From: an uncultured Spirochaetota bacterium
GTDB taxonomy: Bacteria > Spirochaetota > Spirochaetia > SZUA-6 > Fen-1364
NCBI GenBank assembly: GCA_963820525.1
Contig: CAWGAA010000003.1
Coordinates: 832,001 to 896,000, forward strand
Direction: 5' to 3'
Length of the DNA: 64,000 nucleotides
Shown: piece by piece, positions 1 through 64,000 of the stretch
Layout of the letters: each line of letters opens with the position of its first letter
Numbering within the stretch: the stretch's first letter is position 1
Made by a program: the position numbers and the translations under genes
The notes under the pieces: generated by a model
The model's database searches: none
The model's input: the letters and a program-made list of their open reading frames with translations, nothing else
What the model was told of the DNA's origin: nothing

Positions 1-85
1 GAACCGCTATCAGCTCGGCTCTGATGAACACCATTCGAAACTATCGCCGCGCATACTCGCAGGGCACAAACCCCTAATATCTAGT

Positions 86-3000
86 GTGACGATCTCCTTT
101 GCCGAGCTCAATGAACACAGTATCACACCTGACGATATCGAGCCATTCCTCTTGCATCCGCAGATGAAAAAAGACTTACCTCTGCAGCAGATCGGCCTTA
201 GCTATTTGGATCGCTGCCCGTTGATCGTGCATGGCGTGACGCATCTAACAGTTGCGCTCCCCTCAGCGCTATCCATTGCCATGCGAGACTACGTGATCGC
301 GAAAGTTATTGAAGGAGGGCTAGTCAACACCTTTGATAGCGTACTTGCGCAGAACTATTCGAGCCTATTCTTCGACACACCCCTCCTTGGCGGGCCATTA
401 CGAGCGCCAGTCCATTGGAAGAAGTCTGGCGCGCACCAATGGTCGAATTTCTACCTCAGGGTTGATGAGGGCTACTTCATTTCGTTCCACCTCTTCTTGC
501 CATCGGTACAGACGCATCCCAATGGCGGTTTCAAGGGCGTTTATCGAGACGAGGGCGCCCTGACCGAAACGCTGCAAACCTCGATCAATGAGATTCTCAA
601 TCATTTCGAAGGGCGGGTCGATTTCAAAGAAGGGCTCGTTGTTCTGGTCGGCTGCGGCTGGGGTAAAGGCTATGCCACCCAAGCTATTGAACTGGAACAT
701 GAACATTGGCGATTCGAAAGTATGTCTGCGGCTGACCTCGTGCGACTCAGTTGGCTTGGAGATATGAACCCTGCCTACTTCTGGCGCATCCAAGACGGGC
801 TGGAAGCTGTGAGGAAGGCTGGAGTCCAGATCGTCAATCCCAATGGGATTCTGAATCTGATTGGATGGGTGCGCAGCAACGACGGCCACTTCGTGCCACA
901 TGCACAGTTACCGGAGGGCGAGATTTCGCCAGAACGGCCTTTGACGCTATACCCGCCCCTCAACCTTCTGCGGGAAGTGCGCGCTGACTCCGATCGTGGT
1001 TATGACCGCCACTGTGCGATTGATAACACTGGGACTTGCCACAACGTCCAGCATGCCTCGTCGAAGCCGTTCTTCAGCAGTGAAAGTGCTAGGCGCGTTT
1101 ATGCCTCTATGGACGACGTGCGAAACAGGACACTTACGTCAGTGTATGAGGGCAAGCTCAAACTTTGGCTGTCCGTGGCCACACCCAACATTGCTGAAAG
1201 AGATGTCGAGTACGGGCTTTGGGAAATGGCGGGCGAATGGCTGCATCGCATAGGAAATGCTCTTGATGAGCGCGGCGAGACTACAACTGAGACGCATAGT
1301 CTCAGGGTCTATATTGAATTCCGTGACGGCAATCCAACAAAGGAAAAGGGTGAAAAACCGGCTCTCAAAGACCTTTTCCCACTCTGTACAATCGAACCTC
1401 ATAGTGAGCCTAGCGCATGCAAAGCCGTCTTCCAAGCCGGATTTCTGGCTGGCTTTCGCATTGCCGAGAACGTTGCTGAGCGTCTCTTTGTTCGCACGCT
1501 ATCGCGGGCTTACCTGCATCTCCTTGGCGTAGAAGATTGCGACGGCGAGGCCGAGGCTGTTGAGGCCCTCGTTGTGCCCAACGATTTTGCTCGCAGCTTC
1601 CATCTTTTTCAAACGCAGCAATTCATAGATTATATCCGGGATACGCTACCCAAAAAGCTCATTGCCATCGATCCGGTGGATGATGCCGCAACGAGAATAG
1701 GTCTTGGCGGGCGTGTCCTTGAAAAAGGGCAGAGCAACAAGATCGAAGGCAGAGAAGCATGCACGGTTTTTCTTGGTAAGGTCGTCGATACCTTGCTAGC
1801 TGAGATATTCGAGGCTCTCGCCGCGTTCAGCCGGCTTTCAACACTCAAACGCCTTGTGGCCAATTGCGAGAAAGCAAATGCCGAGGAAGACCATTGGAAG
1901 CGGACATCAGCCGCTGTCCCAGGCCTACACGGCAACGAGCCAGATACCACCGATCGCTTTATCAAGCAGCTATCGAAGTTTGCTGGTGCTGCAATCGCAA
2001 GCCGTATCTTAACTGAGATCGCTTTATGCGTCTGTCCGGCTGGGGATGCCATACAGATATCGGATATCGAACTGAGCAAATTGATCGCACGCGCTGCGTT
2101 GGTGGTACGAATTGGTGGTCTATCAGATGCTATCTATTACAACGCACTCCCTCCGGAAGCTCACGATCTCGCCATTAGGCGATGTACTTTTTCGCGATGA
2201 ATTTGGGCACTTGGTGGTTGAACCTATGCTGGCTCGCGTGATTGGGGAAAAACTCATTGCCGACGCACCTTTGCAGAAGAGGAACTATGAAGATCCAGAA
2301 TTCTTACCTCGGCCAAAGAAAAGATTGGTGATGAATTCTGGAACATCTGGAATCTCGAGATGGATTTCAGCATAGATGAAGCCCGAAACATTATTGGCGC
2401 ATTGGAGGATAAAGGTATTGCGGATCACACCGCGATATTCACGATTAAGCAGAGCGAGTACCTATCTCTCGTTTGCTCTGACCAAGTCTCCGGAAATGCA
2501 GCCAGAAGGTTCCTTGATCAGTTTTCGCTTGCTGCGCGGCCACGCTGGAATATGCCGCCTATAGGCTTCAACGCCAAAGACATTTATCCTTGGCGTTTTG
2601 GCCGACGGCTGTCCTTTGTAACGCGCCCAATTCTGAAAGTAGATGATAGCGATGACCCTCTGCTGATCATTGCTCCCGCCTCTCTGAGAAATGGCTTTGC
2701 TTACGTTTTTGATGGTGCTTATAACGGACGGCTTGAGCAAGCATTCTTCCACAGCAAGGAAATGAGGAATACCTGGTGGGGCAAAGCAAGCGAAGGTCAC
2801 ACCTTCAATGCAGAGGTTGCGAAGGAGCTGTCGGAGAAAGGATGGCAAGTTCGCGAGAACGTCGGGATGCCCGAGCTCCTCAATCGCAAGATCGAGCAGG
2901 ACTATGGAGATGTCGATGTGCTTGCGTGGCGGACCGATCGCGAAGAGGTTCTGGTAGTAGAATGTAAAGACCTATCATTGGCACGCAACTATTCGGAGAT

Positions 3001-3247
3001 TGCCGCTCTGCTTTCGGACTATCAAGGTGCTGAATCTGAGGGCGAGCCAGATAAGCTCAGAAGACATCTCAACCGTGTCGAGTTTCTTCAAGACAATTGC
3101 GACCAGCTCCAGCACTTCACCGGAGTTCAGGGACCGCGGATTGTATCCTGTCTAGTTTTCAGCGGCGTTGTCCCTATGCAGTACGCTAAGATCGACGCTC
3201 TAGCAAATACTCATGTCGGCGGGATCCCGAACATTCTGGAACTTTAG
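86..3247 (+). pseudogene. Large hypothetical protein with C-terminal PD-(D/E)XK-like nuclease domain, split by two apparent frameshifts (~2155, ~2320)
   Basis: ORFs 86-2200, 2112-2375 and 2360-3247 overlap in successive frames. The last has GDVDVLAW...VVECK. The gene may start before the window. Confidence 0.6.
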
Positions 3248-3418
3248 TTTGACTACAACGACACCGAGTTCAGTATTGATCAGGCCGGTAACAAAGTAAC
3301 GAAGCGGGGTTGGGCTAGATTTCAGAGACCTTTAAAGCAGTAACAGGGGTTGAACGGTGAACGTCGAAGTACATCAATGTACTTTGACGAGCTTTTAACC
3401 ATGAGAGTCGGGCACTAC

Positions 3419-3551
3419 ACTTAACAGCACGTATACGCTTCGGCGCCCGGTAGGGCGCCTCGGGCTCCGCGGCGCTTCAGCGCGCCGCTACGCCACATGG
3501 CCTTCGGCCTTGTTGGCCTCGGGCCACGTCGTATACGTGCGGCCGTTGAAC
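3419..3551 (+). repeat. attC site (A-type)
   Basis: ACTTAAC...gcacgtatacg/cgtatacgtgc...GTTGAAC with a branched GC-rich interior. Confidence 0.9.
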
Positions 3552-5050
3552 AAAATCGCTCCGCGATGGTTTTCATCGAGCCCTAGTCTCCATTCGCCGC
3601 CCTGAAAGCAAGACAGATGTTTCCCGCTTGTTATACAGCATGAGCTGTATTGAAGCGGCAACGGTTTTTCCAAGACCCAAATTCGAAGTCGCCGATGTTT
3701 TCAGACAAAGCACTCAGTTGCTAAAAGGCATCAGTTATGATCAGTGGAAAGTCGTAAACGCAATCATAAACTGCCGCGGTCCGAAATTGGGCGGCCATAA
3801 ACTTGTTTGCCATGAATGCGGGTATGAACAAATATCCTATAATTCATGCAGGAACCGGCATTGCCCCAAATGCCAGGCGAGCAAGCAGGCGCAATGGGTT
3901 TACGAGCGGACACAAGAGCTTCTACCCATAAAATATTTCCATATCGTCTTCACCGTCCCGGCGGTATTGAATTCCCTTATTCTCCAGAATAAAAGAGTGC
4001 TCTACGACATTCTCTTTCACGCCGCAAACGAGACTCTTCAAGAAGCCGCGGGAAACCCGAAGAATCTCGGCGCTAAGATCGGGTTTATCGCCATTCTCCA
4101 CACCTGGAGCCAAAACCTACTTGACCATCCACATCTGCACTGCATTGTTACCGGAGGGGGATTGAGCCGGGATAAATCCGCATGGATTGAAAGCAGGAAC
4201 AACTTCTTTATCTCGATACACATTCTCAATCGACTGTTCAGAGGTAAATACCTGCATTATTTGAAACAGGCATATGCAGCAAAAGAGTTGAGTTTCTTTG
4301 GTAAGTTACGCAAGACAGCAGAGACAGCCGGGTTTGCAAAGGTGTTGGATGAATGTTATGCGAAAAAATGGATCGTCTACGCCAAAAAGCCGTTTTCCAA
4401 TCCGTTACGTGTACTGAAATATATAGGGCGCTATACGCATCGGGTAGCGATCAGCAACAAACGGATTTTGAATTTCACCGGCGGAAACGTGAGCTTTATC
4501 TGGAAGGACTACAGGGATAGAAACCGAAAAAAGGTAATGACACTTGCCGCCTCCGAGTTCATGAGAAGATTTCTCCTGCATGTGCTGCCGGAAGGATTCA
4601 AGCGTATACGATTTTACGGCCTCTTGAGCAACGGGCACAAAAATGAAAATCTGAAATACATCCGTCGTTTGTTATGCATCGATCTAGAATCCCAACAACA
4701 ATCGTTTGAATCTTTCTCGGAAGCACCTGAGATCATTGAAAAACGATGCCCGCGCTGCAATAGTGCTAATATACAAATCATTGAACTTCCACCGGAAGAG
4801 GCATCTGAAAGTTATTGGAACAGCGCGTAATAAAACCCATAGCGCGGGCGGAGCGACTTCGTTCAACATAGGGTTTACGCTCCGCTCCCTTTGGTCGCTC
4901 CGGGCTCCACCACATGCCCCTCTGGCACAGGGGTTGCAGGTCAAATCTTCTTACGGTCCTCAAAGATGTGTGGTACACTCCTGTCTATGCTTTGCGGGGG
5001 CAACCCCTGTGCCAGCCCTTCGGGACGGGGCATGTCGTAAACCCTTTACG
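3546..5050 (+). mobile_element. IS91-transposase gene cassette, copy 1 (1,505 bp)
   Basis: Bounded by G|TT crossover points; same length and ORF as copies 2 and 3. Confidence 0.88.
3628..4830 (+). CDS. IS91-family (HUH/Y2) rolling-circle transposase
   Basis: Zn motif CHECG...SCRNRHCPKC, HUH motif HPHLH, Y2 motif YIGRY. Confidence 0.93.
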   Translation: MLYSMSCIEAATVFPRPKFEVADVFRQSTQLLKGISYDQWKVVNAIINCRGPKLGGHKLVCHECGYEQISYNSCRNRHCPKCQASKQAQWVYERTQELLPIKYFHIVFTVPAVLNSLILQNKRVLYDILFHAANETLQEAAGNPKNLGAKIGFIAILHTWSQNLLDHPHLHCIVTGGGLSRDKSAWIESRNNFFISIHILNRLFRGKYLHYLKQAYAAKELSFFGKLRKTAETAGFAKVLDECYAKKWIVYAKKPFSNPLRVLKYIGRYTHRVAISNKRILNFTGGNVSFIWKDYRDRNRKKVMTLAASEFMRRFLLHVLPEGFKRIRFYGLLSNGHKNENLKYIRRLLCIDLESQQQSFESFSEAPEIIEKRCPRCNSANIQIIELPPEEASESYWNSA

Positions 5051-5056
5051 TTAAAT
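4861..5056 (+). repeat. attC site (196 bp) of IS91 cassette 1
   Basis: GTTCAAC-ata-gggtttacg...cgtaaaccc-tttac-GTTAAAT. Confidence 0.85.
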
Positions 5057-5490
5057 GACAGCGCAACGGGATTTGGAAGTGCGACCATTTGAAGAATTCA
5101 TTTGGGTAATTAGCCTGATGCGTTATGGTTTTTAGATTTCTTTACTTGTCTTTTCTACGACATCTGCGGCCTTCCTCGCCGCATTTCGGAGTCCTCTTGT
5201 GGGGGTGCGATCACTTTATGAGTAGCTGATCTCTCAACGTGGGAGAACAGGCCGCAGAATCAACGTAGTATTCTAGTATAAATGCCTTCTATATACCTGC
5301 TCTTGAGAGCCGTGGGTTGTTCGTAATTGACTGGCAGAGTATATTCCAAAGGGCGCCGTCATTTAACAGAGCGTATATGCTCCGGCGCCCTGTTCGGGCG
5401 CCTCCGGGCTCCGCGGCGCTGCGGCGCGCCGCTCCGCCACATGGCCCTCGGCCTTGTTGGCCTCGGGCCACGTCGTATACGCTCGGCCCG
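5051..5490 (+). other. ORF-less cassette A (homologous to 16800-17243)
   Basis: Ends GTTAAATGACA.../...CGTCATTTAAC; no ORF shared with its homologue. Confidence 0.8.
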
Positions 5491-5496
5491 TTGAAC
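5361..5496 (+). repeat. attC site (A-type)
   Basis: ATTTAAC...GTTGAAC with the same interior scaffold as 3419. Confidence 0.9.
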
Positions 5497-6995
5497 AAAA
5501 TCGCTCCGCGATGGTTTTCATCGAGCCCTAGTCTCCATTCGCCGCCCTGAAAGCAAGACAGATGTTTCCCGCTTGTTATACAGCATGAGCTGTATTGAAG
5601 CGGCAACGGTTTTTCCAAGACCCAAATTCGAAGTCGCCGATGTTTTCAGACAAAGCACTCAGTTGCTAAAAGGCATCAGTTATGATCAGTGGAAAGTCGT
5701 AAACGCAATCATAAACTGCCGCGGTCCGAAATTGGGCGGCCATAAACTTGTTTGCCATGAATGCGGGTATGAACAAATATCCTATAATTCATGCAGGAAC
5801 CGGCATTGCCCCAAATGCCAGGCGAGCAAGCAGGCGCAATGGGTTTACGAGCGGACACAAGAGCTTCTACCCATAAAATATTTCCATATCGTCTTCACCG
5901 TCCCGGCGGTATTGAATTCCCTTATTCTCCAGAATAAAAGAGTGCTCTACGACATTCTCTTTCACGCCGCAAACGAGACTCTTCAAGAAGCCGCGGGAAA
6001 CCCGAAGAATCTCGGCGCTAAGATCGGGTTTATCGCCATTCTCCACACCTGGAGCCAAAACCTACTTGACCATCCACATCTGCACTGCATTGTTACCGGA
6101 GGGGGATTGAGCCGGGATAAATCCGCATGGATTGAAAGCAGGAACAACTTCTTTATCTCGATACACATTCTCAATCGACTGTTCAGAGGTAAATACCTGC
6201 ATTATTTGAAACAGGCATATGCAGCAAAAGAGTTGAGTTTCTTTGGTAAGTTACGCAAGACAGCAGAGACAGCCGGGTTTGCAAAGGTGTTGGATGAATG
6301 TTATGCGAAAAAATGGATCGTCTACGCCAAAAAGCCGTTTTCCAATCCGTTACGTGTACTGAAATATATAGGGCGCTATACGCATCGGGTAGCGATCAGC
6401 AACAAACGGATTTTGAATTTCACCGGCGGAAACGTGAGCTTTATCTGGAAGGACTACAGGGATAGAAACCGAAAAAAGGTAATGACACTTGCCGCCTCCG
6501 AGTTCATGAGAAGATTTCTCCTGCATGTGCTGCCGGAAGGATTCAAGCGTATACGATTTTACGGCCTCTTGAGCAACGGGCACAAAAATGAAAATCTGAA
6601 ATACATCCGTCGTTTGTTATGCATCGATCTAGAATCCCAACAACAATCGTTTGAATCTTTCTCGGAAGCACCTGAGATCATTGAAAAACGATGCCCGCGC
6701 TGCAATAGTGCTAATATACAAATCATTGAACTTCCACCGGAAGAGGCATCTGAAAGTTATTGGAACAGCGCGTAATAAAACCCATAGCGCGGGCGGAGCG
6801 ACTTCGTTCAACATAGGGTTTACGCTCCGCTCCCTTTGGTCGCTCCGGGCTCCACCACATGCCCCTCTGGCACAGGGGTTGCAGGTCAAATCTTCTTACG
6901 GTCCTCAAAGATGTGTGGTACACTCCTGTCTATGCTTTGCGGGGGCAACCCCTGTGCCAGCCCTTCGGGACGGGGCATGTCGTAAACCCTTTACG
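5491..6995 (+). mobile_element. IS91-transposase gene cassette, copy 2
   Basis: Repeat of 3546-5050 at offset 1,945. Confidence 0.88.
5573..6775 (+). CDS. IS91-family transposase
   Basis: Translation identical to 3628-4830. Confidence 0.93.
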   Translation: MLYSMSCIEAATVFPRPKFEVADVFRQSTQLLKGISYDQWKVVNAIINCRGPKLGGHKLVCHECGYEQISYNSCRNRHCPKCQASKQAQWVYERTQELLPIKYFHIVFTVPAVLNSLILQNKRVLYDILFHAANETLQEAAGNPKNLGAKIGFIAILHTWSQNLLDHPHLHCIVTGGGLSRDKSAWIESRNNFFISIHILNRLFRGKYLHYLKQAYAAKELSFFGKLRKTAETAGFAKVLDECYAKKWIVYAKKPFSNPLRVLKYIGRYTHRVAISNKRILNFTGGNVSFIWKDYRDRNRKKVMTLAASEFMRRFLLHVLPEGFKRIRFYGLLSNGHKNENLKYIRRLLCIDLESQQQSFESFSEAPEIIEKRCPRCNSANIQIIELPPEEASESYWNSA

Positions 6996-7001
6996 TTATA
7001 G
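6806..7001 (+). repeat. attC site of IS91 cassette 2
   Basis: Matches 4861-5050, followed by GTTATAG. Confidence 0.85.
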
Positions 7002-7005
7002 GCCA

Positions 7006-7044
7006 TTGCGCCAAGAGTTTTTGCAGTATAAGGTATTTTTATGC
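7006..7044 (+). promoter_or_regulatory. Cassette-internal promoter + degenerate attI-like site
   Basis: TTGCGC-N15-TATAAG; GTATAAG-GTATT-TTTATGC (the G of GTT is a T). Confidence 0.45.
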
Positions 7045-7292
7045 GTCTATTTTTTGGATGGCTCCCAATGTACAAGGGCCTCCAACGAAAGCCCAGCGAC
7101 ACAGAACTTAACGCGTTCGGTGCTGGTACTCGCGATCCTAGTCGATACTCCGTGATTAAGTGCACAGCTCAGCACGAAACCCATATTATATTGGATAGCA
7201 CTACTTGCCGGGCTGTGTTGCAATCCCCCGTCACCGGGGGGTCGCACTCTCACGAAAAGTAGCGCGCCGTGTAGCTTTCCAAGGAGGGTTCC

Positions 7293-7841
7293 ATGCTTCC
7301 TAATGTCCTTAACAGCACTGGACTCCTTGCATTCACAATCGGGATAGGCTACTCTGTACTCGTTCCCATTTGGCCGCTCTTGCGTATTCCACACTACCTC
7401 TGGCTTAAGATCCTCCATGACAAGAAGATCGACGCTAGATACACATACGCTGATCGTAGAAAGGACTTGCCGTGCATCCTGGGAGTAATAGAGAGAATGC
7501 TCTACCTCCTCTCCATGCTCTACGGCCATCCCGAATTCGTTGCACTATGGCTTGGGCTCAAATCGGCCGGACAGTGGAAATCTTGGTCGAAAGGAGAGAC
7601 CTATCCGATATCTTCGACGAATAAGCAACCTGCAACCGAAACAATCAACGGCAGATCAATCGCCTCCATTTTCTTCATCGGCAGCGGGCTATCTCTCCTG
7701 TTCTCGGCTGGGGGATTCTTGTTGGCAACGGGCTGGGATTGTCAGCGCGTGGACGCCATCACAGTCGCGGCTGGTATACTCATCCTCACATCGCTGATCC
7801 ATCTCTTTCTCTTCGCAAGGTTCAAGCGCTACGATCCATGA
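7293..7841 (+). CDS. Hypothetical membrane protein
   Basis: RBS AGGAGG, several hydrophobic segments, followed by a B-type attC. Confidence 0.75.
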   Translation: MLPNVLNSTGLLAFTIGIGYSVLVPIWPLLRIPHYLWLKILHDKKIDARYTYADRRKDLPCILGVIERMLYLLSMLYGHPEFVALWLGLKSAGQWKSWSKGETYPISSTNKQPATETINGRSIASIFFIGSGLSLLFSAGGFLLATGWDCQRVDAITVAAGILILTSLIHLFLFARFKRYDP

Positions 7842-7846
7842 TGGAC

Positions 7847-7956
7847 GAATAACAAATCGTTGACCGCCGTGCTGCTGTCTATGAGACTCGCCTTAGTCTG
7901 GAAGTCATGAGGATGCAGGGGGCTCTACGGGGCGGCAGCTCAGCTTTATTTTAGGC
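7847..7956 (+). repeat. Degenerate attC (B-type)
   Basis: GAATAAC-aaatc-gttg...ctcagctttat-TTTAGGC. Confidence 0.6.
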
Positions 7957-8331
7957 TCTTCGCGGAATCGAGTGGGTAAAATTCGGGTGATTTTTAGCGG
8001 TTTGTGGTTCTGCATCCGAGAATTATGCGCATGCAACATGAGTTCATCCCAAATTCCCTCGAATTCCCACGGTTTTCTGAGCATTCTTGGTAACGAAATC
8101 TCGCTCGTTTTATTTCATGACACCTAAAATCTACCCACGAACGGCGTTGACTGCCTTTCATATTTGTAACACATTTTTAGGCACGATAACACCACCTAAT
8201 CCTTTACTGAGTAATAAGATACGTCCCATTCTACTACTTTTTTACCCACTCGAGAACACGAAGACCCTTATTTTATATTTTTAAGGGGATCTAAATATAA
8301 TTGAACGATCAATATATAATGGCGCAACGGT

Positions 8332-8349
8332 CTATAATTGGAGTTATAG
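8332..8349 (+). repeat. Collapsed attC (only R''-like and R' boxes remain)
   Basis: CTATAAT-tgga-GTTATAG flanked by the cassette-end motifs ggcgcaacgg / gccattgcgcc. Confidence 0.6.
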
Positions 8350-8366
8350 GCCATTGCGCCAGGCTG

Positions 8367-8385
8367 ACATAATGTAATGTTAGAT
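8367..8385 (+). promoter_or_regulatory. Cassette-internal attI-like site
   Basis: ACATAAT-GTAAT-GTTAGAT; GTTAGATGCCA pairs with TGGCATCTAGC at 9608-9618. Confidence 0.6.
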
Positions 8386-8407
8386 GCCATTAAAGGGAAA
8401 GGGTATA

Positions 8408-9607
8408 ATGAGTCTGCCACACTGGTTGCGTTCCATCGACAACGGCAGGATTGGAGAGGCGCGTACACGTGCTATACTGATCGATCGCTTCTGGATTCTG
8501 GAACGGAGCGTTGATATTGAGGGCGCCGATTTCATCGTCCAGCGCAAGATCTGGGGCCGCAATCTCCTAGACGAAAGGGCTCCACGACTGGGATATGTAC
8601 AGTCTAAGTTCGCCCAGGACGAGGCAACCAGACTGGAGATACATTCCGACTATGTGCTTGATTCCGATAAACAGCCGCGTGACGAATTCTTCCTATTTGT
8701 ACATACTGGAGTGCCTGGTTCTGAGACGATCTACTTTTTTGCCGCTCGAGACATCATTCAAACATTTCACAAGGGTGCCGACTGCTTCATGGTGTCAATG
8801 GGAGATGTGAAAAAGCTGCCCGATTCTCAAGTCCATTCCACAGACTACGTGCTGTCGGTCATCGAGCACGCCCTGACTCAGGCAGATTTCCGGAAGAATC
8901 GCCTTTTCTATCACTACTTGAGGCTTGATGATACAATTGACACTCCAATTGACCACGATTTCACACTTCCACTAAGCAACTATTGGGGCGATGTCGTGCA
9001 TGGCATCCAGGAGATAAAGTTAAGAACCAACACACTAATTCATGACCTTGAACACGATATTGCGAAGCTCAAGGTGGCTTTAGGGACTTCTGACCCAGTT
9101 CAGTTTATGGAGACTTTTGAATTCGAGCATTTCTACGTCCTTGAAGACTTCTTCTATCGAAACAGCAAATACTTCGATAGCGAATTCTATAATGTATTGG
9201 TCAATCACAAGAAGAGAGTCAAATTACTCAGGGGGCGCGGCCTGTTGCAACAGTTCATTCTATTAAAATCGCACGTGGCTCGAGAAGTGGAGGCTAGAAT
9301 AGGAAAACACAAGGAGGAGGTCGAAGAGTATTTTTGTGTTGAGTTCAGATTACGGACAAGCGATCTATCAATTCTCGAAGTTAAGGACTATGGCGCTAAG
9401 CGCGAGAAAGTAGTTCCCCCCAAGCCCAGCGGCGTCCAGGAGTTTTATGGGGTGATCAACACAGACGACACCTACACCTTGTACGTTCGAGGTATGGATG
9501 TATTCTCGGGTGACGATGTAGCCAAGCGAGCACTCAGCTACTTAACCGACAAGTTTGATGAGGTGCTTCTTGAGCAACTATTCGGAGAAGCTGAACTCTA
9601 TGGCTGA
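8408..9607 (+). CDS. Putative PD-(D/E)XK nuclease (DUF4365-like N-terminus)
   Basis: GRIGE...DIEGADF...YVQSKF pattern; start 8384 or 8408. Confidence 0.6.
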   Translation: MSLPHWLRSIDNGRIGEARTRAILIDRFWILERSVDIEGADFIVQRKIWGRNLLDERAPRLGYVQSKFAQDEATRLEIHSDYVLDSDKQPRDEFFLFVHTGVPGSETIYFFAARDIIQTFHKGADCFMVSMGDVKKLPDSQVHSTDYVLSVIEHALTQADFRKNRLFYHYLRLDDTIDTPIDHDFTLPLSNYWGDVVHGIQEIKLRTNTLIHDLEHDIAKLKVALGTSDPVQFMETFEFEHFYVLEDFFYRNSKYFDSEFYNVLVNHKKRVKLLRGRGLLQQFILLKSHVAREVEARIGKHKEEVEEYFCVEFRLRTSDLSILEVKDYGAKREKVVPPKPSGVQEFYGVINTDDTYTLYVRGMDVFSGDDVAKRALSYLTDKFDEVLLEQLFGEAELYG

Positions 9608-9611
9608 TGGC

Positions 9612-9727
9612 ATCTAGCAAATCGTTAAAGTTATCCGTCTGAGAGCCTCTTGGAACTGTCTTTTTTTTCCGCAGAACTGTAAGTACATGGCTTCCGGTGG
9701 GGCGCCAACTCAACTCTATGGTTATAG
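9612..9727 (+). repeat. attC (B-type; R'' reads AGC instead of AAC)
   Basis: ATCTAGC-aaatc-gtta...ctcaactctatg-GTTATAG. Confidence 0.7.
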
Positions 9728-9836
9728 CGCTTCAGTTCTGGGTCGCGACCGATCCAACCCGTTGCCTCGAAAGCGTCCTGATAACCTGCCTTGAAATGTG
9801 CCTTATCTTCTTGTACCCTGGTCTTGGAGTCCAATA

Positions 9837-10922
9837 ATGACGACAACGCTGGCTGAAAGAATCCTATCCAGTGGCGCTTCTTCCGAGACGTTCTCCGAGG
9901 CGCTTTCGAAACAAGATCTATCCCCGGTATTTGTATGCGGGGACGCTCTGGAAACACTCCGGAAGTTTCCTTCTGAGTCTATTGACTCCTGCCTTACAAG
10001 TCCTCCGTATTGGGGAAAACGCGAGTACGACTCAGGTGGCATTGGCCTCGAACCTACTCACAAACTATATATCGACCATTTGGCTGAAGTGTTCTCGGAG
10101 CTACGGCGCGTCCTTAAATTGACCGGTTCCTTCTGGCTTAATATTGGTGACTCCTACCAAAACAAAGCGCTTCTCGGCATTCCTTGGAGGCTTGCTCTAC
10201 GGTTGGTTGACACTCAAGGCTGGGTACTTCGTAACAGCGTAATATGGAACAAAGTGAAGGGCGGGCCGGACAATACCGGCGACAGACTTAGAAACATACA
10301 TGAGGATCTTTTTCATTTCGTTAAGTCCGCGAAAGACTACTACTATGATTCAGCCTCAATCCGGACAAATCCGCACCAAGCCAAGGTAGTAAACGGCGCC
10401 ATCGTATCAGCAACTGGTGTAACAGGCGTCAGGTACCGAAGGCAGATTGAGCTTTCGACCTCGCTGACTGAGTCCGAGAAGGAGACAGCGCTGTCTGAAT
10501 TAGAGAAGATGCTCGATAGAATTAGGAACAAAGAAATTGCCGACTTTCGGATGATCATCCGCGGGCAGCAGAGAACAACTCACTCGGATTCCACTAGGGT
10601 ATCGGGACGAGCAAAGGAGCTTGCCACAAAAGGGTTCTACTTCCTCATTTATCATCCGGACGGCAGCAAACCAAGTGACGTCTGGGAGATTATCCCGGAG
10701 GACACGCAGAAGCGTGAAGCCCATTTTGCTCCTTATCCGGAAGACCTTTGTCGAATTCCGATCCTCTCGACTTGCCCTCCCGGTGGTGTGGTAATCGATC
10801 CCTTCGTTGGTACTGGAACAACCACTTTGGTAGCATTCAAGTTGCAGAGAAGGTCCATTGGAATCGATATCTCCGAAGCATATCTCAGGCACGCCAGCGA
10901 AAGGTGTAACCTGCTGCTATGA
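9837..10922 (+). CDS. DNA methyltransferase, beta-class N4-C/N6-A
   Basis: TSPPY motif IV precedes DPFVGTGTT motif I. Confidence 0.9.
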   Translation: MTTTLAERILSSGASSETFSEALSKQDLSPVFVCGDALETLRKFPSESIDSCLTSPPYWGKREYDSGGIGLEPTHKLYIDHLAEVFSELRRVLKLTGSFWLNIGDSYQNKALLGIPWRLALRLVDTQGWVLRNSVIWNKVKGGPDNTGDRLRNIHEDLFHFVKSAKDYYYDSASIRTNPHQAKVVNGAIVSATGVTGVRYRRQIELSTSLTESEKETALSELEKMLDRIRNKEIADFRMIIRGQQRTTHSDSTRVSGRAKELATKGFYFLIYHPDGSKPSDVWEIIPEDTQKREAHFAPYPEDLCRIPILSTCPPGGVVIDPFVGTGTTTLVAFKLQRRSIGIDISEAYLRHASERCNLLL

Positions 10923-11768
10923 GCCGAATATCGGAACTATTCGCCCATTCCACCATGAGCACGGGAATAGAGTGGAAGGACGTGGTTGAAAAACAGTACT
11001 GTCCCTATCTGAACAGGAAATGCCTGAAGATACGAAAAAGCGATCCTGATGTCTCAATCGGAACTTGCAGCGTTCTTTATGGCGATCCGAAAGGCATCGT
11101 CTTAATATGCCCATTTCGGCTACTCGAACGTAAGCAGATATTCTTCGACGCCTTGCATCTTCTAACTCATCACGAACCGGGCAACGAATTGCATGTGGTC
11201 CCTGAGATCAGTCTTCCCGGGGGCAGCGTCGACTACTTCCTGGTTTCGGCAAACGCTGACTACATCAGGGACTTTGTTGGAATTGAACTGCAGAGCAATG
11301 GACACAACTGGCACGGTGTGGCCCGAGCGTCAGCGATTCCTCAAGGAGTCCAGCGTTTCGGTCTTGAAATCAGAAACATCCTCGGAAAAAGGCTTCGGAA
11401 TCAACTGGAAGATGACCGCAAAAACAACACTGATTCAGCTTCTCCACAAGATCCAGACATTCCAGAAACTAAATCGGCACCTCGCTCTCGTGATTCAAGA
11501 CACCTTTCTTGCCTATCTTCGAGATCAGTTCAGGTTCGACCACATAAAGAAAGTCAGCATAGGTGATCCCATGCACTTTCACGCCTACAAAGTGAACCTC
11601 AGAAAGCGACGATACAGAATCGAGCTCAGCGAAAGAGTAAGTACCAACTCAGACGGAATTGAAACATGCCTCGGTCTGCAGGCAGACACTAATGTTGAAC
11701 TCGTGAGTATCGAAGAACAGATACGGAAGAAGATGTCTGACAGGACACTTCTGATACTCGAATCCTAG
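10919..11768 (+). pseudogene. NotI-family restriction endonuclease, frameshifted near 11294
   Basis: CPY...C.K...GTC...ICPFR Cys cluster. Removing one base joins GIELQ to AMDTTG. Overlaps the MTase stop (ATGA). Confidence 0.78.
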
Positions 11769-11839
11769 TAGAACGTGGGTGCTCCCAAATGAGGCGCTAT
11801 AACATGTGGTTAGATTTGATATCGTGTGGCCGCAACGGC

Positions 11840-11938
11840 CTATAACAACGCGTACACGCTCCGCTCCCTTCGGTCGCTCCGGGCTTCGCCACATGCCTCG
11901 CTTCGCTCGGCACGTCGTGTACGCGCGGGACGTTATGG
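11840..11938 (+). repeat. attC site (A-type)
   Basis: CTATAAC...cgcgtacacg/cgtgtacgcg...GTTATGG. Confidence 0.9.
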
Positions 11939-11942
11939 GCAA

Positions 11943-11981
11943 TTGCGCCAGGAGTCTTTCCAGCATAATGCAATGTTATGG
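11943..11981 (+). promoter_or_regulatory. Cassette-internal promoter + attI-like site
   Basis: TTGCGC-N15-CATAAT; GCATAAT-GCAAT-GTTATGG. Confidence 0.6.
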
Positions 11982-12928
11982 CTCTAGAAATCCGGCACGG
12001 AAGCGCTGGGAAGGTGGACATGGTACCTCGGAAGTCGCACGATCGCGAAGTCTTCTACAAGTATCGATCGGTGGAAGGCGCCCTGGAAATCCTCGGCAAA
12101 CTTCACGTCTGTTGTACCTCGCCACGTTTGTTTAATGATCCCTTCGATACCCTTATTGAACTGCGCCTCGGCTTTGATCCCGCAATGGCTCCAAGGCTAA
12201 TGTGGGAGAGAATTCAACAGATCGACCAGGGTACCATCCAGTACGACTGTCCGGACACCACTCTACTCGGCTGGATGATAAATCAGCTCAAGGCGAACCC
12301 GGTCAAGGGGAGGCCTGCGATCCGATGGGAAGACGTCTCGCAGAACTTCAATCCCGCTGAGGCGAAAAGGGTAGCCGATAGCATTCTTCAAGACTCAAAC
12401 AAGATTTGGTTCGAGTTCATAGAAAACGAGCGCATATTCTGCATGTCGGAGGTCCCTGACGAAATACTCATGTGGTCCCATTACGCTGACCAACATCGGG
12501 GCGCGGTTGTGGAATTCAAATGCGTACCCACCCTTGATACGACGTTCAACGTGGCCTCAAGAGTGACATACTCTTCAGTGAAACCCACCTTTGGCACGTT
12601 TGAGGAATGGTTTGACCATGCGTCTGGACGTAAAGAAATAGATCCCATGGAAATGTCAAAAGTGTACTCGTTCACGAAGAGCCTACATTGGCAGTACGAA
12701 AGGGAATGGCGCTTTGCCCTCAAAAAGAAAGCAGCCAGTAGCGATCTTTTCGAATATCGAGACATCCTTCCCCAAGAGCTAAACGCTATTTACCTCGGTT
12801 GCAGAATGCCGGACGCGGACAAGGAGAGAATAATTGGGTTGGTCAAGAAGTTCCTTGCTCACATGCACGTATACCAAAGCCACCCGGATCAGACAGAGTA
12901 CAAGCTACAGTTTGAGAGAATCCTGTGA
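11978..12928 (+). CDS. DUF2971-family protein
   Basis: YKYR, FNDPFD, LMWSHYA..H.G, K...W.YE.EWR motifs. Confidence 0.85.
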   Translation: MALEIRHGSAGKVDMVPRKSHDREVFYKYRSVEGALEILGKLHVCCTSPRLFNDPFDTLIELRLGFDPAMAPRLMWERIQQIDQGTIQYDCPDTTLLGWMINQLKANPVKGRPAIRWEDVSQNFNPAEAKRVADSILQDSNKIWFEFIENERIFCMSEVPDEILMWSHYADQHRGAVVEFKCVPTLDTTFNVASRVTYSSVKPTFGTFEEWFDHASGRKEIDPMEMSKVYSFTKSLHWQYEREWRFALKKKAASSDLFEYRDILPQELNAIYLGCRMPDADKERIIGLVKKFLAHMHVYQSHPDQTEYKLQFERIL

Positions 12929-12942
12929 ATGCGTCAGAAACA

Positions 12943-13056
12943 TCGGTACATGTCGTTATAGCTAACCACGGTACTTGCGTATGAAACCTGAGCTTGAGCT
13001 CATGTGAACCGCGTTATGGTCCCCCAACGGCGCGGCAACTCAACTCTATGTTAGCA
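12943..13056 (+). repeat. attC (B-type, degenerate R'')
   Basis: ...atgtc-gttatag...caactcaactctat-GTTAGCA. Confidence 0.65.
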
Positions 13057-13079
13057 ATTCTTGACTCGGTTCCTGAGCA

Positions 13080-14171
13080 ATGGTAGCGTATTTTATGATG
13101 CGCCATGGTCACGATCGTGCCAAGAGTGAGGCCGGTATGAAAAGTGATACGATATCGCCTTTTGAAGCTTCCGAAATACTTATAATAACCTTCTCAACCG
13201 AGTACGGAAAGCTGCTCACGAAAGCCCTAATAGACCAAGCAAAGGTGATGGACTCGCTACAGCCTATTCAAGCTGAGAACTTTTTCTTCAGCCTCTTTTC
13301 CATCGATTCATACCTTAATGGTATAGAAACTGACCAAAGCCTCCGGGAAAAGTTGTTCAATGAATTGGTGGATAGCTATTATAGAGAGAATCACATTCCA
13401 AATCGAGAAACAATGGATCTACTAATCAATAACAGGCTCCAGCAGTACTCCAAAGCATTCAACTTGCCGCAGCCTTCAAATCTAAAGGAGATAATAGCGA
13501 TTCATGGACAGCTTATTGCCAAAGCATGTCTTTCCGGCTCCAATGACTTGTACGTTCACGGAGAATCACCAATTGAAGACGATCTGATGCTCATTGCACT
13601 CATTAACGGTATTGACACGATACTTATAGAAAAACTGTATTTAGGCCTTAGAATGTTGAAGGAAGTACTTTTAGTCAATTCTGCCCCGCAATCCACCGTT
13701 GCTGGTCGATCATTAAATGCACATTTTTGCCATGACAGCTTACCCTCTATCTTGTTCAAGAGCAAAGAAAGCGTCCTCGACGAGTTTCTTGCCTATCCGG
13801 AGCGTACTGTAACAAAATTGTGGCAGTTCTGTGCTGCGACCTTTAAGGTGCAGTTGGATAGTCCTGTTTACACTACAGTACATGATGCAAAGAACGCGAA
13901 AATTGTGTTCATCAACATGCCAAAGCCAAAGCAGCCTACTGATTGCTACTATTGCGCCATCGTCTTCCATTACGAAAAGCGGCTGTTGTCCACGAACATC
14001 CAAAAGATCGCTTACTATACCCTTGAGCATGGAATAGATATTATCAACAAACAGACGCTGTATTTCATGTGTCGCTGGGAAAATGAAGCAAAGCATGTAA
14101 ATCTTGGACAACAGGCCGATAATAACGCAAGCAGATTTCATCAAAGTGTTCGTCAGATGGAATCCCTGTAG
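13080..14171 (+). CDS. Hypothetical protein
   Basis: 363-aa ORF filling the inner cassette GTTAGCAATTC...GAATGGCTAAC. Confidence 0.75.
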   Translation: MVAYFMMRHGHDRAKSEAGMKSDTISPFEASEILIITFSTEYGKLLTKALIDQAKVMDSLQPIQAENFFFSLFSIDSYLNGIETDQSLREKLFNELVDSYYRENHIPNRETMDLLINNRLQQYSKAFNLPQPSNLKEIIAIHGQLIAKACLSGSNDLYVHGESPIEDDLMLIALINGIDTILIEKLYLGLRMLKEVLLVNSAPQSTVAGRSLNAHFCHDSLPSILFKSKESVLDEFLAYPERTVTKLWQFCAATFKVQLDSPVYTTVHDAKNAKIVFINMPKPKQPTDCYYCAIVFHYEKRLLSTNIQKIAYYTLEHGIDIINKQTLYFMCRWENEAKHVNLGQQADNNASRFHQSVRQMESL

Positions 14172-14268
14172 AAAGGATTATGGATAGACTGTGCTGTCGA
14201 GATTGTGATTGGCATCAATAAATGAATGGCTAACATGCGCTTGGAGCGGCGCCGGAAGGCGCAACAGC

Positions 14269-14407
14269 CCATAACAGAGCGTACATGCTTCGCCGCCCTT
14301 GCGGGCGGCTCGGGCTCCGCGGCGCTGCGCCGCTCCGCTCCGCTCCGCCACATAGCCCTCGGCCTTGTTGGCCTCGGGCCACGTCGTGTACGCTCGGGAC
14401 GTTATGT
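14269..14407 (+). repeat. attC site (A-type)
   Basis: CCATAAC...gagcgtaca/tgtacgctc...GTTATGT. Confidence 0.9.
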
Positions 14408-14491
14408 GCCATTGTGCCATATAGCATTTTCTCGATTTCTACTGGCTGTTGAAACTAGTCACAGAGTAGAGTACATTGCGACCTAAGGTGC

Positions 14492-15154
14492 ATGTTCATG
14501 AATTATGAAGTAATTCTGTTAGAAGAATACAAAGTTTGCCAACAAGCCCTGCAGGAAAAAGATAAATCCATTTGGCAAAGTTTTGGCATCCTCGGCGCAG
14601 GTACACTCGGTTCATTCGCCCTCATTGCTCGAGAGACAACACCTGCAGCTCTCGGTGTCTTTATAATTGGTCTCGTGTCGTCATCCGCCTCATGGATTTG
14701 GTGGGTTATCGCCAGCCGGTGGTGGCAACTCCAACACACCGATCTTCTACGAATGCGACACATTGAGAAGGAGCTGGCACCGAAATATAGCAGCCCTTTG
14801 CGTATTCACTATTCGGTCATTCGTGATGGCGGAGCATTACCTGCCCTCTCTTCGGTACCTTCCAAGCATTGGGATTTTATTCCTCTGCACCAGCAACGGT
14901 GGTTCGGCGTTCAGAACGCGATGATCTTTTATCCACTAATTGTAACTATCGCTTGGGCTACCTATACAATCAGTACAGTTTTGGGAGGAGACGTCATGTC
15001 GAACTGGATCATTACTGCACTTGTGGGCATTACCGGGATAGCCATTGGTTTATTGTCGGGGATCTTTATAAGGGCGAAGACATTAGGGACTCAACTTGAT
15101 CAGATCCGCGCACTGTGCAAGGAGATTTCTGAAAGCGTTCAGAAGAAACATTGA
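14492..15154 (+). CDS. Hypothetical membrane protein (about 4 TM segments)
   Basis: Hydrophobic hairpins; single ORF in the cassette. Confidence 0.7.
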   Translation: MFMNYEVILLEEYKVCQQALQEKDKSIWQSFGILGAGTLGSFALIARETTPAALGVFIIGLVSSSASWIWWVIASRWWQLQHTDLLRMRHIEKELAPKYSSPLRIHYSVIRDGGALPALSSVPSKHWDFIPLHQQRWFGVQNAMIFYPLIVTIAWATYTISTVLGGDVMSNWIITALVGITGIAIGLLSGIFIRAKTLGTQLDQIRALCKEISESVQKKH

Positions 15155-15226
15155 TAATGAAATATCGCAAAGTACTATCATTTGATACATTCAATAAATG
15201 AATCCTCGGAAAGTAGGCACAACGGC

Positions 15227-15362
15227 ACATAACCGCCCGTAATGTGCATCGGCGCCCTACGGGCGCCTCGGGCTACGCGGCGCTACGGCGCGCCGCTCCG
15301 CCACATGGCCCCTCGGCCCTGTTGGCCTCGGGGCCACGTCACATACGGGCATCCCGTTAGCC
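15227..15362 (+). repeat. attC site (A-type)
   Basis: ACATAAC...GTTAGCC. Confidence 0.88.
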
Positions 15363-15582
15363 GAGATTGCGCGGAAGAAAGCTATGGCTTGGAAGATAAA
15401 TATTTTTGTAGGAAAGATGGGTGTTCGATATTCCTTGACCGCGCAACCTCGGCTAACAGCGTATTTGTGCTTCGCGCGCCAGTAGGCGCGCTCGGGGCTT
15501 CGCCCACATGCTCGCCGGCGCGTGTTATAATAGTGAAGGATTTGTAGTCGCGCTGGCTCGCACGTCGCAAATACGCGAACCG
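15357..15582 (+). other. Empty (ORF-less) cassette, 102-bp body plus attC
   Basis: GTTAGCCGAGATTGCGCGG...CCGCGCAACCTCGGCTAAC. Confidence 0.8.
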
Positions 15583-15588
15583 TTAGGC
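15451..15588 (+). repeat. attC site (A-type)
   Basis: GGCTAAC...gcgtatttg/caaatacgc...GTTAGGC. Confidence 0.88.
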
Positions 15589-15619
15589 GCCATATCTGCC
15601 CAGAGCGAAAAGGTAGTAC

Positions 15620-16648
15620 GTGAATGATATGACAACAGTTAATGTTAATGATTTCAACCAAGAAAAAGAATGCATCTATAAAGGAGAACGCTATTCCGTT
15701 CGGGACAATGGAGCGGTATTTCGACATCAACGAAACGGAAAGCGTAAGCGCCCCAATGATAATCAATGGACATTTGGAAAGGAAAAAATTGAAAATCCCT
15801 ATTTGCTTATCTCGAATATTCGCGTTCATAGAATTGTGGCCACAGCTTTTCACGGAGAGCCACCTGACCCTAAATATGTTGTAGATCATATTGATTCAAA
15901 TTGTAGGAATAATCGACCTGAGAATCTGAGATGGCTCACCCGCTTAGAAAATGCACTTAAAAATCCAGCGACTCGAAAAAAGATTGAATATCTATGTGGC
16001 AGCGTTGAAGCATTTCTTGAAAATCCTTCGATGTTAAATGATCTTCAAAGTGATCCCAACTTCACATGGATGCGAACAGTCACGCCAGAAGAAGCACAAA
16101 ACTGTATGAGGCGTATGTCTCTTTGGGCAAACACTAATAAAAAATCTACAAAATCAACCAGTATGATCAATTACAAAAGTTCTTTTGGCAAAAGAGCGCT
16201 AAAACCACTTCAAAAGTGGGAAGCTGGTCTAGCTGGAGAGCCGGGATTAGATTTTGCTTTAACGCCATGCTGTGGACAATATATGTGGGGGGCAGATGCT
16301 TATTTCCCTTGTTGTCCACAAAATTTTGGAGATGATCCTCTTGATGATTACTTTCAAAATCTTAAGGTTGGTGCTGTGTTTGCTTATAATGATGATGATA
16401 TTTTTCCAAAACTTACAGTATTTAAATCTGTAATCCTTAAAAGCAAATCATCAATTATAGTGATGTGCGAAAGATCAGATTGTAATTGGTCAATTGTTGG
16501 AATTATGCTTAATGAGAAATCACATTTTATTCATTTCTATCTCGGATCATACTCTAATAAAAGGGAAGCCGACAATGCATTTTCCATCAAAAAAGGTTTA
16601 AATGACTTTTGGTCAGATGGATATGCTAAATCCTGGGATCTTAACTGA
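15620..16648 (+). CDS. HNH endonuclease domain protein
   Basis: VHRIVATAF...VDHIDSNCRNNRPENLRW. Confidence 0.88.
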   Translation: MNDMTTVNVNDFNQEKECIYKGERYSVRDNGAVFRHQRNGKRKRPNDNQWTFGKEKIENPYLLISNIRVHRIVATAFHGEPPDPKYVVDHIDSNCRNNRPENLRWLTRLENALKNPATRKKIEYLCGSVEAFLENPSMLNDLQSDPNFTWMRTVTPEEAQNCMRRMSLWANTNKKSTKSTSMINYKSSFGKRALKPLQKWEAGLAGEPGLDFALTPCCGQYMWGADAYFPCCPQNFGDDPLDDYFQNLKVGAVFAYNDDDIFPKLTVFKSVILKSKSSIIVMCERSDCNWSIVGIMLNEKSHFIHFYLGSYSNKREADNAFSIKKGLNDFWSDGYAKSWDLN

Positions 16649-16667
16649 TTTCTCTCGCAGATACGGC

Positions 16668-16805
16668 GCCTAACAGCGTATTTGCGCTTCGCGCGCCAGG
16701 AGGCGCGCTTGGGGCTTCGCCCACATGCTCGCCGACGCGAGTATATACAGGGAAGGATTTGTAGTCGCGCCGGCTCGCGCGTCGCAAATACGCTAACCGT
16801 TAAAT
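16668..16805 (+). repeat. attC site (A-type)
   Basis: GCCTAAC...GTTAAAT; near-copy of 15451 and 17113. Confidence 0.88.
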
Positions 16806-17243
16806 GACAGCGCAAATAAAGTGAAAAGTGAAAGCTTCTTAATATTCTGGTTCTGTGAATCCGCCTGAAGCCTAAGGGTGCTTCGATATCTTTCTTTGCT
16901 TTTTCTATCACATCTGCGGCCTGCTCTTCTTTGAGGGTAGTTCTCCTTCGGCGGGGCGAACGATTATTAATTGTCCTGATGATCATGTTTGTGAGATCGC
17001 AGGCCGCAGAATCGCCATAATATTCCAGCGTATGTGCCTCTTCCATACCCGCTCTTGAGAGCGAATGGTTGTTCGTTGTTGACTGGTAGAGTATTATCAT
17101 GAAGGCGCCGTCATTTAACAGCGTATTTACGCTTCGCACGCCAGTAGGCGTGCTCGGGGCTTCGCCCACATGCTCGCCGGCGCGAGTATAAATATGAATG
17201 GGTTTGACGTCGCGCCGGCTCGCACGTCGAAAATACGCGACCG
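16800..17243 (+). other. ORF-less cassette B (homologous to 5051-5490)
   Basis: Shares ends and internal blocks with cassette A. Confidence 0.8.
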
Positions 17244-17249
17244 TTATAT
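17113..17249 (+). repeat. attC site (A-type)
   Basis: ATTTAAC...GTTATAT. Confidence 0.88.
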
Positions 17250-17390
17250 GCCATAGCCAGCCCAACCAGCTGGTGTGCCCGCCCTCCATGGCGGGCGCTA
17301 TAAAAAGATTCTTACTATAGATTATTATAAAGTATATTTTTGCAAAATGGTAGCTTATCGGCTATAATTTATAAATGGAAAGGAAAGAAT

Positions 17391-18857
17391 ATGCTTAAAG
17401 AAGCATATACCCTAGAGCATATTTTTCTAAAGGGATTGCTTCTAGCGACTGTCGGATTATGGCTTTCGAACTGTCCGATGCCTACACCTCCCACCTCTAC
17501 AAATCATATTCCTGTAATAACATCCAGCCCAGTCACACAGGTTGATGAAGGAAACTCTTATAATTATGATGTTAATGCAATAGACAGTGATGGGGATAAT
17601 CTGACATATTCTTTGACCCAAGCTCCTGCATGGCTGTCTATGAATTCAAATACAGGAATGATTTCAGGAACAGCCCCTGAAGTTAGTTCAGATGAATATC
17701 ATAATATTTCAGTTAAAGTTTCAGATGGGATAAGTTTTGACACACAGAATTACACACTAACTGTAAAAGATGTTCCCCCTCCCCCTCCTCCTGATTATCT
17801 GGATATTTCCGGAAGAATGGAAGACTGCGAAACAAATACAGGAAGACATGGAATTATTAGAGTTTATGATGATAGAATAAATACAGAATCAAGAGCGTAT
17901 TTTGGTCCTGTTTGGGAATATAGCAACTTATTGGGAGAATTTGAAACTGATTCAAACGGGAATTTTTCTTTTACATTGAACAAATTAGTTGATGCTAATG
18001 ATAAAATATATCTTAGGGCAGTAATTGGAGCAAATTGGAGCGGAAAAGAAAGTTACATTAGGACTGTTGAATTAGATGCTACAGACAACAATCCAATTAC
18101 AGATACGAGAGCAAATCCTGCAATTAAACCTGTAATGTTTGATAATCCTAATAGTTCTTATGATGATGGGTTGTTAGATACAGAACAGAAAAAAATTGAT
18201 TTTAGAGAACACATGGGAAGAATAAATGTTTGGTCTGCAGATGAAAGATATTATAAAGATTTTTTAAATGGACAATTATTGGCTGATGGTATGAATGGAA
18301 ATCCTTATCATGGACTCAAAAAAATGAGTTTCAATAGAGGATTGCCTGAAGATTTTAAAGGAATAGAAGTGTCTTCTGATGATTATACTAACGAAGAATA
18401 TAATACTATCAAAAATATAATCCTAAATTGTGGTTATATTAGAGCACAAGAAATATCAGATAAAACAATATGGGGAAATAATCATCAAGATGGTGATTCA
18501 GGCTGGGGCTCTGTAGTTAAATCTGCATTAGGAGACGGGCCATATGCAATTTTATATGATGGTTATCAAAATGGGTATCTTGATATTTTTGGAATTCATT
18601 TGAATACACTTGCTCCTGAAATAGTAATTCATGAAATAGTTTATCATGGGCTTTTAAGTTGTGTCGGACATTCAAATGGAAGACATGGAAATGGCTCAGA
18701 AATTCCTGAATTATTCTCTTCTGTAGGAGTATATACAGGTCCACATCCTTCTCCACCTGATAAAATAACTACTGTTGATATCAAAGCAAATTACCTTATA
18801 GATGAAGATACTTACATGGGAATGGACACATTGGATGATATTTTGGGAATGAATTAA
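17391..18857 (+). CDS. Putative lipoprotein with Ig/cadherin-like (He_PIG-type) domain
   Basis: Signal ending LWLSNC; NHIPVITS...DSDGDNLTYSL...PAWLS...TGMISGT repeat; late HEIVYH motif; AT-rich. Confidence 0.75.
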   Translation: MLKEAYTLEHIFLKGLLLATVGLWLSNCPMPTPPTSTNHIPVITSSPVTQVDEGNSYNYDVNAIDSDGDNLTYSLTQAPAWLSMNSNTGMISGTAPEVSSDEYHNISVKVSDGISFDTQNYTLTVKDVPPPPPPDYLDISGRMEDCETNTGRHGIIRVYDDRINTESRAYFGPVWEYSNLLGEFETDSNGNFSFTLNKLVDANDKIYLRAVIGANWSGKESYIRTVELDATDNNPITDTRANPAIKPVMFDNPNSSYDDGLLDTEQKKIDFREHMGRINVWSADERYYKDFLNGQLLADGMNGNPYHGLKKMSFNRGLPEDFKGIEVSSDDYTNEEYNTIKNIILNCGYIRAQEISDKTIWGNNHQDGDSGWGSVVKSALGDGPYAILYDGYQNGYLDIFGIHLNTLAPEIVIHEIVYHGLLSCVGHSNGRHGNGSEIPELFSSVGVYTGPHPSPPDKITTVDIKANYLIDEDTYMGMDTLDDILGMN

Positions 18858-19008
18858 ATTTTGCAGTATATCTGTATGAAATATCTTTTGCTTTTTTAAA
18901 ATTAATATTTTATAGGAGAGAAACATTATAAACTTTAATAGAGAATCAGTACCTAAATGGATAGCTTGTGCATGTGTTTGTTTTGTTGGAGGAATATCAT
19001 TTTTATTC

Positions 19009-19221
19009 ATGAAAGACAAATATGGCGATCCAAAATTTGATGAATTCTTAAGTCTTATCAGCTTTATGCTATCTGCAATTTTTTTTCTTTTTGGTATTAT
19101 TAGCGGTATTTTTGGTGAAGATAATGGCAGAACACGATCAAATATCCTGTTAATGATTATTGAAATCATTGGACTTATTTCTAGCATCATTACAATCATA
19201 AATTTCTTAAAAGGAATGTAA
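19009..19221 (+). CDS. Small 2-TM hypothetical protein
   Basis: GGAGGA upstream, two hydrophobic stretches. Confidence 0.45.
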   Translation: MKDKYGDPKFDEFLSLISFMLSAIFFLFGIISGIFGEDNGRTRSNILLMIIEIIGLISSIITIINFLKGM

Positions 19222-19339
19222 GATAGAAAATACTTATTATAATTTTAGGTGTTAATTAAAATATACAAAAAAAGCATAATTTAATATCGCCTCAGCCGTC
19301 CATGGCTTCGGCGGAATTTTAAAAGGGGCTGGCTACGGC

Positions 19340-19429
19340 ATATAACAGCCGGTTGCCGGCGTCGCTACGCTCCGCTCAAATCGCGCTCCCGTTGGTCGCG
19401 CGACTTCGGCAACCGGCGGGACGTTATGC
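19340..19429 (+). repeat. attC site
   Basis: ATATAAC-a-gccggttgccg...cggcaaccggc-gggac-GTTATGC. Confidence 0.9.
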
Positions 19430-19433
19430 GCCA

Positions 19434-19473
19434 TTGCACCAAGAGGTATTTACTACATAGTATATTGTTATGC
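19434..19473 (+). promoter_or_regulatory. Cassette-internal promoter + attI-like site
   Basis: TTGCAC-N16-CATAGT; ACATAGT-ATATT-GTTATGC; GTTATGCGCGCC pairs with GGCATGCATAAC ending at 23611. Confidence 0.6.
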
Positions 19474-20787
19474 GCGCCTTTGCATCGATAGAACATGCAA
19501 ACGCGGCCATTGCCGTGCCGATGAAATTGCGAGCGCAGATTACGGGAGGCAATCGGCTTTAATAGCGCCGTTCGCCATGCTATGATCGTCGACAATAGGA
19601 AGATTGCAGTGGATCACGACAATGCGGGATCTAATCCAATTATCAGTCTGTCAAGCCATTTTCACGATAATATCGCCCAATACGAGGCAGACGGATATGA
19701 TGAAGCGAACGTGCGCGTTGACTTCATTGACAAAATGTTCGAACTCCTGGACTGGGACGTTCGAAACGACACCAATGCAAGCGAACGCTTTCGCGACGTT
19801 GTTCGAGAAGACAAGATTGAGATTGGCGGAAGAGAGAAGGCACCTGATTATAGCTTCAGAATTGGAGGGCAGAGGGTATTCTTTGTCGAAGCCAAAAAGC
19901 CGCACATTCGGATAGGAAGTGACCTTGGAGCCGCCTACCAGCTAAGAAGGTATGGCTACTCTGCGAAGCTTCCAGTTTCTATCCTAACCAACTTCAAGGA
20001 ATTCGCAGTATATGATACCCGGATTAAGCCGAACCACGGAGACGAGAGCGCCGTTGCAAGGCTCTTCTATTGCACATATGAGGACTATCCAGAACAGTTT
20101 CCGTTTCTCTATAGCACCTTTTCTAAGCCTTCCGTGATTAAAGGGGACCTCGACCGCTACGTCATAGACAATCGCACCAAGAAGGGTACTGCTGAAGTTG
20201 ACGAGGATTTTCTTTCATTGCTCTCGGGCTGGCGTAAAATCCTGGCAAAGCGAATTTCATCGCAGAACCCAGACATTGACGTCTTCCAGCTCAACCATGC
20301 AATCCAAGTACTTATTGACCGTATGGTCTTCCTTCGTATTGCAGAAGCTCACGACCTTGAAGAATACGCAACTCTCCAAAAAGCCGTCGAAAAAGCGAAC
20401 GGCTATTGGAATCTGAAAGGCGTGTTCGCCCTAGCCGATCAAAAGTACAATTCAGGGTTGTTTGCAGTGGATGATTTCCTTAATTCGCTAAAGATCGAGG
20501 ACAATGTTTTTCGGGACATAGTACAGGACCTCTATTATCCCAAGTGCCCGTATGAGTTCAGTGTTCTGCCTATAGAGATACTTGGTAAAGCATACGAGCA
20601 GTTTCTCGGACAAATCATTCGGCTAACTCCCTCACATCAAGTGAAGATTGAAGAAAAGCCCGAGGTGCGGAAAGCTGGCGGGGTCTTCTACACCCCAGAG
20701 TACATTGTGAGATATATCGTCCAATACACCCTGGGAGAGAAATTGAAGAAGGCATCGCCACAGGACGTGCCCGCTCTTTCCGTCCTA

Positions 20788-21926
20788 GTGTAGTGCGTCT
20801 CACGCTTCTTTACATTTGGCGATTTTGGCGAGGATGCGCTCAACCGGGGCACTCCAGACGAAGGCTTGCGGGTTTTGATTGTGATTCTCAAGGTACTGCT
20901 TAATAGCCGCAATCAGAGTCTGGACGTTGGGGAAAGTCCCACGACGAATTCTTTTATCGGTTATCTCACGAAACCAGCGTTCGACCATATTCAACCACGA
21001 ACTAGACGTCGGGATGAAATGCAGATGGTAGCGGGGGTGGCGTTGAATCCATGCTTTCACCCGAGCATGTTTGTGAGTCCCGTAGTTGTCCACGATCAGG
21101 TGAAGCTCCAATTCTGGTGGTGTCTCGACATCGATTTTTTTCAGAAACCGGATGAACTCCTGATGCCGATGCCGTGGCATGCAATCACCGATGACCCGTC
21201 CATCCAGCATGCTCAGAGCGGCGAACAACGTTGTCGTGCCGTTGCGTTTATAGTCGTGCGACTGACGAGCTGGAACACCCGGCCGCATGGGCAACAGCGG
21301 CTGGGTTCGGTCGAGCGCTTGAATCTGGCTCTTTTCATCCACACATAATACAAGAGCCTTATCCGGTGGATTCAGATACAGTCCGACTACGTCCTTCAGC
21401 TTCTCCACGAAGTTTTTATCACGACTGAGTTTGAACGTTTCCACCAGATGGGGTTTGAGATTGTGTTGTTTCCAGATGCGGCGAATACTGGCTTCGGAGA
21501 GTTTCTGTGCTCTGGCCATGCTCCGCGTACTCCAATGGGTGGCGTTTGCGGGAGTACTGTGCAAGGTTGCCTCTACCACTTTCTTGATTTTTCCTGCTGA
21601 GATGCGGGGATTTCTTCCCGGCCGGGGCGCGTCCTTCAGCAAACCCTCCACGCGCAGGGCGAGAAATCGCTGACGCCAAAGCTGAACCGTGGGACGTGAC
21701 ACGTGCAAAGCCCTGGCGATGTCCTGACTGTCTTGGCCATCAGCCGCTCGTGTGATGATCTGTGCGCGAATCACCTGCCGGTGAGGGAGACTTCTACTGT
21801 GTTTCCACGTGTCCAGCGTCCCGCGCTCGGCTTCGCAGAGTATAATCGCTTGGGCTTTCCTGCTCATTTCAAGGGTAGTATACAAGGAAGCGAGACATAT
21901 GTCAATAGATTTGTGACGCACTACAC
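20788..21926 (-). mobile_element. IS630-family insertion sequence
   Basis: IRs gtgtagtgcgtc/gacgcactacac; TA duplication at a CTAG target. Confidence 0.92.
20800..21921 (-). CDS. IS630-family transposase
   Basis: HTH region plus VDEKSQIQAL...VDNYGTH...SSWLNMVE DDE motifs. Confidence 0.93.
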   Translation of the reverse strand: MRHKSIDICLASLYTTLEMSRKAQAIILCEAERGTLDTWKHSRSLPHRQVIRAQIITRAADGQDSQDIARALHVSRPTVQLWRQRFLALRVEGLLKDAPRPGRNPRISAGKIKKVVEATLHSTPANATHWSTRSMARAQKLSEASIRRIWKQHNLKPHLVETFKLSRDKNFVEKLKDVVGLYLNPPDKALVLCVDEKSQIQALDRTQPLLPMRPGVPARQSHDYKRNGTTTLFAALSMLDGRVIGDCMPRHRHQEFIRFLKKIDVETPPELELHLIVDNYGTHKHARVKAWIQRHPRYHLHFIPTSSSWLNMVERWFREITDKRIRRGTFPNVQTLIAAIKQYLENHNQNPQAFVWSAPVERILAKIAKCKEA

Positions 21927-23604
21927 TAGATCCGGCGTGTGGAAGCGGCAGCTTTTTGATCAGCGCTTACGATTATCTGCTTGGCTGGCACCTTGACTTA
22001 TACTCAAGAGAAGAGAACGTTAAGAAGGCACTAAAAGGCGGACGCATTTATCAATTAAAAGGAGGAGGCTACCGTCTCACAATAGAAGAGAAGCAGCGCA
22101 TTCTCCTGAACAACATATTCGGTGTGGACATAGATCAGCAAGCTGTAGAAGTCACCCGACTCTCTCTCCTGATTAGGCTAATGGAGGGCGAGAACCGCCA
22201 GAGTTCAGGCGAGCTCTTCAAACACAGTGACTTCAAGCTACTTCCGAATTTGAACGAGAACATCAAGTGCGGTAACAGTCTGATAGGAACTGATTTCTAT
22301 GCGGCCCAAAAGCAGGATCTCTTCGCGATGGACGACATGCGTCGAATTAATGCGTTTGACTGGAAGACCGAATTCCCTGCCGTGATGGATCGCGGCGGCT
22401 TTGACTGCGTCATAGGCAATCCTCCATATACCTACCTCATTCAAGAGGCCGAGCAAAAGTACTTTGTAGCGAAGTACAGGTTCCAAGACTACCAGAAGGA
22501 CCTATACCTACTGTTTCTTGAACGGTATCAGTTCTTGCTCAAGGCTGGCGGTCTACTTGGAGTAATAGTTTCCAATACTTGGATGCCTTCGCTCACGTAT
22601 TCGAGCATTCGCAGCTACCTGGTAACCAACTACATCTGGAAGAGGGTACTCCATCTGCCGGAAAAGGTGTTCGAAGCCGTTGTCGATACTCACGTGCTCG
22701 TGTTTGAAAAGGGAACTCCTCCCAAGAACCGAAATGTAGAATTTGTCGTTGACGAAATGCGACGAGAGAAGATCTCGCGGCTTCACATCCTGAACATGTC
22801 CGATCTGCCGTTGGATGGGGAACCAATAAACATCCAATCGAGTCCAAGGGAGATGGCGCTTTTCAAGAGGATCGAGAGGTCCTGCTCGCCTCTGTCAGAT
22901 CATTTTTCCGTTTTCAACGGCGTTAAGCCGTTCGAGAAGGGCAAGGGAAAACCACCACAAACCGAAAAGATTTGCCAGGAGAAGCCCTTCGTAGTCGAAG
23001 GCAAGAGGCCGGACGCGACTTGGTCCCCGTTGCTTCGCGGTGGCCTAATTGGACGGTATGTCAATCTCTGGAACAAGGACTATTGGATTCTTTACGGGGA
23101 CTGGCTTGCCGCCCCACGTGATCCGAAGATCTTCGACGAGCCGGAGAAGATCGCAATAAGACAAACGGGAGATTCGCTAATCGCAACGTTGATTGGTCGA
23201 GGATATGTCATGAGAAACAACATGCATATAATTCTTCCGAAGACAGGAAAGCTTGATCTAAGATATCTCCTGGGGCTGCTAAATTCTCGGCTGTTCGACT
23301 TCATATACACAACCATGAATCCCGAGAAAGGTGAAGCACTGGCGGAGGTGAAAAAGCAGCACGTCGAAAGGCTACCCATCCACATAGTTAGGCAAGATAG
23401 CGCTTCCGAGGTGTCTTTGGCAGATAAGCTGATCGCTCTCGTTGACAATATCTTGCAGGCCCGAAAGGAAGCAATTATACACGCAAAGACCGAGCATGAC
23501 AAGAAACTTGTTGATTCTCGTGTTGCCGAAATGCAGAAGGAGATCGACGAGATTGTATTCGCACTCTATGGCATGAATCGAGACGACCTTGAAATCCTGG
23601 GCAT

Positions 23605-23718
23605 GCATAACAAATCGTTGCAGTAGTCGCCTTTAGAGCCGTCTGGATCGGAAGTTGCAGTTCGGAATACAAGATGAGGCGGGTTGATGTGGCGGCGCTA
23701 CTGAACTCTATGTTATGC
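23605..23718 (+). repeat. attC (B-type)
   Basis: GCATAAC-aaatc-gttgcag...ctgaactctat-GTTATGC. Confidence 0.85.
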
Positions 23719-23780
23719 TTCTTTTTGCTAAATGATCATGCATGTTGCAAAGCGCGGCAATATGATGGTAGCCTCCTAAA

Positions 23781-24962
23781 GTGATTCGAAGTAAACAAAA
23801 CCAACGCCCTTGGTATATAAACCAAGCCTATTGGCATGATCTTGCTACGAGATATATTGTGTCTGTTCAAAAAGTGAAAATGGGATCGCCTTATGCGGCA
23901 GAAATTGACGCTTTTCGCGAATTCAACATTGCTAAAGTCATCTTCGAAAGCAATCTCATTGAAGGGGCTGGACGTCCACTTGGTGAGACAAGGAAATTGA
24001 TTCTAGAATACTTTCCTCGATTCCCTTCAACTTTCACAGAATTCTATGGAACTGATGAGCGCGTGGATCTTCCACGGCTTCTCCTCAAGAATGGGCCATT
24101 TGCACAGATAAATGAGGAATTGCGCTCCTTGGGGTACGATCCAGCGCGCTTCACCCCAAGCATCAGCATGGCTGGGAGTTCAAGATCTGTAAAAGAGGTT
24201 GTTCAGCATCATAGCGCAATTCTCTATGCAATGTTTCATTCAATAGATTATCTCATCCATAGGACAATGTATGATTGGGCTCAGAGTCTTAAGACCGACA
24301 AACTTGATAAAAAATTGCAAAAAGAACTGGAAGAAGCAATCCTTAAGGAATACCCCCACGCAAGCACTCTAGAAGATATTCAAAGCCCAAAATTATTCGC
24401 CGAAAAAACAGTCAGCGAGTTGCATAAAACAATTGCTGAAGGAATTCTTCCAAACGATGCTAAGGTGGAAGCTGGAGAGTATAGAATTGATAACAGAATC
24501 GTCGGCTGGGACATAGTTTTCCCTTCACCAGAACTAATCTCCTTGATGATGCCGAAATTTGTGGATCGCGCAAATGACATTGTTCAGGGCATCCCTGTGA
24601 GAAAGCTGAACTTATTCGAGGCTGCAGCACGCATTTCGCATGATTTTGTTACAATTCATCCTTTTCCAGATTTCAATGGCAGGATCTCCAGAATTCTGAT
24701 GAACATGGTTTTACTCGCACATAATTGTCCATTTCCAGTAGCTCTTAAAGGCGGAAGCAAAGCCAAAGGCAAGTACTTTACCTCATTGAAGCGTGCGAAT
24801 AATGGCAATTTCATAGCACTATCCTCGCTTATCGCAATGCGGGTTACGGAGACATTCGAAGAACTCGACACGCATCTTAAGCGTGCTGGCCTTAGGAGCC
24901 TACTCACTTTGTCAAACCGGACACAGCGGAGCAACATTAGAAAATCAAACCCGAGAGATTAG
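23781..24962 (+). CDS. Fic-domain protein
   Basis: HPFPDFNGRISR motif. Confidence 0.9.
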   Translation: MIRSKQNQRPWYINQAYWHDLATRYIVSVQKVKMGSPYAAEIDAFREFNIAKVIFESNLIEGAGRPLGETRKLILEYFPRFPSTFTEFYGTDERVDLPRLLLKNGPFAQINEELRSLGYDPARFTPSISMAGSSRSVKEVVQHHSAILYAMFHSIDYLIHRTMYDWAQSLKTDKLDKKLQKELEEAILKEYPHASTLEDIQSPKLFAEKTVSELHKTIAEGILPNDAKVEAGEYRIDNRIVGWDIVFPSPELISLMMPKFVDRANDIVQGIPVRKLNLFEAAARISHDFVTIHPFPDFNGRISRILMNMVLLAHNCPFPVALKGGSKAKGKYFTSLKRANNGNFIALSSLIAMRVTETFEELDTHLKRAGLRSLLTLSNRTQRSNIRKSNPRD

Positions 24963-24976
24963 GCAGAAGTACAGAA

Positions 24977-25093
24977 TCATAACAAGTTATGGGAGCTGTC
25001 TCCTTGAGTTCCGGTTGTTTTTATTTTGCATTGTTTGCTGTGTTTATAGAGGTCTGATTCGGCGGCGCAGCTCCACTCTATCATATGTTGAAG
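24977..25093 (+). repeat. attC (B-type, imperfect right end)
   Basis: TCATAAC...gggagctg/cagctcc...ctctatcatat-GTTGAAG. Confidence 0.6.
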
Positions 25094-25135
25094 AGATCTG
25101 GATAGAAATACATTATTATAATCTGGCGCAACGGC

Positions 25136-25205
25136 CTATAACCGCCCGTAATGTGCTTCGGTGCCCGCAAGAGCACCGAAGCACATTACGGGCAGCACGT
25201 TATAC
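25136..25205 (+). repeat. attC site (short, 70 bp)
   Basis: CTATAAC-c-gcccgtaatgtgcttcggtgc...gcaccgaagcacattacgggc...GTTATAC. Confidence 0.92.
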
Positions 25206-25283
25206 GACATTTTTTGTTGCAAGGTTCTTTTCCATGTTTATACTGTTTAGTAATCGCCCTGCATTTATCGGAGGTTAATCTTT

Positions 25284-26036
25284 ATGGACCAACTAGTTTA
25301 TGATTATTTCACACCTGAAGTCATATCCAAGCTCAAAACCTATGTTTATAGGTTGATTGATCCTCGAAATGGTGAAACTTTCTACATTGGCAAAGGAAAA
25401 GGAAACCGTATCTTCTCTCATATTAGTGCAGAAAAGAAGATAGAAGGAGACGATTATAGCAATAAAATCAAGCGTATACGTGAAATACGTTTAGCTGGAT
25501 TTGAAGTGGCTCATGTTATTCATAGGCATGGAATGGATGATTCTACCGCTTTTGAAGTTGAATCAGCTCTTATTGATGCATATCCCGGGCTTACAAACAT
25601 TGTAGACGGCAGTGGCGGGAATGAATTTGGAGCAATGCATGCTAAAGAAATAATCAAGCGCTATTCTGCAGAACCAGCAATTTTCAAACATAAAGCATTA
25701 CTTATAACTATCAATAGAACCGCAACCGAACAGTCAATATATAACGCAACTCGATTTGCCTGGAAAATAAGCAAATCAAAGGTTAAGGATGTGGAAATAG
25801 TGTTATCAACTGTTCAGGGTTTATTTGTGGGAGCCTTTATCCCATTAAAATGGCTTGATGCCACTGCGGAAAACTTTCCTGATCGCGCACAAGGTGAGGA
25901 CCGACCTGGTAGAATTGGATTTATAGGCAAGGAAGCTCCAGATGATATAAAACGTATGTATGTGGGTAAACGTATACCAGATGGATTTAGACCGCGGGGA
26001 GCCGCCAATCCCATAATGTATACATGGTCCCGATAA
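25284..26036 (+). CDS. LEM-3-like GIY-YIG nuclease domain protein
   Basis: YVYRLIDPRNGETFYIGKG...R...H; ESALID...LTN. Confidence 0.85.
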   Translation: MDQLVYDYFTPEVISKLKTYVYRLIDPRNGETFYIGKGKGNRIFSHISAEKKIEGDDYSNKIKRIREIRLAGFEVAHVIHRHGMDDSTAFEVESALIDAYPGLTNIVDGSGGNEFGAMHAKEIIKRYSAEPAIFKHKALLITINRTATEQSIYNATRFAWKISKSKVKDVEIVLSTVQGLFVGAFIPLKWLDATAENFPDRAQGEDRPGRIGFIGKEAPDDIKRMYVGKRIPDGFRPRGAANPIMYTWSR

Positions 26037-26088
26037 TTTGCTAATCATACTACCGGAAGTCGGCTCATGACGGGTAACAAAAAACGCC

Positions 26089-26222
26089 GTATAACAGCGC
26101 GTAATGTGCATCGCCGCCCTACGGGCGGCTCGGGCTCCGCGGCGCTGCAGCGCGCCGCTCCGCCACATGGCCCTCGCCCTTGTTGGGCTCGGGCCACGTC
26201 ACATACGCGCGGCTCGTTGAAC
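26089..26222 (+). repeat. attC site (A-type)
   Basis: GTATAAC...GTTGAAC. Confidence 0.9.
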
Positions 26223-27721
26223 AAAATCGCTCCGCGATGGTTTTCATCGAGCCCTAGTCTCCATTCGCCGCCCTGAAAGCAAGACAGATGTTTCCCGCTT
26301 GTTATACAGCATGAGCTGTATTGAAGCGGCAACGGTTTTTCCAAGACCCAAATTCGAAGTCGCCGATGTTTTCAGACAAAGCACTCAGTTGCTAAAAGGC
26401 ATCAGTTATGATCAGTGGAAAGTCGTAAACGCAATCATAAACTGCCGCGGTCCGAAATTGGGCGGCCATAAACTTGTTTGCCATGAATGCGGGTATGAAC
26501 AAATATCCTATAATTCATGCAGGAACCGGCATTGCCCCAAATGCCAGGCGAGCAAGCAGGCGCAATGGGTTTACGAGCGGACACAAGAGCTTCTACCCAT
26601 AAAATATTTCCATATCGTCTTCACCGTCCCGGCGGTATTGAATTCCCTTATTCTCCAGAATAAAAGAGTGCTCTACGACATTCTCTTTCACGCCGCAAAC
26701 GAGACTCTTCAAGAAGCCGCGGGAAACCCGAAGAATCTCGGCGCTAAGATCGGGTTTATCGCCATTCTCCACACCTGGAGCCAAAACCTACTTGACCATC
26801 CACATCTGCACTGCATTGTTACCGGAGGGGGATTGAGCCGGGATAAATCCGCATGGATTGAAAGCAGGAACAACTTCTTTATCTCGATACACATTCTCAA
26901 TCGACTGTTCAGAGGTAAATACCTGCATTATTTGAAACAGGCATATGCAGCAAAAGAGTTGAGTTTCTTTGGTAAGTTACGCAAGACAGCAGAGACAGCC
27001 GGGTTTGCAAAGGTGTTGGATGAATGTTATGCGAAAAAATGGATCGTCTACGCCAAAAAGCCGTTTTCCAATCCGTTACGTGTACTGAAATATATAGGGC
27101 GCTATACGCATCGGGTAGCGATCAGCAACAAACGGATTTTGAATTTCACCGGCGGAAACGTGAGCTTTATCTGGAAGGACTACAGGGATAGAAACCGAAA
27201 AAAGGTAATGACACTTGCCGCCTCCGAGTTCATGAGAAGATTTCTCCTGCATGTGCTGCCGGAAGGATTCAAGCGTATACGATTTTACGGCCTCTTGAGC
27301 AACGGGCACAAAAATGAAAATCTGAAATACATCCGTCGTTTGTTATGCATCGATCTAGAATCCCAACAACAATCGTTTGAATCTTTCTCGGAAGCACCTG
27401 AGATCATTGAAAAACGATGCCCGCGCTGCAATAGTGCTAATATACAAATCATTGAACTTCCACCGGAAGAGGCATCTGAAAGTTATTGGAACAGCGCGTA
27501 ATAAAACCCATAGCGCGGGCGGAGCGACTTCGTTCAACATAGGGTTTACGCTCCGCTCCCTTTGGTCGCTCCGGGCTCCACCACATGCCCCTCTGGCACA
27601 GGGGTTGCAGGTCAAATCTTCTTACGGTCCTCAAAGATGTGTGGTACACTCCTGTCTATGCTTTGCGGGGGCAACCCCTGTGCCAGCCCTTCGGGACGGG
27701 GCATGTCGTAAACCCTTTACG
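26217..27721 (+). mobile_element. IS91-transposase gene cassette, copy 3
   Basis: Repeat of 3546-5050 at offset 22,671. Confidence 0.88.
26299..27501 (+). CDS. IS91-family transposase
   Basis: Translation identical to copies 1 and 2. Confidence 0.93.
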   Translation: MLYSMSCIEAATVFPRPKFEVADVFRQSTQLLKGISYDQWKVVNAIINCRGPKLGGHKLVCHECGYEQISYNSCRNRHCPKCQASKQAQWVYERTQELLPIKYFHIVFTVPAVLNSLILQNKRVLYDILFHAANETLQEAAGNPKNLGAKIGFIAILHTWSQNLLDHPHLHCIVTGGGLSRDKSAWIESRNNFFISIHILNRLFRGKYLHYLKQAYAAKELSFFGKLRKTAETAGFAKVLDECYAKKWIVYAKKPFSNPLRVLKYIGRYTHRVAISNKRILNFTGGNVSFIWKDYRDRNRKKVMTLAASEFMRRFLLHVLPEGFKRIRFYGLLSNGHKNENLKYIRRLLCIDLESQQQSFESFSEAPEIIEKRCPRCNSANIQIIELPPEEASESYWNSA

Positions 27722-27727
27722 TTATGG
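27532..27727 (+). repeat. attC site of IS91 cassette 3
   Basis: Matches 4861-5050, followed by GTTATGG. Confidence 0.85.
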
Positions 27728-27731
27728 GACA

Positions 27732-27772
27732 TTGCGTCTTTGAGCATGTACAGTATAATCGTAATGTTAGGC
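27732..27772 (+). promoter_or_regulatory. Cassette-internal promoter + attI-like site
   Basis: TTGCGT-N16-TATAAT-cgtaat-GTTAGGC; GTTAGGCCCTG pairs perfectly with CAGGGCCTAAC at 28695-28705. Confidence 0.7.
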
Positions 27773-27813
27773 CCTGACCGAATTTATTCACACCCGTAAG
27801 GAGATTTCTCACA

Positions 27814-28560
27814 ATGGACATCCCACGTATATTCAACATCACTGAAAGTGCTCACCGCATCCACAACCCGATCACACCCGAAAAGCTTGCCACTCTCGGC
27901 GCTGCGCTGCGTCTGGAATCGGGGGCCCGAGTGCTCGACCTCGGCAGCGGTTCGGGGGAGATGCTATGCACCTGGGCACGCGATCACGGCGTCATCGGCA
28001 CCGGCATCGACATGAGCCAGTTGTTCACCGAGCAAGCGAGACTCCGTGCTGAAGAACTCGGCGTCGCCGATCAAGTCAAGTTCATCCATGGCGATGCTGC
28101 CGGCTATGTCTCTGACGAGAAGGCCAGTGTGGCAGCCTGTGTCGGTGCCACTTGGATCGCCGGTGGAGTCGTCGGCACTATCGAGCTTCTGGCGCGGAGC
28201 CTGCGCACCGGAGGGATCATCCTCATCGGCGAGCCCTACTGGCGGCAAACACCGCCGACGGAAGATGTTGCCAAGGGGTGTCTTGCCAACTCAATCTCCG
28301 ACTTTCTCATGCTTCCAGAACTTCTCGCGTCTTTCGGCCACCTTGGCTACGACGTCGTTGAAATGGTTCTGGCTGACCAAGACGGCTGGGACAGATACGA
28401 GGCGGCCAAATGGCTCACCATGCGCCGATGGCTTGAAGCCAATTCCGGCGACGAGTTCGCGAAAGATGTTCGAGCCAAACTGACCTCGGAACCCGAGCGC
28501 TACGCCGCTTACACGCGTGAATACCTGGGCTGGGGTGTGTTCGCGCTGATGCTGCGCTGA
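27814..28560 (+). CDS. Class I SAM-dependent methyltransferase, YjhP-like
   Basis: MDIPRIF..ES.HRIHNP; VLDLGSGSGEMLCTWARDHG. Confidence 0.88.
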   Translation: MDIPRIFNITESAHRIHNPITPEKLATLGAALRLESGARVLDLGSGSGEMLCTWARDHGVIGTGIDMSQLFTEQARLRAEELGVADQVKFIHGDAAGYVSDEKASVAACVGATWIAGGVVGTIELLARSLRTGGIILIGEPYWRQTPPTEDVAKGCLANSISDFLMLPELLASFGHLGYDVVEMVLADQDGWDRYEAAKWLTMRRWLEANSGDEFAKDVRAKLTSEPERYAAYTREYLGWGVFALMLR

Positions 28561-28698
28561 TGCGTTGGCGCATCCGGCGGATCGTCAACGGCTGTGCCGC
28601 GCAACAGCTGGTGGCTCGCCGAGATGTGATTGCGCCTGAATTCATTTCTTATGGTCTAGTCATCCGTGCAATCAACAGAAAGCTCTGTCTCAAGCAGG

Positions 28699-28817
28699 GC
28701 CTAACGAATCGTTGCAGCTCTCCGCCGGAGCGCTGCTCGTGCAGTGTGGGCTTCAGCCGGGTAATGCGGTCAGAACGTGGTTTCATGTCGGGGCGTGAGC
28801 TGAACTCTATGTTACCT
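28699..28817 (+). repeat. attC (B-type)
   Basis: GCCTAAC-gaatc-gttgcagctc...gagctgaactctat-GTTACCT. Confidence 0.85.
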
Positions 28818-28868
28818 AGCGATACTCATGCTAATGGGGTGACATTCAAAGACGCAGCGTCCCATAAC

Positions 28869-30585
28869 GAGTCTGTAGGAAAATATAGCCCAAAAGACAA
28901 CAGTTCTCCTTCAAACTCGATTCAAAAACGATTTATGAATGATCAGAAACCAAAAACCACTCTATCGATATAGATCATCGGACAATCGGTGTCCATTTTC
29001 TTTTCCATCATGCATTCACTCCAGACATCGCCTTTGAAATCTTTCCTATATTATGAACCATGCAATATAATAGCCATTGAATATTCACTTTCGCTTTCGT
29101 TCTCAGAGTGAATCTGTTCAGTCTCTTATGGAATGTGATATTCGCAAACACTGGTTCGATGATTGCCATCCGTCTTGAATATAAATCCCTGACCTCCGGC
29201 CGGTCGATCTTCTGGATCATTTGTGCCGAATAATTGGTGGAATTATCCTTGTCATCTATAAAGAGTGTCCGCTTGCCGCTGCTATTCTTTTTGCGATGAA
29301 AGCATTTATTTGTAAACCGACACCCCTTACAGTCGGACGCTTTGGATTGATAACGATGCCCCGAAGATCCATGAAGTATTGCATGTCCTATATGTTTCAG
29401 TGTTTTCCCGTTGGGACATGTATACGTGTTTGTTTTCTCATCATATGTGAAATTTTGAAATCCAAACTTATACTCGATACCCGAATGATCTTTCCTGTCC
29501 ACGAAGCGCTCGTCTCGTTTTCGAAAGTTGTAGTCCGGGATGATCGCCTCGATTTTCTTATCCGCGGCTGTTTTTAGGTTTTCTTCACAGAAGTAATTCG
29601 TGTCCGCAAGTACGGTCTTTCCTGAAAGAGGTTCTTCCTTGTCGGTGATGGCTTTCAGATTCTCTTCCGCCATTTCAAGAACGGGCTTGAATGTCCCATG
29701 TTCTTGCCCTTTCCCATAGGCTTCGGTGGCTATAATGACCTGGTTTTGTTCATCCGCGAGGGCGATCCCGTTATACCCCTGGATCATTCCGTGAGAAGTC
29801 TTGATCTTTGCGCTATCGTTATCCGTGATATTCGACTGTATTTCCTTGCCACGGTTGCCCTGTTTCGGCGTTTCTGTTTTAAGGAAGTCCTCGATGCGCT
29901 TGATCTTTGAGTCGATCCTATCAATGGCTTTCTTCTTTGGCGAAACTTCGGATCCTGATGCGGTTTCAGCTCTGTCGGTTACAGTATGCTTTTGAATGAG
30001 CAGTTTTACCGTTCTTTCAAGTTTTTCTTTTCTCCTTTTGAGATCCCTGAAGGTGCCGCTCGATTCTTTGGACGCGTTGGACGGCAGCTTGCATCCGTCA
30101 ATCGCAAACAGCTTTCCGCCGATGAGCTCCATTTCCTGGCACACCATGAGGATTTTCAGAAATATGCCGGCGATTTCATCCTTCATCGATGAGATGAAAT
30201 CCGCTATGACCGTGAAATGCGGGATGGAGTTTGCCGAAAGCGCTTTGGCTATGATATTCGTCTCGCAAAGCTCCATGATCCGTCGTGATGAAAATATGCC
30301 TCTGGAGTAGGCGAAAAGAATGATTTTCAGTAAAACCCGAGGATCATATGCAGGAGCACCGGTAAGATCGTTCTTATACTTTGAATCGAGCGCTGATAAA
30401 TCTATTTTCTCGTTGATCAGGTGATTGAGCGTGTATTCGAAGGTATCCATAAGCAGTTGCTCGCTGAACTGGACGACAATAAACTCGCCTTGATCCTGAT
30501 TATGATCCTTATACCGCGCCATGAAGCTATTGTGCGCTGGATATCAAATAGCGTAAAGTAGGCGCGTGGCTTTTCCTACAGAATC
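28869..30585 (-). mobile_element. IS1182-family element 1
   Basis: IRs gagtctgtaggaaaa/ttttcctacagaatc; AAC duplicated. Confidence 0.88.
29008..30522 (-). CDS. IS1182-family transposase
   Basis: GAPAYDPRVLLK (DUF772), AIDGCK, LADTNY, CPNGK, IEPVFANI. Confidence 0.9.
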   Translation of the reverse strand: MARYKDHNQDQGEFIVVQFSEQLLMDTFEYTLNHLINEKIDLSALDSKYKNDLTGAPAYDPRVLLKIILFAYSRGIFSSRRIMELCETNIIAKALSANSIPHFTVIADFISSMKDEIAGIFLKILMVCQEMELIGGKLFAIDGCKLPSNASKESSGTFRDLKRRKEKLERTVKLLIQKHTVTDRAETASGSEVSPKKKAIDRIDSKIKRIEDFLKTETPKQGNRGKEIQSNITDNDSAKIKTSHGMIQGYNGIALADEQNQVIIATEAYGKGQEHGTFKPVLEMAEENLKAITDKEEPLSGKTVLADTNYFCEENLKTAADKKIEAIIPDYNFRKRDERFVDRKDHSGIEYKFGFQNFTYDEKTNTYTCPNGKTLKHIGHAILHGSSGHRYQSKASDCKGCRFTNKCFHRKKNSSGKRTLFIDDKDNSTNYSAQMIQKIDRPEVRDLYSRRMAIIEPVFANITFHKRLNRFTLRTKAKVNIQWLLYCMVHNIGKISKAMSGVNA

Positions 30586-30721
30586 AACAGCGGTTAATGC
30601 GCATCGCCGCCCTTCGGGCGGCTCGGGCTTCGGCGCGCTGCGCCGCGCGCCTCAGCCACATGGCCCTTCGGCCTTGTTGGCCTCAGGGCCACGTCTCATA
30701 ACCGCGGCACGTTATGCGCCA

Positions 30722-30761
30722 TTGCACCAGCTTAGATTTTCTGCATAATATGATGTTGGGC
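30722..30761 (+). promoter_or_regulatory. Cassette-internal promoter + attI-like site
   Basis: TTGCAC-N16-CATAAT; GCATAAT-ATGAT-GTTGGGC. Confidence 0.6.
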
Positions 30762-30856
30762 GCACTTCTAATTGTGATGTCACCGTCGCATGCCAGTGGC
30801 GGTTTTTAACGAATGATCGAGTGGCTAACCTCCGCGCGTAGGGGTATACTCAAGAC

Positions 30857-31459
30857 ATGCCAAATATCCTCGCAACGCTCTCAGTCTCTCACATCGTGCA
30901 GGCAATCATCGTAGGCGGCGTGCTGGCGTTTCTCACGGCAAATATCATTATGAACGCCGCGGTCAAGACCGTGACGACGACCGTCAATGGTTGGAGCACC
31001 ACCTTAAAATGCGGCCAACCCGGCAATGGCATCCTCCTGCGGGCCGCATGCGCTAAAATCCTGCCCGCCGTCAATGTGGCGCAAGAGGCCGCGTACTGGA
31101 CGACGACCATCGACAGTGCGGGGCAGACGCTGAACGGCAAGCACGATTACGTCCTGCGCTTTCCGGCAGGACAGCTCCCGCCGAACGATGCCTTTTGGTC
31201 GCTCACGATGACCGATGTTGTCGGTTACATGGTGAGTAACCCGATCGATCGCTACAGCGTCGGCGACCGATCCGGCCTCGTGCCGAACGCCGATGGCTCA
31301 ATCGACATTTATATCCAGAGCACGGCTCCGGCAGGCCATGAGGCCAGCTGGCTGCCTGCGCCGGCAGGCAACTTCAAACTGATGCTCCGCGCGTATCGGC
31401 CCGGCCGCGCTGTCCTCGACGGCGAGTACCACGTGCCGCCAGTCCTTAAGGTGCAATGA
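30857..31459 (+). CDS. DUF1214-domain protein
   Basis: L.G...Y.LRF..GQLPP..AFWSLT...NADGSIDIYI...WLPAP.G.F.LMLR.Y.P. Confidence 0.85.
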   Translation: MPNILATLSVSHIVQAIIVGGVLAFLTANIIMNAAVKTVTTTVNGWSTTLKCGQPGNGILLRAACAKILPAVNVAQEAAYWTTTIDSAGQTLNGKHDYVLRFPAGQLPPNDAFWSLTMTDVVGYMVSNPIDRYSVGDRSGLVPNADGSIDIYIQSTAPAGHEASWLPAPAGNFKLMLRAYRPGRAVLDGEYHVPPVLKVQ

Positions 31460-31460
31460 T

Positions 31461-32132
31461 ATGAACAGGTTTATTCTGAAACACAAATACCTCGTTACAT
31501 TCGTCATCCTGGCAATCCTTGCATGGTTCGTCTACAGGCAGTTCATTGTGGTGAGGAGCCCACTCTTTCCGTTCGCCGCAGTGGTAGCCATAGTATGGGG
31601 ACTCGGCACGTTCGTTTTCCTTTATTTTTGGCCGCCCATCACGTACAGTGCCTACAAAAGAGCGATCGTTCAGCATGGGTTCGGCGGCGGTCCAATCCCC
31701 GTCAATACGCTTTACGCCATGCCCCATCTCGCTTCGCCCTCGGCGTCAGGCTCCAGCCTATTAGCAACGGGGACCAACGACGTGCTCTACATCGGTGGCT
31801 GGCTCGACCTCTCCAAAGGGCCGCGAGTCCTGCACGTGCCGGACTTCTCCAGGCGTTACTACAGTGTGCAGTTCACCGATCCCTCGGACGGCGCCGACTT
31901 CGCCTATGTCGGCACGCGTACCACGGGTACGCAGGCGGGAGACTATCTCATTACGGGGCCAGGTTGGAAAGGACAGGTACCGAGCGGTATGACGCAGATA
32001 TCCTCTCCGAATAACGCGGTTCTCGTCATGGGGCGCGTGCGCGTCGAGAACGACAGCGACCTGTCGACTGCCTACGATCTTTCGAAGCAGGTACAGCTAA
32101 CACCGCTAAGCGGCTGGCAATCCAGCCAGTAG
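31461..32132 (+). CDS. DUF1254-domain protein
   Basis: NDVLY..GWLDLSKGP.VL.VPD...RYYSVQ...G.YLI.GP.W.G. Confidence 0.85.
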   Translation: MNRFILKHKYLVTFVILAILAWFVYRQFIVVRSPLFPFAAVVAIVWGLGTFVFLYFWPPITYSAYKRAIVQHGFGGGPIPVNTLYAMPHLASPSASGSSLLATGTNDVLYIGGWLDLSKGPRVLHVPDFSRRYYSVQFTDPSDGADFAYVGTRTTGTQAGDYLITGPGWKGQVPSGMTQISSPNNAVLVMGRVRVENDSDLSTAYDLSKQVQLTPLSGWQSSQ

Positions 32133-32160
32133 ATAGAATAAATGCCGTTGGTGCAACGGC

Positions 32161-32296
32161 GCATAACAGTCCGTAATGCGCATCGCCGCCCTGCGGGTAG
32201 CTCGGGCTTCGCGGCGCTGCAGCGCGCCGCTCCGCCACATGGCCCTCCGGCCTTGTTGGCCTCCGGGCCACGTCGCATACGGACGGCACGTTGTGT
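32161..32296 (+). repeat. attC site (A-type)
   Basis: GCATAAC...GTTGTGT. Confidence 0.9.
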
Positions 32297-32366
32297 GACA
32301 TTGCGCTTGTTTCCATATATAATCTTAAGCACTGTTACTCTCTGCTAAAGTTCAAAGGAGGATGTA

Positions 32367-32968
32367 ATGTTGTCGAAAAGGTATCTCTTTAGTGTCAAGA
32401 ACCTTCCTAATATCATGCAGAAAATCATCGATGGCACCGCTCCGGATAATTTCACTCTTGATCACCTACAAGGGCTTGGTTTTAAGGGGAGTGCAGACAG
32501 AGCTATAATCCCAGTATTGAAGGAGCTCTTGGGTTCCTCTCAGAAGATGGGATTCCCACTAAGAGGTATCATGAATACCGTGATAAGTCACAATCCAAAA
32601 GAGTTATGGGAGAAGCCTTGCATGAAGCTTATGCAGATTTATTTCACATAAACGCTAATCCTAGTGAGAACGATCGATCCGCCATCATGGGTAAATTTAA
32701 GAGCACGCATAATGCGACCGATTCCGTTGCTGAGAAACAGGTTACGACGTTTTTTGCTTTATTGAAGCTTGCCGACCTAACATCTACCGTCAAGAAGAAA
32801 ATAGAAAAGCCGCCTGAGGAGATACTGCCGGAAAAAGGAAAAAAGGAACACGCTGACGAGATGCCACTTAGTCTCCGGTATAACATTGAAATTCATTTAC
32901 CCGCAACAAAGGATGTAGATGTCTACAATGCAATATTTAAATCGCTTAAAGCCCATCTGCTGGAGTAG
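32367..32968 (+). pseudogene. DUF5343-family protein, frameshifted near 32523
   Basis: Two overlapping ORFs join as ..PVLK-LGFLSEDGIPTKRY..; C-terminal YNIEIHLPATKD. Confidence 0.65.
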
Positions 32969-32970
32969 CT

Positions 32971-33552
32971 ATGTCAGAAGAATTAACTGATTGGATGTTT
33001 CGAGCGCTGATGTTCGAAGCAGAAGCAGAACATTTCAGAGCCGCAGGAATTAGGTTGGGAGCGGATATGCGGGCGGCAGAAGCTCAGCTTTTAGAAGAGG
33101 CACTTCAGCCATTTCAATTAAGTCTTAGAAATGACGCTCTCCTAATGTGTAGGCTATATGCACAGATATACTGCTTTGAGAACTCCGTAAGAGACGTAAT
33201 AAGATCTAGACTTGAAGAAAAATATAATGTCGACTGGTGGGAGAAAGGTGTACCACAAAAAGTTAAGGAATTTAGTGAAAGTAGACAAAAACAAGCTACA
33301 GAAAACAGCTGGCTAGAGGGTAATAAAAATGATCGTCTTGGCTTCATCGAATTTGGACATCTTGCCTCCATTATTGCGTCCAATTGGGACGACTTTGCAG
33401 ATCTTATTCCGTCTCAGCAGTGGCTAAGTCAACGGTTTGGAGAGCTTGAGCAGGCTAGAAACTATATTGCTCATAATCGTTTGCTGCTTCCGAGCGAGTT
33501 TGCGAGATTGGAGATGTATATTTCTGATTGGAATAAGCAAGTCGGATTATAG
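32971..33552 (+). CDS. Swt1-family HEPN-domain protein
   Basis: FENSVR...WW...RNYIAH (RxxxxH). Confidence 0.85.
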   Translation: MSEELTDWMFRALMFEAEAEHFRAAGIRLGADMRAAEAQLLEEALQPFQLSLRNDALLMCRLYAQIYCFENSVRDVIRSRLEEKYNVDWWEKGVPQKVKEFSESRQKQATENSWLEGNKNDRLGFIEFGHLASIIASNWDDFADLIPSQQWLSQRFGELEQARNYIAHNRLLLPSEFARLEMYISDWNKQVGL

Positions 33553-33593
33553 CGCATAGCAACCTGCAATAGTCGATTTGGGAGTGCAACGTC

Positions 33594-33728
33594 ACACAAC
33601 AGCCAGTATGTGCTTCGCCGCCCTATCGGGCGGCTCGGGCTCCACGGCGCTGCAGCGCGCCACTCCGCCACATGGGCTTCGGCCCTCGTTGGGCCTCAGC
33701 CCACGTCGCATACTGGCAGCCGTTATGG
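33594..33728 (+). repeat. attC site (A-type)
   Basis: ACACAAC...gccagtatg/catactggc...GTTATGG. Confidence 0.9.
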
Positions 33729-33938
33729 GCAAGCCCCGTCGGGAGCGCGCGTGACATACGTAACACTTTTGCATCGACGCATACTGAGCACCTTCAGAGT
33801 AGGTCGTTGCCAGGCTTTTTAATTTCTTCAATCTCGAGGACTTGGGTTTGAGGCTCTTTCCCTGCGGGGGGCTGAGAGGGTCCTGAGGGCCTGCGCCGCC
33901 ACAGTAGGCTGAGCGGCGAGGTGTAGTATACTGCAGCT

Positions 33939-36638
33939 ATGCCCGCGCCCATCCTGGCCACGAAGCTGTTCATGCCCCCGCCCCGGCCGCATGCAGTCCT
34001 CCGCACCCGCCTGATCGAACGCTTGAACGAGGACCAGGGGCGAGGACGGGCTCTCACCCTCATCTCCGCCCCTGCGGGCTTCGGGAAGTCCACGCTGCTC
34101 AGCGCGTGGCTCGACCAGCGCGCGCGGCAGGATCCGAAGTTTCGCGTCGCCTGGCTCTCCCTCGACGAGGGAGACAACGACCCCTCCCGCTTCCTTCTCT
34201 ACCTTGCGGCCGCGCTGCACGGCGTCGAGCCGAGCTGCGGAGCCGACGCGATGGCCGCCCTCCATTCGCCCCAGCCGCCTTCGGCCGAGTCGATCCTCAC
34301 CGACCTGATCAACGAGATCGACGGCATCGCAGGGGATATCCTCCTCGTGCTCGACGACTACCACGCGGTCCGCTCCCCCCAGGTCGATGAGGAGCTCGCC
34401 TTCCTCCTCGAGCACCTGCCTGCGCGCATGCGGCTCGTCATCGCCACTCGCGAGGACCCGATCCTGCCTCTCGGCCGCCTGCGCGCCAAAGGCGAGCTTA
34501 CCGAGCTGCGCGCCGCCGACCTGCGCTTTTCGCCCGACGAGGCGGCCGATTTCCTCGGCCGGGTGATGGGCCTGGAGCTCAGGGCAGAGGACATCGCCGC
34601 CCTGGAGAACCGCACCGAAGGCTGGATCGCCGGCCTGCAATTGGCCGCGCTGTCCATGCAGGGTCAGAAAGACATCGCCGGTTTCATCCATTCGTTCACC
34701 GGCAGCCACCGCTTCGTGCTGGACTACCTGGCCGAGGAGGTCCTGCGTCATCAGCCCGAGGGCATCCAGGCCTTCCTCCTGCGGACCTCCATCCTGGACA
34801 GGCTCTGCGGCTCGCTCTGCGATGCCCTCATGCAGGGGGACCGGTGCCCGCGTCCCGACCTCGTCGCCTCCGGGCAGGAGACCCTGGAATACCTCGAGCG
34901 GGCGAATCTCTTCATCGTGCCCCTGGACAGCGAGAGGCGATGGTATCGCTACCACCGCCTTTTTGCCGAGCTTCTCAGGCAGCGGTTACAGCAGAGCCTG
35001 GCCGCCGACAAGGCCGGCAGTGAGACGGGCGCGGCTGCATTACATATCCGGGCCAGCCATTGGTATGAGGATAATGGCCTGCCCATCGAGGCATTCCGCC
35101 ACGCCGCCGCCGCCGCCGACATCGATCGCGCCGAGCGCTTGATCAACAGCAAGGGGATGCCCCTCCATTTCCGCGGCGCCGTGATCGCAATCCTTGACTG
35201 GCTGGCATCGTTGCCTGCCAGCGTGCTGGACGCACGTCCATCGCTCCGGGTGCTGACCGCCACGATGTCCCTCGTCGCTGGGAGGACCACCGGCGTCGAA
35301 GAGGCGCTCCAAGCCGCGGAGCAGGCCCTGCATGGCGCCGAGCCGGACGAAACGACCCACGATCTCATCGGCCGCATCGCCGCCGCCAGGGCCACCCTCG
35401 CCCTCACCCGCTACCAGCCGGACACTATCATGGTCCAGTCGCGCCGTGCGCTCGAGCACCTGCATCCCGACAACCTTCCCTTCCGCCTCACGGCCAAGTG
35501 GACCATGGCCTTCGCGCATTTCCTCCAGGGGGATCGGGCCGCCGCCGGCCGGGCCTATGTGGAGCTGGAATCCATGAGCCATGTCTCCGGGGACGTCTTT
35601 TTCACGCAGTTGTCCCTGTGCAGCCTGGGGGAGGCCCGGGAGCTGGACAACCAGCTCCACCAGGCCGCGGAGACTTACCGGCGCGCCCTTCGATCCTTCG
35701 GCGACCATCCGCAACCGACCGCGAGCCAGGCGCATCTCGGCCTGGCCCGCATATCGTACGAATGGAACGAGCTGGATGCGGCGGAAGAGCATGGGGAACG
35801 AGGCCTCCAGCTCGCGCGGCAGTACGACAGGGCCGTCGACCGGTTCATCCTCTGCGAGCTTATCCTCGCCCGAGTCACGCTGGCCAGGGGACATATCGCC
35901 GTCGTTGGCGCCAGGCTCGACGAGCTCGCGACCACCGCGCGAAGGCGGGGTTTCCCCCATCGCCTCCCGGAGATCGCCGCGCTCCAGGTACCTGTCCTCC
36001 TGCGCCAGGGCCACGTGGAGGCGGCCGCTCATCTCGCCGGAGCCTTCGACCTGCCCCAGAGCCGGGCGCGGGTCCTCCTGGCGCAGAACGAGCCTTCTTC
36101 GGCCCTGGCGTTGCTCGAGCCGCTGCGCGGCCAGATGGAGGCGAAAAGCTGGCAGGACGAGCGCCTCAAGGTGCTGGCGCTCCAGGCGCTCGCTCTCCAC
36201 GCGAAGGGCCGGGAAGACGAGGCGCTGCGCCTGCTCGTCGAGACGATGGAGCTGGCGGAAGGCGGGGGATTCATCCGCCTCTTCCTGGACGAGGGCGCCC
36301 CGATGGCCAAGCTCCTCTCCGTGGCGGCTGCGCGAGGAATGATGCCAGCGTACGCCGGCAGGTTGCTGACAGCCTTCGCGGCGGAGAAGCAGGTGCGCGA
36401 AAGCGCGCTCGCCGAATCGGCTTCCTCCCTCTCCCCAGCGCTCACCGAGCCGTTGAGCCGGCGTGAGCTCGAGGTCCTCAGGCTCCTCGCAGAAGGGCTC
36501 TCCAACCAGGAGATAGGCGAGCGCCTCTTCCTCGCCCTGGACACGATCAAGGGCCACAACCGGAGGATCTTCGAGAAGCTCGAGGTCAAGCGGCGCACGG
36601 AAGCCATCGCCCGTGGCCGCGAGCTGGGCCTGCTGTAG
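33939..36638 (+). CDS. MalT-like ATP-dependent LuxR-family regulator
   Basis: APAGFGKST, LVLDDYH, RTEGWIAGLQL, C-terminal LuxR HTH. Confidence 0.93.
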   Translation: MPAPILATKLFMPPPRPHAVLRTRLIERLNEDQGRGRALTLISAPAGFGKSTLLSAWLDQRARQDPKFRVAWLSLDEGDNDPSRFLLYLAAALHGVEPSCGADAMAALHSPQPPSAESILTDLINEIDGIAGDILLVLDDYHAVRSPQVDEELAFLLEHLPARMRLVIATREDPILPLGRLRAKGELTELRAADLRFSPDEAADFLGRVMGLELRAEDIAALENRTEGWIAGLQLAALSMQGQKDIAGFIHSFTGSHRFVLDYLAEEVLRHQPEGIQAFLLRTSILDRLCGSLCDALMQGDRCPRPDLVASGQETLEYLERANLFIVPLDSERRWYRYHRLFAELLRQRLQQSLAADKAGSETGAAALHIRASHWYEDNGLPIEAFRHAAAAADIDRAERLINSKGMPLHFRGAVIAILDWLASLPASVLDARPSLRVLTATMSLVAGRTTGVEEALQAAEQALHGAEPDETTHDLIGRIAAARATLALTRYQPDTIMVQSRRALEHLHPDNLPFRLTAKWTMAFAHFLQGDRAAAGRAYVELESMSHVSGDVFFTQLSLCSLGEARELDNQLHQAAETYRRALRSFGDHPQPTASQAHLGLARISYEWNELDAAEEHGERGLQLARQYDRAVDRFILCELILARVTLARGHIAVVGARLDELATTARRRGFPHRLPEIAALQVPVLLRQGHVEAAAHLAGAFDLPQSRARVLLAQNEPSSALALLEPLRGQMEAKSWQDERLKVLALQALALHAKGREDEALRLLVETMELAEGGGFIRLFLDEGAPMAKLLSVAAARGMMPAYAGRLLTAFAAEKQVRESALAESASSLSPALTEPLSRRELEVLRLLAEGLSNQEIGERLFLALDTIKGHNRRIFEKLEVKRRTEAIARGRELGLL

Positions 36639-36722
36639 CAGCCTTCCCGCCTGCACCGGTCTCCCGCATCCCTGAAAACGACACTCCGAATGACACTTTC
36701 GTGTCTACGCGCCGCGGGGCGG

Positions 36723-37724
36723 AATGGACATACTTGCACTATCAAATGATCACAGGAGGCATTTCATGGACACCTATCGACGATCGGGGATTGTGACGGG
36801 GATCTTGTTCATCGCAGCGGATGCAGCCGGTTTCCCGCGGCTATTATACGTTGGCTCCTTCGGTGGAGACCCGAAAAAAGCAACATTTTCGTTCATGACC
36901 GAGTAAAAGGAGAAAATCATGGGAACAACAGAGAAGAAATCGCGGATTCTTGGGCTGGCTTTTCTGATCCAGTTCGTCACATCGTTCACGAACGGTCTCG
37001 TCGTGCTCCCCATGGCCACCGGGGTTCAGGGCTTCGGTCTGCTCGAGAACATCGGCCAAACCATGGCCAACATCGCGAAAAACGCGGGGCTCATCCACCT
37101 CGACATCCTCTTGGAACTGCTAACCGCAGCCGGTGTGATCTTCCTCGGTGCGATTCTGTACTCGGCGGTGAGAAAACAGAACGAAGGACTGGCTTTGACC
37201 GCCTTCGGTCTATACGTTCTGGAAGGCGCCTTGATCGCGGTCACAAAACTCGGACTCTTCGCCCTCTTGGTCCTCAGCAAGCAGTTCATCGCCGCGGGCA
37301 GCCCCGTCTCGCTGGAACCGACGGCCAGGATGGTATACGAAGTCATGTCGTACTCGTCCACGATGTTCAATTTTGCCTTCTGCCTGGGCGCAACGATCTT
37401 CTACGCCCTGCTTTTCAGAGCCCGCACAGTGGCGTGGCCCTTGTCGCTGTGGGGTCTGGTGAGCGTCCAGGGCGTCTTCGCGGGAGTATTGATAGGTCTC
37501 TTCGGCGTCAAAGCTCCCATCTTCCTCTACGTCCTCTACATCCCCTTCGAACTCGTGATCGCCGTCTGGATTCTCATCAGGGGCGTGAAAAAAGAAACGG
37601 TGAACTAGCGCAATGGACATGCTTGCATTATCAAAGGATCACAGGAGGCATTTCATGGACACCTATCGACGATCGGGAATTGTGACGGGGATCTTGTTCA
37701 TCGCAGCGGATGCAGCCGGTTTCC
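36723..37724 (+). repeat. 113-bp direct repeat pair (36723-36835 and 37612-37724)
   Basis: Four mismatches; includes an RBS and the start MDTYRRSGIVTG. Confidence 0.9.
36919..37608 (+). CDS. DUF4386-family membrane protein
   Basis: Multi-TM; paralogous to neighbours (P..LS.WG...FE...A.W.L.RG). Confidence 0.8.
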   Translation: MGTTEKKSRILGLAFLIQFVTSFTNGLVVLPMATGVQGFGLLENIGQTMANIAKNAGLIHLDILLELLTAAGVIFLGAILYSAVRKQNEGLALTAFGLYVLEGALIAVTKLGLFALLVLSKQFIAAGSPVSLEPTARMVYEVMSYSSTMFNFAFCLGATIFYALLFRARTVAWPLSLWGLVSVQGVFAGVLIGLFGVKAPIFLYVLYIPFELVIAVWILIRGVKKETVN

Positions 37725-38347
37725 TGTCATTTTTAGCGCAACCGCTTATCAACGCCCCGGACTACCTGACGAAAATCTCCGCGAACGAAGTGACGGTCCT
37801 CGCGGGGGCGTTGCTGGTCTTCATCATGGGCTGGGCCGATGCCGGCATCGGGATTTCGATGTATCCGATTCTGCGGAGGCACAACGAAGGCCTCGCACTG
37901 GGTGCTGCCGGATTCAGGATCATCGACGGGGTCTTCCATTGCATCGGCGCTGTTCTCATCCTCCTGCTGGCGACCTTGAGCCGGGAGTTCATCAAGGCAG
38001 GACCAGCCGATCTGGCGCAGTTCCAGAACCTCGGCGCGCTGCTGCGGGAAGGGCGCACCTGGGTGGGCGATGTGGCGGCTCTCCCCGCCTGGTGCATCGG
38101 CGCGTGTCTGTACTATTCGCTGTTCTTCAAGACGCGGCTGGTCCCTCGCTGGCTGTCCCTGTGGGGGCTCGCCGGGATCACCCTGACCATAGCCGGAAGC
38201 ATCCTGGTCCTGTTCCGCCAGATCGCCCCCATGTCGACCGTCCAGCTGCTCATGTACCTGCCCTGCGCTCTGCAGGAAATAGTGCTGGCGATCTGGCTCA
38301 TCGCGAAGGGATTCAATCCATCCGCAATCGCCTCGCCGCAGCGCTGA
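37655..38347 (+). CDS. DUF4386-family membrane protein
   Basis: LVPRWLSLWGL...QEIVLAIWLIAKGF. Confidence 0.85.
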   Translation: MDTYRRSGIVTGILFIAADAAGFLSFLAQPLINAPDYLTKISANEVTVLAGALLVFIMGWADAGIGISMYPILRRHNEGLALGAAGFRIIDGVFHCIGAVLILLLATLSREFIKAGPADLAQFQNLGALLREGRTWVGDVAALPAWCIGACLYYSLFFKTRLVPRWLSLWGLAGITLTIAGSILVLFRQIAPMSTVQLLMYLPCALQEIVLAIWLIAKGFNPSAIASPQR

Positions 38348-38377
38348 CGGCGGCGCGGTGCAGCAGCGAAGAGCCTC

Positions 38378-38611
38378 ATGGAGTATCAGATACGGATCAA
38401 GGGCGAGCTGGGGCAGGAATGGGCAGACTGGTTCGGAGGCTCTGCCATCGCTCGGGAGGGAGACGGCGTCACGCTCCTGACCTGCGCCGTGGTCGACCAG
38501 GCTGCGCTGTATGGCCTTCTCAGGAAACTGCGGGACCTGGGTCTGCCCCTGCTCTCGATCAATCGCATTGACGACTGCCCCGAGCGGAAGCCCGAGGCTA
38601 AGTCGACATAA
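38378..38611 (+). CDS. Small conserved protein typical of MalT/DUF4386 clusters
   Basis: YQIRIKG.L...W..WF.G...DQAALYGLL.KLRDLGL.L. Confidence 0.75.
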   Translation: MEYQIRIKGELGQEWADWFGGSAIAREGDGVTLLTCAVVDQAALYGLLRKLRDLGLPLLSINRIDDCPERKPEAKST

Positions 38612-38656
38612 CCGTCCCGCGTGGCCAGACCACCGCGACGACAGGAGGCATCGAAC

Positions 38657-39361
38657 ATGACGAATTTTATAGAAGACGTACGGCCGCGGACCATGGCCCG
38701 CATCGCCGGGTTCCTGTACCTCAGTTTCATCATTTTTATGGCACTCGCCAACGTGGTTGGCCGCATGGGCATCATCGTAGACGGCGACACAGCGGCCACG
38801 GCCGCGAATATCATCGCGAAGGGAATACGTTTCCGCATCGGCTTCGTGAGCGATCTATTGTCAGCCCTGCTTTTCCTCTTGACCGCGTGGGCACTCTACG
38901 CGCTCCTGAAACGGGTGAACAGGACTTTGGCCTTATTGTTCCTGCTGCTCAACATGTGCGGGGTCGCCATGCAATGCTTCAGCATGATTCTCCTGTACGC
39001 GGCCCTTCCTCTCCTGGGAGGAGGCGGATACCTCGCCGCGTTCACCACTAATCAACTCAACGCCCAGGCCATGTTCTTCCTCGGTCTCTACAAAGCGGGA
39101 TTCTCGAGCGCCCAACTCTTCTACGGCGCATGGACCTTGCCTTTGGGGTACCTCGTGTACAAATCCGGATTCCTCCCCAAAGCCCTCGGCGTCCTTCTCA
39201 TGATTGATTGCCTGGCCATACTCGTCTGGTTCTTCCAGTTTATCTTTCTGCCCAGTTATGCGACCATAAGCTATCCCTGCTATGCAGTCAGCTTCATCGC
39301 GGAATTCTCGCTTACCCTCTGGCTGCTCATCAAAAGCATCAAGGAGGAAAGGCTTATGTGA
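38657..39361 (+). CDS. DUF4386-family membrane protein
   Basis: ARIAGFLYL...GYLVYKSGFLPK.LG. Confidence 0.85.
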   Translation: MTNFIEDVRPRTMARIAGFLYLSFIIFMALANVVGRMGIIVDGDTAATAANIIAKGIRFRIGFVSDLLSALLFLLTAWALYALLKRVNRTLALLFLLLNMCGVAMQCFSMILLYAALPLLGGGGYLAAFTTNQLNAQAMFFLGLYKAGFSSAQLFYGAWTLPLGYLVYKSGFLPKALGVLLMIDCLAILVWFFQFIFLPSYATISYPCYAVSFIAEFSLTLWLLIKSIKEERLM

Positions 39362-39573
39362 GAGTCTTCATCGCGCCGCAGCGGGTGAGTCATATTTCCA
39401 TGGCACAGCGGCAGCAGTCTTTTCCAGGAACACATTTTGCACGAGTAGAGCTCCCCGGACAGGCACAGGACCAAGATTCAGGGTTGGTTCCGCTCAGTAG
39501 CCCGAAATGACAGTTGTTATCAGTCAGAGACGAGCAATAGTGAGTCGGATCAGAGACTGAATAACAGGAGGTA

Positions 39574-40086
39574 ATGATTATGAGCGCAATGGATAAGCAC
39601 CTTCAGAGCATCCAATACACATCACAAGGAGAAGGCAAAATGCGAAAAAGAGGTTCGATAGTTCTCTCAATATGGAGCGGTATCAACATTTTCGTTGCTT
39701 CCTTAATATTAACCATTGTCGTCTTTCACTTTGGAAACTCACCGCTTCTGGTAATGGTCTTTGAAAAATCTGAAATCGCTAGACTTGACGCCAAAGTCAT
39801 TTCGGCTCTCAATTGTTTGACAATCCTTTACAACTCTTGTGATGTTGCCCTCTCAGTACTGGCATTATTCATTATCTGGTCAGGTCTAATCAATGGCAAA
39901 AGGTGGGCTTTTTGGGCATTGCTGATCACGATTGGCTTTGTAGAGATATTGGCCTTTGTCGCTTCCGCAGAAGTCGGAAATGTCTGGCTGAGATGGCAAG
40001 TGAATGTTGTTCAGAGCGTTTTATACATTGTGGGCATTGGTTTGTCTGGCTATTCCATATTCAAGTCCAAGCAGCAGGCCGTATGA
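39574..40086 (+). CDS. Hypothetical membrane protein
   Basis: RBS AGGAGG, 4 hydrophobic segments. Confidence 0.7.
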   Translation: MIMSAMDKHLQSIQYTSQGEGKMRKRGSIVLSIWSGINIFVASLILTIVVFHFGNSPLLVMVFEKSEIARLDAKVISALNCLTILYNSCDVALSVLALFIIWSGLINGKRWAFWALLITIGFVEILAFVASAEVGNVWLRWQVNVVQSVLYIVGIGLSGYSIFKSKQQAV

Positions 40087-40235
40087 TCAAACAAATGATA
40101 GGTTAATCGACCCCGAGAGCGCTGCCTATCTGATACGGGTGTGGTCAGAATGGAGCCTGCCGACCGACCGGCTGCGGGCGGCGAGTTCGAGCGACCGGTT
40201 AAGCCATGCCGCACGGGCATCATAAAACAGGAGGA

Positions 40236-41210
40236 ATGAGCATGAAAGCGATAGTGCAAACGAGATACGGGCTGCGCAGCCTGCGGATCATGGATGCACC
40301 CAAACCGGTCCCGGGAGAGAATCAAGTCCTGGTCAGGGTCCATGCCGCGGCCCTGAATTATGCCGTCATGTTCCGGGTGACGGGGAAGCCTTTTCTTGCC
40401 CGCCTGATGATGGGCAGCCTCCTGAAGCCGAAGCGATGGATCCCCGGAGGCGAAATGTCGGGACGGGTGGAAGCGGTCGGCGCGAAGGTGCGCGCCTTCA
40501 AGCCTGCCGACGAAGTCTACGGGGACACGTGCAAATGCGGATACGGAGCGCTCGCCGAGCTTGTCTGCGCCGACGAGAGCGCGCTCGCCCTGAAGCCGAC
40601 CACGCTTTCGTTCGAAGAGGCGGCGGGCGTGCCCCAATCGGCCCTCGTCGCCCTGCAGGGCCTCCGCGCCGGAGGGATCCACAAAGGCCAGAAGGTCCTG
40701 ATCCATGGAGCCTCCGGCGGCATCGGAACCTTCGCCGTGCAGATAGCGAAATCCTTCGGCGCCGGGGTGACGGGCGTGTGCGGCGCCAAGAACCTGGACA
40801 TGGTGCGCTCGCTTGGCGCCGATCGCGTCATCGACTACGCCACGGAAGGCGTCGCGGAGGAGGCGGAAGCCTATGACCTCATCCTGGCGATCCGCGGCAC
40901 CCGCCCGGTTCGCGATTATTACCGCGCGCTGCGTCCGGGCGGAACCTACGTTATGGCCGGAGGCTCCCCTTTCCGATTCATGATGACCGCTTTCCAGGGA
41001 TCGCGGCTCTTCAGGTCCGGAAGCAAGACGATGAGGAGATTCACCTACTCGCCGAACGCGGAGGACCTCTTGCTCATGAAGGGGCTCATAGAAGCGGGGA
41101 AGGTCCGGTCCATCATCGACAAGGTATATCCTCTGAGCGAGGCGGCCGAAGCATTCCGTTACCTCGAGAAGGGACATGCGAGGGGGCGAGTGATAGTTCG
41201 CGTGGGATAA
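40236..41210 (+). CDS. NAD(P)-dependent MDR-family (quinone oxidoreductase-like) dehydrogenase
   Basis: VLIHGASGGIGTFAVQIAK; GHARGRVIV. Confidence 0.9.
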   Translation: MSMKAIVQTRYGLRSLRIMDAPKPVPGENQVLVRVHAAALNYAVMFRVTGKPFLARLMMGSLLKPKRWIPGGEMSGRVEAVGAKVRAFKPADEVYGDTCKCGYGALAELVCADESALALKPTTLSFEEAAGVPQSALVALQGLRAGGIHKGQKVLIHGASGGIGTFAVQIAKSFGAGVTGVCGAKNLDMVRSLGADRVIDYATEGVAEEAEAYDLILAIRGTRPVRDYYRALRPGGTYVMAGGSPFRFMMTAFQGSRLFRSGSKTMRRFTYSPNAEDLLLMKGLIEAGKVRSIIDKVYPLSEAAEAFRYLEKGHARGRVIVRVG

Positions 41211-41306
41211 TGGGCGAGCGTTGAAGTCAGGGATCAGCTGAGTCCCCTCCCGCAATCGATAAGATTTGCGTCGTCGAAACCGTCGTAAAAAAGGTACGGG
41301 GGCACC

Positions 41307-41519
41307 ATGGGTCCCTCGGCCCGCGGGGCGATGTACCGGCTCGTCGAGCTTCTCGGAGATGAGGAATGGCTGGTGCGAAAGGCGGTCGTCTATGCCCAGT
41401 CGTTTATCGCTCCAGATGATCCGGATGTATTGAAAGCGCTGCGAAATCGCCTGAATGACCCGAAAGACCAGGTGCGGGCAGCCGCCAACCTCTTTCTAAG
41501 AACGCTTGAAGATCAATAG
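41307..41519 (+). pseudogene. HEAT-repeat protein C-terminal fragment
   Basis: LL.DE...VRKA; L.D...QVR.AA; followed by a truncated B-type attC start (CACTAAC at 41527). Confidence 0.5.
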
Positions 41520-41603
41520 GAAAGAACACTAACAATGATTGTGGAGCTGTACTGACGGTTCTTATAAGGGATTAGTGTAAAATCTGGCACAACGGCACAT
41601 AAC

Positions 41604-43317
41604 GAGTCTGTAGGAAAAGCTAGCAAAAAACAACGCCCTCCTTCGGGCTCATTATTGAACTACAAATGATCAGAAACTAAAAATCACTATTTCTGGCTGT
41701 TAGCTCTCGGACATTCTATGCCCGTCTTCTTTTAGCTCATGCATTTGCGCCTGCCATCGCCTTTGAAATCTTTCCTATATTATGAACCATACAATACAAT
41801 AACCATTGAACATTCACTTTCGCCTTCGTTCTCAGAGTGAATCGATTCATTTTTTTGTGGAATGTGATATTAGCAAACACCGGCTCGATGATCCCCATCC
41901 GTCTTGAGTATAAATCCCTGACATCCGACCGGTCGATCTTCTGGATCATCCGTGCAGAATAATTGGTGGTATCATTCTTGTCATCTATAAAAAGCCTCCG
42001 CTTACCGCTGCTATTCTTTTTCCGATGAAAACATTTATCGGTAAACCGACAACCCTTACAATCGGACGCTTTAGATTGATACCGATGCCCCGAAGATCCG
42101 TGGAGTACTGCGTGTCCTATATGTTTGAGTGTTTTCCCGTTGGGACAGCTATACGTGTTTGTCTTCTCATTATACGTGAAATCTTGAGGTCCAAACTTAT
42201 ACTCGATACCTGAATGTTCTTTCCTGTCCGCGAAGCGCTCGTCTCGTTTTCGAAAGTTGGAGTCCGGGATGATCGCCTCGATTCTCTTCTCTGCCGCCGT
42301 CTTCAGGTTTTCTTCACAGAAGTAATTGGTGTCAGCAAGTATGGTCTTTCCTGAAAGAGGCTCTTCCTGGTTGGTGATGGTTTTCAGATTCTCTTCTGCC
42401 AGCTCAAGAACGGGTTTGAACGTCCCGTGTTCCTACCCTTTCCCATAAGCTTCGGTGGCTATTATGACCTGGTTTTGTTCGTCCGCGAGGGTAATCCCAT
42501 TATACCCCTGGATCATGCCATGGGACATCTTGATCTTTGCGCTGTCGTTGTCCGTGATATTCGATTGTATTTCCTTACCTCTATTCCCCTGTTTCGGACT
42601 CTGTGAACCAAGGAAGCCCTCGATGCGTTTTATCTTTGAATCGATCCTATCAATGGCTTTTTTTCTCTTTAGCGAAACCTCTGATCCTGATACGGTTTCA
42701 GCTCTGTCGGTTACCGTATGCTTTTGAATGAGCATTTTCACCGTTCGTTCAAGTTTTTCTTTTCTCCTGTTGAGATCCCTGAAGGTTCCACTTGATTCTT
42801 TGGACGCGTTGGAAGGCAGCTTGCATCCGTCAATCGCAAACAGTTTCCCGCCGATGAGCTCCATGTCCTGGCACACCATGAGGATTTTTAGAAATATGCC
42901 GCTGATTTCATCCTTCATCGATGAGATGAAATCCGCTATGACCGTGAAGTGTGGAATAGAGTCCGCGGAAAGCGCTTTGGCGATGATATTTGTCTCACAA
43001 AGCTCCATGATCCGCCGTGATGAAAATATGCCTTTGGAATAGGCGAAAAGAATGATTTTCAGTAAAACCCGAGGATCATAGGCAGGTGCACCGGTAAGAT
43101 CGTTTTTATACTTTGAATCGAGTACGGATAAATCGATTTTTTCGTTTATCAGGTAATTGAGAGTGTATTCAAAGGTATCAGGAAGCAGCTGCTCACTGAA
43201 TTGGACGACAACGAACTTTCCCTGATCTTGGTTGCATTCTTTATACCGCGCCATTGTGCTATTGTGCGATGGATATCAATTAGCGTAAAGTATCTGTTTG
43301 GCTTTTCCTACAGAATC
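41604..43317 (-). mobile_element. IS1182-family element 2 (related to element 1)
   Basis: Same 15-bp IRs; AAC duplicated. Confidence 0.88.
41737..43254 (-). pseudogene. IS1182 transposase with in-frame TAG at 42433-42435
   Basis: Homologous to 29008-30522 on both sides of the stop. Confidence 0.85.
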
Positions 43318-43530
43318 AACAGCGTATTTGCGCTTCGCGCGCCAGTAAGCGCGCTCGGGGCTTCGCCCACATGCCTCGCTTCGCTCGGCACGTCGTATAC
43401 GCGCGTGACGTTAGCTGCAAGTTTTTCGGGCGGAAGTATAGATATGATTTTGCGCTATCCATGGCGCAAAAAACAATCTGAAGAATATAGATATTTTGAA
43501 TAGTAGAATTGAAAATAGTATATTAATTAT

Positions 43531-44190
43531 ATGAAGTTTCGAAAAACTTCATTAGGAGGTTTCATTTTGAAAAATGAAAAATCTACTGAACAAACACCAT
43601 CAACTAGAATGAATCCTAAGGTTGATGTATTTCTAAGTAAAGCCAAAAAGTGGCAGGAAGAAGTGGAGAAATTGAGAATGATCATTCTTGACTGTCAGCT
43701 GACCGAAGAATTGAAGTGGGGTTGGCCATGTTACACGTTTCAGAAAAGTAATATAGTTTTAATAAATGGATTCAAAGAATACTGTGCGCTTTTGTTTTTC
43801 AAAGGTGCCTTGTTAAATGATGCCAATGGTATTCTAATCAAAATTGGGGAGAATACGCAGGCGGGGCGCCAGATTCGGTTCACCAATGTTCGAGAAATAG
43901 TTGAGATGGAACCCATTTTGAAAGCCTATATTTATGAAGCCATTGAAGTGGAAAAAGCCGGTTTAAAAGTGAATTTTAAAAAGAATACAGAACTCATATT
44001 TCCTGAAGAATTTCAAAATAAATTAGATGAAAACCCTGTCTTGAAAACTGCTTTTGATGCATTGACGCCGGGACGGCAAAGAGCATACAATCTTTATTTT
44101 TCTGCACCCAAACAATCCAAAACTCGGGAGTCAAGGGTTGAAAAATGTATGGAGCAAATTCTCAATGGAAAGGGATTAAATGATCAGTAA
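43531..44190 (+). CDS. YdeI/OmpD-associated (DUF1801) family protein
   Basis: EELKWG.PCY...FKEYCALLFFKG...LTPGRQRAY; true start may be MNPKVD. Confidence 0.88.
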   Translation: MKFRKTSLGGFILKNEKSTEQTPSTRMNPKVDVFLSKAKKWQEEVEKLRMIILDCQLTEELKWGWPCYTFQKSNIVLINGFKEYCALLFFKGALLNDANGILIKIGENTQAGRQIRFTNVREIVEMEPILKAYIYEAIEVEKAGLKVNFKKNTELIFPEEFQNKLDENPVLKTAFDALTPGRQRAYNLYFSAPKQSKTRESRVEKCMEQILNGKGLNDQ

Positions 44191-44209
44191 TTCGATGAGA
44201 AAAACCAGC

Positions 44210-44368
44210 AGCTAACAGCGGCTATACGCTGCGGTGCGTCCTCGCGCGGCTCCGGGCGCTCCTCGGCCCTAGCGGCGGGCACATTTGCCTATGGCAAGCC
44301 TTTTGCGAAGCAAAAGTCTCGCCATTCGCTACGCGACCGGCAAACGTCGTATAGCCGCACCGTTAGCT
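44210..44368 (+). repeat. attC site (A-type)
   Basis: AGCTAAC-a-gcggctatacg...cgtatagccgc-acc-GTTAGCT. Confidence 0.9.
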
Positions 44369-44394
44369 GAAATGGACAAGGGAGAATAGATGAA

Positions 44395-44916
44395 ATGAAG
44401 ATTGATGTCGAATATCTAAAATTTATGTGGCCGATGAGACATTTCTTAGTAACATGTGGGGAAATAGAAGTAAAATCAAATATCATAGCAGTCAGCTTTT
44501 GTATGCCTGTATCAAAAGAACCCCCACTTATAGCTTGTGCCATCGGGAAGAAATCTTTTTCATATGAGTTAATCAAAAGCAATAACGAATTTATTGTAAA
44601 TATCCCTCCTGCTCAGCTAGAACCGAGAATATATTATTGTGGTTTCCACTCAGGATATCAAGTTGATAAATTTAAAGAAACGGGATTAACTCCACAACCA
44701 GCACGAAAAGTGAGAGCTCCTATTATTGCTGAGTGTCTAGCTCATATTGAGTGCAAGGTTAAACAAGAAATCGAAACAGGAGATAAAAACCTGTTTATAG
44801 GTGAAGTAATAGAGGCGTATGCAAATGAAGATATTGTAAAAGGTGCGGGGAAAGTTGAGTATGCGGAAGGCGATTTTCCACGCAAAGTATATGCCACAAG
44901 ATTTAAAAGCTCGTAG
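44395..44916 (+). CDS. Flavin reductase family protein
   Basis: PVS.EPPLI...EFIVNIP...SG..VDKF...P.I.EC...IEC. Confidence 0.9.
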   Translation: MKIDVEYLKFMWPMRHFLVTCGEIEVKSNIIAVSFCMPVSKEPPLIACAIGKKSFSYELIKSNNEFIVNIPPAQLEPRIYYCGFHSGYQVDKFKETGLTPQPARKVRAPIIAECLAHIECKVKQEIETGDKNLFIGEVIEAYANEDIVKGAGKVEYAEGDFPRKVYATRFKSS

Positions 44917-44931
44917 TCCACTTCAGCTAAC

Positions 44932-46663
44932 CAATCTGTTGAATAATTGCGTTTAAAGAAAAGTGATCTACCGATTTTATTTCCAATCAATCAGAATAGT
45001 TGTTTTTATTTAATCATCAGTTCTGAAGAGCGGCTCCTCTATCATCCCACCTGCCAGGCTTCAATCTTTTTTATCTCGCCTTTGCCGTATTGTTTTATTT
45101 TTTGGATATTGTGAACCAGCATATACAAAAGCCATTGTATTTTGACCTTGGCCCGTCCCCGTAACGTAAATCGATTCAGTTTCTTATGGTACGTGATATG
45201 TGCGAATACCGGTTCCACAATCCCCATTCGGCGAGCGTACATGTCACGTCCTTCCTCCGTATCGATCTTTTCCCTCATCTTTACAGACCAGGTCTTTTTT
45301 TTGGGCTTGGTCGTGACAAAAAGTGTCCGTGATTTCGCCTGCCGGTTGAGACAGCGGTAATGATTGACGCACATGCGGCAATCCAGTATTGATGCTTGAT
45401 ACCGGTCCCCACAGTACCCGTGAAAGAGGATTCCTTTGCGCTTCAAGGTCAGCCGCTTGCCCATCGGACAATAGTAGCAACCGTCCTTTTCGTCATACTG
45501 GAAATCCTCCTGCCGGTACTTCACCCGTTTCTTCTGCTCTTCCTTATTTTCAGGATACCGTGGATCCCGCACCCTGAAGCCATGATCGGGGATATACCCG
45601 TCAATCCCATTCCGGAGCAGAAACCGACAATTATCCTCGGAGAAATAGTTCGTATCGGCCAGGAGGGTGGCTGATTTCAATCCCAGGCCGAAACATTTCA
45701 TCCTCCTTAAGTTTTCCTTCGCCCCTTCCACCATGTCGCCCAAATATTCATGCTCGCAGACGTTGCCGAAGGCGTCCGCGCTCACCACGATCTGGTGTTT
45801 CCCGTCCGTGAGGGCCAGTCCGTTATAGCCCTGAATCACGCCGCGGCTCGACGCCATCTTGGCGCTCTCGTTATCCGTGATATTGCTCTTATTCTCCCGG
45901 ATTCGTCGCCCGGGTTTCGGATCGTTTTTCTCAAGAAACTCGCGAATTCGTTCGATTTTCCTATCCAGACGCTCCTTTTGTACGCGTAGCTTTTCCCTTT
46001 GTTCTTTGTCCTCTCGGTCGGTCCGTTTGTGTTTCGCTATCAGGTAACTGACCGTTTTCTCTAGTTTCTCCTTTTTTCCCTCAAGCTCCTTCAGGGTACC
46101 GCTCGATTCTTTGGAGGCGTTGGAGCTGAGTTTACAGCCATCGAGAGCGAAGATTTCCCCGCCGATCAGATCGAGCTGGGCGCAGATCAATAACACCTGA
46201 CGGAATATTTCCGTAATGTCGGTTTCCATAGATTTAATGAAGTTTGCGATCGTAGTATGGTCCGGAGCATTGTAGCCCGTCATCGCGATGAACACGACGT
46301 TTTCCCGACACAGGGTTTCCATCCCGCGCGACGATATGACCGATTTCGCCTAGCAATTGATGATGATTTTCAGCAACAGGCGTGGATCGTATGCGCGCAC
46401 TCCTCGCGTTTCGTTATGATATCTTGATTCAAAAAGCGACAGGTCCAATCGATCGAGCACCTGACAGCTTGCGTATTCGAATGTTCCTGGAATAAGCTGA
46501 TCCTTGAGACTCACTGGGATGAGCATATTCTGCTCGTTGTGATGATCTTTGAAGCGCGCCATTTCCCCTCCCGAGCCATAACGTGACTGTGCCATTAACG
46601 ATTCGTTGCTGTCAATGATTTTATGGCATAGAATCATTCCCGGAGGATAAATTCAACAGATAC
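44932..46663 (-). mobile_element. IS1182-family element 3 (divergent)
   Basis: IR core atctgttgaat/attcaacagat; AAC duplicated. Confidence 0.82.
45042..46562 (-). pseudogene. IS1182 transposase with in-frame TAG at 46350-46352
   Basis: AYDPRLLLK...*...ALDGCK...LADTNY...VEPVFAHI in one frame. Confidence 0.85.
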
Positions 46664-46773
46664 AACAAAGCGTAGACGCTTCGCGCCCTTCGGGCGCTCG
46701 GCCTTCGGCACATTTTTTGCCTGCGCTTCGCTCCGGCAAAAAACGTCGTCTACGCTTGGAACTTTATAGGCCA

Positions 46774-46813
46774 TTGCCCTAGCCGCTATATTCAGCATAA
46801 TACAATGTTAGGC
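46774..46813 (+). promoter_or_regulatory. Cassette-internal promoter + attI-like site
   Basis: TTGCCC-N16-CATAAT; GCATAAT-ACAAT-GTTAGGC. Confidence 0.6.
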
Positions 46814-46826
46814 TCGTTTATGAGAA

Positions 46827-48014
46827 TTGCTGTTGCCAACGCGGGGTTTTCCTGTGAATGATCTTCCCGTAATCTGCTGGATCGAATCCGGCGAGCCTTG
46901 GTCTGCCCTCTGGCGATCCGAAAGCGGCGTACTTCCACCTAGACGTGTAGTGATTGCGGATGACAGCCTCAGCGCAGATACAGCCTATCGTCTTGCCTGC
47001 AAAGGCACAGCGATGCTGTGGCGCGGCGATTTTAACAACGCGCGCCAACTGCTGCAGGCGCTTTCGCGCCGTCTAGAACGCAAGCTGCGCCGCGCGGAGC
47101 GCAATGCCCCCAAGCCGATGCCGTCGCTTACCGAAGCGTTTCATCAGCTTCGGCAAAGTCAGGCGCAGCGCGCGCGTATATTGGGCATGCTGCTGGTTAC
47201 GCTTGAGAGCGATTACCGCGTGCCCTTGCCGCGTGCGCCCAATGTGCAGCAAGCCTGTATTGAGGCATATGGTCCCGGCGAGCAGGCTTCCGTCGTTTCG
47301 CTGCGTGAACTGCTCGGCTTGATTGGCGCTCATGAATGGCGCAGAAAAGGGGTGCCGATCCCGGCACTGGATGATTGCATCTACCCGCACTATGGTGTTT
47401 TTTCTCCAATTCGCGGCGAGTATGTGGAGCTGGTGGCCGAAGCGCCGCTGCCCTCACTTGAACTAGCCTTCGATATCGGTTCAGGTACCGGAGTACTGGC
47501 AGCCGTGTTGGCGCGTCGTGGCGTGGTACGCGTGGTGGCTACTGATCATGATGCGCGCGCGCTGGCATGCGCCCGTGAGAACATTGCACGGCTTGGGTTG
47601 AGCGGGCAAGTGGAAGTCGTATACGCCGACCTGTTTCCAGATGGCCGAGCGCCGCTGATTGTCTGCAATCCGCCCTGGATACCGGCACGGCCAAGTTCTC
47701 CACTGGAACACGCGGTGTATGACCCGGAGAGCCGCATGCTGATAGGGTTCCTCACCGGGCTGGCTGCGCACCTGGAACCGGGTGGGGAGGGCTGGCTGAT
47801 CCTTTCTGATTTCGCCGAGCGTCTGGGACTGCGCACGCGAGATCAGTTGCTCGCTGCCATCGACATGGCAGGGTTGAAAGTAGCGGGCAGGTTGGATGTG
47901 CGTCCGCACCACCCCAAGGCGCTAGACATTACCGATCCGCTCCACGCAGCCCGTGCGGCGGAAATCACCTCGCTCTGGCGGCTGGCGGCGCGACGCGTTC
48001 AGAACTCCCTTTAG
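46827..48014 (+). CDS. Class I SAM-dependent methyltransferase (MTS-like)
   Basis: FDIGSGTG; VCNPPW. Confidence 0.88.
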   Translation: MLLPTRGFPVNDLPVICWIESGEPWSALWRSESGVLPPRRVVIADDSLSADTAYRLACKGTAMLWRGDFNNARQLLQALSRRLERKLRRAERNAPKPMPSLTEAFHQLRQSQAQRARILGMLLVTLESDYRVPLPRAPNVQQACIEAYGPGEQASVVSLRELLGLIGAHEWRRKGVPIPALDDCIYPHYGVFSPIRGEYVELVAEAPLPSLELAFDIGSGTGVLAAVLARRGVVRVVATDHDARALACARENIARLGLSGQVEVVYADLFPDGRAPLIVCNPPWIPARPSSPLEHAVYDPESRMLIGFLTGLAAHLEPGGEGWLILSDFAERLGLRTRDQLLAAIDMAGLKVAGRLDVRPHHPKALDITDPLHAARAAEITSLWRLAARRVQNSL

Positions 48015-48122
48015 GATTTGTCCCCTTTTTCCGTCAGTATTGGCTGCGGGACCCAAGGATGGCGAATCTTGCATGTTGACCCACCGAGCATCCCCCGCGC
48101 ATAATCGTGCGGAGGTGGCCTT

Positions 48123-49478
48123 ATGGAACGCAGTGAACTGAGCTTGAAAACGAAACTCGGCTTCGGCGTATGCGATCTGGGCGGGAACCTCTTCGTGACC
48201 ATCATGGGGTTCTACATCATGAGTTTCGCTACAGACGTCGCTCTGCTGGGCGCGGCGCTGGCGGGCACGGCTCTGTGGATTGGAAAGATCTGGGACGCCA
48301 GCATCGACCCCGCAATCGGCTTTCTCTCGGATCGGACGCGAAGCCGCCTGGGGAGGCGAAAGCCGTGGATGCTCGGCGGCGCGATCGCCCTATTGTTTTT
48401 CATGACGCTCATGTACACCAATCCGCATATTGGAAGCCAGTTCTGGCTGTTCGTGTGGCTGATCGCAATCTACTGCCTGCTCGTCGCCGCCTTCTCTGTA
48501 ATCAATATCCCTTACGGCGCGCTCACCCCGGAGCTCACCCGCGACTATGACGGGCGGACGGTGCTCAACGCCTTCCGGATGAGCTTCGCCATCGTCGGCA
48601 CCTTCATCGGTTTCGGGCTCGTGCTTCCCATAGTGCGCGCGTTCGCAAGCGTTGACACGGGCTGGACGGTTATGGGCGCCATCATGGGCGCGGTTATCAC
48701 CGCTACCGCCTTGATCACGATCATTACGGTGAAAGAACCGGTCCAAGCGGAAAAGGAGGCGGGCGCGCAGCAGGGATTCCTCAAAACATATGCGGCTACG
48801 TTGAAGAACAGACCCTTCGTGCTCGCGCTTCTCTGCTACGCCCTTCACATCACCGGCATCAGCGTCGTGCAGGGAGCGCTGATATACTATTTCAAGTACA
48901 TCTACGGCGGAAGCGGCTCCTTCGAGGTCGCCGCGGTCTGCCTCCTGGTGCCGAGCCTGCTATTCATCCCTGTATGGACGGTCCTCTCCAAACGGATCGG
49001 CAAGAAGCTGTGCTACAACCTCGGCATGGGCATGGTGGCCGCCGCCGTGCTCGTTATATTCCTCTTTGCCGCGGACCTAGGCCCGGTTTTCATGTACGCC
49101 GTGATGGCGGTTGCCGGCATCGGCATGTCCACCAACTACGTGATGCCCTACGCTCTCATTCCGGACGTGGTGGAGCTGGACTACGCGGAGAACGGAGTCC
49201 GGCGCGAGGGCGCGTTCTACGGCCTCTGGAACTTCGCGTTCCAGATCGGCCAGGGCTTTGCCCTGTTCTTGAACGGCTGGATACTCGCGGCCTTCGGCTA
49301 CGCTGCAAACACGGCGCAGACCGATGTCTCCAAGCTCGGGATCCGGCTCCTTGTGGGGCCCGCGGCCGCCGTCTTCTTCATCGCCGGGGTGGTGGTGCTT
49401 TCCTTCTATCCAATCAGCCGGAAATACTACGACACGGTGATCATGCCGAAGGTCGCGGAGCGGGATCGGTCGGTGTAA
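48123..49478 (+). CDS. MFS glycoside-pentoside-hexuronide transporter
   Basis: WDA.IDP.IG.LSDRTRSR.GRRKPW; RREGAFYG. Confidence 0.92.
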   Translation: MERSELSLKTKLGFGVCDLGGNLFVTIMGFYIMSFATDVALLGAALAGTALWIGKIWDASIDPAIGFLSDRTRSRLGRRKPWMLGGAIALLFFMTLMYTNPHIGSQFWLFVWLIAIYCLLVAAFSVINIPYGALTPELTRDYDGRTVLNAFRMSFAIVGTFIGFGLVLPIVRAFASVDTGWTVMGAIMGAVITATALITIITVKEPVQAEKEAGAQQGFLKTYAATLKNRPFVLALLCYALHITGISVVQGALIYYFKYIYGGSGSFEVAAVCLLVPSLLFIPVWTVLSKRIGKKLCYNLGMGMVAAAVLVIFLFAADLGPVFMYAVMAVAGIGMSTNYVMPYALIPDVVELDYAENGVRREGAFYGLWNFAFQIGQGFALFLNGWILAAFGYAANTAQTDVSKLGIRLLVGPAAAVFFIAGVVVLSFYPISRKYYDTVIMPKVAERDRSV

Positions 49479-50839
49479 TGTCGCGTCCAATCCGGTCCGC
49501 CCGTTCCGTACGCGTGCTCCCCCCTCCAAAGGTCCGGCCCGGGGCCATGAGATTTCTGCGCGCGATAGGTCCGCTCTTTTTCAGGGTCCTGCTCGGATTC
49601 GATTCGCTGGAGATTCTCCATCCCGAGCGTCTTGTGCGGGCTTTCTGTGATTTCTTCGATCTGAAGTCCAGGCTCATCGTCACTTTCCGCCACCCCTACG
49701 GGGACGAACCCCAGCTCATGGCCTATGTCATCGGAAAGCGATTGGAAAAAGAAGCGGCGAAGCTGGGCGCCCGATTCCCGAAGAAGCCCCATGCCCACTT
49801 CGTCTACGGTTACGAGGCTCCCCTCTGGGCCGGCGCCTTCGAGCGCTGGGTCCTGCCGCGCGTCGGAGCGGTTCCCGTATACCATACCAAGTTCGACACG
49901 TCCAGCGTGAAGAGAATCCGGCTCCTCATGAAGGATGGCGCATATCCCCTCGCCCTCGCGCCCGAAGGGCAGACTTCCTACACGAGCGAGGGGCTGCCCC
50001 GTCTTGAACAGGGAGCGGTCAGGATCGGCTTATGGTGCGCCGAGGACCTGGCAAAGGAGAAGAGGACCGAGTCTGTGGTCATCGTTCCCGTCTCCATCCA
50101 CCATCGGTGGCCGGAGGCCGCGGAAAAAAAACTCGATCGGCTTATCGGCCTCACCGAACGCCGATGCGGGATCTGCCGCCGGACGGGGTCGGGACGGTTC
50201 GATAGGCTTTCTGCGATCGGGGATCAGGTTCTCCTACTCATGGAACAATACTACGCGCGACACCATGGATCATCGTCTCCGGGAGACGGCGCGTCCCGCT
50301 CCGACCGGCTCGCCGCGGTCATTGAGGCGGCGCTGCGGACGGCCGAGCGGATTCTTTGCATCAAGCCGGACGGAGATGTTATCCGGCGCGTCTACAAGAT
50401 ACGGCAGGCGGGCTGGGACAGGGTTTTCAGGGCCGACATCCAGGATATGGACGCCATTTCACCCCTCGAACGCGGGATGGCGGACCGCTTGGCGAGCGAG
50501 GCGTGGCTGGCCTCCCGGCACATGGAGCTCGTGGACCTCGCGTATTACCTGGATTTCGACCGATTGAAGAGAGATGACCCTCTGGAGCTCTATATCGAAA
50601 CCGCGCAGAACTACTACGATCTGGTCTGCCGGCTTACAGGCGGCAACATCTCGGATCGGATCAAAATCGGCGGGAAAAAAGCGGTCGTGATAGTCGGAGA
50701 GCCCATCGTCGTCAGCCGCGGTTTGGATCCGCAGAAGACGTCGAGTAAAGGGACCGCCGACTCCCTGACCGACGAGTTGAAGCGGGCGTATCTCTCCTGC
50801 ATCGAAGAGATACGGAAAAGCCGTGACGCCAGCACCTAG
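49478..50839 (+). CDS. PlsC-like acyltransferase
   Basis: FRHPYGDEP (HxxxD), LALAPEG; ATG overlaps the upstream stop. Confidence 0.75.
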   Translation: MSRPIRSARSVRVLPPPKVRPGAMRFLRAIGPLFFRVLLGFDSLEILHPERLVRAFCDFFDLKSRLIVTFRHPYGDEPQLMAYVIGKRLEKEAAKLGARFPKKPHAHFVYGYEAPLWAGAFERWVLPRVGAVPVYHTKFDTSSVKRIRLLMKDGAYPLALAPEGQTSYTSEGLPRLEQGAVRIGLWCAEDLAKEKRTESVVIVPVSIHHRWPEAAEKKLDRLIGLTERRCGICRRTGSGRFDRLSAIGDQVLLLMEQYYARHHGSSSPGDGASRSDRLAAVIEAALRTAERILCIKPDGDVIRRVYKIRQAGWDRVFRADIQDMDAISPLERGMADRLASEAWLASRHMELVDLAYYLDFDRLKRDDPLELYIETAQNYYDLVCRLTGGNISDRIKIGGKKAVVIVGEPIVVSRGLDPQKTSSKGTADSLTDELKRAYLSCIEEIRKSRDAST

Positions 50840-50878
50840 AACGTCGCATAATCGACGTTGGCGGTATGGAGAATAAAA

Positions 50879-51343
50879 ATGCGGGATAAAAGATTCATAG
50901 CGGTTCATCGCGGCGGTCCTCTTACAAAAGAACAGCATTGCCAATTAATGAAATGGGCTTGTGACTGTGCAGAACACGTACTCAGTCTTTTCGGTGACCC
51001 CATAGATCGACGTCTCATTAATGCAGTAGAAACAGCCAAAGAATGGGAAAAGAGAAACGCATCGGTAGGTGATGCAAGAAATGCCTCATTAGAAGCAATA
51101 GCAGTAGCAAGAGAATCTTCAAATCCTGTATCAGTTTTGGTTGCTCGTTGTGTTGGGCACGCTGCTGCAACTGCTCATATGGCGGATCATTCATTGGGAG
51201 CAGCAGATTACGCTTTGAAAGCCGCTAAATTATCAGATAAATCTATTGAGATTGAAAGAAAATGGCAAGATAAACATTTGCCAATTGAGATTAAAGAACT
51301 TGTATTATCAGCAAGAGACAAGAGACACTTAAAAATAAAGTAG
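50879..51343 (+). CDS. Putative immunity-protein (Imm5-like) family protein
   Basis: WACDCAEHVL...AR..GHAAATAHMADH; AT-rich relative to neighbours. Confidence 0.7.
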   Translation: MRDKRFIAVHRGGPLTKEQHCQLMKWACDCAEHVLSLFGDPIDRRLINAVETAKEWEKRNASVGDARNASLEAIAVARESSNPVSVLVARCVGHAAATAHMADHSLGAADYALKAAKLSDKSIEIERKWQDKHLPIEIKELVLSARDKRHLKIK

Positions 51344-51465
51344 CAAAAATTGCAATACGCCTAAATTAGCCGCTAGCCGCCATGGCTCGCTGCGGTCGCC
51401 ACGGTGGCAAGCTCCATTATGCGCATGAGTACAGTGCTTTGTAAAAAGCAATGCGCCAAAACTAC

Positions 51466-51547
51466 GTACAACAGCGGTTTGGCGCTCCGCTTCGCTTTCT
51501 TTTTCACCTGACTTTCGCCAGACGCCGACTTATGAAATCCGTTAGTT
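51466..51547 (+). repeat. Degenerate orphan attC
   Basis: GTACAAC-a-gcggtttggcg...cgccagacgcc...GTTAGTT. Confidence 0.5.
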
Positions 51548-51749
51548 TTGTTTCCGAGTGGTGATACGTTTTCTGTTTTCCGTCATGTTCGCGGACTCAT
51601 CACCCCCCATCGCGGCTCCTTGCTTTTTCCCCTTGAAACAACGGATGGGATACGGAAAGGCATTCGGCGAACACAGTCCGGTTGCAAAATATGGCGAGTG
51701 CCCCCTATACTTTCAGAGCCGCAATTGGCGTAGAAAAGCGGAGGAGCGC

Positions 51750-52631
51750 ATGCCCGTCAAGGTACTCTTGGACACCGATATTGGCAGCGACATTGATGAC
51801 GCCGTGGCGCTGGCCTATCTGCTGGCCAATCCCGAATGCCGGCTCATGGGGATCACAACGGTCACCGGGGAAGCGCACAAAAGGGCGGAGCTGGCCAGCG
51901 TGTTGTGCAGGGCGGCGGGACGCCAGGTCCCCATTATGCCAGGCGCGGAGCTGCCCCTGTTGATAGAGCAGGCTCAGCCACGGGCGCCGCAGTCCGCCGC
52001 ATTGGAGAGATGGCCGCATGACGCCGACTTCCCGCAGGGCCAGGCGGTGGACTTCCTCCGCCGCACCATCAGGGCCAACCCGGGTGAGATTGTCCTTCTC
52101 TCCATTGGCCCGCTCACGAACATTGCCCTTCTGTTTGCCATGGACCCCGGGATCCCGGCGCTCCTGAAGGGGATGATGTCCATGTGCGGGGTCTTCACCA
52201 ATCGCGCCGCGGGATGGGGCCCGCGGGAATGGAACGCAATGGTGGATCCCCATGCCACGGCAATTGTCTATCGGCATCACATCCCCTTCCACCGCTCCAT
52301 TGGGCTGGACGTGACCAGCCGCGTCTCCTTGGACGCCGCGGAGCTGAAAAGCAGGTTCCAGGCGGACATCCTGAAGCCCGTCCTGGACTTTGCAAAGGTG
52401 TGGTTCCGGCACGCGGACCGGGTTGTTTTCCATGATCCCCTTGCGGCGGCGGCTCTCTTCAACCCGGATATCTGCGGCTACCAGCGCGGCACGGTTGACG
52501 TGGAGCTTGCAAGCCCCCGGCTTTCCGGCCTCACCCACTGGACACCGGACCCTTCAGGCGGCAGGCATGAGGTGGCCCTGGAGGTGAACGCCGGCGGTTT
52601 CTTTGAGCGCTTCTTTTCCGTCTTTACGTAG
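51750..52631 (+). CDS. Inosine/uridine-preferring nucleoside hydrolase
   Basis: [22 protein letters not shown]. Confidence 0.92.
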
Positions 52632-52760
52632 AGTGCGAGGGCTATTCCACCGTGAATGAGGCCCCAGCTTCAGGATAACCACCCCGCGGTCCTTGGCGGC
52701 CGCCCGAAAGAATCGCTCAATAATCCCGTTCTGCCCGGGCGTATAACGGGTGATGAACTC

Positions 52761-53195
52761 CTATTTCTTCACCACTTGCAGGCGGCACCACGCATACAAG
52801 GCATCGTAGAGTTCGAACTGATGCGCCAGGTTCTCCGCGTCGTCGGGGAACCGGAGGCTGAAACCGCTGGCCATGGCTTCCAGGCCGCGGGCGATCGGGT
52901 CGGAATCAATGTCTTTTTCCACGTCGGCGGCGTGAACGATTTTCGCCAGGCGGACCAGTCCCGGATCCTTCAGCCCATATTTGAGCATGATGGATTCGAA
53001 CGAACAGCGGCCGTCCACGTGCCCAAGCTCGACATCCGGCGCGTCAAAGGGAATCGCTCCGGTCTCCCCGGCAACCTTTGCTATCTGGCTCGCGGGGACG
53101 AACAGGAACTCGGCGTCACTGTCTACAAAACGCGCGATCATCCACGGGCAGGCCACGCGGTCCACATGGACGTGGGAACGGGTAATCCATTTCAT
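52761..53195 (-). CDS. Chromate-resistance ChrB C-terminal domain protein
   Basis: MKWITR...VDRVACPW.I.RFVD..AEFLFV...PFD. Confidence 0.85.
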   Translation of the reverse strand: MKWITRSHVHVDRVACPWMIARFVDSDAEFLFVPASQIAKVAGETGAIPFDAPDVELGHVDGRCSFESIMLKYGLKDPGLVRLAKIVHAADVEKDIDSDPIARGLEAMASGFSLRFPDDAENLAHQFELYDALYAWCRLQVVKK

Positions 53196-53278
53196 TCGCC
53201 CATGGTAGCAGAAGACGAATCTCCTTCAAATACCGGTATTTCCGGTCAGGCCCCATTCCCTTCCTTGCCTGCTCAGCA

Positions 53279-53575
53279 GTGATCGGTGCGGCGATTGCGG
53301 CCGCCGCCAGTTCCTGGACGACCCTTCTGCAGCGGGGGACGCCGGATGACTTGCGCGGGCGTATCTTCGGGATTTCGACGACCCTGGGTAGCGCGTCCCT
53401 TCCGCTCGGAATGGCCCTTGCCGGATTCGCGTTGGACCGCATCCAATTCGGCATGATCTTCGCTCCGGGCGGGGTCATGCTCATCCTGATGGGGATTCTG
53501 CTCGGCCTGGTTTTCGCCAGGCGCCGGCAGCGCGAACGCGCCCGCGCTGTTTCCGACGCTCGTCAAGCCGGCTGA
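53279..53575 (+). pseudogene. MFS transporter C-terminal fragment
   Basis: LQ..TPDDLRGRIFG...LG.ALAG. Confidence 0.55.
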
Positions 53576-53719
53576 TGCTTTCAAGAGCTTGCCAGCTTGT
53601 GGATAGTATAGCCGTCTTTCCGCAAACACGGCGTCCGACGCCATGATATCCCTGCGCCGTCCGAAAGGCCCTGACGCGCGCGGCAATAATGACCCTCGCG
53701 CCGAAGTAGTCCTCTCTTC

Positions 53720-56700
53720 TTATCTGACTGGTAGAAACGCTGCTCCCATAAGATACAGATTCCGGTCTTCCCGGCCCTGGCCCAGCCACAGGTCGTTGGT
53801 GAACTCCACGGTGAGCTCGTGGTCTCCGGCCTCGAGATAGGCTTCACCGGCTTTGAACTCCGCAGGGATGCTGGAGTCCAGCTCTGGCTCCCCGATTTTT
53901 TTCCCATCGACGCGTACCAAGGCCTTGGCGTACACTCCTTTGGCGGGGCTTGAATAGCCCCGGAGGATGATCGTATATTCTCCAGCCGCGGCGCAGGAGA
54001 AGGTCGATCTTACCGTACCAGCCGAGGCCAAGCTCAGTTCGGTATCTGCTCGGCTGAAAACGGATATGCTCCCGGTCGGTTCGAAGGCGGGCGGATCAAT
54101 CCACTCGGGGTTCCTCTCCGGCACCAAAAACGAGGAGCCCAGGTTCGCAAAGAGCGTCGAGGCAAAGCGGAAGCCCTTGACGCGGTTGGACGCATTCGTG
54201 TCCCAGCGGACGCAGTCGAGCACGACCCGCAGATGGGAAGACGGAACGGCTGCCGCCAAGGCCGGCGGCAGCGAGAAGATGGTGAATCCGGAGAAGGCGA
54301 TTGGTTCCCGGTCGACGAGCAGGGCATCGATGAAAACATTCCGGTCTTCGCCGTTCCGGCAAAGGTCATTGATGAAAGACAATTCCAGCTTTACCCTTCC
54401 GCTGGGGAGTCGAACCAGGAACGGCCACGACTGTTTTTCCTTACCCGCAACGCTTACCTGGGCGACGGGCCGGCCATCGGCTTTGACAAGGACGGCGGGC
54501 CAATCGCCTTCGGCGCTCGTGCCCCAGGCCGCCAGGGAAAGTTTATACAAGCCCTCCCTCGCCACGTTGATCTCGCCTTGAGCCGTTCCATTGGTGTAGA
54601 AAGCGACGGCTTGTCCATTCTCCGTCAGTTGCACGAAAGTGCCCGTCAGGTTCCAGGCTTCCACCTCATGCCTGTCTTGAGCCTTCTGGGGCGAGAGAAT
54701 ATCGAGCGCGCGGTCGATGACGGTGAGATCGGAGTCCACCTCTCGATACCAGTTCGATGGAGCGAACGGCTTAAGAAAACATAAGTCTTCCCGGAGAACG
54801 CCGTCCAGAACAGGATCGTTCTTCTCCAAGAGGCTTAAAGGACCTACGGCGGGAACGATGGTCGTCTCTTCCAAGCCCAAAGACGTCTTGAGCTTGTCGA
54901 ACGACTCTTTTTCCGGCGCGTGCCAGTAGATGGTGAGCGGAGTATTGCCCTTGGCCAGGCTTTCGAGGAGCGGAGCGAGCGCCTCGATTTTTTTCCCGCC
55001 GCCCTGGAATATGAGCAATCCCGATTTTTCGAGATCGGCTACGGTGGGACGCTCGGGCAGAGGGGCGTACGCGATACCAAGCTCGTCCAGCCTTTTTCTA
55101 AAAGCCGCCCCGTCCTTTTCTCCTTCCGCGAGGAGGGCGGTTTGAGAGTTCCCGGCAAAGGTTGAAAGGTAAGTGACGGCATTCCCGATGAGCCTTCGGG
55201 CGGCCGGTTCGGTGCCGAATTTGGTTCCCGCCAGGGCCTGGCAGAAGATGGCCTTGCCTTTCCCGACGTTAATCTCGACCAGGGGGGCCTGGTCGAGGGT
55301 GGAAAGCCCGCCGGAAACGAGGAGGGCCTTGGCTCCCAGGCGAACCGGCCGACGAATTTCCTTCCACGTCACCCGATGATCGCCCCGCCAAAACTTGAAG
55401 GCCTCGCCATCCAAACCCGCCAAGAGCGGATGTTTCATGGAAACCGGGAAGGTCATCGTCGAGGAATGGGAAACGAGTGACAGTTCGGGCATTATTCCAG
55501 CAAACGTCTCCTGCTCCAGGACGAGGGCACGGCCGCCGTTTTCCAGGAACCGCCGGAAGAAGAGCGCATCGGTATTTTCGACGCCGATGACCGGAATCAC
55601 AGTCTTCGTTCTTTTATCTGCGAAAGCATAAGGCCCGACAATGAGGATTGATTTGGCAGGATCGCTTTGGGGAAGCTCATCCAGTTTTTTGAGTTCTTTT
55701 ACTCCGGCCTTTTCAGCAGTGTCGAGGAATTTCCCGTTGGGATCGAAGACCAGGAGCGATATCCCGGCCGGGGATAAAAGCGGCTGTTTTTCGTACACCA
55801 GGAAACGGGTATCGAAGAAGTGGATTTTCTTCCCGTCGATGTACAAACCGGCGTTGAATGAAAGGCCGGCGGGTGCGGGCTTTTCGGGCAGCTTAACCGT
55901 GACCGTGACCACCTTGTGCCCGGCCGGTTCGAGGAGGAAGCTCTCGGCATACCCCGCGGCCCAGCCCTCAAGGCTCACGCGCACCTCGATCTTTTTAGCC
56001 TCCACGCTGTCGTTGAAGACATCGAAACTCCGCGTCACCTTTTCGCCCGTGAAAAATCTGGTATCGAACTCTTGAGGGAAGACGGCTACGGGTTCATAGG
56101 CTTTTTTTTGCGCGGCGAAAAACGGGCTTGCCACATTAATTCTTCCGCCTTCGTCGGCGATCGTCCAGGGACACATGCCCGAGACCCCACCGCGGCGGTA
56201 GGCGACGGTCTGGATTTCCCAGGCGCGGGCTCTGGCCAGTTCCTGGTTTTTTCCCCGATCGAGGTAGGCCTCGTCCCCAAAAAAAACGCTCCCCGGCGAA
56301 TAATCCTGGTAAAACAACCCCAGATACTCGCCGATGTAGAGAGGTTTTTTTCGCTCCCAGAAAAAATCCTTGTTCCAGCTTCCGGCCGTGCCGCCCGCCG
56401 TACCCGTGGTCACGGTGGTACCGAGCCAGTCGGCGGTGTTGGGGTAATCGGTATTCTCCGGCATTTCGCGCGGGTAATGGAGACCGATGACGTCGGCAGC
56501 GCCCCCGGGGTCGTGGTCCGCCTCGTAGGTTATGAGGTGTGTAGGATCGAGCGCCTTCACTTTGCGCCCGACCTCGGCCAGGCGCGCCTCGGCGCAGGCG
56601 CAATGGCGCGAGGCCCCGCAGTGGAGGAGCTCGTTTTCCACGCTCCACATGACCAGGCACGGATGGTTCCTGTCCCGCCTCACCATGCCGGATAAATGCG

Positions 56701-57934
56701 TCCAGACGTTCTCCCAGAAGCGTTCGTCGCCGTAGGCGTAACCGCCGCCCCCGTCGCACCAGAGCGCCCCCTCTTCCACGATTAAAAGCCCGGCCTCATC
56801 GGCCAGCTCGATCCAGCGGTGCTGCCAGGGTTGGGTGTGGAAGCGGAAGGCAACGGCGTTCGAGGCCTTGATGTTGGCGAGCGCCTGCTTTATTTCATCC
56901 GTGCCCTGGTAGCGCGGCGTAGGCCAGCCTGAGGAGGCCAAAAGATGCCTTTTAACTCCATTGAAGTAGAAATCGGGACCGACGGCCCACAGCTCCCGAA
57001 ACCCGAAACGCTCCTGGTAGCGGTCGAGCTCGGCGCCCGGGGGCCGGTCTTTGAGAACGAGAGTCAATACGTATTGATGCGGATCCTCCGGCGACCAATA
57101 ACGCGGTTTAGGAAACTCGGCGGAAAGCTTGAACTTCCCGTCCGGCGTCGGTTCTTGGCCGGGAAGGGGAAGAACTTTTTTATCCCCGTCGTAGACCGCG
57201 CCTTCGATCCAGAAGCCCGGTCGGCCTCCTACGATTTCTCCGGTGACCGTAATGTTATTGGCATTTCGCACCGAGGTGTTAATGGCCACGTCCTCGCAGT
57301 GCGCGTGCGGCCGCGCCAGCAGCGCGACGTCGTCCCAAATACCGAACCAGCCTAAGATCCCGCCGATGGGCGCGACCAGGCGGCCTTGGGGAACGCCGCG
57401 GAGCGTATCCCAATTGGGATCGGCATCCGTCGGCAGTTGGTAGCCGTCTTTGAAAACCGCGCTCCAGTCCTGACAACGGATTTCGAGGAGGAAACTCTCA
57501 CCCGGTTTAAGCCGGTCCGTGAGATCGGTATAAAATGGGGTGAAGCCCTCGAGCCGGGAGGCGACAAACGTCCCATTGCAATATACGGCGGCATTATAGC
57601 GCGCCCCGTAGAGGAGGAGATCGATCCGTTTTCCCTTGAAGGAATCCGGCACCAGCACTTCCTTCCGGTACCAGACATACCGGGTGCCTTGGATGGCGTT
57701 GCTCTCGGCCATGACCGGGATTTCGGCGGATCGCCACTCATTCACCCGGGGCGGGTAGGCCGGATCAACGGCGGTCGCCATGTCCCATTTCCCGTTCAAG
57801 CTCAGCTCCTGCCGTTCCCCGGAACTGAGATTCATTTCACCCGGGGGAGCGGGGCTGGCGACGTCAATGACCGCGATTAAGAGTACCGACGCTATCCAGG
57901 CGGACGACAAAATCTTCGGGCTCGCGGATTTCAT
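53720..57934 (-). CDS. Secreted glycoside hydrolase family 2 with C-terminal carbohydrate-binding-like modules
   Basis: SLNGKW, GFTPF, FGFRE, RDRNHP..VMWS.ENE, IGEY, two DRN motifs. Confidence 0.88.
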   Translation of the reverse strand: MKSASPKILSSAWIASVLLIAVIDVASPAPPGEMNLSSGERQELSLNGKWDMATAVDPAYPPRVNEWRSAEIPVMAESNAIQGTRYVWYRKEVLVPDSFKGKRIDLLLYGARYNAAVYCNGTFVASRLEGFTPFYTDLTDRLKPGESFLLEIRCQDWSAVFKDGYQLPTDADPNWDTLRGVPQGRLVAPIGGILGWFGIWDDVALLARPHAHCEDVAINTSVRNANNITVTGEIVGGRPGFWIEGAVYDGDKKVLPLPGQEPTPDGKFKLSAEFPKPRYWSPEDPHQYVLTLVLKDRPPGAELDRYQERFGFRELWAVGPDFYFNGVKRHLLASSGWPTPRYQGTDEIKQALANIKASNAVAFRFHTQPWQHRWIELADEAGLLIVEEGALWCDGGGGYAYGDERFWENVWTHLSGMVRRDRNHPCLVMWSVENELLHCGASRHCACAEARLAEVGRKVKALDPTHLITYEADHDPGGAADVIGLHYPREMPENTDYPNTADWLGTTVTTGTAGGTAGSWNKDFFWERKKPLYIGEYLGLFYQDYSPGSVFFGDEAYLDRGKNQELARARAWEIQTVAYRRGGVSGMCPWTIADEGGRINVASPFFAAQKKAYEPVAVFPQEFDTRFFTGEKVTRSFDVFNDSVEAKKIEVRVSLEGWAAGYAESFLLEPAGHKVVTVTVKLPEKPAPAGLSFNAGLYIDGKKIHFFDTRFLVYEKQPLLSPAGISLLVFDPNGKFLDTAEKAGVKELKKLDELPQSDPAKSILIVGPYAFADKRTKTVIPVIGVENTDALFFRRFLENGGRALVLEQETFAGIMPELSLVSHSSTMTFPVSMKHPLLAGLDGEAFKFWRGDHRVTWKEIRRPVRLGAKALLVSGGLSTLDQAPLVEINVGKGKAIFCQALAGTKFGTEPAARRLIGNAVTYLSTFAGNSQTALLAEGEKDGAAFRKRLDELGIAYAPLPERPTVADLEKSGLLIFQGGGKKIEALAPLLESLAKGNTPLTIYWHAPEKESFDKLKTSLGLEETTIVPAVGPLSLLEKNDPVLDGVLREDLCFLKPFAPSNWYREVDSDLTVIDRALDILSPQKAQDRHEVEAWNLTGTFVQLTENGQAVAFYTNGTAQGEINVAREGLYKLSLAAWGTSAEGDWPAVLVKADGRPVAQVSVAGKEKQSWPFLVRLPSGRVKLELSFINDLCRNGEDRNVFIDALLVDREPIAFSGFTIFSLPPALAAAVPSSHLRVVLDCVRWDTNASNRVKGFRFASTLFANLGSSFLVPERNPEWIDPPAFEPTGSISVFSRADTELSLASAGTVRSTFSCAAAGEYTIILRGYSSPAKGVYAKALVRVDGKKIGEPELDSSIPAEFKAGEAYLEAGDHELTVEFTNDLWLGQGREDRNLYLMGAAFLPVR

Positions 57935-58156
57935 AAAGCACCTTCCTCAAAACGATATATATCCGATCGCGGATATAAAGAAGAATGCGATCCCGCTAGT
58001 ATAAGCGCCGGTTGTTATCTGACACCTCCTTCTTTGTTCTCGGAGCGTCAGATTTGCTCTACACTACCTCACTTTTGCGAAACTCCCTTGTACCGGTGAC
58101 ATGAGGCTCCAGGGCGGTCGCGTGCCGGTGCGGCCGCCCCGGTTTCTCGCTTCAGT

Positions 58157-58573
58157 TTATTCGCTGTAGATTCGGACCTTTTGTTTGCCTTCGACATCCA
58201 CGGTCAGGTCATCCAGGTTGGCAATGAGCTCCTCGATATCTGCAGGCGTCAGCTTGGACAGGTCCGCATTGATGCCTTTCTCCCGCAGCGCATTCTTCAC
58301 CTGCGACTGCGCGTCGTCAGGCAGGAACGCGGCCAGCTTCAATCCCGCGCGGATCAGCTTCATGGGCACGCGCACATTGACCCGATCCACATTCTCCGCT
58401 CCCGGAACCGGATCGACCTGGATTCTCAGGTATTTCCGATTCCCGATGGACGCGGCCGGTTCCTCTCCGGATGCCCTCTGCGGCGAGACGGCTTCCAGGA
58501 GATTCTCTGCCTCTTCCACGCTAATCTTGCCCTGGTGAAGCATTTCCAGGATCTTTTTCGTTTCCTCGCTCAT
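58157..58573 (-). CDS. SHOCT-like domain protein
   Basis: EETKKILEML.QGKISVEEAE.LL; VNVRVP. Confidence 0.8.
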   Translation of the reverse strand: MSEETKKILEMLHQGKISVEEAENLLEAVSPQRASGEEPAASIGNRKYLRIQVDPVPGAENVDRVNVRVPMKLIRAGLKLAAFLPDDAQSQVKNALREKGINADLSKLTPADIEELIANLDDLTVDVEGKQKVRIYSE

Positions 58574-58584
58574 TCCTTTCCTCC

Positions 58585-58863
58585 TTATTCGAAAGCAATG
58601 CGCACGCTGTGGTTCATGCGTGTCGCGACATCGACTCTCAGACCCGATGCTGCAAAGACAATTTTGAAAAAGACAGGATAAAGGAGAAGAAGCCGCTTCC
58701 CTGGCCCGTGAGGGATGGTGACCAGGGCCGCGATGAGCATGAAGGGCAGGATGGCGATCAAAAGCGCGATCGCGATGATCCACACGATGATCGCGGGAAA
58801 GAACAACCTCACTCTCCTGTTGTCCCTGTTTTGAACTTCAAGACTCATTATCATTGGGATCAT
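58585..58863 (-). CDS. Small membrane protein
   Basis: In an operon between DUF2089 and SHOCT genes. Confidence 0.65.
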   Translation of the reverse strand: MIPMIMSLEVQNRDNRRVRLFFPAIIVWIIAIALLIAILPFMLIAALVTIPHGPGKRLLLLYPVFFKIVFAASGLRVDVATRMNHSVRIAFE

Positions 58864-59228
58864 TTTCCACCTCCGAGATTCTTCAGGGCTTGATCCGCGG
58901 TGATCTCCCCTTTATCCAGTTTTTCAAGGACCTCCAGACGCGACGTCGGAGGATTGATTTCCACGAATTCCAGCTTTCCGGCGATGGCGGCCAGACGGTT
59001 CTTGACCGTTGGGTAGCTGATGCCGAAGAGCTGCTCCATCTCCTTGATGGAGCCATGACAGCGCAGGAAAGCGGTGACAAAGACCTGGTCTTCCATTGTC
59101 AGACGAGCCATGGGTGGCAGCTCAAAATTGCCCTCCACGGCTATCCCCGATGACGTCAATCTGACGCGCTCTATCGTGAAAGGCTCACCTCGCGTCATCT
59201 TGGTTAATTCCTGCCAATCGTTCTTCAT
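58860..59228 (-). CDS. DUF2089-family protein
   Basis: EGNF...F...F....GSIKEME...GISYPTVKNRL. Confidence 0.88.
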   Translation of the reverse strand: MKNDWQELTKMTRGEPFTIERVRLTSSGIAVEGNFELPPMARLTMEDQVFVTAFLRCHGSIKEMEQLFGISYPTVKNRLAAIAGKLEFVEINPPTSRLEVLEKLDKGEITADQALKNLGGGK

Positions 59229-59331
59229 TCTGAAAGAAGTATACTACATTCATTCAAAATAATCAATACCCAAATAATAAAAATAAACTATTTCTAACAC
59301 CAAATATTGATTTTATTGAGTATTTGAATAT

Positions 59332-59443
59332 TTCGGCGCCTTTGGGGCGTCTCGGGCTCCACGGCGCTTCAGCGCGCCGCTCCGCCACATGGCCCTCAGC
59401 CTTTTTGGCCTCGGGCCACGTCGCATATGTGCGGCCGTTATAG
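59332..59443 (+). repeat. Orphan A-type attC lacking its left arm
   Basis: Closely matches the 3439-3551 interior and ends gcggcc-GTTATAG. Confidence 0.75.
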
Positions 59444-59545
59444 GCCGAATACATATCGGTGTGAATTCCGGCGTTTTCACCGCAAACCGTTCACCGTGAT
59501 GAATAAGGCCGAGAAGCGTCAGGCTTATTTCGCCTGTCCGGCTTG

Positions 59546-60787
59546 CTAGGCAGCCACACTTTTCCGCGACCCCGCCACATGCGCCAGCGCCGCTCCCGCG
59601 GCGAACAGCGCTATGTTCAGGATAAACGGCAGGTTCTTGTCGATCTGTGAGAGACTTCCGGCAATCCAGCCGAACGGCGAGGTAAGAAGGATGATGCCCA
59701 CATACAGGAGGGATTGAATACGGGCGCGTTCATGCGCGCTGACGGTCACGACGGTCATCCGATCCACCAGGGGGCTGACGGCGGCAAAACTGCATGCTTC
59801 CAGAAAAACGCTGAAGATCAGCGAGGGATATCCCAATTCTGGGGCGGTGATCAGCAGCACCTGGCTCACGATAAAGCCCAGAAACCCGACAACCATGGGC
59901 GCCCGGAAGTGCATCTTCTTGAGGCGCGGCATCACGGCAAAGAAGAATGCCAGCATGACGGCGGATTTTATGAAGGGAAAGACGGCGATGTTCTTCGCGG
60001 GGATGTGCAGTTTTTCCGTTACGATGATGGCCCAAAAGCTGCTGCCGATCAGGGTGGAGATGCTGAGCACCAGCATGAGTGCCGCCGTGGTGAGGGTGTG
60101 CGGAGAACGGAGCAAGTGGGCCAACACCTCCCCGTATCCCCTCAAGATGCCGAAGACGCTCTGATTGCGCGTCTGCCGGATGCGCACTACTCCCTGCGCG
60201 GTCTCCTGCGTGGTGGCATACGTCACGACCGCTTTCACCGTGAACATGAGCCCGGCGAACAGGTACAGCCCGCGCATGGTGGGAACGAGGGAGAAGAAGC
60301 CGATTAAAACCCCCGCCAGTGGGGCTATGAATCCCACGATCAGATTGGCAATATAAACCCAGGAATAAATGTCCACCAATTGAGAGGGCTCTGCATCCTC
60401 CACGAGGAGACAGGTCCATGAGTTCTGCGTGATGCGCCAGACGCTGTTGACCACCCCGGCGGCCAGGAAATACCAGAAGTTTTGCGCCGCCGCCGAAATC
60501 AGTGCCGGGATCGCCCAGGCCACGATGTCGAAGATCAGAGTGGTGAGCCGGCGTCCGAGCTTGTCCGTCACCGCGCCGCTCAACAAAGCCAGGAAGATCT
60601 GGAACCCCCAACTGACGCTGAGAATCAGGCCGATCTGCCTGTCCGTCAGTCCGAGCGCCACCATGAAGATGGAAATATAGGGAAGGTACAGGTTGTAGGG
60701 GATGCCCCAAAGGGGCTCGGCATAGACACATCCCCTCGGGTTACCGCGCAGGCTTTTAAGGGTGGCGATAAGGGAATGTTCTTTCAA
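59546..60787 (-). CDS. MFS transporter
   Basis: GAVTDKLGRR motif A; about 12 TM segments. Confidence 0.9.
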   Translation of the reverse strand: MKEHSLIATLKSLRGNPRGCVYAEPLWGIPYNLYLPYISIFMVALGLTDRQIGLILSVSWGFQIFLALLSGAVTDKLGRRLTTLIFDIVAWAIPALISAAAQNFWYFLAAGVVNSVWRITQNSWTCLLVEDAEPSQLVDIYSWVYIANLIVGFIAPLAGVLIGFFSLVPTMRGLYLFAGLMFTVKAVVTYATTQETAQGVVRIRQTRNQSVFGILRGYGEVLAHLLRSPHTLTTAALMLVLSISTLIGSSFWAIIVTEKLHIPAKNIAVFPFIKSAVMLAFFFAVMPRLKKMHFRAPMVVGFLGFIVSQVLLITAPELGYPSLIFSVFLEACSFAAVSPLVDRMTVVTVSAHERARIQSLLYVGIILLTSPFGWIAGSLSQIDKNLPFILNIALFAAGAALAHVAGSRKSVAA

Positions 60788-60879
60788 GGAATAACCTCTC
60801 GATGGGTCGGCCGCAAGGCCGGCTCACGGCGCGCCGCGGGCCCGCTTTGGCGCAACTATCCTCTTCCTTTGGCCCGCTG

Positions 60880-61061
60880 TCAATGTGTCGTGGAGGTCTC
60901 CTCGCCGAAGTCCATATTCCGCCCCCGCTCACCGCAGCCGCTAGCTTTGTCCCATCTGCGGAGGAGGCGATACAAGTCCAATACAAGCTTCCTGGATCGG
61001 CATGTTCGCTCCAACTATTCCCAGAATCTGTAGAGGTCAAAATAGATCCACCGCTGATCAC
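60880..61061 (-). pseudogene. Fragment of a BNR/beta-propeller repeat protein
   Basis: TSTDSGNSW...IASSADGTKL.AA..GG.IWTS. Confidence 0.45.
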
Positions 61062-61258
61062 TGCGGCAAGCTTCTTGCCGTTGCAGGCCGTCCTATTTCA
61101 ACGACTGCGAATGTGCGAAAGAAAGTATTCGTTAACACAATGAACGCCGGGTGCGGAAAAGTCCAAAAAATAGCCAAGCAGTGCAAAGACAGCATGCCCA
61201 TCGCGCCTGTAGAATGGCCGCCGATACATCGGGCAATGCTTGAACGCTTCGAGGCGCC

Positions 61259-62887
61259 GTGATTGGCGGCTTGCGGGAAAGGAGCCCTCTGTGCAGCATG
61301 ATTCTTGGGGACCGGAACCCGTTCGGAGAAAATGTGACTGCGATTGAAAAATTTCGATCGAAATATCTGACGCCTTTCGCGCTGCTCGTTGGCGCGTTCG
61401 CCGTGGCAAAGCTCATCATTCACCTTTTGACGGCGACCGGCTATGGCTACCTTGGTGACGAGCTCTATGCGATCGACCTCAGCAAGCACCTCGCATTCGG
61501 GTACGTCGACCTTCCGCCGCTCCTTCCCGCCCTGATGGCTTTGAACCGGGCGGTGTTGGGAGATTCCCTCTTCGCGATTCATCTCTTGCCCGCGCTGGCC
61601 GGTTCCGCAACGCTCGTGTTCGTGTGCCTCATCACCCGGGAGCTCGGCGGCAAGTTGTTCGCCACCGCTTTGAGCGCACTGGCGTTCATCACGACGCCTT
61701 TCTGGCTCATGATGGACTCCATTTTCGGGTATGACGCCTTCGATCAGCTCGCATTGGCTGTGTTTCTCTACGTGCTCGTCCGGCTCATTCGAACGCAAAA
61801 CTTGAAGCTCTGGCTGCTCCTGGGATTGGCCGCGGGAATCGCGTGCCTGACCAAGACGACCATTCTGTACATGGCCCCCGGTCTGCTCGTGGCGGTTGTC
61901 TGTACGAAATACCGCAGACACCTGATCACCCCCTGGCCCTGGCTGGCGCTGGGAATCTTTCTGATCGTTATTTCTCCCTATCTGCTGTGGGAATACGCCA
62001 ACCACTGGCCGACCCTGGAATATTGGGGCGGCTATAAGTCCTTCCAATTGGGAGAGTTGTCGATCACGGAGTACCTGACCAACATCTTTCTGGGAATGAA
62101 TCCGCTGTTGAGCCCGCTTTTCCTTGTCGGTCTGTACGCCACCTTCAGACGCCGTCGCGATACCCGCTACGGCCTCCTCAGCATCATGTTCTGTGTGACG
62201 TTTGTATTTCTGTTCGTCTTGAGCGCCAAATATTTCATGCTGGCGGCCCTTTTCGTTCCCCTCCTTACCGCCGGATCGGCATTCGTCGAGGAGAAGCTCT
62301 CGGGATGGAAATGGAGAAGATCCGCGGAAATCGTCATCCTTTCCTGCCTCCTGCTGGTAGGAGTCGTCATCGCCCCCGCCAACCTGCCTCTTCTTCCGCC
62401 GCCCGTCATGACAAAGTACGCAGATTCCTTCGGGTTTCTCTACAAGCCGATCAAGGCCGGCCCGTATCCTACGACTGATTTCCCACCCATCCTGCACAAC
62501 AGGCTGGGCTGGGACGCGTTGGCCCAGGTCGTCGGCGCCGTCTATAACGCCCTCCCCGAGGAAGAGCGGGCAGGGGTCGGGATCTATGCCGACTGGTTCG
62601 GCCCGGCGGGCGCCATAAACCATTTCGGACCGCTCTACGGCCTTCCCCGCGCGGTCAGCGGCCATATCACGTACTACCTGTGGGGTCCGGGATATTCATG
62701 GAACGAGATGATAATCGCGACGTTGAACATCGATGGATTTCGTGGTTTCTTCAGCGACATACAGCAGAAGGTTTTTTTCGAATATGAACATGCCTCGCCG
62801 ATCGCCACGAATATCGGTATCTATGTGTGCAAAGGGGCGACGATGAGCGCCAAAGAGATATGGCCGTATTTGAAGTTCTACAAGTAG
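61259..62887 (+). CDS. Glycosyltransferase family 39 (PMT_2/ArnT-like)
   Basis: GDELY...HLAFGYVDLPPL; multi-TM; SGH..Y.LWG; start uncertain. Confidence 0.88.
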   Translation: MIGGLRERSPLCSMILGDRNPFGENVTAIEKFRSKYLTPFALLVGAFAVAKLIIHLLTATGYGYLGDELYAIDLSKHLAFGYVDLPPLLPALMALNRAVLGDSLFAIHLLPALAGSATLVFVCLITRELGGKLFATALSALAFITTPFWLMMDSIFGYDAFDQLALAVFLYVLVRLIRTQNLKLWLLLGLAAGIACLTKTTILYMAPGLLVAVVCTKYRRHLITPWPWLALGIFLIVISPYLLWEYANHWPTLEYWGGYKSFQLGELSITEYLTNIFLGMNPLLSPLFLVGLYATFRRRRDTRYGLLSIMFCVTFVFLFVLSAKYFMLAALFVPLLTAGSAFVEEKLSGWKWRRSAEIVILSCLLLVGVVIAPANLPLLPPPVMTKYADSFGFLYKPIKAGPYPTTDFPPILHNRLGWDALAQVVGAVYNALPEEERAGVGIYADWFGPAGAINHFGPLYGLPRAVSGHITYYLWGPGYSWNEMIIATLNIDGFRGFFSDIQQKVFFEYEHASPIATNIGIYVCKGATMSAKEIWPYLKFYK

Positions 62888-63395
62888 GGACGCGCATCGG
62901 AGCCGCTGGTTGCCGCAATGCTCCGGGTGTCTTTTTTAACGACGTCGCGCCAAGGTCTGCGCTACGACTGGAAAGAAGTCGGGTTGACCGTCAGCGGGAG
63001 AGCAAATCACTAACAGCAACCAAGGATGGTTCGCTTCGCGTTGCACAGCGCCGCCGCGCAGCTTAACCACATCGTTGTTCGAGGCAGATAACCTCTCATG
63101 ACAATGACGCCATGTTGTCATTGCATTTTCTCTTTTTTATGCACTCAATATCCATATTCTATGCGATATACTTAGGAGGCCCATTCCATGGAAAAAAGAA
63201 GAAAAATTAACCGATGGGATAGGCGCAGGTCAAAAAAAGGCTCCGCAGGTTGAAAGAGTCTGAGGAATATAAGAAAATAGAGAGTACTCTTGATACGGTG
63301 GACATCAAATTGCCTGAGCTTACTGAAAAACAAAAAGAAGGAATAAAGAGCGATCTCCTTAAAGATTTTAATAGCTACAGTTTGTCGGGTAATTG

Positions 63396-63782
63396 TTAGC
63401 TCTCCGGAGCCCGCTTACCGTGGATACGCGGGGTTGGCGTCTTTCTCGCGGGGGACGGTAGCTTTTTAAGAAGGCGATCGGTGACGCGCAACGACATCCT
63501 CTCCATTTGAGCGATGATTCTGTCCAGTTCGCGGCCGGTGGCAACCCAGACGGCGAGAAGGTCGGCCTGTTCGCGCGTCAGGCGGACTGTGACGGTTTTT
63601 CCATCCACCTTGCGGGTCCACTGGTAGTAGGGACCGTGAAGGCGGGGCGGAGAAGCTTGGCAGGCGCAGCCGGGCTTGCCGCAGGCCATGAAGCGTTTCA
63701 GCAAGGTGCCACGGCGGAAATAGCCGACTCGGCTGAGGGCGCGCTGGAGCTGCTGGTAGTTTTGCGGAAGATCGGTTTTCAT
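63396..63782 (-). CDS. DUF6788-family (IS-associated) small protein
   Basis: GTL......CGKPGC.C......HGPYYQWT....GKT. Confidence 0.75.
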   Translation of the reverse strand: MKTDLPQNYQQLQRALSRVGYFRRGTLLKRFMACGKPGCACQASPPRLHGPYYQWTRKVDGKTVTVRLTREQADLLAVWVATGRELDRIIAQMERMSLRVTDRLLKKLPSPARKTPTPRIHGKRAPES

Positions 63783-64000
63783 AGAAATATATCTTGACAG
63801 AAAACTGTCTACAGTTATAATACTGTTAGATATGTTGCCCGTCAAGCTTCCCCGGCGTTGGTTTTTCTCCCGGATCCTCGCTTCGATGTGCGTGTGCGTC
63901 TTTCTCGGCCTGGGCATCTTGATCTTCTCCAGCGCCCCCTCCATGGCAGCCGCCGATAGAGCAATCGTTCCCCAGGAGGTCCTCGTCCATGCAAACCACT

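Follow-up and report, generated by a model that had tools for sequence, protein, structure and literature searches.

Insertion sequences of the IS91 family include, in ISfinder, a subgroup that carries a recombinase of unknown role. ISCR elements place an IS91-related HUH enzyme next to class 1 integrons, and IS1111-attC elements and group IIC-attC introns parasitise integrons. IS3 and IS911 are reported to be embedded in cassettes of a Vibrio cholerae array (PMC11023631), acquisition of the I2 helix is regarded as the innovation toward single-strand recombination (PMC7790495), and the recombinases of IS91 and IS3 elements are described as the closest homologues of IntI and as devoid of its insertion (preprint 10.1101/542381).

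We analysed a window of 64,000 nucleotides (the whole stretch of DNA considered here) from an uncultured Spirochaetota bacterium, in which an IS91-family transposase gene is found inside a cassette array (Table 1). The 1,505-bp unit is probably a recombinase-less derivative of an IS91+tyrosine recombinase element, now a gene cassette of an integron-like array and moved in trans. Like integron cassettes, it consists of one ORF and a 3' folded site, has G|TT junctions and a start complementary to its own R'', and occurs as identical copies in different positions. Its insertion at the first position, beside a divergent recombinase gene with a promoter-like site, is as in chromosomal integrons. 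The likeness to the IS91 family comprises the score above the curated cut-off, the terminal inverted repeat, the left-end hairpin and a right-end hairpin common to relatives of 44–58% identity. The unit differs from the IS91+recombinase subgroup in having no upstream recombinase gene, and from the family in that its borders, within a cassette array, are G|TT crossovers of the attC type and its 3' hairpin resembles the sites of the host array. ISCR elements share with it the IS91-related HUH enzyme associated with integrons, but they are located outside cassette arrays, carry no attC and do not form cassettes, whereas the unit here is a cassette with an attC-like site. The other parasites of integrons (IS in cassettes, IS1111-attC elements and group IIC-attC introns) are likewise selfish elements inside cassette arrays; they interrupt cassettes or attC sites, whereas here the transposase gene is itself the cassette and the sites on both sides are intact. 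In the literature covered, which lay outside subscription journals, we found neither an IS91 transposase described as a cassette nor arrays described as headed by an insertion-less IntI-like recombinase.

Table 1. Features of the transposase cassettes and their attC-like sites in window coordinates.
Feature	Coordinates	Strand	Remarks
IS91-family HUH/Y2 transposase gene	3640..4830	+	ATG 3640; alternative TTG 3628; stop 4828-4830
Transposase cassette copy 1 (type A)	3546..5050	+	1505/1505 identical to copies 2 and 3
Transposase cassette copy 2 (type A)	5491..6995	+	ORF 5585-6775, attC 6806-7001
Transposase cassette copy 3 (type A)	26217..27721	+	ORF 26311-27501, attC 27532-27727
Left terminal repeat and hairpin of copy 1	3546..3569	+	homologous to left end of IS91+recombinase elements
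Hairpin within left end of copy 1	3555-3567	+	5-bp stem, 3-nt loop
Right terminal inverted repeat of copy 1	4848..4867	+	last 7 nt (4861-4867, GTTCAAC) are R'' of the cassette attC
Class-2 attC-like site upstream of copy 1	3419..3551	+	left junction of copy 1 at its R' (G|TTGAAC)
196-nt attC-like site of copy 1	4861..5056	+	class-2 type, enlarged centre; crossover G|TT at 5050|5051
Class-2 attC-like site upstream of copy 2	5361..5496	+	L-box scan, start/R'' rule
Class-2 attC-like site upstream of copy 3	26089..26222	+	L-box scan, start/R'' rule

The ORF scored 427.7 bits against the NCBIfam IS91 transposase model NF033538 (cut-off 125) and matched the families Zn_Tnp_IS91 and Y2_Tnp (PF04986, 207.7 bits; PF14319, 105.5 bits). 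Its translation has the motifs HPHLH and Y-x3-Y, which we take to be the HUH motif and the two catalytic tyrosines; HxH and YxxxY were invariant among four aligned proteins (alignment A2). The identification as an IS91 HUH transposase made in the initial annotation thus holds: the curated cut-off is exceeded, Zn_Tnp_IS91 and Y2_Tnp are both matched and the motifs are intact. Between the window copies (type A) and the type-B copies described below, 28 codon differences are synonymous (253 sites) and 16 are non-synonymous (935 sites; dN/dS ∼0.15), against a neutral expectation of ∼3.7:1 non-synonymous to synonymous. Judged from these counts, the gene is under purifying selection, which suggests that the transposase probably still matters, perhaps by making single-stranded copies.

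The three window copies are 100% identical, and BLAST of the whole genome with the unit returned three 100% matches over 1505/1505 positions. Pairwise, the identity of the window copies starts 2–3 bases left of 3546, 5491 and 26217 and spans 1508–1509 bases. The initial annotation had counted three copies; the same search gave six genome-wide, the additional three being 93–96% identical to the unit. Two of these, the type-B copies, do not differ from each other (100% identity), and each is the first cassette of its platform, one adjoining the gene of an IntI-like tyrosine recombinase (265 aa), which is situated 5.3 kb left of the window, and the other a deleted remnant of the same gene; the attI-like flanks of this identical pair are only 80–90% identical. 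One genome copy has already decayed to a pseudogene that is truncated at its 5' end and contains a TAG stop. Each window copy starts with the TT of the G|TT in a different upstream attC-like site and ends with the G of its own 196-nt site, as had been annotated. The flanks in all six copies are the G and TTRxxx of attC- or attI-like sites, and all six lie in class-2 surroundings, none outside the arrays. Other cassettes of the array are delimited by the same G|TT crossovers as the unit. Identical units behind three different sites, together with the identical pair at two diverged attI-like sites, support the view that the transposase cassette is real and recently mobile, and to this extent the earlier reading stands. 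The concern that the copies were assembly artefacts is answered by contigs from four public short-read runs of two studies, which may include the source sample: these diverge exactly at the unit borders (3544–3547 and 5052–5053) and also include the sequences flanking copy 3 and the two copies on C1.

The unit contains no recombinase gene, and its transposase ORF has a leader of only 94 nt. The earlier statement that no companion recombinase is present is therefore right for the unit itself, but not for its surroundings, as a tyrosine recombinase gene adjoins the first-position copy. A promoter scan of the unit gave no promoter-like site in its leader. Such a site (10/12) is directed into the first-position copy and was found at both platforms.

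We mapped the attC-like sites by our own heuristic, a looser search keyed on L boxes, which missed some sites (e.g. 30604–30740). Strict attC scans requiring R''/R' complementarity recovered no sites, since the junctions are hybrids without such complementarity. By reading, the class-2 sites seem to depart from canonical attC geometry (a symmetric spacer of 5–6 nt and extrahelical bases), with a spacer of 2 nt against 4–6 nt, an uninterrupted L stem and a branched centre of ∼135 nt; they appear to be without canonical attC features, whereas the class-1 sites of the genome have canonical geometry. The 3' hairpin of the unit shares its architecture and part of its sequence with the class-2 sites of the array, a 42-nt stretch of the 196-nt site being 92.9% identical to the class-2 site at 11856–11897. 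The start of a cassette complements its own R'' perfectly in 14 of 20 array cassettes, compared with 5 of 356 controls; the match is 7/7 in all four transposase cassettes on C3, and R'' of the site upstream of copy 1 (ACTTAAC) also complements the start of its own cassette at 7/7 positions. Two class-1 attC sites lie within the window array. The true-IntI array on C1 has ∼169 attC sites, and no transposase cassette copy lies among them.

Amplification by IntI had been proposed in the initial annotation. The 265-aa recombinase scored 191 bits on TIGR02249 (cut-off 265), and the match came in two pieces, with profile positions 179–237 skipped. Gaps were seen in the same region against the two true IntI encoded in the genome and against the solved Vibrio IntI chain 2a3v, relative to which ∼43 residues are missing. 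In a tree, it formed a clade separate from IntI. On these alignments the recombinase of the array is not a canonical IntI, as the IntI-specific insertion is absent, and the proposal has to be amended in this respect. Homologues of the short recombinase stand at the head of class-2 arrays in two other genomes (G001 and G002) and probably in a third (G068); the transposase gene is absent from the homologous arrays of all three. We also considered whether the 265-aa protein is the element's own recombinase in inverted orientation, and rejected this: it forms a clade apart from 39 IS91-borne recombinases, and its homologues head transposase-free arrays in other genomes.

The nearest relatives of the transposase (44–58% identity) come from many phyla. 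A recombinase gene lies directly upstream on the same strand in 77 of the 79 best relatives in other genomes, as determined by script, and in every one of the 60 whose upstream sequence extends to 1100 nt or more. The two exceptions are L107, with no more than 119 nt of upstream sequence, and L109, which does have a recombinase match at 2864–3430 but whose transposase start was mis-set by the script. The left end of the cassette fits the consensus of this IS91+recombinase family. In the left-end hairpin, the outer pair covaries among 56 left ends (A-T 28, G-C 26, C-G 1, unpaired 1). For 38 of 49 left ends of relatives, there was a matching right repeat with a hairpin of 33–125 nt no more than 12 nt beyond it, and the right repeat with hairpin also in 18 of 19 hand-picked loci. 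A direct repeat of at least 5 nt links the left junction with the tail after the hairpin in 16 of these 38, compared with 9% of mismatched controls, and two loci (L117 and L067) are head-to-tail tandems with cores common to every junction. Direct repeats and tandems with shared cores are a signature of site-specific recombination. New here, on comparison of these sequences, is that relatives of the transposase nearly all have an upstream tyrosine recombinase, and that their elements have an attC-like hairpin at the end, lie between short direct repeats and are in some cases arranged as head-to-tail tandems. The 20-nt inverted ends quoted in the initial annotation are present at 3545–3564 and 4848–4867. 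They had been taken as a cassette-end feature; by the same comparison, the repeat is instead the inherited terminal inverted repeat of the IS91+recombinase subgroup. The GTTC noted within the R'' box does lie in the right repeat, but it points only weakly to an HUH cleavage site, because it is not conserved among relatives, which have GTAC, GTCC or TTCAAG at the same place.

Among 185,579 species genomes, the best relative had 56% identity; all relatives among the species representatives are of the recombinase-bearing type, and the cassette form was seen in the source genome only. A single-protein scan of genome contigs gave no relative, but an alignment-based scan did recover relatives. A scan of metagenome contigs gave only two distant relatives (44–48%) and no further cassette-form copies.

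In the scheme that we propose for the recombinase-less derivative, a site-specific tyrosine recombinase would excise the unit and insert it in trans at G|TT, joining the folded site with another attC or attI-like site, and the six copies would arise by repeated insertion. The most likely enzyme would be the 265-aa IntI-like recombinase at the array head, which is without the IntI insertion; a true IntI (two are encoded) could act in trans instead, and two class-1 attC sites lie in the window array. The HUH/Y2 transposase would be kept functional. The least supported steps are that it probably nicks at the left-end hairpin and that rolling-circle displacement would then give a single-stranded copy feeding the recombinase. 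The three window copies do not require the HUH enzyme, since cassettes can be duplicated by integron-type replicative resolution alone.

An alternative that we regard as somewhat unlikely is that the transposase is mere cargo of a passive selfish cassette, the tyrosine recombinase doing all the movement and the HUH enzyme having no part. The G|TT junctions and the start/R'' rule are those of other cassettes, the sister arrays work without the transposase gene, the leader has no visible promoter and one copy is already decaying, all of which would fit. Mere cargo is at odds with the purifying selection seen between the two types (16 non-synonymous and 28 synonymous differences), and also with the covarying left-end hairpin and both terminal repeats, which a trans-mobilised cargo gene would not need to retain.

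The opposite case, autonomous IS91-type rolling-circle transposition aimed at the GTT core of folded attC sites with the recombinase uninvolved, is quite improbable. The transposase is intact, the terminal repeats and hairpin are kept, and IS91 elements insert beside a tetranucleotide target, according to PMC10288648. Yet the ends of the unit match cassette crossovers to the base, start and R'' are complementary at 7/7 positions, two copies have inserted at attI-like sites next to the recombinase gene, no copy lies outside the arrays and the putative GTTC varies among relatives; insertion at GTTC/CTTG without site-specific junctions was seen in none of the six copies. The direct repeats and tandems of relatives are also not expected from HUH transposition. 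That the HUH enzyme is instead a domesticated helper, kept first to make single-stranded DNA that promotes the shuffling or creation of all cassettes, is very improbable: the first position behind a promoter-like site at both platforms fits, and purifying selection keeps the idea alive, but the missing gene in the three homologous arrays argues against a general domesticated role, and multiple copies with a decaying one are typical of selfish DNA. A general role of the transposase in arrays is unlikely, as the cassette form was found in one genome only and its best relative, at 56%, is recombinase-bearing like all the others.

The recombinase-less derivative bears on the origin of cassettes, attC sites and integrons, and on what the tyrosine recombinase found in some IS91 elements does. 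The locus brings a transposase of the IS91 family together, in one working context, with an attC-like folded site and with an IntI-like recombinase that is devoid of the I2 insertion, hinting that IS91-type elements and integron-like arrays are related. We consider it unlikely, though less so than autonomous transposition, that IS91+recombinase elements, class-2 arrays and classical integrons are three branches of one two-enzyme system. In such a system, the HUH enzyme would produce a single-stranded circle that folds, at its joined ends, into an attC-like site, the IntI-like recombinase would integrate the circle at a short core, and attC sites and cassettes would descend from the folded ends of such elements; the locus would be a living intermediate in which folded sites recombine although the I2 helix is absent. 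On the conservative reading alone, an insertion sequence survives by borrowing the recombinase of the array. The 1.5-kb cassette in two variants and the two attI-like sites offer natural substrates for asking whether an HUH enzyme feeds single-stranded DNA to an integron-type recombinase and whether folded sites can recombine without the I2 helix.

Two minor observations concern the surroundings of the copies. The contigs of the four short-read runs, a kind of data that does not reveal circles or excision, gave no joint pointing to an excised circle or to an empty site; the one joint seen, a 73-nt skip in a single contig (side 22), is uninformative. Co-mobilisation of flanking DNA by one-ended transposition was considered and rejected; the likeness of the sites upstream of copies 2 and 3 is that of the shared class-2 core.

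The initial annotation had reported three identical cassette copies of a 1,505-bp unit carrying an IS91 transposase, and this was borne out. BLAST of the genome (G000, an uncultured Spirochaetota) with the unit gave three full-length matches at 100%, and pairwise identity of the window copies covers 1508–1509 bases, beginning 2–3 bases before 3546, 5491 and 26217. Each copy has its left boundary within the G|TT of a different upstream attC-like site, with the TT as its first bases, and ends at the G of its own 196-nt site. Short-read contigs from four public runs of two studies, some of which may be the source sample of G000, part from the unit exactly at 3544–3547 and 5052–5053; they also include the sequences that flank copy 3 and the two copies of contig C1. 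As contigs diverge at the unit ends and carry the flanks of other copies, the repeats are real. The transposase scored 427.7 bits against the NCBIfam IS91 transposase model (cut-off 125), and both its HxH and Y-x3-Y motifs were found.

BLAST also revealed three further copies, six in all (Table), and none of the six lies outside a cassette context, which the initial annotation had proposed to check. The u4 and c1a cassettes are 100% identical, while the ∼200 nt upstream of them are just 80–90% identical. Each directly adjoins a tyrosine recombinase gene of opposite direction: beside u4 this is P0001, an intact 265-aa IntI-like recombinase, and beside c1a a 30-codon remnant in which the N- and C-termini of a paralogue are fused. 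At u4, a promoter-like site (10/12) is oriented into the first cassette. The cassette thus exists in two variants, type A three times behind attC sites and type B at two diverged attI-like sites. Sequence comparison establishes the unit junctions as cassette crossovers, and recent moves of the unit into at least five different sites. Between types A and B, 28 codons differ synonymously and 16 non-synonymously (over 253 and 935 sites, respectively), and 10 of the latter 16 are located in the C-terminal tail; for the pseudogene copy the counts are 26 and 26. Selection on the transposase between the two types is purifying.

In 25 genomes from the family of G000, the closest transposases are 56–58% identical, and a scan of species-representative genomes gave >610 relatives (best 56%). 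Of the 79 loci kept, 77 have, by script, a tyrosine recombinase gene immediately upstream in the same orientation, as do all 60 loci whose upstream sequence reaches 1100 nt or more; of the two misses, one has 119 nt upstream only and the other has the gene, its transposase start being mis-set by the script. The cassette is therefore the exception, an element of this kind minus the recombinase gene; no IS91-type recombinase was found in G000. In the three closest full-length relatives (L041, L042 and L043, from genomes G022 and G016) this gene is frameshift-split, at different places in the two genomes.

The left end of the cassette agrees with the consensus of 54 relatives. It contains a 5-bp hairpin with covariation in its outer pair (A-T 28, G-C 26, C-G 1, unpaired 1; n = 56); the pattern used to select left ends constrained the three innermost pairs fully and the fourth partly, and no others. 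The right end is an inverted copy of the left. Hence, of the 'cassette-end rule' invoked for these ends, the inverted repeat stands, but it is the inherited terminal repeat of the family. The GTTC noted within the R'' box is not conserved: GTAC, GTCC or TTCAAG stand there in relatives. Of the 49 relatives whose left end could be recognised, 38 have a hairpin (33–125 nt) within 12 nt after the right repeat; in ten of the others no right repeat is present at up to 4 mismatches, and the last lacks the hairpin. The arrangement recurs in 18/19 loci hand-picked for clear repeats. By eye, the right end reads R''-like box, 0–2 nt, stem, loop, stem, 5–6 nt (often CTAAG-like) and a core repeating the left-junction bases. 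This geometry is asymmetric like the class-2 attC-like sites of G000 and unlike its class-1 sites. A direct repeat of at least 5 nt joins tail and left junction in 16 of the 38 relatives, compared to 9% of mismatched controls, and two loci hold head-to-tail tandems with one short core at all three junctions. Such repeats and tandems are the trace of conservative site-specific recombination and are not expected of HUH transposition; the relatives look like cassettes carrying their own integrase. At another locus, L061, both junctions have GACAT where relatives have GACTT, and its R''-like box still matches GACTT.

Features of the cassette, its arrays and its relatives (window positions unless a contig or locus is named; window = G000:C3:832001-896000)
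Feature	Position	Strand	Remarks
P0001 gene	G000:C3:825826-826623		5.4 kb left of window; heads ∼65-kb array
Transposase ORF, copy 1	TTG 3628 or ATG 3640 to 4830		Zn_Tnp_IS91 and Y2_Tnp domains
u4	C3:826727-828230		95.8% to window unit; full length
c1a	C1:3095569-3097072	minus	95.8% to window unit; full length
c1b	C1:2097891-2099255	minus	94.9% to window unit; begins at unit base 141; one in-frame TAG
Tandem IS91 + recombinase elements	L117 18-5030		5-nt core at left, middle, right junctions
Tandem IS91 + recombinase elements	L067 148-5410		4-nt core at left, middle, right junctions
GACAT junctions	L061 2515-2524 and tail after right-end hairpin		
Amplified class-2 sites	L040 (G001:C4) 474-4404		
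Arrays beside true IntI genes	G000:C1:683000-820000; C1:1956600-1963800		
Class-1 sites in class-2 array	23605-23718; C3:828847-828962		114-116 nt
Conserved class-2 leaders	6996-7040; 11933-11975; 19424-19470; 27722-27765; ∼30741-30790		
Modification/defence-type cargo	9798-10922; 15620-16648; 19582-20793; 21956-23626; 23781-24962; 25284-26036		
DDE insertion sequences	20800-21921; 29008-30522	minus	
DDE insertion sequence	41707-43254		

The array on contig C3 extends from 826.7 kb to about window 59,440. Its sites are mostly class 2, ∼135 nt, laid out as AAC, 2 nt, a 10–12-bp L stem, a branched centre, the L stem, 4–6 nt and GTT, so that the spacers are asymmetric (2 versus 4–6 nt). The unit's 3' site belongs to this family by its sequence, a 42-nt stretch being 92.9% identical to the site at window 11856–11897, with the same boxes. 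In 14 of 20 cassettes of this array, the G and the six bases that open the cassette form a perfect complement to its own R'' (5/356 mismatched pairs), some of the six misses stemming from sites overlooked in the heuristic list that bounds the cassettes; all four C3 transposase cassettes match at 7/7. The rule that a cassette start complements its own R'' holds in the C3 array.

P0001 shares 39% and 33% identity with the two true IntI of G000, whose insertion it lacks. Against the IntI model TIGR02249 it scored 191 bits (cut-off 265) in two pieces, skipping profile positions 179–237, and 24 of its residues stand opposite 67 of the solved Vibrio IntI chain 2a3v. In another genus, two genomes have homologues at 69–71% that stand at the head of class-2 arrays (7 sites in G001:C4, 2 in G002:C15). 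A 53% homologue from another family (G068:C15) has a 135-nt site of class-2 geometry 4 kb away, probably marking a homologous recombinase-plus-array locus. The transposase is absent from all these loci. The G001 sites are near-identical, 135–136 nt long and mostly ∼445 nt apart, and make up an amplified family of very small cassettes.

A quickly built recombinase tree (LG+G4, SH-aLRT support only) gave three clades, IntI (support 100), IS91-borne (96) and the P0001 family (80), with no resolved branching order among them; one P0001-family member falls beside the IS91-borne clade. It included 39 IS91-borne recombinases (intact ORFs from loci of at least 7 kb), 15 IntI from 18 loci (3 left out for stops or truncation), 24 of 120 P0001 matches hand-picked for spread, and 2 Xer outgroups. 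The three clades fit 10.1101/542381, where IS91 and IS3 recombinases are placed as the closest IntI homologues, without the IntI insertion.

The sequence data indicate that the unit is an element of the IS91 family that lives as a cassette in an integron-like array of non-canonical type. In the literature searched, mostly at abstract level, neither an IS91 transposase in cassette form nor an array with an insertion-less IntI-like recombinase at its head is described. We infer that a recombinase, most likely P0001, acts on the unit in trans. The C1 IntI enzymes could instead be the actual movers. Both genes are above the TIGR02249 cut-off, and one heads a very large array (∼169 attC sites by heuristic count, 680–840 kb) of canonical-looking class-1 sites (∼115 nt, 5–6-nt spacers). 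The unit is absent from those ∼169 sites, its copies being confined to class-2 contexts.

Purifying selection and a conserved left hairpin would be needless for cargo mobilised purely in trans, and so we think that the enzyme still takes part in the cassette's movement; it would probably nick the left end and displace a foldable single-stranded copy. Against this involvement of the HUH enzyme, replicative resolution alone can duplicate cassettes. A scan of the cassette's own leader found no promoter-like site, which also counts against this reading. So does the near confinement of the cassette form to G000; it was seen elsewhere solely in 90–95% similar contigs from another study's run, which likewise diverge at 3547 and 5053.

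Many of the ∼169 sites of the large C1 array belong to near-identical short cassettes. Two class-1 sites of canonical type lie within the class-2 array, which suggests cassette exchange between the two systems of G000. Many class-2 cassettes open with a conserved leader, TTATRNGNCATTGCRCC, followed at ∼17 nt by a TATAAT-like element, which looks like a built-in promoter. Domains of DNA-modification and defence type abound in the cassette cargo (N6/N4 methylase, HNH, HSDR_N, Eco57I-type methylase, Fic and GIY-YIG). Ordinary DDE insertion sequences also lie within the array, one with a DDE_3 domain and a DDE_Tnp_1_6 element present twice at 86–92% identity.

Follow-up and report, generated by a model that had tools for sequence, protein, structure and literature searches.

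The window analysed here, a stretch of 64,000 nucleotides from contig C3 of an uncultured spirochaete, holds most of a 53-kb chromosomal array of gene cassettes whose attC sites we call A-type. The gene for a 265-aa IntI-like tyrosine recombinase, which is without the IntI-specific insertion, adjoins the start of the array just left of the window. Seven cassette starts in the window, all of them named in the original prediction, carry a leader, and an eighth leader sits at C3:828230, a point 3.8 kb to the left of the window. Behind five of the leaders are cassettes with another kind of attC, B-type, enclosed within the outer cassette. The layout of these carriers is given in Table 1, where a slash within G/TT marks the crossover.

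Table 1. Features of the carriers in window coordinates.
Feature	Position	Strand	Description
Carrier 1 leader	6995..7040	+	outer R' 6995; TTGCGC-N15-TATAAG-N5; inner site TTT at 7038
Carrier 1 inner unit	7038..7950	+	ORF 7293-7841 (no Pfam family); B-type attC 7842-7959, R' TTT at 7950
Carrier 1 tail	to 8320	+	~370 nt after inner unit
Minimal A-type site	8321..8349	+	extended R'' box, 4 nt, R'; closes carrier 1, opens carrier 2
Carrier 2 leader, short variant	8343..8381	+	TTGCGC-N8-CATAAT-N5-GTT; inner GTT 8379
Carrier 2 inner B-type cassette	8379..9727	+	ORF 8384-9607; attC_B 9607-9731
Carrier 2 second inner unit	9721..11828	+	N6/N4 DNA methylase ORF, then overlapping ORFs 10919-11566 and 11193-11768 (no Pfam family)
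A-type attC closing carrier 2	11829..11938	+	extended stem; bottom strand -30.5, top strand -26.0 kcal/mol
Carrier 3 leader	11932..11977	+	TTGCGC-N15-CATAAT-N5-GTT; inner GTT 11975
Carrier 3 inner B-type cassette	11975..13056	+	DUF2971 ORF 11978-12928; attC_B 12949-13059
Carrier 3 second inner unit	13050..14257	+	ORF 13080-14171; ends 10/12
A-type attC closing carrier 3	14258..14407	+	outer ends 16/18 (11932/14275)
Carrier 4 leader	19423..19469	+	TTGCAC-N16-CATAGT-N5-GTT; inner GTT 19467
Carrier 4 inner B-type cassette	19467..23718	+	HSDR_N ORF, Eco57I/TaqI-type methylase ORF; attC_B 23601-23723
Carrier 4 second inner B-type cassette	23712..25087	+	Fic/DOC ORF 23781-24962; full attC_B 24971-25087
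Carrier 4 tail and closing A-type attC	25088..25205	+	37-nt tail, attC 25125-25205
Carrier 5 leader	27721..27768	+	TTGCGT-N16-TATAAT-N6-GTT; inner GTT 27766
Carrier 5 inner B-type cassette	27766..28811	+	class I SAM methyltransferase ORF 27814-28560; full attC_B 28695-28817
Carrier 5 tail and extended R'' box	28812..28868	+	39-nt tail; box pairs with ~23 nt at the start of the leader
Remainder of A-type attC closing carrier 5	28869..30717	+	split by an IS right after the R'' box
Carrier 6	30711..32296	+	leader TTGCAC-N16-CATAAT-N5-GTT at 30755; DUF1214 and DUF1254 ORFs; closing A-type attC 32150-32296
Leader 7	46763..46809	+	after the array's last A-type attC; outer R' TTT; inner GTT 46807

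Two insertion sequences lie within these units. An IS630-like element (20785-21946), of which contig C2 has two copies, sits between the HSDR_N and methylase ORFs of carrier 4. The IS in the closing attC of carrier 5 (28869-30585) encodes a 504-aa DDE transposase on the minus strand.

Two attC Families

Built on the C3 array's six inner attC sites, an HMM matches 83 sites in the genome, as follows: 73 behind the intI at C1:682092-683030, 3 behind the intI at C1:1954228-1955157, 1 on C2, and 6 in the C3 array. That is, 76 B-type sites are in two canonical integron arrays of C1, both of whose integrases pass TIGR02249 (448.6 and 410.7 bits). The A-type HMM matches 30 sites, of which the C3 array has 22 and two clusters on C1 have 8, and neither model matches sites of the other. 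Judged by these models, the inner attC family is that of the two canonical C1 integrons and the outer family is that of the window array. The B-type cassettes had been proposed as a distinct class, which the HMM result bears out; new here is that, on the same evidence, the inner cassettes are of one recombination system and the outer cassettes of another.

The six B-type attC sites of the C3 array all fall in five sub-arrays, in agreement with the five cargo-bearing carriers originally listed, and each of the five sub-arrays begins exactly at the inner GTT of its leader. No B-type attC was matched by the HMM in the 53-kb array outside these leader-started sub-arrays. All nine ORFs assigned to inner units are on the + strand, as is the leader.

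Ends of the Outer and Inner Units

Each outer R' is followed by 18 nt whose complementary partner is the sequence that ends at the next A-type R'' box; they do not pair with the preceding attC. Over these 18 nt, 15 match for 6995/8338, 16 each for 8343/11846, 11932/14275, and 27721/28868, and 17 for 30711/32167, while the weakest pair, 19423/25142, has only 14. The six carriers scored thus close on their own termini (14-17 of 18), as had been claimed, and the sequence supports the view that the outer units behave as single cassettes with their own complementary ends. Carrier 6 shows neither an inner attC nor an inner complementary end, and no closing site is found downstream of leader 7.

Inner ends were scored over 12 nt. 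The matches are 11/12 for 27766/28705 and 9721/11803 and 10/12 for 13050/14234, 19467/23611, and 23712/24983. The pair 8379/9618, 11/12 by eye, was missed by the end-match filter solely because its box ends in AGC, and 7038/7853, described at the outset as more loosely complementary, is indeed loose (8/10 by eye). For the inner GTTs at 11975, 30755, and 46807, the 12-nt scoring gave no convincing partner. These pairings support a reading of the inner units as independent cassettes.

In four complete carriers, two in the window (19423 and 27721) and two on metagenome contigs L060 and L062, a full inner attC is followed by a 26-39-nt tail and the outer attC, the product expected of an attI x attC insertion. 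In carriers 2 and 3, the inner attC at the end is truncated, with only the R'' box, 5 nt, and a short remnant present. The second unit of carrier 2 has matching ends (9721 vs 11792-11803) without a full attC_B; its closure is only R'', ATGTG, and GTTAGAT, with 13 more nt before the outer stem. In carrier 3, only R'', ATGCG, and a stretch starting CTTGGAG stand ahead of the outer stem, and this remnant has the look of a B-type attC cut back to its 5' part.

The Leader

The consensus after the seven outer R's of the window is GTTRYRNRMC-ATTGCNYC ... YATARK-N5/6-KTT. A regular expression for the whole leader has eight matches in the 5.05-Mb genome, all on the + strand of C3 and all directly 3' of an A-type attC; reversed-pattern controls gave no match. 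The motif is present in 8 of 24 A-type cassette starts, at offsets 25-33, against a mean of 0.18 and a maximum of 3 when the 42 nt behind the stem were shuffled 2000 times.

TTGCNY had been placed 15-16 nt 5' of the -10-like hexamer in six of the seven window leaders, and this holds, the exception being 8343 with 8 nt. When all sources are taken together, nine of 12 leaders have a 16-nt spacer, two have 15 nt, and one has 8 nt; a further leader, on L062, has 18 nt. The "-35" TTGCNY is part of an 18-nt stem common to every A-type cassette, and it matches TTGACA at only three of six positions. A promoter scan of window positions 6500-20000 listed none of the four leaders there. Three of the eight leaders (C3:828230, 30711, and 46763) are followed by neither a B-type attC nor an inner complementary end, so the leader may primarily be the 5' region of ordinary A cassettes.

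In the C1 integron, the attI crossover has the sequence TATAAT-ATAAAT-G/TTAT, with the register of the 6-nt-spaced leaders. YATART-N5/6-GTTR occurs at 39 of 33,932 GTTR sites genome-wide and, on the + strand of the C1 array, at 3 of 1357, one of which is the attI crossover. The proposed comparison of leader and attI finds a matching crossover, but the likeness spans only ~15 A/T-rich bases. At the level of sequence, it supports a resemblance between the inner site and the crossover (TATAAT-N6-G/TTAT) in the attI of a canonical integron that this genome carries. In the order, a leader-like attI motif is present in 2 of 31 intI-upstream regions (G000 and G015), and the canonical integron visible in the relative G001 is without it.

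Relatives and Metagenomes

One carrier family is found in two genera with three different cargos. The first cargo is the methyltransferase cassette behind 27721. In G001, where the carrier 5 tail is conserved, one copy has the homologous tail behind at least two other cassettes; in the second copy, the carrier 5 leader and tail flank an unrelated 1166-nt cargo with no recognisable attC and with its gene antisense to the leader. Carrier 5 and both G001 copies are alike in leader and tail over 40-57 nt.

Complete nested carriers recur on L060, whose outer ends pair (762 with ~1822), and on L062, where another upstream attC precedes the carrier 5 leader together with 75 bases from the start of its cargo. 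Contigs of runs X2 and X7, 90-99% identical to the carrier 5 inner cassette, diverge from it exactly at 27766, and contigs of X1, X2, and X15 diverge at 28698, in the R'' box. Run X1 also holds the leader with the cassette start, and attC_B with the tail and the outer attC of carrier 5 in uninterrupted form. A third apparent context, L043, shows the carrier's own attC again upstream, in inverted orientation, and may be an assembly fold-back.

A pattern search for empty carriers in 92 genomes of the order gave three matches, none convincing: the one inspected is an ordinary cassette 3' end, and the other two were judged to be chance from the matched letters alone. The prediction of mobile carriers with internal sub-arrays is partly supported: the comparison bears out single-cassette outer units, independent inner units, and alternative fillings (three cargos in one family), but not an empty allele.

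A Model for Nested Carriers and Its Alternatives

The nested architecture of this spirochaete array is real and is a variant of integron organisation; its anatomy, two attC families, exact junctions, alternative cargos, and recurrence across samples are observed directly. To account for it, we propose a model that we regard as probable, with some reserve. The carriers would be a family of A-type cassettes starting with a conserved ~45-nt leader, composed of the cassette's half of the extended R stem (with TTGCRY), a spacer of usually 16 nt, and YATAAT-N5/6-G/TT. An empty carrier would have no gene; its leader and short tail would pair as a hairpin with G/TT at the tip. In keeping with this, the carrier 5 leader joined to its tail folds at -26.4 kcal/mol, vs -8.5 +/- 2.2 for shuffles, with the inner GTT in the apical loop. 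B-type cassettes would enter at G/TT by an attI x attC-type reaction, most likely catalysed by one of the genome's classical integrases, giving a leader followed by one or more inner cassettes, each with an attC of its own, and then the tail and the outer attC. Since the composite retains the carrier's own complementary ends, the A system could move it as one cassette. The -35/-10-like boxes of the leader would begin transcription at about the inner G, into the docked cargo, and the site may have evolved for docking rather than merely being used. If so, captured genes could be turned on and relocated as nested blocks.

The main competitor, which we hold possible but unlikely, is opportunistic insertion followed by selection. 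Here, the leader is a cassette-borne promoter or 5' region, and the canonical integrases hit loose attG-like GTT sites; only insertions just 3' of the promoter are expressed and kept, so that selection, rather than a dedicated docking site, accounts for the shared position. The three leaders with ordinary cargo and no inner attC fit this, as does a G001 leader variant that has GTC for GTT and leads directly into an ATG. The short, A/T-rich attI likeness, absent from the visible G001 integron, points the same way, and integrases are reported to use non-classical attG sites, as cited in PMC12901181. However, all five sub-arrays and also L060 and L062 have their junction at the identical base, that base has been used three times or more in one carrier family, the motif has a fixed offset in the tip of a conserved hairpin, and within the 53-kb array B-type attC sites are confined to the sub-arrays.

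Alternatively, homologous recombination or gene conversion might have swapped cargos between carriers, the leader and tail being conserved untranslated ends of one A-type family. The 40-57 nt shared with G001 are enough for occasional exchange, but this explanation is improbable, as it leaves unaccounted for the start of the cargo exactly at G/TT, the complementarity of its first bases to its own R'' box (up to 11/12), the distal junction exactly at the R' of a full B-type attC, and the homology break at 27766 in other metagenomes. Least credible of all is a linear array with two attC sizes, in which a single giant composite attC would begin at the last inner R''-like box, take in the A-type attC, and end at the inner GTT. 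In carriers 2 and 3, an R''-like box precedes the outer stem by ~20-30 nt and the inner GTT comes ~45 nt past the outer R', and the two could resemble the outermost boxes of a long hairpin. However, the first 18-24 nt past the outer R' are complementary to the 5' flank of the next A-type attC and not of the same one (27721 with 28868, and likewise in L060), the carrier 5 leader occurs behind different upstream attC sites, and the attC at 14258-14407 has an R''-like box in front and no leader or inner GTT behind.

Comparison with Known Integron Systems

No earlier description of the nested-carrier architecture was found in the literature searched. Work by Loot et al. 2024 (Nat Microbiol) reportedly has the integrase inserting attC cassettes at double-stranded GTT sites, named attG, that are neither attI nor attC. 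The insertion point of the carriers likewise contains GTT and is neither attI nor attC. As far as attG sites are described, they are widespread and loosely defined in genomes, whereas the carriers have one conserved site on a mobile cassette, used repeatedly.

Vibrio chromosomal integrons contain small gene-less promoter cassettes that serve to express the cassettes next to them at a distance from Pc (Blanco et al. 2024, PMC11014356). The carriers, in their inferred empty form, would also be small and gene-less, with a candidate role in driving cassettes. A Vibrio promoter cassette, as described there, drives the next cassette and the units stay separate; in the carriers, the cargo is inside, between leader and tail, with shared ends, and the promoter is putative.

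In sedentary chromosomal integrons, the attC families are specific to taxa, and one of them is a Spirochaetes type (Ghaly et al. 2021, PMC8352920). The C3 array resembles them in its length, in its highly similar attC sites, and in an attC type that tracks host lineage or integron. Their arrays are flat in that account, whereas the C3 array has two attC families in a strict inside/outside relation.

Close parallels are the attI sites of integrons and the delta-attI-type cassettes, an unusual kind, of class 1 and 2 integrons, for which we refer to PMC12901181, where delta-attI1 is given as AAACAAAGTTRRRY and delta-attI2 as AATAAAATGTTRRRY. As in those sites, an A/T-rich left arm stands right before the G/TTRRRY crossover, and cassettes would enter with attC distal. 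In delta-attI, attI-derived sequence within an array can still recombine, as the leader site would, and a rearrangement at the R'' box described there is similar to the truncation by which carriers 2 and 3 close. Unlike attI and delta-attI as presented in that text, the leader site is not beside an integrase gene and is not a cassette 3'-end remnant; it is a conserved internal 5' feature of cassettes of another recombination system, hosting whole sub-arrays.

Two attC Systems in One Genome

The Spirochaetota genome studied here (G000; four contigs, 60% G+C), of which the window covers C3:832001-896000, carries two kinds of attC site, A-type and B-type. HMMs built from hand-picked sites in the window separate the two cleanly; a search by hairpin shape, with overly stringent settings, recovered only two sites. 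Of the 30 sites found by the A-type HMM, the array on contig C3 (C3:828031-891446) holds 22, and the other 8 form two clusters on contig C1. The B-type HMM finds 83, as follows. There are 73 behind the intI at C1:682092-683030, 3 behind the intI at C1:1954228-1955157, 1 on contig C2, and 6 inside the C3 array. Both C1 integrases, with 76 B-type sites behind them, exceed the cut-off of the integron-integrase model TIGR02249 (448.6 and 410.7 bits).

The A-type array is headed by a tyrosine recombinase of a different kind (see the table), and its first cassette begins about 100 nt from this gene. The protein scores 191 bits against TIGR02249, below the cut-off of 265, and its best family, the XerA-like NF040815, is also below cut-off (201.6 bits against 220). 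Its nearest relatives are nevertheless integron integrases, and by sequence the closest solved chain is that of IntI4 (2a3v_A), matched in two stretches. An alignment gap of about 40 residues falls where both C1 integrases hold the IntI-specific insertion, the I2 helix region. On the metagenome contig L046, a recombinase 80.8% identical to that of C3 also heads an A-type array, and the junction GAAATTCMCRCACAACGAG|T is kept there and at the head of the C3 array. In layout the outer array is that of an integron, with attC-bounded cassettes downstream of a conserved attI and of a tyrosine recombinase gene that points away from them; in its integrase it departs from the IntI family, whose additional domain is missing.

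Among 401 sampled genomes of the class, 17 (the present one among them) contain homologues of the recombinase, with identities of 43-55%. At 4 of 11 homologue loci, for which 1.5-kb flanks were searched, A-like attC matches lie on the 5′ side of the gene, and in the complete genome G245 such matches stand beside array-like repeats. The first A-type cassette of L046 (1640-2084) has GTA/TAC for the expected GTT/AAC; its start, GTAAAATGAAAGCGCC, is complementary at 15 of 16 positions to its own R″ side.

Recombinase and insertion-element features of the C3 array, with one split gene
Feature	Coordinates	Strand	Remarks
Tyrosine recombinase heading the A-type array	C3:825829-826623 (locus L009, 5826-6623)	-	265 aa; 5.4 kb left of the window; divergent from the array
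IS91-family Y2 transposase cassette	C3:826726-828230		
IS91-family Y2 transposase cassette	window 3545-5050		identical to the other two window copies over the 300 nt compared
IS91-family Y2 transposase cassette	window 5490-6995		as above
IS91-family Y2 transposase cassette	window 26216-27721		as above
IS with DDE_Tnp_1_6 transposase	window 28869-30585		
IS with DDE_Tnp_1_6 transposase	window 41604-43317		diverged copy (86-92%), frame broken
Third related transposase ORF	window 45042-46322		
DUF5343 gene	window 32367-32968		split into frames of 94 and 120 aa that overlap; a frameshift is the probable cause

The gene of the IS91-family Y2 transposase (400 aa) forms an A-type cassette of its own: it has an attC, and its ends are complementary at 16 of 18 positions. 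One copy sits directly at the attI of the array. The two copies of the DDE_Tnp_1_6 IS have the same inverted ends. Each interrupts an A-type attC immediately behind the R″ box ATAAC, at an identical base. The split DUF5343 gene is followed, within the same cassette, by a Swt1-like HEPN gene.

Anatomy of the Outer Cassettes

The start of every A-type cassette is complementary, at 14-17 of 18 positions, to the roughly 18 nt ending at its own R″ box. The original prediction, in which certain A-type cassettes (carriers) enclose other cassettes and close with their own termini, is borne out in this respect: the pairs 6995/8338, 8343/11846, 11932/14275, 27721/28868, 30711/32167 and 19423/25142 match at 15, 16, 16, 16, 17 and 14 of 18 positions, respectively. 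The partner is always the next attC and never the one directly upstream. A reading without nesting, in which the entire region makes up a single giant attC, is ruled out because the outer ends co-vary with that next site rather than with the same one.

The extended R stem of A-type sites spans 18 bp and reaches into the cassette (e.g., 14401/15233, 15582/16674, 17243/19346 and 32290/33600). In all 13 pairs read by eye, stem position 11 combines an R′-side A with an R″-side C: A·C, a mismatch, in the top strand, but a G·T pair in the bottom one. The folding energies of segment 11829-11949, -30.5 kcal/mol for the bottom strand and -26.0 kcal/mol for the top strand, fit this difference.

Two variant A-type sites may be mentioned. 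The site at 8321-8349 is minimal, consisting of an extended R″ box, 4 nt and an R′ box, with the central hairpin absent altogether. At 59333-59446, the 3′ part of an A-type attC occurs on its own (86% identity to the 26111 copy), 12.5 kb past the end of the array and among ordinary genes of 55-60% G+C.

The Leaders

All seven predicted leaders, the six that open carriers 1 to 6 (6995, 8343, 11932, 19423, 27721 and 30711) and a seventh at the array end (46763), are found, each behind the R′ of an A-type attC. The leader reads GTTRYRNRMC-ATTGCNYC, a spacer, YATARK, 5-6 nt and GTT, the last replaced by TTT at 7038. As a regular expression, the whole leader has eight matches in the 5.05-Mb genome, all on one strand of C3 and all directly after an A-type attC, the eighth lying 3.8 kb left of the window; the reversed pattern, used as a control, has none. 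The motif occurs at offsets 25-33 in 8 of 24 A-type cassette starts, against a mean of 0.18 and a maximum of 3 when the bases following the stem were shuffled 2000 times. Among 12 aligned leaders, some from other sources, the spacer between TTGCNY and the hexamer is 16 nt in nine, 15 nt in two and 8 nt in one; in a thirteenth, on metagenome contig L062, it is 18 nt. All 13 share YATAAT-N5/6-G|TT.

The TTGCNY motif had been taken for a -35 box. The motif is present but is the carrier family's version of the 18-nt A-type stem. In the predicted promoter element, TTGCRY-N16-YATAAT, the -35 box matches its consensus at 3 of 6 positions, and a transcription start about 7 nt past the hexamer would coincide with the inner G. 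A scan of window positions 6500-20000 for consensus promoters did not list any of the four leaders located there. The leader is thus no more than a putative promoter.

The GTT sits in the apical loop of the hairpin predicted for the joined leader and tail of carrier 5, whose folding energy is -26.4 kcal/mol (shuffles, -8.5 ± 2.2). For the equivalents in G001, a relative of another genus, on metagenome contig L060, and in carriers 2 and 3, the z scores range from -3.8 to -5.1. No Rfam family is found within the window.

The Inner Units

The six B-type sites of the C3 array belong to five sub-arrays, each starting at the inner GTT of a leader. They align over almost the full 130 positions of the B-type HMM, and R″-AAATC/GAATC-GTTGCAG ... 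CTGAAC-TCTAT-GTTA can be read in them; the unconstrained MFE fold of one is no better than that of shuffles (z about 0.3). The inner complementary ends that had been claimed are present at 10-11 of 12 positions for 27766, 9721, 13050, 19467 and 23712, and at 11 of 12, by eye, for 8379, but are loose for 7038. At 11975 the match is poor. The inner units are canonical cassettes by their attC repeats, their own complementary ends and an attC family shared with IntI-headed arrays. No B-type attC is present inside the carrier for the leaders at C3:828230, 30711 and 46763.

All nine ORFs assigned to inner units lie on the + strand, as do the leaders. Their products include an N6/N4 methylase, DUF2971, HSDR_N, an Eco57I-type methylase, Fic/DOC and a SAM methyltransferase, the others having no Pfam family. 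A BLAST search of the genome found no paralogues of the inner units in the C1 arrays, and a plasmid search with the inner methyltransferase cassette gave only chromosomal-type methyltransferase genes, 72-83% identical and with no integron context. The large canonical array at C1:684476-817864 contains many near-identical cassettes of about 390 bp that start GTTATATCCATCTAGATTTATATTGATTAG.

Carriers 4 and 5 close with a full attC_B, a tail of 37-39 nt, and the outer stem and attC, as predicted for an attI × attC insertion. A full attC_B followed by the carrier tail is seen in four complete carriers, these two and one each on L060 and L062. In carriers 2 and 3, the last R″ box is followed by ATGTG or ATGCG, a short stretch resembling the start of a B-type attC, and the outer stem. 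We infer that these closures may be truncated inner attC sites; they are the least explained part of the structure.

The Inner Site Compared with attI

The attI of the integron at C1:683477, placed by its first cassette, which recurs further along the array, reads AAAACTCTATAAT-ATAAAT-G|TTAT. That of genome G015 is nearly identical, and both are in the same register as the leaders with 6-nt spacing. Beyond this agreement in register, a likeness of the inner site to a cognate attI is uncertain: none is seen to the attI of the A system itself or to the visible canonical attI of G001, and the attI candidate of the second C1 integron differs. Genome-wide, YATART-N5/6-GTTR occurs at 39 of 33,932 GTTR sites; the C1 array has it at 3 of its 1357 + strand sites, the attI crossover among them. 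The motif is present in only 2 of 31 intI-upstream regions of the order.

The inner site resembles an attI in having a conserved left arm and a G|TT crossover, with the attC distal in the inserted cassettes. It lies 36-45 nt inside cassettes at eight places along the array and lacks the usual place of an attI beside the integrase gene. The core strings given for attI1 and attI2 in one report are likewise A/T-rich up to G|TT (PMC12901181).

Carriers in Other Genomes and Samples

The strict leader pattern, searched in 25 genomes of the family, matches in this genome only. A relaxed pattern, searched in five genomes, has one real additional match, in G001; a match in G083 was judged to be chance. 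In G001, a leader and tail like those of carrier 5 flank an unrelated cargo of 1166 nt, with an antisense gene and no recognisable attC, and a second homologous tail lies behind at least two other attC-bearing cassettes. The window and the two G001 copies thus give one carrier family whose three cargos all join it at an identical G|TT, and alternatively filled alleles, as had been anticipated, do exist. The empty form of carrier 5 would consist of leader and tail, 103 nt. The equally anticipated empty allele did not appear: a pattern search in 92 genomes of the order gave three matches and no convincing empty carrier, the one in G080 being, on inspection, an ordinary cassette 3′ end and the other two judged chance from the matched letters alone. 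An exact search with 22 nt of the tail in the genome collection returned the G001 record only.

A metagenome scan for leaders gave 25 loci, 7 of them with an A-type attC in front; the other 18, having none ahead, are chance matches. L060 and L062 each hold one complete carrier, with differing cargo, a full attC_B, a tail of 26-31 nt and matching outer ends. On L062, the carrier 5 leader, followed by the opening 75 bases of its cargo, lies behind an attC other than that of the window. Contig L043, a candidate third context, was set aside as a possible assembly fold-back. Viral contigs gave more than 116 matches to a loose leader pattern; an A- or B-type attC was found at none of the 80 examined, and the matches are ascribed to chance.

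Words from window positions 27650-29000 are present in sequencing runs of 18 studies. The four runs compared (X1, X2, X7 and X15) showed no junctions of excised or empty forms, an absence that carries no weight, as all four consisted of contigs. The homology of X2 and X7 contigs to the inner cassette stops exactly at 27766. In X1, X2 and X15, it stops at 28698, the R″ box: the body of the methyltransferase cassette (27766-28698) is 90-99% identical and is followed, from the R″ box on, by a different attC, which resembles the aadA type. This arrangement suggests replacement of the attC at the R″ box. The nested form occurs in X1, where its outer attC is uninterrupted. The X15 contig, from a metatranscriptome, has another sequence context and is uninformative on the leader.

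A Proposal for the Nested Architecture

Nesting is a real feature of this array and is met again in independent samples. For its origin, our best reading, which we consider somewhat favoured, is that the leaders act as docking adaptors for inner cassettes. The main rival is opportunistic insertion, followed by selection for expression.

More tentatively, and with slightly less than even confidence, we propose a complete "Russian-doll" integron. A lineage of IntI-related recombinases without the I2 domain would run its own cassette arrays. Hairpin-shaped, gene-less cassettes would have evolved there as docking adaptors, each providing a promoter and, at the tip, a site that imitates the attI of a classical integron. 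A second, orthogonal integrase of the same cell would load cassettes into the adaptor. The first system would then shuffle and spread the loaded adaptor as a single cassette that brings its own transcription start.

The usual view of an integron array is a flat list of cassettes, all expressed from a single promoter next to the integrase, and therefore most cassettes of long arrays are thought to be silent. If the proposal is true, independent expression islands could stand anywhere in an array, and the two integron systems of one cell could exchange genes through a defined port. Several captured genes would travel as one block, here including a DNA methylase, parts of one restriction-modification enzyme and a Fic protein. 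For annotation, tools that assume one attC per cassette would mis-segment nested arrays, and, since the domain by which IntI is called is missing from its recombinase, the outer array would be counted as having no integrase.

Relation to Known Systems

Full-text searches of the literature returned no account of one cassette enclosing others, nor of an attI-like port carried by a cassette. The nearest known systems include the delta-attI-type cassettes (PMC12901181), promoter-carrying gene-less cassettes (PMC11014356), attG sites, and taxon-specific attC families (PMC8352920).

Follow-up and report, generated by a model that had tools for sequence, protein, structure and literature searches.

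IS1182-family elements at a conserved triplet of integron attC sites in a Spirochaetota cassette array and in related loci

To our knowledge, only two kinds of attC-specific parasites have been established so far, namely IS1111-attC elements and group IIC-attC introns; each finds its target via RNA. The group IIC-attC introns (e.g. S.ma.I2) are retroelements, composed of a ribozyme and a reverse transcriptase, that target by RNA pairing together with a stem-loop. The IS1111-attC elements possess a DEDD transposase with a seekRNA guide and are devoid of classical terminal inverted repeats and of a 3-bp target duplication. As described in two reports, members of this group (ISPa21, ISPst6, ISKpn4) occupy one end of the attC, near its 5' end, and are antisense to the cassettes (PMC3001079; PMC11187229). 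Regarding the IS1182 family (NF033551), PMC5678879 states that its member IS1272 targets stem-loops and that some IS1182 members target palindromes, all these targets being inverted-repeat/stem-loop structures. IS1272 reportedly replaces stem-loops of unrelated sequence without target duplications. According to PMC10132070, IS1202-family elements are DDE-type ISs that, like the elements described here, insert in a given orientation beside a site-specific recombination site; however, they belong to another family, their site is the pdif/dif of XerC/D instead of the integron attC, and the spacing is different. Our literature search returned no report of attC targeting by IS1182, in line with the first-pass annotation of this DNA, which was not aware of any.

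The window, i.e. the whole stretch of 64,000 nucleotides analysed from an uncultured Spirochaetota bacterium, contains three IS1182-family insertions within a cassette array. IS_A copy 1 (28869..30585, minus strand, 1717 bp) is bounded by the terminal inverted repeats GAGTCTGTAGGAAAA and GATTCTGTAGGAAAA and encodes a transposase of 504 residues (29008..30522, minus strand), the only intact frame among the window copies. IS_A copy 2 (41604..43317, minus strand, 1714 bp), 86.7% identical to copy 1 at the DNA level, and IS_C (copy 3; 44932..46663, minus strand, 1732 bp), with ends CAATCTGTTGAAT and GTATCTGTTGAAT, each have their transposase frame broken by one in-frame stop. The IS_C protein is only 45.7% identical to that of IS_A and thus represents a different element, which bears out the earlier count of at least two. 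The copy 1 transposase matches the IS1182 profile NCBIfam NF033551 with 285.7 bits (cut-off 270), while the 426-residue ORF of IS_C reaches 244.5 bits, below the cut-off, because the stop truncates it. Both contain the Pfam domains DUF772 (PF05598) at the N-terminus and DDE_Tnp_1_6 (PF13751) at the C-terminus, which are divided between two ORFs in IS_A copy 2. Terminal repeats of ~15 bp and a 3-bp target duplication complete this assignment. The DDE_Tnp_1_6 enzyme, the inverted repeats and the duplication set the window elements apart from the IS1111-attC group; their family matches are only to IS1182 and DDE domains, and not to a DEDD transposase of the IS110/IS1111 type. With the group IIC-attC introns they share place and orientation, but they are DNA transposons with a protein-only machinery as far as visible: their single ORF is the DDE transposase, with neither reverse transcriptase nor ribozyme. 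Rfam, searched over the window at gathering thresholds, returned no match, hence no group II ribozyme and no usable attC model.

The junctions, with a slash at each IS boundary, are comparable. IS_A copy 1 reads ...cccaTAAC/GAGTCTGTAGGAAAA...TTTTCCTACAGAATC/AACagcgg: the left AAC (28866..28868, plus strand) closes the R'' box CCATAAC (28862-28868), and the right AAC starts the remainder of the attC (30586..30718, plus strand), which ends in the R' box GTTATGC (30712-30718). IS_A copy 2 reads ...cacaTAAC/GAGTCTGTAGGAAAA...CCTACAGAATC/AACagcgt, with the left AAC at 41601-41603 and the duplicate followed by the attC body at 43318..43416 (plus strand). IS_C reads ...cagcTAAC/CAATCTGTTGAAT...ATTCAACAGATAC/AACaaagc, with the left AAC at 44929-44931, and 46664..46769 (plus strand) comprises its duplicate and the attC that follows; this attC is the final one in the contiguous array, and its R' box is degenerate (TTTATAG). 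Since paralogous attCs without insertion read TAAC/AGCG, with one AAC only, the 3-bp duplication is real. The transposase frames of the three copies lie on the minus strand, the cassette ORFs and attCs on the plus strand. On all these points (insertion right after the TAAC of the R'' box, duplication of AAC at each site, antisense orientation to the array) our reads agree with the first-pass annotation.

The target sites conform to the attC definition, i.e. RYYYAAC and GTTRRRY boxes around an imperfect palindrome of 50-160 nt. A strict R/L-box scan recovered only three, then nine, of the attCs, and a covariance model built solely from 12 uninterrupted window attCs, hence independent of IS flanks (R2), finds 26 in the genome, of which four are occupied by an IS. 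All R2 matches on the window contig (C3), which span 831197 to 891443, are plus-strand, and an ORF on that strand precedes each attC, so that the array has a single orientation. The recombinase adjoining the array (L081:1222-2019, 265 residues) scores 191 bits against the integron integrase profile (cut-off 265) and has no segment aligned to IntI residues ~175-235, so it is not an adjoining integrase with the IntI-specific insertion; two IntI genes above the cut-off are located elsewhere, on contig C1. The array also contains other mobile elements, of the IS91 and IS630 families. The IS91-family gene has its own attC and cassette-type boundaries.

The fourth occupied attC is on C1 (3086308-3088024), where an element with an intact frame, 99.5% identical to IS_A copy 1, shows matching junctions in a further attC (cacCTAAC/IS/AACagcaaat). 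Position in the R'' box and orientation are therefore the same in 4/4 copies of the genome. As the IS91-family gene illustrates, true cassettes can encode a transposase, and the IS1182 elements might likewise be cassettes of this kind, placed by the integron integrase. This is very improbable: they have terminal inverted repeats and 3-bp duplications, R2 matches occur only outside them and no attC inside, the genome copies sit in the R'' box and not at the crossover point, and nothing beyond the inverted repeats is common to the copies. The near-identical copies moved by transposition and not as cassettes, since their flanks differ on both sides. A search of this genome for miniature derivatives of IS_A or IS_C, or for solo ends of either, found none.

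At the occupied window sites, R2 reports matches with 93.6 bits at IS_A copy 1 (C3:862582-862717, window 30582-30717; full model, beginning 4 nt inside the IS), 66.2 bits at IS_A copy 2 (window 43314-43416) and 52.4 bits at IS_C (window 46660-46769). Among the related loci, IS-abutting R2 matches opposite the transposase strand occur at L002, L005, L006, L007, L014, L103 and L106, with ORFs antisense to the transposase at these loci, and a match on the transposase strand occurs in the flipped L124. A second model, R1, derives from 17 IS-upstream flanks in other genomes. On two class 1 integrons (33.9 kb), R1 detects 4/8 cassette attCs at E ≤ 0.01 (cmlA, aac(6')-Ib, VIM-5 and OXA-21); each of these matches lies on the coding strand of its cassette, and nothing else is detected at that threshold. 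Across 68 loci, R1 reports 22 matches ending exactly at the IS, 16 of them its own training rows since the model was trained on IS flanks, as well as 36 uninterrupted sites that lie without exception on the transposase strand, with cassette-like spacing and ORFs on that strand. Model E-values are rough. L048 offers a complete example: an IntI (453 residues, 440 bits) precedes a first cassette that starts GTTATGT; the attC of this cassette has the R'' box ACATAAC and harbors the IS in its R' GTT. Three hand-made hairpin statistics (constrained folding energy, end-to-end pairs, stem run) did not separate known positives from controls and were set aside; the same-locus controls probably contained attCs, and use of the maximum over partner candidates raised the background.

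We compared 112 related elements: the four copies described above, plus 78 loci from genomes and 30 from metagenomes. The flank is GTT in 88 of them and AAC, which is the GTT triplet of a flipped IS, in ten, together 98/112; a further ten, mostly of one subclade, have other flanks. A GTT target duplication is present in 73 elements (72 by script, IS_C by eye), GTT at the sole visible end in 13 more and GTT with one copy mutated in two; AAC is duplicated in six and found at one end in four. The attC directly abuts the IS end in 37/112 elements, as supported by R1 and R2 together, two narrow models of one attC style each; they leave ~50 GTT/AAC-flanked sites unclassified, owing to short flanks or to an attC type outside their coverage. 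The first-pass annotation had named a majority of copies at non-attC sites as the finding that would speak against it; set against this condition, the 4/4 genome copies in R'' boxes, the 98/112 triplet flanks and the 37 model-supported attCs do not refute the claim. Might insertion be random, with cassette arrays simply the sole tolerant places? The richness of the window array in other mobile elements (IS91, IS630) would fit this, but random insertion is incompatible with the same nucleotide, duplication and orientation in 4/4 copies here and 98/112 relatives, and cassette ORFs and spacers are never struck, which makes such survivorship hardly credible.

Side and orientation cluster in the transposase tree. 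Clade A, the lineage of the window, is separated from the remainder of the tree by a branch with support 88 and inserts at the R'' end, antisense to the cassettes, as the IS1111-attC elements do. Clade B, which is larger, sits in the R' GTT, i.e. the cassette junction, co-directional with the cassettes, and thereby differs from the IS1111-attC group. The earlier proposal of attC targeting is supported, with the refinement that the R'' side and the antisense orientation belong to clade A, most relatives being of clade B. The insertion point differs as well from that of the IS1111-attC group, exemplified by an IS110-family gene that interrupts the aadB attC in L083: beside this gene only model positions 16-57 of the attC remain, while for the IS1182 elements the cut is at the AAC/GTT triplet itself. 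What the comparison demonstrates is the position, the duplication and the orientation, the fact that they recur in different phyla, and that many of the targets are attCs; this points to a large, phylum-spanning and apparently undescribed group of attC-specific transposons.

Judging from these sequences, it is highly probable that a large clade within the IS1182 family has a transposase whose chosen target is the conserved AAC/GTT triplet where the attC hairpin has its foot. Such a clade would be defined by a DDE transposase, GAGNCTGTAGAAAAA-type termini and a 3-bp target duplication. In the orientation of the transposase, both lineages would obey a single rule, (attC body)-N-GTT / IS / GTT-A, with staggered cuts flanking GTT and the attC stem located 5' of the transposase gene. 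Clade A would then lie in the R'' box, antisense to the cassettes, because the strand of the rule is the attC bottom strand, and clade B in the R' GTT, co-directional, because it is the top strand. Recognition may combine a very short sequence (N-GTT-A/G) with an adjacent stem or cruciform, as proposed for IS1272. Unlike IS1272, this clade leaves the hairpin in place and duplicates 3 bp; its triplet is always GTT, and it is bound to a single class of hairpin, the attC.

An alternative, which we consider unlikely, is that N-GTT-A/G alone is recognized, and that attCs are struck as each has two such motifs and insertions between cassettes are harmless and survive. Indeed, GTT is the only strictly conserved flank among the relatives, and several GTT-flanked copies, e.g. 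L042, L062 and L065, have no recognizable attC. In this genome, however, GTTA occurs 5751 times and every copy is nevertheless in an attC R'' box. The 7-mer GCTGTTA, common to the three IS_A targets, occurs 104 times (both strands), 11 of these being R'' boxes, and were it the sole requirement, all three targets would be R'' boxes with a probability of (11/104)^3 = 0.0012, which in practice rules out coincidence; within this genome, sequence-only targeting is disfavoured only at about p = 0.001. Moreover, these attCs have C-GTT-A on their R' side too, yet this side is used in 0/4 cases, and the orientation is constant within each lineage. The short-sequence explanation also draws on one Nitrospirota genome, where 15 copies sit at the GTT of a conserved small hairpin; this hairpin is part of a dispersed repeat of ~190 nt, distinct from attC. 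Yet this target is again a hairpin repeat, of which 15 copies are occupied and 34 core copies (≤3 mismatches) empty, suggesting that context beyond 4 nt matters. Compared with Rfam, the repeat has no credible match, the single one at E ≤ 0.1 being weak, to a plant microRNA family, and far below the gathering score. With these Nitrospirota copies and the one subclade with other flanks, attC targeting is not absolute.

Returning to recognition of the attC foot, the IS terminus beside the retained GTT (GTT+G+AGGC; GAAT(C)AAC in the window) may imitate an R box. Among 21 cases, the number of positions, out of 4, that pair with the opposite R box is 2.24 for GTT joined to IS bases 2-5, 2.10 for the native box and 1.05 for the IS end without a bulge. 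Part of this signal stems from the purine/pyrimidine pattern that R boxes have in general, and the end of IS_C shows no mimicry of the box it faces. If the terminus does imitate the box, the attC may stay usable, with the IS then inside a mobile cassette, so that a functional attC carrying the IS as a passenger is a putative outcome. The proposal of the first-pass annotation that the duplicated AAC restores an R''-like box, each IS becoming a passenger of the upstream cassette, is likewise putative. More speculatively, and less likely than not, the elements could form a guild of DDE transposons specialized on attC across phyla, which reads the folded attC foot and whose GTT-G-AGGC terminus rebuilds a working R box; the occupied attC would still recombine and the IS would be carried between integrons within a cassette. 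Lineages would have changed between the two attC ends, R'' and R', and on one occasion adopted another hairpin repeat.

If the proposed targeting is true, these elements would be a third kind of attC parasite, with a classical DDE transposase, and attC would be recognizable by protein alone. They would make it tractable to study how structure guides target choice in the IS1182 family, and would be frequent modifiers of cassette arrays, via cassette fusion, array termination or IS co-mobilization. Their recognition would also aid the annotation of the many transposases reported within cassette arrays; in a plant-microbiome survey, 49% of the cassette-associated transposases are labelled IS5 (PMC11089894). 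Regarding distribution, the metagenome scan returned a single close relative with both ends, L098 (73% identical, GTT duplication), and L127, 82% identical over the last 91 residues, with only its right end visible and flanked by GTTA. Among 72,556 plasmid records, these elements are not found on clinical plasmids; only three records contain a relative, all from marine bacteria.

An integron-type cassette array occupies the window from its left edge up to ~46.8 kb. Its ORFs lie on the plus strand, each followed by an imperfect palindrome of 70-160 nt bounded by RYYYAAC and GTTRRRY, the R'' and R' boxes of an attC site. A covariance model built from 12 uninterrupted window attCs, and owing nothing to IS flanks (R2), reports 26 sites across the genome (5.05 Mb), of which 18 lie on the contig holding the window (C3, all plus strand) and the others form two clusters on contig C1. 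Three IS elements break into the window array: two copies of an IS1182-family element, IS_A (copy 1, 28869-30585; copy 2, 41604-43317), and IS_C (copy 3, 44932-46663). All read TAAC, inverted repeat, then inverted repeat, AAC and the remaining attC. Since intact paralogous attCs carry a single AAC (TAAC-AGCG), the AAC is a 3-bp target duplication. The sequence thus matches exactly the junctions claimed in the first-pass annotation, which was also right in counting at least two elements: the IS_A copies share 86.7% DNA identity, while IS_C is distinct, with 45.7% protein identity and other ends. Copy 2 and IS_C each contain one in-frame stop. The copy 1 transposase (504 aa, minus strand) has a DUF772 + DDE_Tnp_1_6 architecture and scores 285.7 bits against a curated IS1182-family cut-off of 270. 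A fourth copy, again IS_A (C1:3086308-3088024), is 99.5% identical to copy 1, has an intact frame, and resides in a small group of attCs distant from any integrase; its junctions and its orientation relative to attC are as in the window. Its flanks are unlike those of copy 1 on either side, and IS_A therefore moved by transposition, and recently. The occupied attCs, 4 of the 26 detected in the genome, are aligned by R2 over the full model length, with 4 nt of IS end supplying the outer R'' positions, and score 93.6, 66.2, 52.4 and 105.7 bits (unoccupied sites, 27.0-126.6).

On both strands, the genome contains 5751 GTTA and 104 GCTGTTA, and 11 of the latter coincide with attC R'' boxes, among them the three occupied by IS_A. 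Were GCTGTTA the whole requirement, finding 3/3 IS_A copies in attC would have a probability of ~0.001. The R' ends of the occupied attCs likewise read C-GTT-A, and none is used. The attC placement is more than chance and a short motif.

A transposase profile search of species-representative genomes returned 78 loci (39-59% identity) from Spirochaetota, Nitrospirota, Desulfobacterota, Gammaproteobacteria, Bacillota, Elusimicrobiota, Omnitrophota and others, and a metagenome scan added 30 further loci; the conserved IS ends among these relatives are GAGNCTGTAGAAAAA. The flank census covers 112 elements, four of them from this genome, the flanks of IS_C being read by eye. GTT is duplicated in 73 elements, present at the sole visible end in 13, and duplicated with one copy mutated in two; the same triplet with the IS flipped gives an AAC duplication in six and AAC at one end in four. 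Ten elements have other flanks, and four have no recognisable ends.

Scoring of homologue flanks with an attC covariance model had been proposed in the first-pass annotation. A second model, R1, was built from 17 IS-upstream flanks from other genomes, using contiguous sequence up to the GTT, with two plasmid-borne class 1 integron arrays (33.9 kb, eight cassette attCs) as control. It recovers 4/8 control attCs at E <= 0.01 (cmlA, 37.4 bits; aac(6')-Ib, 36.4; VIM-5, 28.1; OXA-21, 23.8), is weak for the dfrA15 attC and the aadB attC remnant, misses both aadA attCs, and reports no other match at this threshold in the control arrays. R1 recognises class 1 cassette attCs, and therefore the IS flanks are members of the attC family. 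Across 68 loci, R1 reports 22 matches ending exactly at the IS (16 training rows and six others) and another 36 uninterrupted sites, every one of them on the strand of the transposase and with cassette-like spacing. R2 matches abut the IS in L002, L005, L006, L007, L014, L103, L106 and L124, and R1 adds L108, L115 and L122 at weak E-values. Altogether, 37 of the 112 targets are model-supported attCs, other attC matches occur in seven more loci, and an integron integrase scores above cut-off in 3/5 host genomes tested. The association of IS1182-type elements with attC is real, and the earlier interpretation that they target attC holds with refinements, among them two configurations and exceptions at non-attC sites. 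Within window 28699-28868, R1 also reports a weak attC-like site (19.4 bits, E 0.09) ending at 28813; because this is ~55 bp before the R'' box holding copy 1, the cassette occupied by that copy may be nearly empty, with no ORF.

Read in transposase orientation, every GTT-type target has the same order: attC body, a single spacer base, GTT, then the IS. In R1-matched loci, the cassette ORFs run in the same direction as the transposase. The textbook case is L048, where intI (453 aa, 440 bits) is on the opposite strand, the first cassette starts with GTTATGT, its attC starts with ACATAAC, and the IS lies within the terminal GTT of that attC, followed by GTTAGAC and the next cassette. Insertion by the larger clade (clade B) is therefore co-directional and falls on the R' triplet, the integrase crossover point. 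In the window, the Spirochaetota loci and Gracilibacter, the transposase lies on one strand and the R2 matches and ORFs on the other; insertion by this lineage (clade A) is at the R'' triplet, antisense. The R'' and antisense rule initially put forward thus stands for clade A but not for clade B. Clade A forms one side of a branch in the transposase tree (SH-aLRT 88), and configuration labels are strongly clustered. Once metagenome rows are included, at least five small lineages show the flipped AAC type, and most non-GTT elements group in a single subclade. The flipped lineages (RYYYAAC/IS/AAC in transposase orientation) comprise L099-L102, L104, L105, L120, L124, L015 and L069; in L100, a further IS right end lies ~105 nt downstream, with the same flank repeated after it.

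One Nitrospirota genome (L024-L036, L038, L075, L086-L097) is exceptional. At 15 loci, the IS lies at the GTT within a 20-nt hairpin, GGGCTCGGC-GTT-ACTCGCCC. This hairpin (GGGCTCGGCGTTACTCGCCC) is the conserved middle of a dispersed ~190-nt structured repeat with long outer stems differing from copy to copy, and with frequent adjacent inverted pairs; the core occurs in 34 empty and 15 IS-occupied copies (reversed control pattern, 0), and comparison with Rfam gave no credible family match. In the window's genome, a distant IS1182-type element (C2:49037-50758; transposase ~24% identical, similar ends, CAGGCTGTCGAAAAAACC) lies at a non-attC site, apparently with a 3-bp duplication of ATT, and serves as a natural foil for the attC-specific clade.

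The transposase belongs to the DDE type, and nothing observed points to a guide RNA. Because the conserved sequence requirement is tiny, the adjoining stem probably contributes to target choice, consistent with the stem-loop selection that PMC5678879 reports for another family member, IS1272, and with its remark on palindrome targeting by some IS1182 members. Judged from sequence, the IS terminus beside the retained attC body may mimic an R box: GTT + G + AGGC would pair with GCCTAAC, the G being bulged out. Over 21 clade B sites, 2.24 of 4 positions are paired in the bulged reading, 2.10 with the native box and 1.05, the random level, when unshifted. The corresponding window sequence, GAAT(C)AAC, pairs, by reading, with the R' GTTATGC at 6/7 positions; the IS_C end has no such R-box fit.

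According to PMC3001079 and PMC11187229, IS1111-attC elements and group IIC-attC introns insert near the attC 5' end in antisense, a place and orientation shared by clade A. However, the former rely on a DEDD transposase and a seekRNA, the latter on a ribozyme and a reverse transcriptase, in contrast to the DDE transposase of the IS1182-type elements, which are best filed as the DDE-transposase type of a known phenomenon, attC-specific mobile elements. The text returned by full-text literature searches, including passages from some of the papers naming both IS1182 and attC, reports no attC targeting by IS1182 elements. In one survey, 49% of the transposases associated with cassettes are labelled IS5, targeting not being discussed in the part available (PMC11089894).

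The array also carries identical IS91-family transposase genes (400 aa) at window 3546-5050, 5491-6995 and 26217-27721 (NF033538, 427.7 bits), with a fourth copy on C3 left of the window (L081:2205-3407, 420 bits). Each window copy starts after an R' GTTGAAC and is followed by its own identical attC (R'' GTTCAAC), the upstream attCs being different (82-83% identical); the IS91-family genes resemble true gene cassettes. As the first gene, the fourth copy lies beside a 265-aa Xer-like recombinase (L081:1222-2019; C3:825826-826623), 5.4 kb left of the window and divergent from the ~60-kb array. This recombinase scores 201.6 bits with a XerA-type model and 191 bits with the integron-integrase model, under the cut-off of 265, has no IntI-specific segment, and shares 32% identity with the IntI of this genome; the two canonical IntI genes are both on C1. 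Other array contents include an anti-phage Upx homologue split in two ORFs (window 2-3247; model positions 164-880 and 948-1238), DNA methyltransferases among the products of other cassettes, and an IS630-family transposase (20800-21921). Past the last contiguous attC (46770-59443), the G+C content reaches ~60% across sugar-uptake and glycosidase genes, and one further attC is found at 59310-59443 (R2, 58.6 bits).
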